DNA of 64,000 nt from Squalus acanthias (Eukaryota), in contig CM059431.1 in assembly GCA_030390025.1 (NCBI GenBank), positions 153,204,001-153,268,000 on the forward strand, written 5' to 3'. This document shows positions 1-64,000 of this stretch, piece after piece. Under the pieces are notes generated by a model. The model was not told where the DNA came from. It did no database searches and saw only the letters and a program-made list of their open reading frames with translations. The position numbers and the translations under genes were made by a program. Each line of letters starts with the position of its first letter. Position 1 is the first letter of the stretch.

Positions 1-13477: not shown

Positions 13478-14713
13478 CGGATTGTTAGAGCCCCGCTCTG
13501 GGCGGTTTGTGTTTTACTTCTCACACTGGGTCACAGAGATATTGTCCAGACAATGAACACACCACATCCCTTAAAAATTATTCCGATATAAATTAATCAC
13601 TTCGATAAAAACCGAGAGTGTAAATCGAAAGTAACAGAAAAAGAGCACTTAATTGTGAAAAGAATGATTGCACCAACAGTGAAGGGGAATCTGCCGGCCT
13701 CCGCCATTCTAATCCTGTGACTGTGGGAGTTTGGTTCGGGCAGAGGTTTGATTGTGACGACACGAACACGTCTCCCCCGCCACCCCGCCCCCCCACCCCC
13801 CCACACCATCCATGTTAAACCTGAAAAGTGTCTGGCAAAAATTCGGAACAGGGGGGGAGGAAGTAACCCTTCGGAGAGGTTTGTGTTTCTGAATCCCTAA
13901 CCCTTCTGGCTCTTTTTGACATGTCCCCATTCAATGTACAGACCCTCTCCTCAGTCTGCCCCTCGAGACCCGTCACCTCACATTTCTCTCCAGTTCATTT
14001 GAAAACATGTTTTACACACCCCTCCAGGATTGTCCTGGACTCCCCAATACTGTGTCAATTGTAGCACTTTCTGAAATACTACCCGTGTCATGTGTTAGTC
14101 AAGAGAGACAGAGGGGAATCAGTCAGACCAAGCGTCGCTGAGCCTTTGCTGTAGTGAAACAGGGGATCGTTTCATGAAACAGTGCTACAGCTTTTGGAAT
14201 AGAGGGAGCTTATAGAGACTTGATGGGTTCCACCGAAACAAAAAGGTTTGAGGTATTGGCAGGCAGGACAGATAGAATGTGGGTAGTGTTTAAACTCTAT
14301 GCGCGGGTTGTTGCTGTAGTTCTATGGAGTTCCTTCAACGAGGTGATTCTGAATGCGTGTACCCATGCAAAGCAAAGGTACTGAGCGTCATTACAGTCCA
14401 GCCTGGTCCAACGGAACTAAGAAACCATTCATCCAGAAGAGAAAAAGGGATTTAAGGACATGACGGTAAAGGGCACAGAATTCAGGCGGCTTCAAAACCA
14501 GAAGGCAAGACAAGAGTGTAAAAACTGCAACAGACTGGCGAAGAACAATTTCACATTGAACATGGCAAGTGAAGAGAAGGTTAATAATAGTACCAGAGGT
14601 AAGTTGTGACATTATTCACAAAATGTTTTAAACGGCTTGCTTACGTTGTGGTCCGCCAAAGCTTTTGATGACGATGTAGTGGTCCACATAAAGGAAAAGG
14701 TTGGGAACCGCTG

Positions 14714-15342
14714 TTGTAGATGGTACACACTGCAGCCACGGTACGCCGGTGGTGGAGGGAGTGAATGATTAAGGAGGTGGATGGGGTGCCAATCAAGCGG
14801 GCTGCTTTGTCCTGGATAGTGTCGAGCTTCTTGAGTGTTGTTGGAGCTGCACTCATCCAGGCAAGTGGAGAGTACTCCATCACACTCCTTACTTGTGCCT
14901 TGTAGATGGTTGAAAGGCTTTGTGGAGTCAGGAGGTGAGACACTCGCCGCAGAATACCCAGCCCCTGACCTGCTCTTGTTGCCACAGTATTTATGTGGCT
15001 GGTTCAATTAAGTTTCTGGTCAATGGTGACCCCCAGGATGTTGATGGTGGGGGATTCCGCGATGGTAATGCCATTGAATGTGAAGGGGAGGTGATTAGAC
15101 TTTCGCTTGTTGGAGATAGTCATTGCCTGGCACTTCCGTGGCGCGAATGTTACCTGCCACTTATCAGCCTAAGCCTGAACGTCGTCCAGGTCTTGTTGCA
15201 TGAGGGCATGGACTGCTTCATTATCTGTGGAGTTGTGAATGGCGCTGAACACTGTCATCAGCGAACATCCCCATGTCTGAACTGATGTTGGAGGGAATGT
15301 CATTGATGAAGCAGCTGAAGATGTTTGGGCCTAGGACACAGG
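14714..15342 (-). mobile_element. Second LINE copy, 5' part
   Basis: IYKAQVRSVMEYSPLAWMSAAPTTLKKLDTIQDKAARLI; ends at GACACAGGA like copy 1. Confidence 0.85.
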
Positions 15343-17620
15343 ATTACTGGTCGTGAATCTACTCTAACATTACTGGTGGTGACCTAATTCTAACATTACT
15401 GGTGGTGACCCTACTCCAAAAATACTGGCGGTGACCCTGCTCTAACATTACTGGTGGTGACCCTGCTCTAACACTACTGGTGGTGACTCTACTATAATAT
15501 TACTTGTGGTGACTATACTCTAACATTACAGGAGTGTGATTCGACTCTAACATTACTGGAGGTGACACTGCTCTAACATTAATGGTGGTGAATCTAATCT
15601 AAAATTACTGGTGGTGACTCTACTCTAACATTAGTGGAGAATCTAATCGAACATTACTGGTGGAGATCCAAGTTTAACATTACTGGTGGTGACCCTTCTC
15701 TAACATTACTGGTGGTGAACCTACTCTAACATTAATGGTGGTGATCCAATTCTAACCTTACTGTTGATGAATCTGCTTTAACATTATTGGTGGTTTCTCA
15801 ACCCTACAATACTGTTGGTTACCATTCTATAACTGTATTGGTGCTAATCTACTCTAACATTATAGGTGGTGCCCAACTCTAACATTACTGGTGGTGACTC
15901 TACACTGTCATTACTGATGGCGAAGCTAATCTAACATTACTGGTTGCGAAGCTAACCTAACATTACTGGTGGTGACCCTATTGTAACATTACTGTTGGTA
16001 ACCATACTCTAACATTATTCTTGGTGACGCTACTCTAGCATTATTGGTGTTGCCCTACACTAACTTTATTGGTGGTGACCCTACTCTAACATTACGGGTG
16101 GTGACCCTACCCTAACATTACTGTTGGTGAACCTACACTAACATTGCTGATTGTGAATCTACTGTAATATTACTAGTGATGACTATATTCTAACATTTCT
16201 GGAACGTGATTCTACTCTAACATTACTGGTGGTGACCTTCTCTAACATTACTGGTGGTGACCTTACTCTAACAATACTGGTGTTGACACTACTCTAACAT
16301 TACTGGAGAATCTAATCTAACATTACTGGTTGTGACCCTTCTCTAACATTACTGCTGGTGATCTTATTCTAACATTACTGGTGGCGAATATACTCTAAGA
16401 TTACTGCTGGTGAATTGAATCTAACATTACTGGCGGCGACTCTACACTAACATTATTGGTCGTGAATCTACTCTAACTTTGCTGCTGGTGACCCTATTCT
16501 AACATTACTGGTCGTGAGCCTACTCTTACATTAGTGATGAATCTAATGTAACATTACTGGTGGTGAAGCTACTGTAAAATTACTAGTGGTGACCCTATTC
16601 TAATATTACTGGTGGGGTCCCTACTCTAATGTAAGTTGTGAATCTAATCTAACATTAATGGTGTTGAACAATCTCTAACATTACTAGTGATGACCCTACT
16701 TTACCATTACTGGTGGTGATCCCACTCTAATATTGTTGGTGGTGCCGCTTATTTAACAATACTGGTGGTGACCCAAATATCACATTACTGTTGGAGACCA
16801 TACTCTAACATTACTGGTGCTGATCATACTCTAACAGTACTGGTGGTGACCCAACTCTAACGGTACTGGTGGTGACACTGCTCTAACATTACTGGTGGTG
16901 ACCATACTCTAATATTATTGGTGGTGACTCTACTTTAACATTATTGATAGTGACCCTACTCTAACATTACTGGTGGTGAACCTACACTAACTGTACATGT
17001 GGTGACTGTACTTTAACATTACTGAAGTGTGATTTTACTCTAACATTACTGTTGATGAATTTACTCTAACATTACTGCTGGTGAATCAAATCTAAGATTA
17101 CTGGTGGTGACCCTACTCTAACGTTTTTGGTGGAAATCATTCTCCAACATTATTGGTGGTGACACTATTCTAACATTATTTTTTGTGCACCTGCTCTAAC
17201 ATTACTGGTGGTGACCCTACTCTAACGTTACTGGTGTTGACCCTACTCTAACATTACTTGTAGTGACCCTACTTTAATATTACTGGTGGTGAACCTACTC
17301 TAATTTTAATGTTGCTGAGCCTATTCTAATCTTTCTGTTGATTACTCCGCTTTTACATTACTGGTGGTTACTCTGCTCTACCATTACTGGTGGTTATCAT
17401 TCTCTAAATATACTGGTGCTAACCTACTGTAACATTATTGGTGGTGACCCTACTCTAACATTACTGGAGGTGACCCTAATCTAACATTACTTGTGGTTAC
17501 CCTACTCTAACATAACTAGTGGTGAATCTACTGTAACTTTACTGGTGGTGACCCTACTCTAACAATACTGGTGGTGATCCTACTCTAACATTAGTGGTGA
17601 ACCTAGTCTAAATTAGTGGT
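15343..17620 (+). repeat. 26-bp minisatellite array, block 3
   Basis: Same unit. Confidence 0.95.
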
Positions 17621-17695
17621 CATGATGTGGAGATGCCGGTGTTGGACTGGGGTGGACAAAAATGAGAAGTCGCACAAAACCAGGTAAAAGTCCAA

Positions 17696-18592
17696 GGGGT
17701 AAAAATTCATTTGGTTGCGCCTCCCGTTAGCGCCTTAAGAGGGCGCTAATGGGGCGCAAAGCCGCTAACGCCCGGGCGCAGCGATGTTTGCGCCGCTCGG
17801 GAACTTAACTTGACATTGTGCGGCGGCGCTAAAACTTACCGCTGCGACCACCTGCGCACGCAGATTGTGACGTCATTCCATGGTGCAACGCCCTTGTGGC
17901 GCCCCGGAGCGGAAATTGAGTGGCGCCCCCTTTCTTACCGCCTGGCGCTTCCAACGACCAAAAGACTGGAACGCTATCAATCGCTGTGGGGCTGGCGGGG
18001 GGGGGCGCTATTTAAAGGGGGCCTCTTCCTGTCTTTTATTGTTGGTGGCATTTTTGAACTACGCATTCTGAGAGAGAGAGGGAGAGACTTCTGGAGAGAT
18101 TCAACGTTGTGTGAAGGAGTTTTGGGTACTGAGCAGCACTTTGCAGGTTCATTTTGATTTGCCATTCCTTGTATCGATTTAGCAGAGACTGTGGGAGCTG
18201 CACTCTGAGCTCTTTGCCTGATACTCTCCATTGTTCTTTCCAGCACATTTGATGTGCAAGTCTCTCCAGGCCGAGATTCAAGGCTGCAATGAACAGGATG
18301 TGGATGGAAAGCAAGATTAACCATCCCCTTTAAGAACTGGCCCGTGCCATTGTGTGTGTGTTCCATTGCTGACTGACATTACATGAGCTTCGCCAGCGCT
18401 CTGAGTTAGCGCCTCACTGCTCGGCCTTTGCGCCTTAAGACAGGTGTGCAGCGCCTGCTTTAGCGCTCCACTCACCTCCCAGGGCGGTGAAAGTGAAGTT
18501 TCCAGTCAGTGCCGATAATTAGCGCCAGGCGCTAATATTTGCGTCCAGACGATATTTGCGCCCCAAATGGGGCGCGACCTAATTTCTACCCC
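17696..18592. mobile_element. Harbinger-derived MITE, copy B (897 bp)
   Basis: TIRs GGGGTAAAAATT / AATTTCTACCCC, identical to the full element; TSD CAA; the empty site AGTCCAACAGTTTT is visible in the related copy at 27.1-27.2 kb. Confidence 0.9.
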
Positions 18593-18611
18593 CAACAGTT
18601 TTATTTGAAAT

Positions 18612-18646
18612 TACGAGCTTTCAGAGCTCTGCTCCTTCGTCAGGTA
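18612..18646 (-). ncRNA. Minimal type I hammerhead ribozyme motif
   Basis: tac-CTGACGA-a-ggagc-aga-gctct-GAAA-gc-TC-gta. Confidence 0.65.
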
Positions 18647-20601
18647 CAGTGAGGGAATACAAATCGATTACAAAGTATATATAGACAGAGAACAATGTGT
18701 CTGCAGAGATACAATCCATCAGGGAGGCATTACATCAAAGACACAGCAGAGTACAGCTAAGACAATGAGGTGGGTCACAGGGGGTCCAACGTGTCAAATG
18801 CTGCAGTCTGCAGTTAAGCTTTAACTTTTATTTAAAAACCGGAAATCACACCTGTGAACCAGACAACGATCTCGAGTCAGGTTCTGTAGTGTGACATGAA
18901 ACCGAGATCCCGGTTGAGGCCGTCCTCATGGGCGCAGAAATTGGCTATCAGTTTCTGCTCAATGATTTTGCGTTGTCGTGTGTCTCGAAGGCCGCCTTGG
19001 AGAACGCTACCCCGCAGATCCGAGGCTCAATGTCCTTGACTGCTGAAGTGTTCCCCGCATGGAAGGTAACAATCCTGCCTGGTGATTGTTGCGCGGTGTC
19101 CGTTCATACGTTTTCTCAGTGACTGCATGGTCTCGCCGATGTACCATGCCACGGTGCATTCTTTCCTGCAACGTATGAGGTAGACAACGTTGGCCGAGTC
19201 ACATGAGTATGTACCATGTACCTGTTGGGTACTGTCCTCACGTGTGTTGATGGTATCTGTGTTGATGATCTGGCATGTCTTGCAGAGGTTGCTGGGGCAG
19301 GGTTGTGTGGTGTCGAGGTCGCTGTTCTCCTGACAGCTGGGTAATTTGCTTATCTAACATTTCTTGTGGTGACACTACTCTAATGTTACTGCTGGTAATC
19401 CTACTCTAACATTAATGATGGTGACACTACTGTAACATTACTGGTGGTGATTCTACTGGTGATGTATATATTCTAAAATTACTGGAGGTAACCCTACTCT
19501 AGCATTAATGGTGGTGAACCTACACTAACATTACTTGCAGTATCCCTACTCTAACATTACAGGTGGTGACCCTACTCTAACATTTCTGGTGATGAACCTA
19601 TTCCAACATTACTGGATTTGACCCTACTCTAACATTTCTGTTCGTAATGCTTCTCTAACATTACTGGTAGTGATACTATTCTTACCTTACTGGTGGTGAC
19701 CCTACTCTAACATTACTGGTGGTGACCCAACTCTAACTTTGCTGGTGATGATCCTACTCTAACATTAATGGTGGTGACCCTAATTAAACATTACTGGTGG
19801 TGAACCTATCTAACATTACTGATGTTGAAAATACTCTAACATTAATGGTGGTGACCCTACTCTAACATTACTGGTGGTGATCCTACACTAACATTACTGG
19901 TGGTCACCCTAGTCTAACAGTACTGAATGTGACCCTGCTCTAACATTACTGTTGGTGGCTCTACTCTAATATTGCTGCTGGTGACTCTACTCTAACATTA
20001 CTGGTGGGGAATATAACTGACATGACTGGTAGTGAGCCTACACTAACATTACTTGTGGTGAATCTAATCTAACATCACTGCTGGTGAATCAAATCTACCA
20101 TTGCTGCTGGTGACGCTACTCTAAAAATTTTTGTGGCAAACATTCTCTAACATTATTGGTGGTGCCGCTACTGTAACATTACCGGGGGTGACCAAAATCT
20201 AACATTACTTGTGTTGACACTACTCTAACATTACAAGTGTTTACACTACTCTAATATTACTATAAGTGATCCTACTCTAACATTACTGGTGGTGACTCTA
20301 TCATAATATTAATGCTGGTGACCCTACTCTAGCATTACTGGTGATAAACCTACTATAACATTACTGGTGGTGACTCTACTCTAACATAACTGGTGGTGAC
20401 TCTACCCTAGCATTAATGCTGGTGAAGCTACTCTAACATTACTTGTGTTTGATCTACTCTGACATTACTGGTGGTCACCCTTCTCGAACTTAACTGCTGG
20501 TGACCTTACTCTAACATTAATGTGTTGACCCGACTCTAATATTACTGGTGTTTAACCTAATTTATCATGACTAGTGGCGAACGTTCTCTAACATTACTGG
20601 T

Positions 20602-21065
20602 GTGAAGGGGCTTGATCGGGTGAACGCGGTGAGGATGTTCCCAATGATGGGTGAAACTAGAACTAGGGGACATAATCTTAGAATAAGGGGCTGCTCTTTA
20701 AAAATTGAAATGAGGAGAAACTTTTTCACTCAGAGGGTAGTGGGTCTGTGGAATTTGCTACCCCAGGAAGCTGTGGAAGCTACTTCATTAAATAAATTTA
20801 AAACAGAAATAGACCGTTTCCTAGAAGTAAAGGGAATTAGGGGTTACGGGGAGCGGGCTGGAAATTGGACATGAGCTTGAGTTCGGGTCGGTCAAGGCCC
20901 TGTGGGTGGCGGAGCGGGCCCAGGGGCCGAGTGGCCTGGTCCTGCTCCTACTTCTTGTTTTCTTTAGAGTTGAGGTTGGATCACATCAGCCATGATCTCA
21001 TTGAATGGCGGAGCAGGCTCGAAGGGCCGATTGGTCTACTCCTGCTCTTATTTCTTATGTTTCTT
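20602..21065 (+). mobile_element. CR1 3' end with doubled 3' terminal module
   Basis: MKGLDRV...RRNFFTQRVV...GIRGYGERAGNW; TTCTTATG tail; flanked by ATTACTGGTG / ATTACTGCTG. Confidence 0.88.
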
Positions 21066-24000
21066 ATTACTGCTGGTGACTCTACTCTAACATTACTTGT
21101 GATGACCCTACTCTAACATTAATTGTGGTGACCCTACACTAACACTACTGCTGGTGATCCTACTCTAACTTTAATGATGGTGAGCCTATTCTAACCTTTC
21201 TGTTGATTACTCTGCTTTTACATTACTGTTGGTTACTCTGCTGTACCAGTACTGGTGGTTACCATTCTCTAAATATACTGGTGCTAACCTACTTTAACAT
21301 TAAATGGTGGTGCACTACTCTAACATTACTGGTGGTGACCCGACTCTAACATTACTGATGGCGACACTACTCCAACATTACTGGTGGTGACTCTAATCTA
21401 ACATTAATGGTAGTGAGCCTATTCTAGCCTTACTGTTGATGACTCTGCTTTAACATTACTGGTGGTTACTCTGCTCTGCCTTACTGGTTGTTAACATTCT
21501 CTAACTATACTGGTGCTCAACCTACTCTAACATTATACGTGGTAACTCTAGTCTAACATTACTGAGGTTTCGTTACTCTAACATCACTGATTATGACTCT
21601 ACTCTAACATCACTGTATGCGACCGAACTCTAAATAAACTGCTGGTGACCCTACTCCAGCCTTACTCTTACCAATACTGGTGAGGACTCTACACTAACAT
21701 CACCGGTGTTGACTCTACTCCCTCATTACTGGTGGTGAAATTAGTCTAACATTACTGATGTTGTATCTACTCTAACATTACTGGTGATGACTGAACTCTA
21801 ATATTACTGGGAGTGACACAACTATAACATTGCTGGTCGTGAATCTACTGCAACGTGACTTATAATGACCCTTCTCTAACATTAATGGTGGTGATACTAT
21901 CCTAACATTACTATTGGTGACCCCACTCTATCATTAAATGTTCTGCCTCTATTCTTACATTACTGGTGTTGACTCCACTCTAATATTAGTAGTCGTGACG
22001 ATTCACCAATATTGCTGGTTGTTACTCTGCTCTAACATCATAACTACTGGTGACCCGATTCTAACATTACTGAAGGTGACCCTAGTCTAACATTAATGGT
22101 GTTGACCACACCCTAAAATAACTGTTTGTGACTCTACTCTAGCATGACTTGTGATCACCATACTCTAACATTAATGCTGGTGACTCGACTTGAACATTAC
22201 TGGTGACGACCACTCTCAAAAGGTTAATGGTTGTGAACTTAATTTATAATTATTGGAGATGGCACTAATCTAACAAATCTGCTGGTGAGCCTACTCTAAC
22301 ATTACTTGTGAGGAGACTACTCTACTATTACTGGTGATGAACCTACTCTAACCTTACTGGTGGTGACCCTACTCTAACATTACTGGTGTTGCCCTACTAT
22401 AACATTAATAATTGTGACTGTTGTCAAGCATTCATGATAGTGACTCTGCACTAAGATTGTTGTTTCTGACTGTACTCTAACATTCCTGTAGTTGATTCCA
22501 TTCTGACATTACTGATGGTGGCCACACTCTAGGATTATTTGTGATGCCCATACTATATCTTTACTGGTGGTGACTCCATTCTATCATTACTGATGATGAA
22601 CCTGCTATAACATTACAGTTGGTCCCCAAACTATATCTTTACTGTTGGTGACCTTAATCAAATTTACTGGTTGTCAATCTACAATGGCATTACTTGAGAT
22701 GACCCTGCTCTTACTTTACTGTGGGTGACTCGACTCCAAAATTACTCGTGTTGATCCTACTATAATTTAAATGCGGGTGACCATACTCTAACTTTACTGA
22801 TGCTGCCCCTACATGAATATCACTGGTGGTGACTCGACTCTAACATTACTGGTGATGATCCTACACTAACTTTACTGGTGATGATCCTACTCTAACATTA
22901 CTGGTGTTGACTCTACTCTAACATTACTGGTGTTGACTCTACTCTAACATTACTGGAGTTGACTCTACTCTAACATTACTGGTGGTGATCCTACTGTAAC
23001 ATTACTGGTGGTGTATCTAATTGAACATTACTGGTAGTGACGCTACTCTAACATTATTGCTGGTGCCACTGTTCTAACATTACTGATGGTGACCCTACTC
23101 TAACATTACTGGTGGCGACCCGACTTAACATTACTGGTAGTGACCCTACTCTAACATTACCATTACTGGTGGTGACTCTACTCTAACATTACTGGTGGTG
23201 ACCCAACTATAACATTACTGGTGGTGAACCTATTGTAACATTAATGGTGGTGAGCCTATTATAACGTTACTGTTGATGACTCTGCTTTACATGAATTGTG
23301 GTTACTCTGCTCTGCCATTACTGTTGGTTACCATTCTCTAACTCTACTGGTGCTCAACCTACTCAAACATTATAGTTGGTGACTCTACTCTAACATTACT
23401 GAGTTGACATTATTCTAACATTAATGATTGTGACTCTCCTCTAAAATTACTGTATGTGACCGCACACTAAAATAACTGATGGGGACCCTACTCTAACATT
23501 ACTTTTACCAATACTAGTGTTGACTTTAAACTAAAATGACCGGTGTTGACTCAACATCCTCATTACTGGTGGTGAAAATATACTAACATTACTGGTGTTG
23601 ACTCTAATCTAACATGGCTGGTGGTGACCCTACTTGAACATCACTAGTTGTGACTCTAATCTAACCGTACTGTTGGTGACCCTTTTCTGAGATTAAGTGT
23701 GGTGCCTGTACTATATCATTAATATTTGTGACTCTTCAGTAACATTACTGACTGTGACCCTACGCTAACATTACTGATGATGACTGAACTCTAATATTAT
23801 TGGTGGAGACACCAATATAACATTACTGGTCGAGAATCTAGTGAAACATGAATTATAATGACAGTACTCGAACATTACTGATGGTGACGCTACCTTAACA
23901 TTACTATTGGTGACCCCAAGCTATCATTACATGTTGTGACTCTACTCTTACATTACTGGTGTTGAACCCACTTTAAAATTACTGATGGTGACCATTCACT

Positions 24001-25800
24001 AATATTTCTGGTTGAACTCTACTTTAACATTACTGCTTGTGACCCGATTCTAACGCTACGGATGGTGATCCTAGTCTAACATTATTGGTGGTGACTCGAC
24101 TTGAACATTACTGGTAAAGAACACTCTCTAAAGTTAATGGTTCTGAAACTAATGTATATTTATTGGAGATGACACTAGTCTAACAAATCTGCTGGTGAGC
24201 CTACTCTAACGTTACTAGGGAGGAGACTTCTCCACCATTACTGGTGATGAACCTACTCTAACCTTACTGCTGGTGACCCTACTCTAACATTTCTGGTGTT
24301 GCCCCTACTATAACATTAATGATTGTGACTGTTCTCCAGCATTAATGATTGTGACTCTGCACTAGGATTGCTGTTTCTGACTCCATTCTAACATGCCTGG
24401 AGCTGATTCCACTTTAACAGTACAGAGGTGGCCACACTCTAAGATTATTGGTGATGCCCATACATTAACATTACTGGTGGTGACTCCACTCTAACATTAC
24501 AGGTGATGAACCTGCTATACCATTACTGTTGGTCAACAAACTGTTGGTGACCTTAATCTAATTTACTGGTTGTGAATCTACAATGGCATTACTTGAGATG
24601 ACCCTACTCTAACCTTACTGGTGGTGACTCTAATGTAAAATTACTCGTGTTGATCCTACTATAATTTAAATGTGGGTGACCTTAGTCTAACATTACTGGT
24701 GCTGTGTCTACATGAATATTACTGGTGGTGACTCGACTCTAACATTACTGGTTTTGACTCTACTCTAACTTTACTAGTGATGATCCCACTCTAACATTAC
24801 TGGTGGTGACCCTATTTTAACATTACTGATGGTGATCCTACTCTATGATTACTGGTGGTGACTCTAGTCTAACATTACTGGTGGTGTATCTAATCGAAAA
24901 TTACAGGAAGTGACTCTACTCTAACATTATTGGTGGCGACTCTACTGTAACATTACTGGTGGTGATCCTACTCTAACATCACTGGTGGTGAATCTACTCT
25001 AACAATAATGGTGGTCGGCCTATTCAAACTTTACTGTTGATGATTCTGTTTTAACATTATTTGTGGTTACTCTGCTCTGCCATTTCTGTTGGTTACCATT
25101 TTCTAACTATCCTGGTGCTCATCCTACTCTAACATTATAGTTGGTGACTCTACTCTAACATTATTGAGGTGACATTACTCTAACATTAATGATTGTGACT
25201 CTACTCTAAAATTACTGTATGTGACTGCACACTAAAATAACTGATGGTGACCCTACTCCAACAATACTTTTACCAATTTTGGTGGTGAATATAAACTAAA
25301 ATTACCCGTGTTGACTCTACTCTGACATTACTAGTGATGACTGAACTCTAATATTACTGGGGGTGACACCACTATAACATTACTGGACGTGAATCTACAG
25401 TAACGTGACTTATAATGACCCTAATCTAACATTACTGATGGTGATTGTACCCTAACATTATTATTGGTGACCCCACGCAAGGATTACATGTTGTGACACT
25501 AATCTTACATTACTGATGTTGACTCCACACTATTATTACTTGTGGTGACCGTTCACTAATATTTCTGATTGTGACTCTACTGCAACATTACAGCTGTTGA
25601 TCCGATTCTAACATCACTGATGGTGACCCTAGTCTAACATTACTGGTGGTGACTCTACTGGAACATTACTGGTGACGACCAAACTCTAAAGTTAATGGTT
25701 GTGACCCTAATCTTTAATTATTGGAGATTACACTAATCTAACAATTATGCTGGTGAGCCTACTCTAACATTACTAGTGAGGAGACTACTCTACCATTACC

Positions 25801-26407
25801 GGGGATGAGGGGATGGACATATGAGGAGAGGTTGGGTAGATTGGGACTCTACTCATTGGAGTTCAGAAGAATGAGAGGCGATCTTATTGAAACATATAAC
25901 ATTGTGAAGGGGTTAGATCGGGTGGATGCGGGGAGGATGTTCCCGATGATGGGTGAAACTAGAACTAGGGGGCATAGTCTTAGAATAAGGGGCTGCTCTT
26001 TCAAAACTGAGATGAGAAGGAACTACTTCACTCAGAGGGTGGTAGGTCCATGGAATATGCTGCCCCAAAATGCTGTAGAAGCTACATCATTACATAAATT
26101 TAAAACAGAAATAGACAGTTTCCTAGAAGTGAAGGGAATTAAGGGTTACGGGGAGCGGGCAGGAATTTGGCCATGAGTATAGGTTCGGATCGGTCATGGC
26201 CCTGTGTGTAGCGTAGCGGGCCCAGGGGCCGTGTAGCCTGATCCTGCTCTATTTCGAGTGTCCAATTCTGTTAGGTTCAGGAGATGGTTCTGTGATAGTA
26301 GATTGGCGGTTAGCATCAGATCAGCCATGATCTTATTGAATGGCGGAGCAGTCTCGAGGTGCCAATTGGCCTACTCCTGCTCCTATGTCTTATGTTCTTA
26401 TGTTCGT
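25801..26407 (+). mobile_element. CR1 3' end with doubled 3' terminal module
   Basis: YEERLGRLGLYSLEFRRMRGDLIETY...; TTCTTATG tail. Confidence 0.88.
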
Positions 26408-27015
26408 ATTACTGGTGATGAACCTACTCTAACCTTACTGGTGGTGACCCTACTCTAAAATGACTGGCTTTGCCCCTGCTATAAAATTAATGATTGCGTC
26501 TGTACTCTAGCATTATGTTTGTGACACTGCAGTACGATTGTTGTTTCTGACTGTTCTCTAACATTCCTGGAGTTGATTCCACTCTAACATTACTGGTGTT
26601 GGCCACACTCTAAGATTATTGTTGATGCCCATTCTATAATATAACCGGTGGTGACTCCACTTTAACGTTACTGTTAATGAATCTGCAATAACATTATTGT
26701 TGGTGACCAAACTATATCATTACTGTTGCTGAACTTAATCTAATTTACTGGTTGTGAATCTGCAATGGCATTACTTGAGATGACCCTAATCTAACCTTAC
26801 TGGTGGTGACTCTAATGTAAAATTACTCGTGTTGATCCTACTATAATTTTAATGTGGCTGACCGTAATCTAACATTACTGTCGGTGTGTCTACATGAACA
26901 TTACTGGTGGTGACTGGACTCTAACATTACTGATGATGACCCTACTCTAACATTAATGGCCGTGTCCCTAATCTAACATTAGTCGTGTTGACCCTACTCC
27001 ACCATCAATAGTGGT

Positions 27016-27229
27016 CATGATGCGGAGATGCCGGTGTTGGACTGGGTTGGACAAAAATGAGAAGTCGCACAACACCAGGTTATAGTCCAAAAGTTTTATT
27101 TGAAATTACGAGCTTTCGGAGCTCTGCTCCTTCGTCAGGTATAGGTACAGACGAAGGAGCAGAGCTCCGAAAGCTCGTAATTTCAAATAAAACTGTTGGA
27201 CTATAACCTGGTGTTGTGCGACTTCTCAT
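27016..27229. mobile_element. Short palindromic Penelope-like insertion
   Basis: Same terminus as 17621; 80-bp inverted arms 27057-27136 and 27150-27229 with one mismatch; flanking direct repeat CAATAGTGGT. Confidence 0.85.
27107..27141 (-). ncRNA. Minimal type I hammerhead ribozyme motif
   Basis: tac-CTGACGA-a-ggagc-aga-gctcc-GAAA-gc-TC-gta. Confidence 0.72.
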
Positions 27230-28884
27230 CAATAGTGGTGACCTTATCCTAACATTTCTGGTGTTGACCTTACTCTAACATTACTGTTGGTGAGTCTACT
27301 CTGACATTACTGTTGGTGACTCCACTCTAACATTACTGGTGCTGACCTTACTCTAACATTACTGGTGTTGACCCTACTCTAACGTTACTGGTGTTGAGTC
27401 TACTCTAACATTACTGGTGGTGAACTTACTCTAACATTACTGGTGTTCATTCTACTCTAACATTACTGGTGGTGACCCTACTCTAACGTTACTGGTGGTG
27501 AGTCTACTCTAACATAACAAGTGGTGACCCTACTCTAACATTACTGGTGTTGACCCTACTCTAACATTACTGGTGGTGACCCTGCTCTAACATTATTGTG
27601 GTGACTCTACTCAAACATTACTGGTGTTGACCCTATTCTAACATTACTGGTGGTGACCCTACTCTAACATTATTGTGGTGACTCTACTCAAACATTACTG
27701 GTGTTGACCCTACTCTAACATAACAAGTGGTGACCCTACTCTAACATAACAAGTGGTGACCCTACTCTAATATTACTGGTGGTGACCATACTCTAACATT
27801 ACTGGTGGTGAAACTATTCTAACATTAGTTGTGGTGACTCTACTCCAACATTACAGTTGGTGAACCTACTCTAACATGACTTGTGGTGATCCTACTCTAA
27901 CAGCACTGGTATTGACCGACTCTAATATTAGTTTTGATGACCTTACTCGAACATTAATGATGTTGACCTTACTCTAACATTACTGATGGTGACACTACTT
28001 CAACAGTGCTGGTGGTGACCGTACTCAAACATTAATGGTGTTGACTCTACTCTAACATTACTGGTGGTGACTCTACTCCAACATTACTGGTGGTGACCCG
28101 ACTCTAACATTACTGGTGGTGACTCTATTCCAACATTACTGGTGGTGACCCGACTCTAACATTACTGTTGGTGACTCTACTCCAACATTACTGATGGTGA
28201 ACCTGCGCCAACATTACTGGTGGTGACTCTACTCCCACATTGTTGTTTGTGAACCTGCGCCAACATTACTGGTGGTGACCCTACTTCAACAGTGCTGGTG
28301 GTGACCGGACTCAAACATTTCTGATCATGACTCATCATTAACACTACTGAGGCTTTAGCCTAATCTAACGTTACTGGTAGTCACCCGACTGCAACATTAC
28401 TGTTTGGAACAAAACATAACAAGTTCTGATCAATACTCGGACCTAATATTATTAGAGTTGATCCTACTATAAAATTGCTGGTGATGACTCTACTCGAACA
28501 ATACTGGTGGTGATCGTACTCTGACATCACCGGTGGTGAACTTACTCTGACATTACTGGCCTTTATTCCTACTCTAGCATTATTGTTCCTGACACTAATC
28601 TGACACTGTTCTTGCTTACACTACCCTAAAATTAATGATGTTAATTGTATTCTAACATCACTGGTGGTGCCCAATTTTTACATCACCGGTGGAGATTCAA
28701 CTCTAAAATTATTGATTGTGGGACCCATCTAACATAACATGTGGTGACTCCACTCTAAAATTAACGGTGTTGAACCTACTCTAAATTACTTTTGATGAGC
28801 CTACTCTATGATTATTGATGATGACTCCACAATAACAATAATGGCGAGGACAAGTCACTGATATTACTGCCGGTGACCTCTCGT

Positions 28885-29870
28885 GGGTACGGCAGCATAA
28901 TGGTTATGTTGCTTGACTAGTAATCCAGAGGGCGGGACTAATAACACGAAGATGTGAGTTCCAAACCCGAGCTCCCCATGGCAGTTTGGGAATTTCAAAG
29001 CAGTTAGTTAAATAAATCTCTAATAAAAAGAAAGTATCATGAATGATGTACATGAAGAAATCGGTTTATTGTAGAAAGGCAGGTTGTTCACTAATGGATA
29101 GTAGGGAAGGAAACCTGTCATCCTTAGCCTGTAAGGCCTATATGTGACAGTTAATTAACCTCTGAGATGGCCGAAGAAGACACTAATTTGTATCAAAGCG
29201 TTCTAAATGAGTATAATAAGAATGAAATTGTACGGATCGGGCTCGGAAACGAGAAAGGCACAAACCACCCATTCGACCTGCAAATTCCTCATCACTAATA
29301 TCTGGGGACTTGTGCTAAAATTGGCTGAGCTGCCCCACTGACCAGTCCAACAGCAGCCTGACATAGTCAAACTGACAGAATCATATCTTTCAGCCAATGT
29401 CCCACTCTCTTCCATCTCCATCCCTGGATCTATCCTGACCCACCAGATATGGCGGTACTCCAGTTTATAGTCGGGTCGGAGTGGCCCTGAGAGTCCTCAT
29501 AATATATTTCGGACTCCATGAAGTTTCGTGGCAACAGGTCAAACATGGGCAAGGGAAGCTCCGACTGATAACATACGCCCTCCCTAATCTGATGAAACAG
29601 TACGCCTCCTTGGAAGAAGCACTAAGGTTAGCGAGAGCGCAGAATGCAGTCTTGGTCGTGGACTTCAATGTCCATCACCAGGACCGGATCGGTAGCACCA
29701 CTAAAGGATACAAATGCCAAATTGGGCGTGAGAAAACCCACACGGGGGCAATCCCAGTTGACTTCCTCCTGACCAATCTAACTGATGCATCTCTGCTTGG
29801 ACGAATTTGTTGGAGTGATCACTGCACAGTCCTTGTGGAGACGAGGCCCGTACTGACACCGAGGGCAGCC
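28885..29870 (+). mobile_element. Degraded retroelement 5' region: tRNA-like head followed by AP-endonuclease remnant
   Basis: Head GGCAGCATAATGGTTATG...GTGAGTTCCAAACCC (A/B-box-like), then QQPDIVKLTESYL, DFNVHH, LLTNL, SDHCTVL. Confidence 0.6.
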
Positions 29871-29877
29871 TACCTGC

Positions 29878-31800
29878 AGTAATGTTAGAATAGGTCATCA
29901 CCAGTAATGTTCGTGTCGTGTCACTATCAGAAAAGTTAGACAAGAGCCACCAACAGTAATGTTAGAGTAGAATTACCAACGGTGCTGTTAGAGTAGGATT
30001 ATCACGGTTAATTCTAGAATAATGTCACCACCAGTAATTTAGAGTAGGATCACACCAGTAATGTTAGAGTAGAGTCACCACCAGTAATGTTAGAGAAGAG
30101 TCGCCTCCAGCAATGCTAAAGTCGAGTCACAACCAATAATATTAGACGAGGGTCTCTACCAGTTATATTCGAGTACAGTCGCCTCCAGTAATGTTAGAGT
30201 AGTGTCATCCCCAGTATTGTTAGTGTAGAGTCTGCACCAGCAACGTTCGAGTAGGGTCAAGAGCAATAAGGTTGGAGTAGAGACCCAATCATTAATGTTA
30301 GACAAGTGTCATCATAAGGAATATTAGTGTCGATTCAGCACCAGTAATGTTAGAATGGGGTCGACACCAGGACTGCTGGACTAGGATTACCACTAGTAAT
30401 GTTCGTGTAGATTCAGCACCAGCAATAACAGAGTAGAATCACCACCAGCAATGTTCGAGTAGGTTCAACATCAGTAATGTTAGAGTAGGGTCTCCACCAG
30501 TAATGTTAAACTATGTTCATCACCAGTAATATTAGAGTGGGGTCAGGACCAGTAATTATATTGTAGAGCCACAGGCCAGTAAAGTTAGAGAAGTGTCATC
30601 ATCAGTAATGTAAGAGTGGGATCTCCAGCAGTAATGTGATAGTAGGGTCACCACCAGTTTTGTCAATGCAGGATCACTACCAGTAATGTTAGAATAGGGT
30701 CACCACCAGTAATGTTAGAATAGGTTCACCACCAGTAATGTTTGAGTACAGTCACCACCAGTAACGATAGATTAGATTCAGCAGAGGTAATGTTAGAATA
30801 GGTTCACCACCAGTAATGTTAGAGTAGGCTAAACTCCAGTAACGTGAGACTAACCAACAGTAATGCTCGAGTGCGGTCACAACCAATAATGTTAGGGTAT
30901 TGTCACAATCAGTAATCTTGGACTAGTGTCAATACCAGCAATGTTATTGTACAGTCACCGCAATTAACGTTAGAATAGGGTCAAAAGCACATATATTAGA
31001 GTAGGGTCAATACCAGCAATGTTAGAGTAGAGTCACCGTCAGTAATAATTGATTAGAGTCACCATCAGCAATGTTAGATTCGCGTCAGTACCAGTAATGT
31101 TAGAATAGGGTCACCACCAAAAATTTTAGAGTAGAGTCCCCAGCAGCAATGTTAGAGTAGAGGCACCACCAGTAATGTAAGAGTGCGGTCACCACAAGTA
31201 ATGTTAGAGTGCGGTCACCAGCAGTAATGTTACTGTAGAGTCACCACCAGTAATGCTGGAGTAGAGGCACCACCAGTAATGTTCGGTTAAAGTCCCCACC
31301 AGTAATGTTAGAATAGATTCACTACCAGTAATGTTAGAGTGCGGTCACCAGCAGTAATGTTAGAGTAGAGTCACCACCAGTAATGTTAGAATAGCGTCAC
31401 TTCCAGTAATGTTAGAGGAGGTTATTCACAATTAATGTTAGTGTAGGGTCTCCATCAATAATCTTCGGTTCAGTCATGACCAATAATGTTAGAGTAGGTT
31501 CACCACCAGTAATTGTCGAGTTGATTCATCACCAGTAATGTTAGATTAGGGTCATCTCCAGTAATCTTACTGTAGGTTCCCACCAGTAATAGTGGAGTAG
31601 AGTCATCACAATTAATGATAGATGATGGCTACTACCAGTAATATTAGTGTAGGATCACCAGCATAATATTAGAGTAGAATCATCACCATTAATGATAGAT
31701 GATGGCCACTACCAGTAATATTAGTGTAGGATCACCACCAGTAATATTAGAGAAGGGTGACGGCCAGTAATGTTAGGGCAGGATCGTCAACAGTAACGTT
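29878..31800 (-). repeat. 26-bp minisatellite array, inverted orientation
   Basis: CCAGTAATGTTAGAGTAGGGTCACCA units. Confidence 0.95.
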
Positions 31801-32099
31801 AAAGCGTTACTTATGGAATGGATGAGAGAATATTTCACCAAATTATGTGAGGCCCTTAGAAGCTAACACAGGGACTTGGAGAGATGTTCCCTTCAGGCTT
31901 CACATGGCGGGTGCAGAGCGCATTCCCTCTGGAATTAACTCCCTTTCATTGTTTTTAATGGACGGAGTTTCATGGACTCAGATGTACAATTTCCCCATTG
32001 GGCGCACTGAAGCGGAAAATCGCCCCTTGTTTGTTAAGTGGCTGTAACTAAGTTCAATTATTGTGTAACCTCACTTTCTCACCAGGGCACGGATTGTTC

Positions 32100-32105
32100 T
32101 ATAAA
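32100..32105 (+). promoter_or_regulatory. TATA box of GPCR copy 2
   Basis: GTTC-TATAAA-GGGGGAGC starting 83 nt before the ATG. Confidence 0.6.
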
Positions 32106-32182
32106 GGGGGAGCATTTACGGATCTCAGATAAACACCAGTCGGAACTGTAATGCAGGACAGAATTCACACAGTCTTCTGAAA

Positions 32183-34742
32183 ATGGCACGGCCAATAATT
32201 CTACAGATAAAGGACATATACTATCATTTTCTCGCAGTCTTTGGTATTCTCGGTAAGTCAATGCATCCTGTTGTTTAATAGTTGTTAACGAACTCACTGT
32301 TAATGATTATGTTACAGATTCCGTGAAGATCATTTATCGACCGGGATAATTTGGTGAATATCAGCGGGAATCCGATCAGTTTACCCGGCCGGTTAGGCGC
32401 TATTCTGGCCGGCAGATCTTGGGCACGGGGCACTCAAACTCCCTCTCTATACTGAGGGAGGGCGAAGCTGATTCCACGGCCCCTCCAACAGTATATAGTC
32501 CATTAAGGAATGTGTTGCTTAGTGTCCATAGCATTTATTTCAGTTGTCCCGTGGTTCCCTGTCTATTTTATGGTGATAATTGCTCGGACTGCAGCTACCT
32601 CCAACCAACAGCTGAATGTTTTATTGAATCCATATATTTCCAGTAATTGCTGCGAAATTATATTGAACTGCTGTCTGAAGTATGGTGGAAGGGAGTCGGA
32701 ATTTGAGTCCCTCTATATTGAATATTCAATGTTTCATTCCTTTTAAATCAATTCTTTAAGATATATATAAATGACCTGGATATTGGAATACAGTGTAGAA
32801 TTTCTAAATTTGCCGATGACACCAACCTTGGTGGTGTGGCAATCAATAGCTGCAACAGGACATAGAAAGGCTAGCAGAATGGGCAGACAAGTGGCAGATG
32901 GAATTTAATACAGAGAAGTGTGAGGTGATGCATTTTGGCAGAAGGAACAGGCAATATACACTCAGTGGCACAGTTTTAAAGATTGTGCAGGGACAGATGG
33001 ACCTGGGAGTTAATGTGCATAGGTCCCTGATGGTGGCGGGACATATTGAGAGAGTGGTTAACAAAGCCTATAGGATCTTAGGTTTCATAAATAGAGGTAT
33101 TGAGTACAACAGTAGAGAAGTTATGCTGAACCTTTATAAAACGATAGTTAGGCCACAACTGGAGTATTGCGTCCAGTTCTGATCACCACACTTTAGGAAG
33201 GATGTGAAGGCCCTTGAGAGGGTGCAGAGGAGATTTCCCAGAATGTTTCCGGGGATGGGGGTTCTTGGCTACAAGGACAGGTTGAAAAAGCTGGATTTTG
33301 TTTAATTAGAGCAAAGGAGGTTGAGCGGTGATTTGATTATGGCGGGTTTGGATAGGCTAAACGGGGAAAGGCTGTTCCCAGTAGTTGATGGTAAAAAGAC
33401 TAAGGGACACAAATTTAAGGTTTTGGGTAAGAGATACAGGGGGGTGGTGAAGAAAAACTTTTTTACGCAGTGAGTGGTGAGGACCTGGAATTCACTGCCG
33501 ACGGAAGTGGTGGAAGCGGAGACACTCAATGTTTTCAAGGGCTCACTGGATAGGCACTTGAGGGAAATAATCTTGTAGGGCTACGGGGATAGCGGGGGGC
33601 GGATGAGACTGACTGGAGTGCTCCACAGAGAGCCGGAACGGACTCGATGGGCCGAATGCCCTCCCTCTCTGCCGTAATGTCTGTATGGCTCTTTGACTCC
33701 TCAACGCTCGCCTATATGGCAAAAAATCAATGTAGGTAACGCTAAGTAGGCACACATCTGAGCATTCCCCATAATAAGCTGTGATGTTTATCCGGGTGAC
33801 CCTGTTAATAAACTCTTCTCCCTCTTCCTTACAGCGAACCTAGTAACAATCCTGATTCTCTCCAGAGGAAATTGCGGCCTTTCCAAATGTATCTCGATCT
33901 ACATGTTGGTCATGGCGACAGCAGATCTACTGGTCATCATCTTCCATATACTGGTGTTTCAGATTTTCTGTTACCACTTTCCGCATTCATTCCTGTACTA
34001 CACTGCCGTGTGTAAGTCCATTCATTACTTCAATACCGTCACCCTGGATATGTCGGTGTGGTTTACAGTCTTGTTTACTTTTGACCGATTTGTAACTATA
34101 TGTTGTCAGAAGTTTAAAACAAAGTATTGCACAGTGAGAACTGCGGCAACTGTTTTAACAACTGTCACTGTGCTGGTCTGTTTAGAGAATATCCCCTTTG
34201 CTTTCTCCTATCAATCTCAACGAATCATTAACAATGTTTCCTGGGGATGCCGCCCCAATGAAGCCTTTTATTCATCGCCTGCAGGGATAGCCTATTTCCG
34301 CATTCAAAGTATTTTAGTTCCATGGTTTGCTGTTGCTTTGATATTATTGTTGAATTGTTTGACAGTCAGACGAATTGTAGTCAGCAGTAGGGCCCGCAGG
34401 GGACTCCGGGGTCACTGCAGTGAGAATCAGAGCGATCCAGAGATGGAGAGCAGGAGGAAATCCATCATTTTACTCTTCACTGTATCGGGCAGTTTTATAC
34501 TGTTGTGGTTGACATCTGTCGTGAGTAACTTGAAGAACAGCCTGGCCGTTTACTACAAAGGTGAATATGAAACCCCTGCATACATCCTGTCTGAAAGCGG
34601 ATATATGCTCATGTATTTGAGTTCCTGTACAAACACCTGCATTTATGCAGCGACACAAACCAAATTCAGGCAAGATTTGGTGAAGATGGTGAAATCTCCC
34701 TGGACATTGATTCTGATATTGGTTAATAAAATGAAGAATTAA
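32183..34742 (+). CDS. GPR139-like class A GPCR, copy 2, intact, 325 aa (exon 1 32183-32252, exon 2 33835-34742)
   Basis: MARPIILQIKDIYYHFLAVFGIL-A-NLVTILIL; GT-AG phase-1 intron; seven hydrophobic segments; ATADLLV, TFDRF, ECL2 WGC, SSCTNTCIY, QTKFR. Confidence 0.92.
32755..33695 (+). mobile_element. CR1 fragment within the GPCR copy 2 intron
   Basis: KFADDT, MEFNTEKCEVMHFG, VRPQLEYCVQF; absent from the paralogous introns. Confidence 0.88.
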
Positions 34743-35784
34743 AACATAACTTCCTGTCCTAACTAGAGCTCAATTACAGCCCGTGTTCCGTTTTAGAATG
34801 GCAATCTTTCCCTTGGGGCAAAAGCCGATTGTTCTTGTGAAAATGAACAGGTATCAGGAAATATTATTCCCCCTTTGTGCCGTGTGTTTGATGTCTGCTG
34901 CTTTCCCCGAGTGAACATAATCGATTCCGGCTAAAACAGCGCCCTTCCCGCTCAAGATTCAAGGAGAACAGTCATGGCTGAGCTTCAGCAGTGGAGTAGA
35001 ACATGTGTGCGTCAGCGTTAACTACCACACACAGCAGCTACCGGAATGAGACGCTCAGTTTAATTAACAGATAAACATTCCTTTAGTGTAGAAACAATGT
35101 GTTACAATGGTGTTTATTTGTAATTCTGTAATCTTGGTGTGAATGTTGCAGGCGCTGGACTCCCCATCAGACTCCGCCCCCCATTGTCACCTGGACCAAT
35201 AGAACGGGGCCCTGTCTCCTGATCAGTGTCTAATGATGGAGACGGCAGGAACTTGACCCGTTAATGTGACATTAGACATCTTTGTTCACAGATATTTACT
35301 GAAAATCTCAAATGTTCATCAGTTTGTTGGAATGTTATAAGAGGGGAAATGACTGTATATCCCAATTAGTCCTTCTCAGCGTTTACCCTCCAGCCGATCA
35401 AATAGTTCCAATCACTTTATCCGCCCGGTCTCAACATCAATTCAACCTATTTTTGTTCACACAATTTAGTCTCCAATTTTGAGATAATTTCTGCCTCTGT
35501 TAATTCCACAGCTTCACCACTCTCCATATAAAGAGGAGTCTCTGGCCACCCGTTCTAAATCTCTTCAATCCATTCCTCAATCTATAGCCGTTAGTTCCAG
35601 ATCCTTCAAATAATGGCAGCAGTCTGCTTCTTTCTATTCTGTCCCGTACCTTCTTAACCTAAAGCACCTGGGCACAACTCGCCAAAACATCTCATCCTGG
35701 TAACAATTCACAATCTAGTACAAGTCAGGTAAGTGTAGTAAAGACAGTTAATTGATTGCTTTCTCTTGGAGACGAAAGCGGTTT

Positions 35785-38105
35785 ACTTAGGATATACAGC
35801 ACAGAAACAGACCATTCGGCCCAACCAGTCCATGTCGGCGTTTAAGCTCCACTCGAGCCTCCTTTCATCTTTCCTGATCTAACTCTATCAGCACAAACCT
35901 ATATTCCCTTCTCCCTCCTATTCTTATCTAGCCTCCCTTCAAATGTGTCTATACTGTTTGCTGGAACCACTCCCTGTGGTAGCGATGTTCACATCCTCAT
36001 ATTCTATTGGTAAGAACTTTCTTATGAATTCCGTATTTGATTTCTTGGTGACGATCTTACATTGATGGCCTTTAGTTTTGATCTTCCCCACAAGTGGAAA
36101 CATTCTTTCTCTGTCTACTCTATCAAAACCTTTTCATATTTTAAGACCTCTATTAGGTCACCCCTCAGCCTTCTCTTTTCAATAGAAAAGAGACCCAGCC
36201 TGTTCATACCTTCCTGATAGGTATATCCTCGCAGTTCTTGTATCATCCTTGTAAATATTTTTTGCACCCTCTCCAATAATATGGCGACCAAAACTGTCCG
36301 CAGTTCTCCAAGGTGGTATTATTAAGGTTCGATACAAGTTTCGCATAATTCTCTACTTTTCAATTCTATCCCTCTTGAATTAAACCCGAGTGCTTGGTTT
36401 GCTTTTTTTATGTGTCGCTTGCATTTATAAACCTGCGTCGCTGGTTTTCATGATTTGTGTATTTGTAATCAAGATCGCTTTGCTTTTCTCTCCCATTTAG
36501 ATTCTTATTTTCCAAATAATATGAGACTTCCTTATTTTTCTTACCAAAATATAACGCCTCCCATTTATCTGTGTTGAAATGCATTTGCCCTTCCTGCAAG
36601 TTTATTAATGACTTCTTGTTATTTGTTGCAGCCCTCCTCAGTACTGACTATCACAGCCGCTCCCATCCCCCAATTTGGTGACATCCGCCAATTTAGAAAT
36701 TGTGTTTTTGATTCCAAAGTCTAAATTGTTAACATAAATTGTGAACAAACATGGTCCCAGCACTGATCATTGTGGGACCCCACTTTTCATATTCTGCCGC
36801 TCCGTATAGCTAACCTTTACCCCTACTCTCTGCTTTCTGTCTTGAAGGCAGCTAGCTATCCATTCTGCTACTTGTTGCCTCACTCCGCATTCTCTGACCT
36901 TTTTCATTAGTCTGTTATGCAGTACTTTATCGAAGGCTTTTTTGAACTCTCGATAAATTATGTCTACTACTTTACCCTTGTCAACGCTCTCTGTTACCTC
37001 TTCAAAGAATTCAATGATTGTGGTCAAACTAGACTTTCTCTTTTGAAATGCATGCTGACTAATCATTATTATATCTTTAGCTTCCAGATGTTCTTCTATT
37101 GTTTCCTTTAGTAGGGATTCCATTATTTATCCTAACACCGATGTTAAGATGACTGCTCTATAGTCCCATGGACATGTTCCATTTCCCTTCTTAAATATAA
37201 GTATTACGTTAGCTATCCCCGAGTACTTTTGAACAATACAGTTTCCCAACGAATTATTAAATATGTGTAATAGTGTCTATTCTGTCGCTTCCCTAGATTC
37301 CTTTAAAATGAACGAATGTAATCCGTCTGGAGCAGGGCATTTATCCTGTTTGAGTTCGATTAGTTTATTTAATAGTTCTACTTTTTAATTTTAAATGCGG
37401 TTATATCATTTCTAATCTCATTTTCCGATGTCACGTCACCCTGACCGTCTCCCTGGTAAATACTGAAGTAAAGTAATTATATAATATTTCTGGCATTTCG
37501 CTATCGCTGCCATTGATTTTTTTCCTGACCGTTCCTGAATGGCCGTATTCCCATCCCAAATTTCGTTTTTATTTATGTGCCTGTAGAATATTTTATTACG
37601 TTGTTTTATGTTCCTTACTAATTTAATCGCAAGTTCCCCTTTGCCTTCCTATTGTTTTTTTGACTTCTCTATTATCTTCGTATTCTCCCATGCCATGATC
37701 TCCCCTGTTGTCCGTTTTCTTAGTGTATGCCTCTCCTTATCCTCAATTTTTCCCTTATGTCTTTATTCATCCATGTCATCCCAATAGTGTTTAGTTTGTT
37801 CTTGATTTTTAGTGGAATATATTTTCCTGGTCCTGCTGAATAAAAGTTTCCCATTGTTGTTCTACATCATTGCTTGCCAATATTGTTGTTACATTTTATT
37901 TTCCCAATTTCTATTCTCAGCCCCTCAAAATCGCATTTTCTCCAATCTATTAACCTGTTCGTCGTCATACTTATGTTCTTCTCAATTATTACCTGAAATC
38001 GTATTACATTATGGTCACTATTACCAAGGTGCTGCCCCACTTTTACTTCTCTTATCTGCTCTGGTTCATTCCCCATTACTCGATCTAGTAGCTAATTCTC
38101 CCTTT
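35785..38105 (-). mobile_element. Old CR1 LINE ORF2, 3' part
   Basis: Minus-strand KAFDKVLHNRL, SGVPQ, LGNSDHNVIRF. Confidence 0.8.
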
Positions 38106-38107
38106 TC

Positions 38108-39404
38108 GACTTGAAGGGGAAATCATGCTTGAAAATTTGCTCGAATTCTTTGACGACGTAACAAAAGGGTAGATAAAGGGGACCCAGTGGATGTGGTGTA
38201 TTTGGACTTCCAAAAGGCATTTGATAAGGTGCCACACAAAAGATTACTGCACAAGATAAAAAATCACGGGATTGGGGTAATATACTGGGATGGGTGGAAG
38301 ATTGGCTATCTAACAGAAAACAGAGAGTTGGGATAAATGGTTCATTCTCGGGTTGGCAATCAGTAACTAGTGGAGTTCCGCAGGGTCCGTGCTGGGACCC
38401 CAACTCTTTACAATCTATATTAACGAATTGGACGAGGGGACCAAGTGCAATATATCCAAGTTTGTTGACGATACAAAGATGGGAGGAAAAGCAGTGAGTG
38501 AGGAGGACATAAAAAACCTGCAAAAGGACATGAACAGGCTAAGTGAGTGGGCGGAAATTTGGCAGATGGAATATAATGTTGGAAAGTGTGAGGTTATGTA
38601 CTTTGGCAGAAAAAATGAAAGAGCAAGTTATTATCTAAATGAAAAGAAACTGCAAAGTGCTACAGTACAAAGGGATCTGGGGGTCCTGGTGCATGAAACA
38701 CAGAAGGTTAGTATGCAGGTACAGCAGGTGATCAGGAAGGCCAATGGAATCTTGGCTTTTATTGCAAGGGGGATGGAGTATAAAAGCAGGGAAGTCTTGC
38801 TTCAATTATGCTAGGTGCTGGTGAGGCCACACCTGGAATACTGCGTGCAATTTTGGTTTCCATATTTAAGAAAATATATACTTGCTCTCGAGGCAGTTCA
38901 GAGAAGGTTCACTCGGTTGATTCCGGAGATGAGGGGGTTGACTTATGAGGAAAGGTTGAGTAGGTTGGGCCTCTACTCATTGGAATTCAGAAGAATGAGA
39001 GGCGATCTTATCGAAACATATAAGATTGTGAGTGGGCTTGATCGGGTGGAGGCGGGGAGGATGTTTCCACTGATGGGTGAGACTAGAACTAGGGGGCATA
39101 ATCTTAGAATAAGGGTCTGCTGTTTCAAAACTGAGATGAGGAGAAACTTCTTCACTCAGAGGGTAGTAAATCTATGGAATTTGCTACCTCAGAGAGCTGT
39201 GGAAGCTGCGAAATTAAATACATTTAAAACGGAGATAGACAGTTTCCTAGCTGATAAGGGAATTAAGGGTTATGGGGAGCGGGCAGGGAAGTGGACGTGA
39301 GTCTAGCTTCGGATCAGCCATGATCCTATTGAATGTGGAGCAGGCCCGAAGGGCCATATGGCCTACTCCTGCTCCTACTTCTTATGTTCTTATGTTCTTA
39401 TGTT
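38108..39404 (+). mobile_element. Younger CR1 nested in opposite orientation
   Basis: SGVPQG, KFVDDTK, LVRPHLEYC; (TTCTTATG)3 tail. Confidence 0.9.
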
Positions 39405-40830
39405 ACCTATTGGGTTCGAAAGGAGTCCTTTGCACATAGTAGGAACTCCATTCCCTTATCCCCTTTACCTAGCTCTTCTGCCCAATTAATTTCGGGGCAG
39501 TTTAATCTCATGTTTTGTTTTTACTAATTTCTCTCATTTGTTTACAAATTTCTTCCTTCATCTCTTCTTCCACCATTAGTGGTCTGTAGACTTTCTCTAG
39601 GAGTGTGATTCAACCTTCATTTTCTTTTATCTCTATGCACTTGGATTCTATTTCTGTCTTACTGAGAGCTGCGTCATTTTTTCTACTGCCATTATGTTAC
39701 CTATAATAAGCACAACTACTCCAGCTCCCTTTTCCCCTCTCTATCTTTTCTAAATATACCCTGCAATGTTCAATTCCCAGTCCTGATTTTTCTGTAGCCA
39801 TGTCTTTGTATTCCCTACAATATCTGGTTCCTCGCAACGTATTAGTGCCTCCAGTTCCCCTGTTTTATTACGGACATAGTGCACATTGCTGCACAGGGTG
39901 TTTAACTCATGTTTAATTGCAGTTCTTGTCACTTTATTTTTAACCATATTTTAACTCTCTAGTTCAATAACTCTAGTTATTAACTAGAGTCTATGCCCTC
40001 CCTTAGTTTATTCCTTCCTATGCTCTCCGTTCCTGTTTCGTTTATATTTAGTCTGGTTTAATTTCTTATAGATCCCTTTTTACGAATGCTTCGTGCATTC
40101 AGATAAACAGCCTTTACTTTTAACTTTTTACCATTATTCCCTGCTTTCTCCTCATTCGCTGATGCCCTATTACCATTAAGCTCTCTGTCCTTTCCTGTCA
40201 CACTCTGCTTATCTTTACCCAAATCGATAAACTGCTCCATTGCCTTGACTTTTAGTTGAAATCCCCATTAACAGTCCGTGTTATTCGATTCACCAGGATA
40301 CAGGTCCCAGGCCGGTTTAAGTGGAGCCCCTCCCAATGGAACAGCTCACTCTTTTTCCAGAACTACATTCATTTTCACTCCCCCCACTCGAATGGCCTCC
40401 TACACCACGCTACCGTGGTCAGTTTGCTCATCCATACTGCAGACTTTGCCCTCATCCACACAGGCAGCAAGAAACTCATACCTGCTGAATACGTACTAAG
40501 CCGAGGCTCCTCCAGCACTGCACCTGGGGTCCCCTTACCTGCCTGTGTCACAGTCACAACCTCCTCTCCCTGACCACTAGCCAGGCCTGTGGCACTACCT
40601 AACCTAAGGGGTGTGACTGACTCCAGGTTCAAAGTTACCAGGTAACTCTCCCCCGCCCTGATGCCTCGCACTTTCTGCACCTCGGTCTCCTGTTGAACAA
40701 CTCCGAGCTAAAGTCCCTCGAGGTGCAGGCACTAACTGCAGACATGGTCGTCAGGGATCGCGATGCTCGCCACAAACATTCCACTCGATGCTGTCACGGC
40801 ACACAACCTGCATTGCCATCACTATACAAC
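39405..40830 (-). mobile_element. CR1 5' remnants (endonuclease N-terminus and ORF1 pieces)
   Basis: RNKTGELEALIRCEEPDIVGNTKTWL, VYLNARSIR, and ORF1-like QKVRGIRAGESYL. Confidence 0.65.
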
Positions 40831-41687
40831 CTCGTTTTAGTTATTTAATTAGGAATGGCTTGTATCGGATGCCTCCATCTGCCTGATCTTGGGTTATCGC
40901 TGTGTGTGCTGAAGTGTGGTGTTGCTCGTGAATACGATACCAGCATGCGATGTGCATGATGAAGATGCCCTGAAGAATGGGTCCAAGACATGGTCAGTCA
41001 CGCTGAAGTCAACACTACAAGAAATGGTTAATGTGGCTCTGGATAAAGTAATGTGTAAAGCAAATGGGTAGAGATCTGCAGAAGAGAATAGATCGAGATA
41101 GATATATGATGCTGATGAACTTTAGTTTTTGTGTTGGCCTTAAGTAATCTACCGCCAACAGTCGGGTATTGTAAGGAAAGAGTTAATTAGACTGTCCTAA
41201 AGTTTGCTAATGTTATACTGTATTGGTTTATCTTTCTATAGCGTTAATGTATAATATTTTGCGTTTGCCTGTTAAGCAGGGATGTACAAGTGTACTTAAA
41301 GTAACAGTGGACTGATGTGCCAGGGCCGTTCATGCAGCAATGCTCAGTCACAGGAGGAAGCAATAAGAGATTTATACAACACATGTCATTGCAAACTGAT
41401 TCATACATTTCAGAGAACTTTAATCATTTGCTACAAGGTGGGAAGATAGTTAGTTCCAGAACGGAAACATCGGGGCATGCATCATCATTTTAATTGGTAC
41501 GAATTATACAGAAATAAAAGTAGATTTATAATTAATGGTTTCACTTGGTAGAATTGAAATGCTGTGGTCAAGAGTGAAACTATTGATAAGATAATGACTC
41601 GAATGGAATTACGCTTGTAAGCCCACCAGAAAAAGAGATTGTTTCGTAAGGAAAACTATCCTTATTGATCAACGATAAGTCGAGGAA

Positions 41688-42527
41688 GCTGATGGGGTGC
41701 GAAACAACTAGTGCCCGGGCGCGCCGCTTTTTTTGCGCCACTCACGAAATTGACCAGACATTTTGCGGCGCTAAACACTACCACCACGATCTCCTGCGCC
41801 CATAGATCGTGACGTCAGTCGATCGTGCAAGGCCCCGGTAGTGTCCCGGACCGGAGATTGAATGGTGCCCCCTGCCTTACCTCCTGCCGCTAGAAGTGAC
41901 ATGTTGAGGGGAGCGTTTTGCAGTCTGGAAGGGACTGGGGAGCGCTATTTACAGGCGATCGCTTCCTGCCTTATTATTATCTGCGACATTTTTGCACCAC
42001 GCATTCTGCGAGAGAGGGAGAGACTTCTGGAGAGATTCAACGCTGTGTGAACGAGTTTTGGGTCCTGAGCAGCAGTTTGCAGGCTGATTTTGATTTGACC
42101 TTCCTTGCATCGATTTAGAAGAGATTATGTGGGCTGCACTCTGAGCTCTTTCCCTGTGTATCCTCATTGTTCTTTCCAGCAGATTTGATGTACAGCTCTC
42201 TCCAGGGCGAGATGCAAGGCTGCAATGAGCAGGGTGTGGATGGAGAGCAAGATCGACACTCCCCTTTACGAACTGCCCAGCCCTAGTGTGTCTGTGTTCC
42301 ATTGCTGACTGACATCACATGAGCTTCGCCAGCGCTCTGAGGTGGCGACTCGCTCCCCGGCGTTAGCACCTTAAGAGATGTGTGTAGCGTTTGATTCAGC
42401 TGTCCAATCACCTCCAGGAACGATAGAAGTCATGTCTGCAGTCGAAGGTGATAATTAGCGCCAGGCGCTAAACTTTGCACCCGGCCGATAATTGCGCCCC
42501 AATAGGGGCGATACCGAATTTCTCCCC
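41688..42527. mobile_element. Harbinger-derived MITE, copy C, left TIR missing
   Basis: Colinear with copy A; right end GAATTTCTCCCC. Confidence 0.8.
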
Positions 42528-42528
42528 C

Positions 42529-43570
42529 ATTTAATGTAGTAAAAGGTCTCAAACTGCTTCACAGTCCAACATTTGACACCGAGCCACATAAGAAAAATGT
42601 AGGGCAAATGACCCTAAGCTTGGTCCAAGTGGTAGGACTCAAGGAGCATCATAAAGGAAGAAAGAGAGGTAAAGATGCGGAGAGGTTCAGGGAGCGAGTC
42701 CCAGCGCATAGGGCCTAGGCAGCTGAAGGGACAGACACCAATGTTTGAGCGATTATAATCAGGGTTTCTCAAGTGGTTAGAATTCGAGGAGCATTAATAT
42801 GTTGGGGGCTTCTGTGCTGAGGGAGGTTACAGAGATAGGGAGGGCCGAGACCACGGCAGGATTTGAAAACAAGAATGAATATTTTGAAATAAGGCTTTGA
42901 TTAACCGGGAGCCAATATAGGTCAGTGAGCACAGGGGTGATGGGTGAACGGGACTTGGCGCGAGTTAGGACACGTGCAGGAATGTTTTGGATGACCTCAC
43001 GTTTACATAAGGTAGAATGTGGGAGGCCAGCCCGGAGTGCGTTGCAATACTCAAGTCTAGAGGTAACAAAGGCATGGATGAGGGTTTCAGCAGCGGATGA
43101 GCTGAGTCAGGGGCGGACATGGGGAATGTTGTGGAGGTGCAAGTAGGCGGTTTTATGCCGCTGACATGTGGTTGCAATCTCATTCAGGGTCAAATATGGC
43201 ACTATGTTTGCGAACTGTCTTCAGCCTCAGACAAATGCTAGGGAGAGGGATGGAGTCGGTGATTATAGAACGGTGTTTGTGGAGGGGACTGAAAACAATG
43301 GCTTCGGTCTTCCCAAAATTTATTTGGGGAACATTTCTGCTCATCCAGTACTGGATGTCGGACAAACAGTTTGACAATTTAAAGACGGATGGAGGGCTCG
43401 AGAGCAGTGGTGATGAGGTAGAGCTGGGTGTCGTCAGCGTACATGTGGAAACTGACGCCGTGCTTTCGGATGATGTCGTCAAGGGGCAGCATATAGTGGA
43501 GAAATAGGAGGGGGTCAAGGATAGATCTTTTGAGTCCTCAGAGGTAATGATGCAGGAGTGGGAAGAGGGA
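42529..43570 (-). mobile_element. L2 LINE fragment
   Basis: Minus strand [10 protein letters not shown]...[15 protein letters not shown]...LSNCLSDIQYWMSRN...GKTEAIVF. Confidence 0.8.
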
Positions 43571-44689
43571 ATTTCGCTTCTAAGCCCACCAGACAAAGAG
43601 AACGTTATGCAGGGAAAACTAACCTTACTGATAAAGGATATTTCGATGAAAGTCTCATATATGAATTTACATTTTAACTATCATATATTTATATCATGCA
43701 ACATTATGTGGATGGTCACAGAGAGGGAGTGAGGCAATTGTAATAAAACTGGCTGTTTGTACTGAGTATTCTGATTCTTAAAAGCTTAAGATACTGAGCT
43801 GAGAACTGTAAGATGTTTCAATCGCCATGCAACCATCATCAGGTGTGGCTGCAATTTGCACCTTTTAACCATATGTTTAAGTACTATTGCATGTACCGTG
43901 TGCTCAATAAACCTGTGACACCTCACGTCAATTTTCAAGCACGTTATGGAAAACTTTACTCTAACAACAGCATGCGTACTTTAATAGTCCGTGGGATTCA
44001 TATATTATTTGTGATTAAGTGCCCCTTTACCCGTCACTCGTTCACGTTCCACTTTATGCTGACGTTCTCAAAACAAACAAACTCCATTTGTTTTCAGGTC
44101 CCCGGAGCCCCGGCTCTGCCAATCCGGCTCGCATCCTTCTTCTGGGAGAAGTGGTGATGTGTTGCTGGTAGGACTGAGCAGGAAGTTGATTCTCATTTAA
44201 GTAGTTTTAGACGACGAACACTATTTATGGCAAGAGTCAGGCAGCAGGTTGGGGTTTTAATTCCGTCAGTCAATGATGTATCTGCACCCAGCTACAATCG
44301 TGAGACGGCGCCTTGTAATCAATGACATCATCCAATATAAACAAGTATTATACAACTCAAAGCCATGCAGAAGTAACCATTGCATTACCGTGTCAAATTC
44401 AATCCCATACGGTTGTGCTTCTTCTTCCTGTTTCTAATTTAATAGTTGTTGGGTTTCCTTGAGTCCCCCTATTTCTAATATTAAAGTTACTGTGTGTCCC
44501 TGATATTCTCATCTCCTCTATTTCTAAATAAACGTTTGCTGCGTTCCCCTCAATTCCCATATCCGTCATAACATCGCCGACAGCACGTCAGAGAAACATG
44601 GCCGACGGCACGTCAGACAGCCAGCAGACACACGTTCCTCAAACACAGAGGGAGAGAGAATAACGCTGACTAAAGCTCAATGACACACA

Positions 44690-45320
44690 CAGCCTGACGT
44701 CACACAGAGTGCAGACTGATGTAACACAGGCTGCAGTCAGAGTCACGCAGACTGCGGACAGAGTAAAAAAGACTGCGGACAGAGTAACAAAGACTGCAGA
44801 CAGAGTCTAACAGACGGCAGCCTGAAGTCACACAGATTGCAGAGTTACACAGACTGGAGACAGAGTCACACATGCAGACTGACGTCACATAAAATGCAGA
44901 CAGTGTGACACAGACTGCAGAAAATGTCACACAGACTGCAGACAGAGTCATACAGACTGCAGACAGGGTCACACAGACTGCAGACTTAAATCACACAGAC
45001 GGCAGAATTACGTCACACTGACTGCAGACAGAGTAACACAGACTGCAGTAAACGTCACACAGACTGCAGACGGTCGTCACACTGACTGCAGACAGACGTC
45101 ACACAGAATGTAGACTGACGTCACACAGGCGGTAGACAGACTCGCACAGATTGTAGATTGACGTCACACAGACTGCAGACAGTCGCACAGACTGCAGACA
45201 ACTTCACGTAGACTGCAAACTGACGTTACACAGACTGCAGAAAGCGTCACACAGACTGCAGACAGAGTCACACAGACTGCAAACCGACGTCACACAGAAC
45301 GCAGACAGATTCACACAGAC
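44690..45320. repeat. Degenerate 21-23 bp tandem repeat (CACACAGACTGCAGACAGAGT)
   Basis: Repeated CACACAGACTGCAGAC core. Confidence 0.88.
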
Positions 45321-45412
45321 TTGGCTTTATCAGGGCAGCTGTGGGCACGGAATGAAGCGGCTGCAGTTCCCACCAGAGCCACTCAGTGTCGCTATTTCCG
45401 TCGCCCATCAGA

Positions 45413-45485
45413 GCCCCGATAGCTCAGTCGGTAGAGCATCAGACTTTTATTCTGAGTGTCCAGGCTTCAAGTCCCTGTTCGAGCG
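45413..45485 (+). pseudogene. tRNA-Lys(TTT), probable pseudogene
   Basis: GCCCCGATAGCTCAGTCGGTAGAGCATCAGACTTTTATTCTGAGTGTCCAGGCTTCAAGTCCCTGTTCGAGCG; substitutions in the acceptor stem and B box. Confidence 0.82.
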
Positions 45486-45825
45486 CTGCTTTCTATCAAT
45501 GGAAACACCATTTGATTTAGACTTCTAAGCAACGACTTTGTTTATAACCTATCAGTAAAGTTGGTTTATATTTCAAGAAAAATGAAAAATATTCTTGTAT
45601 TATATTGAGGCTATAGGAAAGATCAGCGTGAATTGACAGTTTTTTTTATGGTGCTGAGGCCTATGCAGTACATCATAAACATTTATCAGAATTTCCTTGC
45701 TTTGTACTCTATTCCTCTGTTAATAAAGCCAAGGTTCCCATTTGTTTTTCAACTACGTTCTCAACTTGTCCTGCCACCGTCAAAGATTTGTGGACATAAA
45801 CCCCCGGCGGTGAGTTTAGGCCTTC

Positions 45826-46990
45826 GATAAGGTACCCCATAATAGACTGATGCACAAGGTCAGAGAATGCGGAATCAGGGGACTAGTAGCAGAATGGATT
45901 GCTGGCTTGCTTCTGAAAAAAAGCAGAGTGTAGGATTAAAGTGTAGCTATTCACAGTGGCAGAAGTTGAGTAGAGGTATTCCACAAGGATCAGTGCTGGG
46001 ACCACTGCAGTGCACAATTTACAGTAACGATTTAGACTTAGGAATCAAAAACAGAATTTCTAAATTTGCGGATGACACCAAATTACGGGGGCGGGGGCGG
46101 GTGGGGGGATAGGCAATACTGAGGAGGACTGCAACAAGTTACAGGAGGACATGAATAAACTTGCAGAATGGGCATATAATTGGAAAATGAAGTTCAACAA
46201 TGATAAATGTGAGGTATTACATTTTGGTAGGAAGAATAGGGAGGTCACTTATCACTCGGAGTGTTTGCGTCTAGGTGGGGTAGAGAGACAAAGGATCTAG
46301 GAGTACAAATACACAAATCTCTCAAAGTTGCGACACAGGTTAGAAAGGCCATAAAAAGCATAACAAGCATTATGGTTTATTTCTAGAGAGATATAATCGA
46401 AAAGTAGGGAAGTTATGCTAAACCTGTATCGAACCTTGGTTCGACCACACTTAGAGTGCTGCGTACAGTTCTGGTCGCAATATTTTAAAAAGCATTGAAT
46501 TGAGAGGCACTGGAGAGGGTGCAGAAAATATTTACAAGGATGATACTAGAAATGTGAGAGTATACATATCAGGAAAGGACGAACTGGCTGGGTCTCTTTT
46601 CTCTTGAAAAAAGTAGGCTAAATGGTGACCTAATAGAGGTCTCTAAAATTATGAAAAAAGTTGATAGAGTGGATACAGTGAGAATATTTCCACTTATGAG
46701 GAAGAGAATAACTAGAGGCCATTAATAAAAGCAAGTCACCAAGAATACAATCGGAAATTCAGAAGAAACTTCTTTACCCAAGGATTGGTGTGAATGTGGA
46801 ACTCGCTACTACAGGGAGTATTTGAAGCGAATAGGATAGATGCTTTTAAGGGGAGGCTAGTCAATGAGGGATAAAGCAAATGGAGGGTTATGCTGCTAGA
46901 TTTAGATGAGGAAAGACGGGAGAAAGTTCGTGTGTAGCATAAACGCCGGCATGGACAGGTTGGCCGAATCGCCTGTTTCTGTTCTGTATA
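45826..46990 (+). mobile_element. Degraded CR1 ORF2 3' part
   Basis: GIPQGSVLGP, SKFADDTKL. Confidence 0.8.
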
Positions 46991-47430
46991 GAGTCATTGA
47001 GTCATAACGGCACAGAAGGAGGGCATTCGGCCCATCGAGGCCGTGCCGGCTCTCTGTAGAGCAATTCAGTCAGTCCCATTCTCCCGCTGTATCCCCGTAT
47101 CCCTGCAGATTTATTTCCCTCAAGTGCCTATCCAGTCTCCCCTTGGAAACAATGAGTGTGTCTGCTTCCACCACTTCCGTCGTACAGTGAGATCCAGGCC
47201 CTCACCACTCGCTGCGTAAAACAGTTTTTCCTCACACCCCGTTGTATCTCTTTCCCAAAACCTTAAATCTGTGTAGAACCACAGGAAAATAGGAGCAGGA
47301 GTAGGACATTCGGCTCTTCGAGCCTGCTCCGCCATTCAATATGATCATGGCTCATCCTCTATCTCAGTACCATATTCCCGCTCTATCCCCATACCCCTTG
47401 ATGTCTTTTGCTTCTAGGAATCTACGTATC
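46991..47430 (-). mobile_element. Two nested CR1 3'-end fragments
   Basis: Reverse complements of the CR1 3' UTR types seen at 33.6 kb and 9.5 kb. Confidence 0.65.
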
Positions 47431-47439
47431 AAAAGGTAA

Positions 47440-47552
47440 TGTCAGAAGTGGGTTTCGAAACATCGTCTCCTCGAAAGGGACCAGAATTCACCAACCTTTG
47501 GTAAGGATTAACATGTTGTATGAGTCTGGCGCCTTAGACCACTCAGCCTGAC
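47440..47552 (-). pseudogene. Intron-containing tRNA-Leu(CAA)-derived pseudogene (anticodon now CAT)
   Basis: GTCAGG-CTGAGTGGTCTAAGGCGCCAGACTCAT, about 30 nt of intron, TTCTGGTC...TTCGAAACCCACTTCTGACA, then TTTT. Confidence 0.75.
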
Positions 47553-47758
47553 AAATATGCAACTGTGTCCCCTTGCCCTTGTAACACCAACTATTGGGAA
47601 CAACCTTTCCCCGTCTACCCTATCCAAAGTGCGAGAAATATTTCCTGACACCTGTTGATTTTCACAAGAACCATCGGTTTATGTCCCAAAAGAAGGCGGC
47701 AATTCTCAAACGGAACACGGACTGTAATTGAGCTTGAATTAGGGCAGGAAGATATAGT

Positions 47759-49574
47759 TTAATTCTTCATTTAATTAACCAATATCAAAATCAATGTCCA
47801 AGGAGATTTCACCACCTTCTTCAGCTCTTCATTGAATTCGGTTCAGGGTCGCTGCATAAATACACGTGTTTCTACAGGAACTCAAATACATGAGCATATA
47901 TCCGCTTTCAGCCAGAATGTATTCAGGGGCTTCATAATCATCCTTGTAGTAAACGGCCAGGCTGTCCGTGAAAATACTCACGGTAGCTGTCATCCGCGAC
48001 AGTAAAAAGCTGCCCAATATAGTGAAGAGTAAAATGATGGATTTTCTCCGTATCTCCTCTCTGGATCGCTCTGATTCTCACTGCTGTGGCCCCGGAGTCC
48101 CCTGCGGCCCCTACTGCTTGCTACAATGCGTCTGACTGTCAAACAATTAAACATTCATATCAAAGCAAAAGTCAGCAATGGAACTAAAATACTTCGCAGT
48201 TGGAAGAACGATACACATCCAGACGATGAAAAAAAGGCTTCATTGGAGCGGCAACCCCAGGAAACATTGTTAATGATTCGTTGAGATTCATGGGAGAAAC
48301 GAAAGGGGATATCCTCTATACAGAACAGCACAGTGACAGTTATTAAACCTGCTGCGGCAGTTCACACTGTGCAATACTTTGTTTTAAACTTCTGACAACA
48401 TATCGCTAGAAATCGGTCAAAATTGAACGAGACTGTGAACCACACCGACATATAGCATGTGACAGTATTGATGTAATGAATGGACTTACACACGGCAGTG
48501 TAGGACAGGACTGAATGCGGAACGTGGTAACAGAAACTCAGAAACACCAGTAACTGGGAGATGATGACGTAAGATCTGCTGCCGCCATGGCCACCATGTA
48601 GACCGAGATACATTTGGAAAGGCCGCAATTTTCGCTGGAGAGAATCAGGATTGTCAGTAGGTTCGCTGTAAGGAAGAGGGAGAAGAGGCCAGTAACGGGG
48701 ATACTCAGATAAATCTCACAGGATATTGTGGGGGAATGCTCAGATGTGTCCCTACTTAGCGTTACGTACCCTCATTTGTTTTACTATATAGGCGAGCGTT
48801 GAGGAGATTTGATTTAGAAGAAATGAAACATTGAATATTCAATATAGAGGGACTCAAATTCCGACTCCCTTCCACCGTACTTCAGACAGCGGTTATATAT
48901 AATTTCGCTGCAATTGCTGGAAAGATATGGCTGCAATAAAATATTCAGCTGAGAAACATATATTTCAATACATGTCGAAAACTCTGCGCTTTTTCTATTT
49001 ACGGTCGCCCTGGGGGGAGCTGCTCGGTAACAGAGCGGGAGCTGGTGGAGCCGCGAAGGTTCTTTACAGCCGAGCGGAGGGGAGCAACTCCCTGAGCGGC
49101 AATTGTTGCTCATAATATCTTTCAAAGTCCCCTGTTGGGGGGAGGTTCCTGCAATCCGAGCAATTACCAACTGATAATAAACAGGGAACAAATGTACAAA
49201 TGAGATTGTAACCATGCACACTAGGCAGCACATTCTGTAGTGATCCATATAGTTTTGGAGGGGCCGCGGAATCAGCCTCGCCCTCCCTCAGTATAGAGAG
49301 GAAAGTTGAGCGCCCGGTGCCCACGATCTACCTGACAGAATAGCGCTTCACCGGCCGCGCGGACTGGTAGGATTCCCACAGATATTTATCAAATTATCCC
49401 GGTGGCTAAATGACTCTGCAACGGGGACCTTCACGGAATCTGTTACATAATCATTAGCAGTGAGACACTCAACAACTATTAAACAACAGGATACATTGAC
49501 TTGCTGAGAAAACCAAAGGCTGCAAGAACATGATAGTATATGTCCTTTATCTGTAGAATTATTGGCCGTGCCAT
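47759..49574 (-). pseudogene. GPR139-like GPCR copy 3, pseudogene (exon 1 49574-49505, exon 2 48665-47759)
   Basis: Closest to copy 2. Frameshift near 48570, TGA at 48362-48364, further indels near 48058 and 47845, GC at the donor site. Confidence 0.9.
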
Positions 49575-50470
49575 TTTTAGAAGATTGTGTGAATAGGCCA
49601 TCATTTATATTAGAGTAGGGTCGCCATCGTTTATATAAGAGTAGGGTCACCACCAGTAATTTTAGAGTAGGGATATTTCCTGTAAATTTAGACTAGGTTT
49701 ACCACGAGTAATGTCAGAGACGGGTCACCACCAGTAATGTTACAGTAGTGTCACCACCAGTAATGTTTGAGTCGGTTCACCACCAGTAATGTTAGAGTAC
49801 GGTAACCGCCACTAATGTTAGAATAGGGTCACCACCATTAATGTTAGTGTAGGTTCACCACCAGTAATGTTAGAATAGGGTCAGCACCAGTAATGTTATT
49901 GTAGGGTCACTGCCAGTAATGATAGATTAGGGTCACCACCAGTAATGTTAGATTAGGTCAACACCAGTAATGTTATGAAGGTTCACCACCACTAATTTCA
50001 CAGTACATTCACCACCAGTATTGCTCGAGTAGGTTCGCCCCCAGTAATGTGAGCCTTGGGACATCAACACTAATGTTAGTGCAGCCTCAGTGCCAGTACC
50101 GTTCGAATAGTGTCACCACAAGTAATGTTATACTCAGTTCACCACCAATAAGGTTAGAGTAGATGTAACTCCAGTAATGTTCTTATCGGATCATCATCAG
50201 CAATGTTAGAGTAGACTCACCATCATTAATGTTAGAGGAGGGTCACCAGCAGTAATGTAAAAGTAGGTTCACCGCGAGTAATGTTAGTAGGATTACCATC
50301 AGTAATGTTAGAATAGAGTCACCACCAGTAATGTTAGTTTAGAATCACCACGAGTAATGTTAGAATAGGGTCACCACCAGTAATGATAGAGTAGGCTCAC
50401 CACCAAGAATGATAGGGTCGGGTCACCACTATTAATGTTAGACTAGGTCCACCACCATGAATGTTAGGAT

Positions 50471-50600
50471 AGCAAAATACTGCGGATGCTGGAAATCCGA
50501 AATAACAACAGAAAACGCTGGAAAAACACAGCAGGCCAGGCAGCATCCGTTGAGAGAGAAAGAGAGTTAACGTTTCAGGTCGATGACCTTTCATCAGAAC
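50471..50600 (-). mobile_element. Penelope-like element terminus, second family
   Basis: About 130 bp of non-array sequence ending in a hammerhead motif; family assignment rests on that motif. Confidence 0.65.
50566..50600 (-). ncRNA. Minimal type I hammerhead ribozyme motif
   Basis: gtt-CTGATGA-a-aggtc-atc-gacct-GAAA-cg-TT-aac. Confidence 0.75.
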
Positions 50601-53026
50601 CATTAATGTTAGTGTTGGTTCGGCAGCGTTAATGATAGTCAAGGTTCACCACCAGTAATGTTAGAATATATTCTCCACCAGTAATGTTAAAGTAGGATCC
50701 CCGACAGTAATATTATATATGTGTCACCACCAATAATGTCAGCGTTGGTTCACCACCAGTAATGTTATAGTTGGAGCACCGGCACTAATGTCAGTGTAGG
50801 GTCACCTCCAATAATGTTAGACTAGGTTTAACACCAGTAATGTTAGAGTCGGGTCAATACCAGTAATGTTAAAGTAGGGTTATCTGCATTAATGTTAGAG
50901 AAGGTTCATCACCAGTAAAATATAAGTAGGATCACCACCAGTAATGTTAAAGTATTGCCATTACCAGTAATGGTAATGCAGAACCCCGTCAGTAATGTTG
51001 GAGTACAGTCATCACCAGTGATGTTAAAATAGACTCACCACAAGCAATGGTAAAGTAGGGTTACCGCCTTTAATGGTCGAGTAGGGTCCCCAGCAGTAAT
51101 GTTAGAGAAGAGTCACCACAATTAATGTTAGAGTAGGTTCACCAACAGTAATTTAGGAGTAGGGTCAACACCATTAGTGTTAGAGCAGATTCACCACAAC
51201 TAATGTTAAAGTAGACTCACCACCAGTAATCTTAGAGTAGGGTCACCAGCATTAAAGTTAGAGCAGATTCACCAGAAGTAATGTTAGAGTACGGTCAGCA
51301 CCAGTAATTTTAGAGTAGGGTCACTACCAGTAATGTTACAGTAGGCTCACAACCAATAATTTTAGATTAGGGTCACCAGCAGTAATATTACAGTAGGGCA
51401 TCCTCCAGTAATGTTAGAGTAGGGTCACAACCACTAATGTTAGAGTCGGGTCACCACCACTAATGTTACAGTAGGCTCGCAAACAGTAATTTTAGAGTAG
51501 GGTCACCACCAGCAATGCTGGATTACGATCACCACCAGTAATGTATGAATAGCTTCAGCACCATTAATGTTAAAGTAGATTCACCACCATTAATGTTAGA
51601 GTAGGTTCACCAACAGTAATTTAGGAGTAGGGTCAACACCATTAGTGTTAGAGCAGATTCACCACAACTAATGTTAAAGTAGACTCACCACCAGTAATCT
51701 TAGAGTAGGGTCACCAGCATTAAAGTTAGAGCAGATTCACCAGAAGTAATGTTAGAGTACGGTCAGCACCAGTAATTTTAGAGTAGGGTCACTACCAGTA
51801 ATGTTACAGTAGGCTCACAACCAATAATTTTAGATTAGGGTCACCAGCAGTAATATTACAGTAGGGCATCCTCCAGTAATGTTAGAGTAGGGTCACAACC
51901 ACTAATGTTAGAGTCGGGTCACCACCACTAATGTTACAGTAGGCTCGCAAACAGTAATTTTAGAGTAGGGTCACCACCAGCAATGCTGGATTACGATCAC
52001 CACCAGTAATGTATGAATAGCTTCAGCACCATTAATGTTAAAGTAGATTCACCACCATTAATGTTAGAGTAGGTTCACCAACAGTAATTTAGGAGTAGGG
52101 TCAACACCATTAGTGTTAGAGCAGATTCACCACAACTAATGTTAAAGTAGACTCACCACCAGTAATCTTAGAGTAGGGTCACCAGCATTAAAGTTAGAGC
52201 AGATTCACCAGAAGTAATGTTAGAGTACGGTCAGCACCAGTAATTTTAGAGTAGGGTCACTACCAGTAATGTTAGAGCAGATTCACCACAAGTAATGTTG
52301 AATTAGATTCACCGCTACTAACGGTAGAGTATGGCCCCAGCAGTAATGTTGGAGAAGAGTCACCACAATTAATGTTAGAGTAGGGTCAGCAACAGAGATA
52401 TTAGTTTAGAGTCACCACCAGTAATGTTAGAGTAGGGTCCCCAGCAGTAATGTTGGAGAAGAGTCACCACAATTAATGTTAGAGTAGGGTCAGCAACAGA
52501 GATATTAGTTTAGAGTCACCACCAGTAATGTTAGAGTAGGGTCCCCAGCAGTAATATTAGAGTAGGGTCACCACCAGTAATGTTACAGTATAGTCACCAC
52601 CAGTAATGTTAGAGTAGAGTCACCAGCAGTAATGTTAGAGTAGGGTCCCCAGCAGTAATGTTAGATTAGGGTCACCACCAGTATTTTTAAATCCTTTTCA
52701 CAACAGCAGTGTTAGCGCCGATTCATCTTCACAATGTAAAACCAATTTTAAATATGTAATGGATGACAGAAGATTTCACCCGATTATTATGAGGCCCCAA
52801 GAACCTAACACCTTGACCGGGAGTGGTGCTCCCTTCAGGAATCACATCTCTGGCGCAAAGATCACTTTCCGATCTTTAATTTTAAAGGGCGGATTTTCAT
52901 GTACTGAGGGACACATTTTCCCCATTGGCATCCCCGGTGCACTGTAGCGAAAAATTGTTTGTTACGTGATTGTAAGAAACGTCAGTTATTGTGGAAGCTG
53001 ATTTTTTCACGGGGCACCGAGTGTTC

Positions 53027-53032
53027 TATAAA
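53027..53032 (+). promoter_or_regulatory. TATA box of GPCR copy 4
   Basis: GTTC-TATAAA-GGGGGAGC starting 83 nt before the ATG. Confidence 0.6.
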
Positions 53033-53109
53033 GGGGGAGCATTTCCGGATCTCAGATACACTCCAGTCAGAAACGTGAACCGGACAGAATTCACACAACC
53101 TTCTATAAA

Positions 53110-54907
53110 ATGGCACGGCCAATAATTCTACAGATAAAGGAAATTTACCATCCTGTTCTCGCAGCATTTGGTATTCCCGGTAAGTCCGTTTATTTTGTTG
53201 CTTAATAGCTGTTGACTATCTCACTGCTAATAATTATGTAACAGATTCCGAGAATACTCTCATTGCAGAGTCACTTATCCCAGCGAGCTGAATCGGGGAA
53301 TATCAGCGGGAATCCGACCAGTCCACGCATTCTGGACATTCGATCCTGAGCATCGTGCGCTCAGGATTCCTCCCTTTACTGTGGGAGGGCGAGGTTGATT
53401 CCCCGGCCCCTCCAACAGTATATTGTTCACTGCAGAATGTGTATGTTTTGTGCCCATGGTGATCATCTCATTTGTGCCGTTGTTCCCTGTCTATTCTAAG
53501 TTGATAATTGCTCGGATTGCAGCCACCTCCACCCAACAGGGGGCTTTGAAAGAGATTTTGAGCAATCACTGCCGCTCGGCTGCAAAGAACCTCTGCGGTT
53601 CCACCAGGTCTCGCTCTGTTCCCGAGTAGATCCGCTCGCGGTGATTATAAATCGGAAAATCCCAGGTTATCGACGTTTGTAGTATGCTTGCATTTCAGTT
53701 GAATGATAGCTTTGAATTCATATCTTTGCAGTAAATGCTGTAAAATGATTTTTAATATTTTTCGAGGACTGAAGGGACTATGCTGGAAGGACGCGGGATT
53801 TTAAGTCCCTCTAGTGTTCAAAGATTTATTCTTTTTAAACATGATGCCGTCAACGCTCGCCGATGTATAAAAAAGTATTACCGTGCATAACACTAAATAG
53901 GGACACATCTGAACTTTCCCCCACTTTATGTTTTAATGTATAGATGGGTGTTCCCGTGACATACCTCGTTTCCCTCTTCCTTACAGCGAACCTACTGACA
54001 ATCGTGATTCTGTGCGGAGGAAATTGCGGCCTTTCCAAATGTATCTCTGTCTACATGGTGGCCATGGCAACAGCAGATCTACTGGTCATGATCAACAATG
54101 TGATAGTGTATCACACTTTTACATATCACTTTCCAGGTTCTTTCCTGTCCTACACCGCAGTCTGTAAGTTAATTGTGTACGTGAATTCTCTCGCACTTGA
54201 TATGTCGGTGTGGCTTACAGTCCTGTTCACATTTGACCGATTTGTAGCTATATGTTGTGAGAAGTTTAAAACAAAGTATTGCACAGTCAAAACGGCTGTC
54301 GCTGTTGTAACAACCGCCACTGTCCTCTTCTGTTTAAAGAACATCACCTTTTGGTTTGCATATGAACCTGAGCGAATAACTAACAATGTTCCCTGGGGAT
54401 GTCGCTCCAGAGTGGACTTTTTTCTATCAGCTGCAGGTACAGCGTTCTTCTGGTTACAAAGTATTTTTATTCCATGGCTACCTTTTGCTTTGATATTACT
54501 GTTTAATTGTTTGACAGTCAGACGTATTTTAGTGGCCAGCAGAGCCCGCAGGAGACTCCGGGATCACAGCAGTGAGAGTCACAGCGATCCAGAGATGGAG
54601 AATCGAAGAAAATCCATTATCTTACTGTTCAGTGTATCAGGTAGTTTTATAGTGTTGTGGCTGACAGCTGCCGTGAGTTTTTTTAACTACCAGACTGACA
54701 AACCCCGAGCATAAGCGAGGCGATTATGCAGCTCCTGCATATGTCGCCACAGTAACCGGATATCTACTCATGTATTTGAGCTCCTGTACAAACACCTGCA
54801 TTTATGCAGCGACCCAAACTAAATTCAGGGAAGAGCTGAAGAAGTTGGTGACATCTCCTTGGGCATTGATTCTGACTTTGGTTAAATTAAATGTAAAATC
54901 AAACTGA
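53110..54907 (+). CDS. GPR139-like GPCR copy 4 (exon 1 53110-53179, exon 2 53987-54907), one +1 frameshift in a T7 run at 54678-54684
   Basis: MARPIILQIKEIYHPVLAAFGIP-A-NLLTIVIL. Removing one T restores ...GYLLMYLSSCTNTCIYAATQTKFREELKK...KSN stop. Confidence 0.78.
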
Positions 54908-56818
54908 AGCTTCCTGTCCTAACTAGAGCTCAATTGCAGCCCGTGCTCCGCTTTAGAATGACCCTCTTTCTGCTCCCATGACAATGGATTGTTCGGTTTA
55001 AATAAACAGGTACCAGGAAACATTTTCTCCACTTTGTGCCGTGCGTTTGATGTTTGCTGCTTTCCCCGCGTGAACATAATCGATTTCTCCTAAAACAGCG
55101 CCCTTCCCGCTCATGATTCAAAGGGAACAGTCATGATTGAGCTTCAGTAGTGGAGTGGAATATGTGGACGTCAGCGTTAACTGCCTCACCCGGCAGGTAC
55201 TGGAATGACCCGCGCAGTTGAATTAACAGATAAAGCTTTATCTAGTGTAGAAACAGTGAATGGTTTCACAATCCTGGTTATTTTAATTCTTCTGTAATCT
55301 TGCGGGCGCTGATCTCCCCATCAGACTCCGATCCCATTGTCTCCTGGACCAATGGAATGAGGCCCAGTCTCCTGATCAGTGTCTAATGATGGAGACAGTA
55401 GGAACCTGACTCGTCAATGAGACATTAGAAATCTTTGTTCACAGATACTAACATAAAATCTCAACTGGTCATCATTATGTTAGAATGTTATAACTGGGGA
55501 ATTGACCATTCGACCCAACCAGTCGTTGCCGCCGTTCACCCTCCACCTGAGCAAAAGGTTCGAATCACGTTCCCGACTCTGCCTCGATATATCTTCAATC
55601 TATTTTTATTCCTGGATCTTCCCAAATTACTCTTGAATATTGGTATAATTTCTGCCTATGTGAATTCCACAGCCGGACGACACTCCGTGCATGGAGATAT
55701 TTCACTTACCCTCAGTTCTAATTCCCTTACATTTATTATTTAAACTGTGGCCGTTACTTTTTGATCCCTCAATTAATGGGAGTAGTTTGCTTGTGTCGAT
55801 GCTATCCCGAAACATAGGGACCAGGCAGGGAGCGAAACTAATCATAAGACCCCGATCATTTGCTAGATGTCCAGAAGTGTCAGGGATGGTACTTTATGAG
55901 ATGTTTCTTGCTGTAAGTTCTTGGGATATCACTTTGTGTGCAGAAGTGCCTTGTTGCATGTGAAGCATCCAGCATGCGATATGCATCATGAATATGCCCT
56001 GAAGAACGGGTGCAGGACAGGGTCGGTCACGCTGAAAACATGGCAACAGGAAACGATTAATGTAACTCTGGAGAGTGAGGATATCGGTAAAAGCAATGCG
56101 TAGAGATGTGGGTCGAAGAATCGACCGAGATAGATGTATGATGCTGGTGAGATATAGTTTAATATTGGCCGTTAATACTCTTACACCCAAAAAGGGTCAC
56201 TGTAAGGAAAGCATTCATCAGACTGTCCTGACGTCTGCTAATGTTGTACTCTATTGGTTACTCTTCATATAGTACTAATTCTAACCATTAGTCTTTACCT
56301 ATTCAACGAGGAAGTAAACGTCAGCTTAAAGTTCCACTAGGTTGTTGGGACAGGATTGACTCTGTAAGTATGTTAAGGTTCAGTGTGATGTAATAATGAG
56401 ACTTGATTAAAGTCTGATTCATAAATTTCAGAGACCTGTAATCATTTGGAATCAGAGTGGGAAGGTATCAGTTCAGCCATGGGAAGTATCTGGGCAAACA
56501 TCAACATTTTGAATTGACATCGACGATACAGAAACAAAGATGTATTTATAATTCAAGACCTCAAGTGGACTGATATTCAATGCACGTCATGCTTCAGTTA
56601 TGCAGAGATTTTGTCAGACCCCATCTGGAGTGCTTCATTCGGTATTGGGCAGCGCACGGATATATTGGTCTTGAAGCAGGTGCAGAGTAAACAATCTACA
56701 TAAATATTAAAATATAACAGAGGCACGGTCCCCGCGTGGTTCGGAAGGTGAAGGGACTTGGATAAATAAATGGATGAAGATAGTCAGGTGTATAAATCAT
56801 CAATGCTTTCACAAGCAG

Positions 56819-56890
56819 AAACGGATTGAGAATGTTAACCCGCGCTTTTCGGCTTACAAGACCGACGCCTTACCGTTTGGCCACCGCACC
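56819..56890 (-). pseudogene. tRNA-Thr(CGT)-derived pseudogene (anticodon now TGT)
   Basis: GGTGCGGTGGCCAAACGGTAAGGCGTCGGTCTTGTAAGCCGAAAAGCGCGGGTT; 3' end decayed. Confidence 0.7.
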
Positions 56891-57457
56891 ACCTACTTGC
56901 AAACCTGGCGAATCCGGTTCTCCACTGCAGTTGTCAGATACAAGGGGGTAAAAATTCACTTGGTTGCGCCTCCCGTTAGCGCCTTAAGAGGGCGCTAATG
57001 TGGCGTTAAGCCGCTAACGCCCGGGCGCAGCGCTGTTTGCGCCGCTCGGGAACTTAACTTGAGATTGTGCGGCGGCGCTAAAACTTACCACTGCGACCAC
57101 CTGCGCGCGCAGATTGTGACGTCATTCCATGGTGCAACGCCCTTGGGGCGCCCCGGAGCGGAAATTGAGTGGCGCCCCCTGCCTTACCGCCTGGCGCTTC
57201 CAACGACCGGAAGACTGGAACGTCATCAATCGGTGTGGGGCTGGGGGGGGGCGCTATTTAAAGGGGGCCTCTTCCTGTCTTTTTCTGTGGTCGACATTTA
57301 TGCACCACTCGTTCTGAGAGAGAGAGAGAGATTCGGAGAGAGAGAGCGAGAGACTTCTACATTGACTCAACGCTTTGTGAGGTAGTTTTGCCTAGTTCAT
57401 CCTAACTTTGTTGCTACTTTAGTTGCTGTACCTCATTACTTTTCTGGCAAAGAGAAT

Positions 57458-58618
57458 ATGGGGGCTGCAATGATTGGGGGCGTCGTCCTGCTCCAGCTGA
57501 ATCGGAGGATAGTGAGACGCAGACAGAGAGTGGCAATGATGGCCAGACGGAGGAGGGCCATCAGGCGCATGTACAGGAGAGCTTACCCTCCCAGGGTATA
57601 TCGTGAACAGCTCTCCTACATCCATATGTCCGAGGAGCTGTGTTTGCGAAGGCTGCGATTCAGCAAGGAGGTGGTCACTGAGCTCTGCCACCTGCTGCAG
57701 CCAGATCTGCAGCCTCAGCTGAGGTCCAGGACGTCTCTGTCGGTGGCAGTGAAGGTCACAGTGGCTTTGAACTTCTACGCCACTGGCTCATTCCAAGCTG
57801 CTGTTGGGGACCTCGCCAATATCTCCCAGTTTGCGGTGCATCACTGCATCCGGCAGGTCACCAATGCCCTCTTCAGAAGGAGACGAGACTTCATCTCTTT
57901 CCCTATGACCCCAGACAAGCAGCGTGACCGTGCTCTGGGCTTTGCGAGGGTAGCGGGCTTCCCCATGGTGCAGGGCGCCATTGACTGCACGCATGTGGCT
58001 TTGCGTGCTCCGCGAGAGAATGCAGAGGAATTCAGGAACAGAAAGGGGTTCCATTCCTTGAATGTGCAGTTGGTCTGTGACCACAGACAGGTGATACTCG
58101 CTGTCAATGCCCACTATCCGGGCAGCTGCCACGATGCTTTCATCCTGCGCCAGACTACTGTGGCAGAAGTTTTCGAGGCACCGCATCAGCCAGTTGGTTG
58201 GCTTCTGGGGGACAAGGGGTACGCATTGAGCACCTGGCTGATGACACCGCTCCGTACGCCAAACACCCCTGCTGAGCTGCGGTACAATGAAAGCCATCAA
58301 GCAACCAGGAACATTATTGAGCGCACAATCGGCGTGCTGAAACAGCGGTTCCGCTGTCTGGACCATTCCGGAGGAGCCCTGCAGTACTCGCCTGAGCAAG
58401 TTTCGAAATTCGTAGTCGTGTGCTGCATGTTGCACAACATGGCAATCCTCAGGACCCAGCCAATGCCACCAGGCCTTGTAGCACCACGAGAGGAGGAGGA
58501 GGAAGAGGAGGAAGAGGACGAGGACGATGATCATCAGCAGCACCAAGGCAGGAGGGCGGCCCACAATGGTCAAACTGCAAGGGCCGTCCGTCAACGACTA
58601 ATAGCAAGCCGCTTCTAG
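57458..58618 (+). CDS. Harbinger DDE transposase (HARBI1-like), 386 aa, intact
   Basis: GAIDCTHV, NRKGFHSLNVQLVCD, PGSCHDAFIL, LLGDKGY, RNIIERTIGVLKQRFR, CCMLHN, acidic tail. Confidence 0.93.
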   Translation: MGAAMIGGVVLLQLNRRIVRRRQRVAMMARRRRAIRRMYRRAYPPRVYREQLSYIHMSEELCLRRLRFSKEVVTELCHLLQPDLQPQLRSRTSLSVAVKVTVALNFYATGSFQAAVGDLANISQFAVHHCIRQVTNALFRRRRDFISFPMTPDKQRDRALGFARVAGFPMVQGAIDCTHVALRAPRENAEEFRNRKGFHSLNVQLVCDHRQVILAVNAHYPGSCHDAFILRQTTVAEVFEAPHQPVGWLLGDKGYALSTWLMTPLRTPNTPAELRYNESHQATRNIIERTIGVLKQRFRCLDHSGGALQYSPEQVSKFVVVCCMLHNMAILRTQPMPPGLVAPREEEEEEEEEDEDDDHQQHQGRRAAHNGQTARAVRQRLIASRF

Positions 58619-59023
58619 GGCCCCTGCCATTGCTACAAACACTAATCAACCCAGCACGCAACCCCTAAGCCGGCCAAGGCACCAATAATTCCAACCACCA
58701 GCCATGTATATTTTGAATACAGAAACTTATTTATTTTACAAACTCTGTGTGTGTCAATTCCTCATGACAAACTCATAGAAATAAACACAAAAAAACAGTC
58801 AATAACATAACTGGTTCTCACAACCTGGAGATAATGTCCAAAACACTAAACAAAAGTTGGACCATGAACCTCGGCCTTTAATAAAAAAATGCCCAGCATT
58901 TTGTCACACCTCCTACTTTTTGCCCTTCGAGGGTGATCTCCTTCCCTTGCGCACTTCCCCCCTTCTAACCCTACTGCTCCTCCGTAATGGGACCTCAGTG
59001 GCTGCAGCAAGGCTGGTGGAAGG

Positions 59024-60908
59024 CTACTGCTCGTCAGACCCTGACACTGCAGATGCCCCTGAAGGACGGCCTCGACCACTTCTGGGCCTGGAGGGCCCGG
59101 CTGCAGACTGCACCAACTCTGCATGGACGGCAGCAGTCTGTCCTAAAGGCGGTGGCAAGTGCAGTGGAGAAGTGACAGTGTTGGCAGCAGGAATGCTGTC
59201 ATCGTGAGAGAGGACAGCAACTCCCTGCTCGCCCGACACACTGGCACTCCCACGGGGCAGCACTTCAGCATCCGGAGCAATTTGCCGGAGAACAGAATGC
59301 TGGCCTGCTGCGGCGCGGTGACAGCCCCGAGGACATGTGCACGAACCATCGAGGATGGCAGCAGTCAGTGCTCGCGTGGCCTCAATCTGAGTCTGCATGA
59401 GAGCAGTCTCAGATGGGTTCCTGGCAGCCAGTGACTGAATTGCAGCACTAAGCTTTAGTGTGGCATCCGCCTGTGCTACAGCGAAGTGCTCCACACTCCT
59501 TGCCAGTGATTCAATGCATTCGGGCACCCTTCCCACTGCACCCATGAGCTCAGTGTGCATGCCCACCGCCTGGCTGTTCATTTCTGCAATCAGCCGCTCC
59601 TCCTCTGCGTCCATTGCAGTAGGAGTGTCTGGTATACTCTCCCTCTGGGGAGAAGGCCCCCGTTCTTCCCTACCCCCCCCCCCCCCCCCCCATGGCGTTG
59701 CTGCAGCCCGCTGGGTCCTGGAGCTTAACCATCATCAGCCCCTTCCCCCCTGCTCCCCTCCGGGGAAGGCGTGTTCACAGTGTGGGCATGGGCTTCCTCG
59801 GGAGAGGGTGGCACTGATGCTCCGGCTTCCTCTTCCTCCTCAGCTGCAGCATCACTCCCAGTGGCAGCTTCAGGGCCCGTCTCCTCAGCTGGTGAATCAC
59901 CATCTGAAAGCAGGGAGGTACAAGAGTGGCTTTAGCGTGAGGACAGGGTGGCAGTAAGGGAGGAATAAGTGCAGCGAGTTAGCAAGTTGGATTGAAAGTG
60001 TCAAAGGCTGGTATTGTGAGGGACAAGTGGAAGGACAGAGGACAAAAAGGTGATGACCTTACCATTGCTGTCCACAACGGGGTCGGCGTCTCCAGTGGCG
60101 ACGGGACCGATCACCCGGCTTGCCACAATCCTGTGGACGCGCTCCTCCAGATCGCTGAGGGGTTGCAGCTGAAGCCGCCCTCCACCCGTCCGTTGCTGCT
60201 GTCTCCGATTATGAGCCAGCTTAGCCTGCAAGAAAAAGGACAGCATCTGAGTAAATATACAGCCATGGTCTTGCCTGATGTGCCTCCCATAGGTGAATAG
60301 CCCTTACAATATACAGCCATGGTCTTGCCTGATGTGCCTCCCATAGCTGAATAGCCCTTACAATATACAGCCATGGTCTTGCCTGATGTGCCTCCCATAG
60401 GTGAATAGCCCTTACAATATACAGCCACGGTCTTGCCTGATCTGCCTCCCATAGGTGAATAGCCCTTACAATATACAGCCATGGTCTTGCCTGATGTGCC
60501 TCCCATAGGTGAATAGCCCTTACTGTATGCAAAGTGTGGAATGTGTGTGTGTGTTTGATGAAAGGGCCATAGGTGTTGGATGAGTGTTGTGCATTGGGGT
60601 TTTAAGACCCTCTGGCCATAGAGTGAGGTTGAGATGGAGGGATGGAGAGGTATTGAGAAAAAGCCACTCACCCTGACGACCCGAGTGAGGTCGTTGAACT
60701 TTTTGCGGCATTGAACATGGGTCCTGGGCACCATGCTCCTGGAGGAGATGCTCTGAGCCACCTCCCTCCACACTCTTCTGAACTCGCGTGGCAAAGGCCT
60801 CCTGCCACTCTCCGGGAACAGCATGCATCGTCTGCGCTCCACTGCGTCAACCAGAGCATCCAAGGCCCGCTCGGTGAAGCGATGAGCGCGTTCTCTCACC
60901 CTCTCCAT
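59024..60908 (-). pseudogene. Harbinger Myb/SANT (trihelix) DNA-binding gene; exons 60908-60672, 60225-60063, 59903-59024; premature stop and frameshift in exon 3
   Basis: MERVRERAHRFTERALDALVDAV...WREVAQSI...RTHVQCRKKFNDL, then AKLAHNRRQQQRTGGG. GT-AG introns. In-frame TAA at 59727-59725; the G19 run at 59691-59673 shifts frame before MDAEEERL. Confidence 0.8.
60254..60523. repeat. 5 x 54-bp tandem repeat in intron 1 of the Myb/SANT gene
   Basis: AATATACAGCCATGGTCTTGCCTGATGTGCCTCCCATAGGTGAATAGCCCTTAC at 60254, 60308, 60362, 60416 and 60470. Confidence 0.95.
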
Positions 60909-61344
60909 GCTTGGCAGCAAAATGGATTACAGGTCTCTCCAGGCTGAGATTCAAGGCTGCAATGAGCAGGGTGTGGCTGGGGAGCAAGTGGCCCCCCCCG
61001 CTTTAAGAAGTGTCCGGCGCCATTGTGTCTGTGTTACCTCGCTAACTGGCAGCAGCTGCGCTGCGCTCGTGCGCTGAGTTAGCGCCTCACTCCTTGGCCT
61101 TTGCGCCTTAAGAGAGGTGTGCAGCGCCTAATTTAGCGCTCCACTCACCTCCCGGGGCGGTAAAAGTGAAGTTTCCTGTCAGTGCCGATAATTAGCGCCA
61201 GGCGCTAATATTTGCGTCCGGACGATATTTGCGCCCCAAATGGGGCGCGACCTAATTTCTACCCCAAGATGTCAAACATGTTTCAAGTTTAATATCGGAA
61301 TGGACCTTCCAATATTCGGAGATGGAGTTCCGACCAGTATTGGG

Positions 61345-62205
61345 TACTTACCTAGCTTTCCCTTAAATACATCTATGCTATTTGAATTAATCTATGCCAT
61401 GTGCTAGCGAGTTCCACATTCTATCCACTCTCAGGTTAAAAGGTTAATCCTGAATTCCGATTTGATTTATTAATGACTTTCTTTTATTTATAACGCCTAA
61501 TATTGGTCTCCCATAAAAGTGGAAACACGTTCTCTACGTCTAACCTATAAAATCCTGCCATAATGTTAAAGAATTCTACCAGGTCGCCCCTCAGCTTTCC
61601 GTTTTCTAGAGAAAAGAGCCCCAGCCTGCTCAATCCTTTCTGATAGGTACGTTCTGCCAGCATCATTGTAAATCGTTTTTATGCCATCTTCAGTGCCACT
61701 GTATCATGTTGAAAATATGTACACCAGAACTGTGCACAGTACTAAAAGTGGGCTCCAATCAAGGTTCTATACAAATTTAACAACATTTCTGATTGGTTTG
61801 GTGGAATCCTTACTCCTCCTACCAAGATACAACACCACACAGTGACTTATATTGAAATTCATTTGTCATTTGCTCTTCCATTTTACAGTCTAACTGTATG
61901 TTGTCGCAGCCTTCCTCAGTATTAACTATATCTCCCAATTTGGTGACAAATGCAAATTTTGATATTGTATTTCAGATTCTCGAGTCCAGTAAAATTGGTT
62001 AAATGGTGGAGAACCGTGGTCCCAGCAGCGACCCTTGTGAAAAACCACTTTCCACCTTTCACCAGTCGAAGTGTTTAACTTTAACCCGCACTCTCTAGTT
62101 ATCGTTTTGTATCCAGATTGCTTTTTTTTCTGCTACTTGCCCCCTGACTCCATGCACCGACCTCAGTTAGGAGTCGACTATGTGGTACCTTATCAAAGGC
62201 CTTAT
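61345..62205 (-). mobile_element. Old CR1 fragment
   Basis: LSRLGLFSLENGKLRGDLVEFF. Confidence 0.7.
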
Positions 62206-62327
62206 GAAAGTTCAATGGATTGGAAATGTCAATGGACTGGGATATATAAATGGATTGGAAAAGTGAATGGAGTGGGATTTGTCAATAATTGGGGAAATCA
62301 ATGGACTAGGATATATAAATGGATTCG

Positions 62328-62780
62328 TAGAATCATAGAATCATAGAATGGTTACAGCACAGAAGGAGGTCATTCGGCCCGTCGAGACCGTGCCGCATTT
62401 CTGCAAGAGCACTTCAGCAAGTGCTATTCCCCCGCCCTTTCCCCGTAGCCCTGCAATTCTTTTTTATCCTTCAGGTACTTATCCAATTCCATTTTTAAAG
62501 CCACGATTAAGTCTGCCTCCACCATTCTTTCAGGCATTGCATTCAAGAACCTATCCACTAGCTGCGTAAAAAAGTTTTCCCTCATGTCGCCTTTGGTTCT
62601 TTTGCCTATCACCTTAAATCTGTGTCCTCTGGTTCTCGTCTCTTCCACCAACGGGAACAGTTTCTCTCTATCTTCACTGTCTAGACTCCTCATTATTTTG
62701 AACACCTCTATCAAATCTCCCCTCAACCTTCCCTGCTCCAAGGAGAACAACTCCAGCTTCTCTCGTCTATCCACGTAAAT
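62328..62780 (-). mobile_element. CR1 3' end
   Basis: LFSLEQGRLRGDLIEVFKIM...GYGERAGE; TTCTATGA tail. Confidence 0.85.
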
Positions 62781-63164
62781 AAAGTGAAAGTTCATTAAAA
62801 TTCGGAAAGTTAATGGACTGGGATAAATAAATGGATGAGGATAGTCAGGTGTATAAAGCATCAATGCTTTCACAAACTGCAACCACCTGGGAATGTTAAC
62901 AGATCGAGATATAATATTGTGGAATAATGTCAACGATTGGGAATGCCAATGGTTTACGAATGATCGATAGTTTGGTAAACCAACCGCTGCCTTTATGTCT
63001 GACTGTACCTTTGCCTATGTCAGTTTGTCTGTCACTGCTTCTGGCGTGTGACTTTGCACCTTCCGCCCGTCTGAGAGTCGGCTCAGTGGGTCAGAGCCAG
63101 AGCTTCAGATTCGAAACGTCGTGGGTTCATTTGTCAATGATCAGCCCGATTGTCGTCCGTTTCT

Positions 63165-63552
63165 CATGAGCTCTCTCGGCTCTGGGTCAATAAGTCATGG
63201 TTTCATATTCCTCTTCCGTGAGACCTGAGCCCGAAATCAAGGTCGTCACTCCCAGTGCAGTACTGAGGGAGTGCTACATTGTCGGAGGTGCAGTCTTCTT
63301 TAGAGGTGGATGTTGCTTCTTCAGGTGGACATAAAAATCGCATTGCACGATTTCGAAGAAAAGCAGTGATGTGCTTCCCGGTGTCCTGGGCAATAGCTAC
63401 CCCTCAACATCAATAAAGAAGGAAAACAGGATTTACAGTTTGCTATTTGTGGAACTGTGCTGTGCGCAAATTGGCTGCCGCGTTTCCTTCATTGGTTTTA
63501 AAGCGCTTTGGGAGGTCCGGCGGTCACCAAAGGCGCTATATAACTGCAAGTA
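63165..63552 (+). mobile_element. Deu-domain SINE (SacSINE1/AmnSINE-like)
   Basis: CAGTGCAGTACTGAGGGAGTGCT, CCCGGTGTCCTGGGCAA, core GCTGTGCGCAAATTGGCTGCCGCGTTTCC, and 3' AAGGCGCTATATAACTGCAAG. Confidence 0.72.
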
Positions 63553-64000
63553 TTCTGCCGTCCACTATCAGTCTCAGTCTCTTTGTCTGATTTAAGGTCC
63601 AAGTTGCTTTGTCCCTTTTATATGTGGTACTGATGCATTAGGTGTGACTGTAGACTTGGTACTAATAGACAGGGGGCACTCCAAGCGAGATTGACTATCT
63701 CTCTGTCTCTAATACCAGCAGATTTGAGAATATCAAAGAAGTTAAGAGATGGGAAAATAATTATGCCTCGCTCCTGTTTCAAACCACAAAATGAAGGAAA
63801 TGCTACCGCCGGGAAACCTAGTCCAGCAGATTTGTTAAATATCCAAAGTTTACACGGGGAGTTAAAGATTTTACCTGTGATGGTGAGAGACAAGGACACA
63901 GGGGATTAAGTGGCTCGGGGAAAATCATGTAATTAATGATTGGAGTCATAAAACCGCTACAGATATAGGTTTGAACCAGCGATCAGCGAGTTTACAAGAC

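What the first reader, a model, noticed from the sequence alone, without database searches (positions are those of the whole stretch)
18612..50600. Three 35-nt minimal hammerhead ribozymes from two unrelated families with covarying stems
Seen on the minus strand at 18612-18646, 27107-27141 and 50566-50600: 3-bp stem I (uac/gua vs guu/aac), CUGANGA, an extra A, 5-bp stem II with a 3-nt loop (ggagc/gcucc vs agguc/gaccu), GAAA, a palindromic tetramer (AGCU vs ACGU), then the UH site. Architecture and length are identical while the stem sequences differ. Known: Penelope-like elements carry minimal type I hammerheads thought to cleave as dimers, and an extra A after A9 is tolerated in a viroid hammerhead. 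Inference: self-cleaving motifs inside the promoter-proximal arrays could cut array transcripts.
Basis: partly seen in the sequence, partly recalled or inferred. Interest (0 to 1): 0.72.

Follow-up and report, generated by a model that had tools for sequence, protein, structure and literature searches.

The report
Penelope retrotransposon end-pieces carrying hammerheads
The three self-cutting-RNA motifs are real, but they are end-pieces of two very common Penelope-type jumping genes that landed separately in a repeat array, so they are likely ordinary debris rather than a device for cutting the array's RNA.

Summary
Observation confirmed: three minimal type I hammerheads on the minus strand (0.01 per shuffle). 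Each lies in the terminal repeat (pLTR) of an endonuclease-bearing Penelope-like element (PLE). Family A (copies 1, 2) and family B (copy 3) have 25,898 and 26,414 exact core matches in this 3.7-Gb genome, about 0.9 expected per 64 kb. Full-length RT + GIY-YIG elements of both exist; their proteins are 32% identical, so the families are related, not unrelated. The copies are separate insertions into a 26-bp minisatellite. Copy 1 has a weakened stem II, copy 2 is locked in a long hairpin, and only 4 of 20 paralogous array stretches carry such a copy, in mixed orientation. Co-option to cut array transcripts is not supported. Side result from 200 sampled copies: 5' junctions pile up 0-10 nt before the core (42 of 200), none at the cut site, and all 41 duplication-flanked inverted pairs join one short-tail and one long-tail arm. 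The scan has noted these PLE stubs before on other DNA (111 findings, at least 17 genomes). Known kind; low interest.

The parts
18612..18646 (-). Minimal type I hammerhead, family A, copy 1; G.U instead of G-C at the base of stem II
18877..19350 (-). 3' remnant of PLE family A ORF (Cys linker and GIY-YIG-type endonuclease region, frameshifted); 5' end of the insertion near 19350
   Evidence: (86% identity over 107 aa to the L138 protein)
18593..18876 (-). pLTR of copy 1: TATA-like 18675-18683, initiator-like 18647-18653, hammerhead, AATAAA 18600-18605
   Evidence: the promoter role is inferred
17696..18592 (.). Harbinger-type miniature element nested in the tail of copy 1 (12-bp terminal inverted repeats, 3-bp duplication); its ends match the Harbinger element at about 56945-61266
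17621..17695 (-). Rest of the copy 1 tail: short end site near 17662, long end site near 17621
27107..27141 (-). Minimal type I hammerhead, family A, copy 2; canonical core
27016..27144 (-). Direct arm of the palindromic family A insertion: begins 6-7 nt before the core, ends at the long-tail site
27150..27229 (+). Inverted arm of the same insertion: lacks the first bases of the core, ends at the short-tail site
27003..27015 (.). 13-bp target duplication of copy 2 (partner at 27227-27239)
50566..50600 (-). Minimal type I hammerhead, family B, copy 3; A-U closes stem II
50468..50600 (-). Solo family B stub: begins 3 nt before the core, ends at the long-tail site; no TATA, no ORF
50454..50467 (.). 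14-bp target duplication of copy 3, one mismatch (partner at 50599-50612)
15343..28824 (+). 26-bp minisatellite array, interrupted by copies 1 and 2 and other repeats
49610..52683 (-). 26-bp minisatellite array interrupted by copy 3

Best explanation
The three hammerheads are the pLTR ribozymes of two abundant, related Penelope-like retrotransposon families, left as three separate and likely inert insertions in a minisatellite. Shown: full-length elements of both families read hammerhead, tail, one ORF (RT + GIY-YIG), pLTR, hammerhead. Genomic copies end at one of two fixed 3' sites 35-40 nt apart. Their 5' junctions pile up just before the core. Inverted pairs join one short-tail and one long-tail arm between 10-18 bp duplications. 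Inferred: the element's mRNA starts at an initiator 4-7 nt before CUGANGA, so the hammerhead is the very 5' end of the RNA. The protein nicks both target strands and primes cDNA inside the RNA at the two tail sites (shown in vitro for an anole PLE, PMC11167929). Priming at the 5' tail runs off the RNA's 5' end after about 100-135 nt and gives stubs and palindromes (copies 2 and 3). Priming at the 3' tail gives ORF-containing 5'-truncated copies (copy 1). Uncleaved RNA is the template. Cleavage, if it happens, would need a dimer or the element's protein and would serve the element, not the host array.
For: Copy 1 lies directly 3' of an ORF remnant 86% identical to a full-length family A protein. 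Tandem family B units of 3,199 bp with 1,004-aa open frames, and a family A unit hammerhead-918 aa-hammerhead. Pfam RVT_1 in both proteins, GIY-YIG in B; DKG, YIDD, C-x4-C-x2-C linker, YIG and CCHH residues in both. Copy numbers. 5' junctions at -10..0: 22 of 100 (A) and 20 of 100 (B), against 24 and 19 over the 190 nt upstream, binomial p < 1e-14 each; none of 200 at the cut site. Two 3' end classes in both families; 41 of 43 candidate head-to-head pairs have a duplication of 10 bp or more, and all 41 are short + long; random flank pairs reach 10 bp in 4 of 300. Target duplications for copies 2 and 3. Paralogous arrays mostly lack these insertions.
Against: The Pfam scores are weak: GIY-YIG in B and RVT_1 in B are below the curated cut-off, GIY-YIG was not found in A, and the partial A proteins gave no hit. 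No clear target duplication was found for copy 1. The transcription start is not shown: only contig-level runs were available, and they cannot show RNA ends. In D. virilis Penelope the promoter is internal and TATA-less, with an intron between start and hammerhead (PMC2377424, PMC4209133), so the start-at-the-hammerhead step is not general. The junction sample is the first 100 exact anchor matches per family on one contig end, which favours young copies. No cleavage assay was run.
Confidence: 0.9

Rival explanations
1. The insertions were co-opted by the host and cut transcripts of the minisatellite arrays upstream of the receptor genes.
For: All three sit in arrays and on one strand. The arrays do lie 5' of 7TM genes in fixed orientation in 18 of 18 stretches with a gene. 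Copies 2 and 3 keep a canonical core.
Against: 16 of 20 other array stretches have no such copy in or at the array. In-array versus outside rate is not different (4 in 81 kb versus 3 in 119 kb, p = 0.45). Orientation to the array is 3 same, 4 opposite. Copy 2 folds into a hairpin of about -165 kcal/mol on either strand and diverges from its duplicate like the neighbouring LINE (0.9% versus 0.8%). Minimal hammerheads did not cleave as monomers in PMC4209133.
Confidence: 0.04
2. PLE origin as above, but the 5' pile-up arises because reverse transcription stalls or switches template at the folded hammerhead, and inverted copies form by fold-back or self-priming (proposed in PMC3846280), not by run-off at the RNA's 5' end and priming from both target strands.
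For: Several inverted pairs have symmetric junctions at short natural palindromes. The two arms are nearly identical and mostly of one subfamily, which fits one molecule copied twice. Junctions also spread into the core (+1 to +20: 13 of 100 in A, 14 of 100 in B).
Against: The peak lies at an initiator-like motif about 30 nt after a TATA-like motif in both families, outside stem II. Fold-back alone does not explain why the second arm always ends at the other fixed tail site (41 of 41). Many pairs are strongly asymmetric.
Confidence: 0.3
3. The short copies are an independent non-autonomous family (retrozyme or SINE-like) that replicates through cleaved, circular RNA.
For: The core-to-tail segment is far deeper than the ORF in contigs of related organisms (weak, and the RNA status is a guess). 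Animal retrozymes derive from PLE pLTRs (bioRxiv 10.64898/2026.07.22.740005).
Against: The three copies are not tandem units. No 5' junction is at the cut site in 200 arms. Stub sequences match subfamilies of ORF-linked pLTRs, and their 5' ends vary from copy to copy.
Confidence: 0.06

Closest known systems
Minimal type I hammerheads in pLTRs of metazoan Penelope-like elements (Cervera and de la Pena 2014, PMC4209133; read parts 1-2 of 4, supplements not seen)
   Same: No stem III as a monomer, palindromic 15.1-16.1 tetramer, extra base between 9 and 10.1, short stem I, location in the pLTR, thousands of solo copies from truncated elements.
   Different: About 52,000 exact core matches here, against about 4,000 and 9,000 reported for coelacanth and Xenopus tropicalis (different search methods). 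Family B has A-U or G.U at 10.1-11.1 where G-C is called highly conserved. Stem I is 3-4 bp.
Canonical C-terminal EN+ PLEs of the Neptune/Nematis type; inverted pLTR plus one-sided 30-40 bp tail (Craig 2021, PMC8557442; Arkhipova 2013, PMC3846280; passages read)
   Same: Single RT + GIY-YIG ORF, C-x2-5-C-x2-C linker, partial tandems, inverted 5'-truncated copy, tail at one end, target duplications, TATA plus TCACT-like initiator in the pLTR.
   Different: Those passages call the tail optional or often one-sided; here it is 41 of 41 in duplication-flanked inverted pairs. The pile-up of 5' ends at the front of the hammerhead is not in the passages I read.
PAc (Poseidon PLE of Anolis; Frangieh 2024, PMC11167929; main text read, supplements not seen)
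   Same: Two internal RT start sites that define the tail, both target strands cut and extended, hammerhead overlapping or next to the ORF start, uncleaved RNA as the main template.
   Different: Different clade by the linker criterion. In family A the long tail ends at the ORF's ATG, not inside the ORF. The strand-to-site pairing was not seen in vitro there; the authors saw no difference in start site between strands.
Non-LTR retrozymes of animals (bioRxiv 10.64898/2026.07.22.740005; part 1 of 5 and passages read)
   Same: Type I hammerhead derived from a PLE pLTR, non-coding, high copy.
   Different: Defined there as tandem repeats with a hammerhead in consecutive units; the window copies are a solo stub, a palindrome and a truncated ORF-linked copy.

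Membership tests
PLE minimal type I hammerhead | Core CUGANGA / GAAA / UH with stem II and short stem I, no monomeric stem III | tested here: met
PLE minimal type I hammerhead | Extra base between 9 and 10.1; palindromic 15.1-16.1 tetramer | tested here: met
PLE minimal type I hammerhead | G10.1-C11.1 pair (highly conserved, not universal) | tested here: inconclusive
   Met in copy 2 and in most family A motifs; G.U in copy 1; A-U or G.U throughout family B
PLE minimal type I hammerhead | Stem covariation among genomic copies | tested here: met
   Family A outer stem I pair U-A 60, C-G 52, U.G 12, C.A 4. In 21 distinct A variants 99% of cells pair and 2 of 10 pairs change on both sides. These may be only two evolutionary events. 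Family B shows one-sided changes only.
PLE minimal type I hammerhead | Located in the pLTR of a PLE | tested here: met
PLE minimal type I hammerhead | Self-cleavage as a dimer or with protein help | not testable with these tools
   Needs an assay; folding shows only that the monomer fold is a minority state
EN+ Penelope-like element | Single ORF with RT and C-terminal GIY-YIG endonuclease (CCHH, DKG) | tested here: met
   (weak Pfam scores)
EN+ Penelope-like element | Tandem or inverted pLTRs, 30-40 bp tail, target duplications | tested here: met
Neptune/Nematis clades | C-x2-5-C-x2-C linker between RT and endonuclease | tested here: met
   criterion from PMC8557442 passages
Neptune clade specifically | RT phylogeny with named references | not tested
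   No tree built. Neptune is inferred because the preprint passage reports only Neptune and Poseidon in vertebrates.
Non-LTR retrozyme | Tandem repeat with a hammerhead in at least two consecutive units | tested here: not met
Host-co-opted regulatory ribozyme | Fixed position and orientation in paralogues, conservation above flanks | tested here: not met

The most novel reading that the evidence does not exclude
In these PLEs the hammerhead is the first 35-40 nt of the capped mRNA, so stem I is short because no RNA lies upstream, and cleavage would decap the RNA and take it out of the cycle: a self-limiting switch, not a maturation step. Every inverted insertion is written by a two-sided reaction in which one target strand is always primed at the short tail site and the other at the long one. 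The roughly 100,000 genomic stubs would then be a readable record of PLE integration, giving a strict rule (41 of 41) that the existing in vitro system can test directly.
Probability: 0.4. Interest if true: 0.55.

Novelty: new member of a known kind. Interest (0 to 1): 0.2.

Why it matters
As a feature of this locus it matters little: three of some tens of thousands of retroelement ribozyme copies. What has value is the by-product. The role of the PLE hammerhead and the origin of inverted pLTRs and tails are open questions (PMC8557442, PMC11167929). Two young, very high-copy families with intact tandem elements give counts (5' ends at the front of the hammerhead, none at the cut site, strict short/long pairing) that make specific predictions for 5'-end mapping and for the existing in vitro system.

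Tried and rejected
Rfam scan: no hammerhead hit; the mir-1597 hit at 27101-27185 is below the gathering score and reflects the palindrome of copy 2. An apparent fixed TGGTT 5' end in family B was ascertainment from my query; it vanished in the unbiased sample. A junction peak at -68 was an artefact of one reference with an inverted arm; that reference was removed. Splice-acceptor reading of the family B 5' boundary with host exons: not favoured, because a duplication of 10 bp or more abuts the junction in 14 of 22 solo stubs (these lengths include a few element bases). Random pairing of RNAs from different subfamilies through the palindrome: not favoured, because the two arms of a pair are nearly identical. 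Dimer folding: the hammerhead dimer is pseudoknotted for ViennaRNA and was not the minimum-energy state; uninformative. PDB sequence search with the family B protein: 0 hits. Expression, RNA starts, cut ends and poly(A): only contigs were offered and RNA status is mostly a guess; no conclusion. Lunse et al. 2017 was not held; I saw only its title and the summary in a review (PMC6765202, passages). Literature searches that found no paper on these families or on the pairing rule. Subscription papers and Repbase/Dfam were not searched.
Full report
1. Observation. The three motifs are present as described on the minus strand. A minimal type I descriptor finds exactly these three in the window and 0.01 per dinucleotide shuffle (2 of 200 shuffles with one hit). 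The motifs are far beyond chance in shuffled DNA but not rare in this 3.7-Gb genome. Exact core patterns occur 26,414 (B) and 25,898 times (A), and the downstream anchors 92,044 (A) and 22,884 times (B); reversed-pattern controls gave 0. About 0.9 exact cores are expected per 64 kb and two of the three window copies match exactly (P = 0.23). Earlier scan notes call the genome shark-like; I did not test that.

2. What they belong to. Copy 1 lies about 230 nt 3' of a frameshifted ORF remnant (19350-18877) that is 86% identical over 107 aa to the C-terminus of an 889-aa protein from locus L138. L138 reads hammerhead, tail, ORF, pLTR, hammerhead. L133 holds tandem family B units of 3,199 bp with 1,004-aa open frames and a hammerhead at each junction. 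Pfam finds RVT_1 in both proteins and GIY-YIG in B, with weak scores; the two hits in B are below the cut-off, and the partial A proteins gave nothing. Both proteins have DKG, YIDD, a C-x4-C-x2-C linker and YIG/CCHH residues. They align at 32% identity over 880 aa. By the criteria in PMC8557442 (passages) they are C-terminal EN+ Penelope-like elements of the Neptune/Nematis type; the clade was not tested by a tree. The families are therefore related, and the shared architecture is most simply inherited.

3. The three insertions. Copy 1 is a 5'-truncated family A element. Its tail is split by a Harbinger-type miniature element at 17696-18592 with 12-bp inverted ends and a 3-bp duplication. I found no clear target duplication for it. 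Copy 2 is a 214-bp palindrome (27016-27229) between 13-bp duplications. The direct arm starts 6-7 nt before the core and ends at the long-tail site; the inverted arm lacks the start of the core and ends at the short-tail site. RNA from either strand folds into one long hairpin (-165 and -168 kcal/mol for the 256-nt stretch) that buries the ribozyme. Copy 3 is a solo family B stub (50468-50600) between 14-bp duplications with one mismatch. For isolated stretches of about 50 nt, the stem II pairs have probability 0.00, 0.41 and 0.35 for copies 1, 2 and 3.

4. Covariation. In family A the outer stem I pair is U-A in 60, C-G in 52, U.G in 12 and C.A in 4 motifs. In 21 distinct variants (3-4 nt loops; 19 seen at least twice plus the two window copies; longer loops and family B left out because the joint alignment was out of register), 99% of cells pair and 2 of 10 pairs change on both sides. 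These may be only two events. N7, H17 and loop II vary freely. In the anchor-based sample, which does not require the core, 71 of 81 (A) and 66 of 81 (B) arms that reach the core have a canonical core and a 5-bp stem II. This fits selection on the ribozyme fold during element propagation. It says nothing about function at this locus.

5. The array hypothesis. The arrays are indeed 5' of receptor genes: 18 of 20 other array stretches had a 7TM gene and all 18 show the array 1-2 kb upstream in one orientation. But only 4 of the 20 have a hammerhead-bearing insertion in or at the edge of the array. The rate is not different from outside (4 in 81 kb, 3 in 119 kb, p = 0.45). Across these four and the window's three, orientation is 3 same and 4 opposite. 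In a segmental duplicate, copy 2 has diverged like the LINE beside it (2 of 214 against 5 of 608). Copies 1 and 2 are 15 and 6.6 kb from the nearest receptor start (33762) and antisense to it. In the literature a minimal PLE hammerhead did not cleave as a monomer and cleaved weakly as a dimer (PMC4209133), and the anole one needed protein (PMC11167929). The nearest partner with the same palindrome on the same strand is 8.5 kb away. I put co-option at about 4%.

6. How the stubs likely arise. I took the first 100 exact matches per family of an anchor 3' of the cut site on contig C1 and mapped each 5' junction against ORF-linked pLTRs. After removing one artefactual reference, 22 of 100 (A) and 20 of 100 (B) junctions fall in the 11 nt before the core, with modes at -7 and -3 to -5. 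The 190 nt upstream hold 24 and 19. A further 13 and 14 fall at +1 to +20, and 35 and 42 arms extend beyond -200. None of 200 is at the cut site; one per family is within 2 nt. The peak coincides with an initiator-like motif about 30 nt after a TATA-like motif, as noted for a rotifer PLE (PMC3846280, passages). 3' ends fall in two classes 35-40 nt apart. Of 43 candidate head-to-head pairs, 41 have a duplication of 10-18 bp, and all 41 join a short-tail and a long-tail arm (one long arm runs about 15 nt further). The two pairs without a duplication were set aside as not one insertion. Random flank pairs reach 10 bp in 4 of 300. The two arms are near-identical. With the in vitro result that a PLE protein cuts and extends both strands and starts reverse transcription at two internal sites defining the tail, using uncleaved RNA (PMC11167929), the simplest model is two-sided priming with run-off at an mRNA 5' end just before the hammerhead. 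The transcription start and the strand-to-site pairing are inferred, and that paper saw no strand difference in start sites. Stalling at the folded ribozyme with fold-back synthesis remains a rival (about 30%). Sequencing runs were contigs only and could not show RNA ends.

7. Known and new. PLE minimal hammerheads, inverted pLTRs, one-sided tails and target duplications are in print (PMC4209133, PMC8557442, PMC3846280, PMC11167929; review passages in PMC6765202). My searches found no paper on these two families, the 5' pile-up or the strict pairing. Subscription papers, repeat libraries, the Lunse 2017 paper and all supplements were not seen and may bear on this. The scan has recorded the same kind of stub many times on other DNA (111 findings in at least 17 genomes), including the junction at the front of the hammerhead. 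My counts were made before I saw those notes, which are not independent support.

8. Verdict. Real motifs, correctly recognised as PLE-type hammerheads; ordinary retroelement debris at this locus. New member of a known kind, interest 0.2. The boldest reading left open (hammerhead as the capped 5' end and self-limiting switch; one tail site per target strand) has probability about 0.4 and would merit 0.55.

Noticed in passing
window 2003-5726, 29877-31801, 49610-52683; L300-L319: The 26-bp minisatellite sits 1-2 kb 5' of 7tm_1 receptor genes in one fixed orientation (18 of 20 stretches had a gene, 18 of 18 fit). The first 100 of 1,216 exact matches all lie on contig C7, 137-146 Mb: a very large receptor cluster with a linked satellite.
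   Followed up: partly
window 1-792 (-), 33762-34739 (+), 47762-48732 (-), 53920-54886 (+): Four paralogous rhodopsin-family receptor genes. 33762-34739 has an open 326-aa frame; two others are broken or shifted, and one runs off the window. A likeness to GPR139 is recalled, not tested.
   Followed up: partly
window 56945-61266, with 11911-12764, 17696-18592, 41682-42528: Harbinger-type DNA transposon with DDE_Tnp_4 and Myb/SANT frames, and three miniature derivatives in the same window.
   Followed up: partly
window 18600-18605, 27095-27100: AATAAA lies 7 nt after the family A cut site, giving a TATA-initiator-hammerhead-poly(A) signal order. An earlier scan note (e1-9394321) calls it a working signal; the contigs here could not test that.
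   Followed up: partly
L133:1403, 4602: In one family B subfamily the first in-frame ATG of the 1,004-aa frame lies inside the catalytic CUGAUGA; other subfamilies have CUGACGA and lack it.
   Followed up: no
L133, L134, L135, L136, L137: Near-identical tandem family B units with intact frames on several contigs suggest recent or current activity.
   Followed up: partly
L205:2934-2971 (-), L223: A family A subfamily has a U4C core change (CCGACGA) together with a compensatory U-A pair in stem II.
   Followed up: no
L002 (C7 150.5 Mb): A segmental duplicate carries the same copy 2 insertion, about 1% diverged.
   Followed up: yes
window 44699-45321, 60254-60523: Further tandem repeats of 21 and 54 bp; tRNA-like sequences at 6712, 7902, 45413 and 56821.
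   Followed up: no
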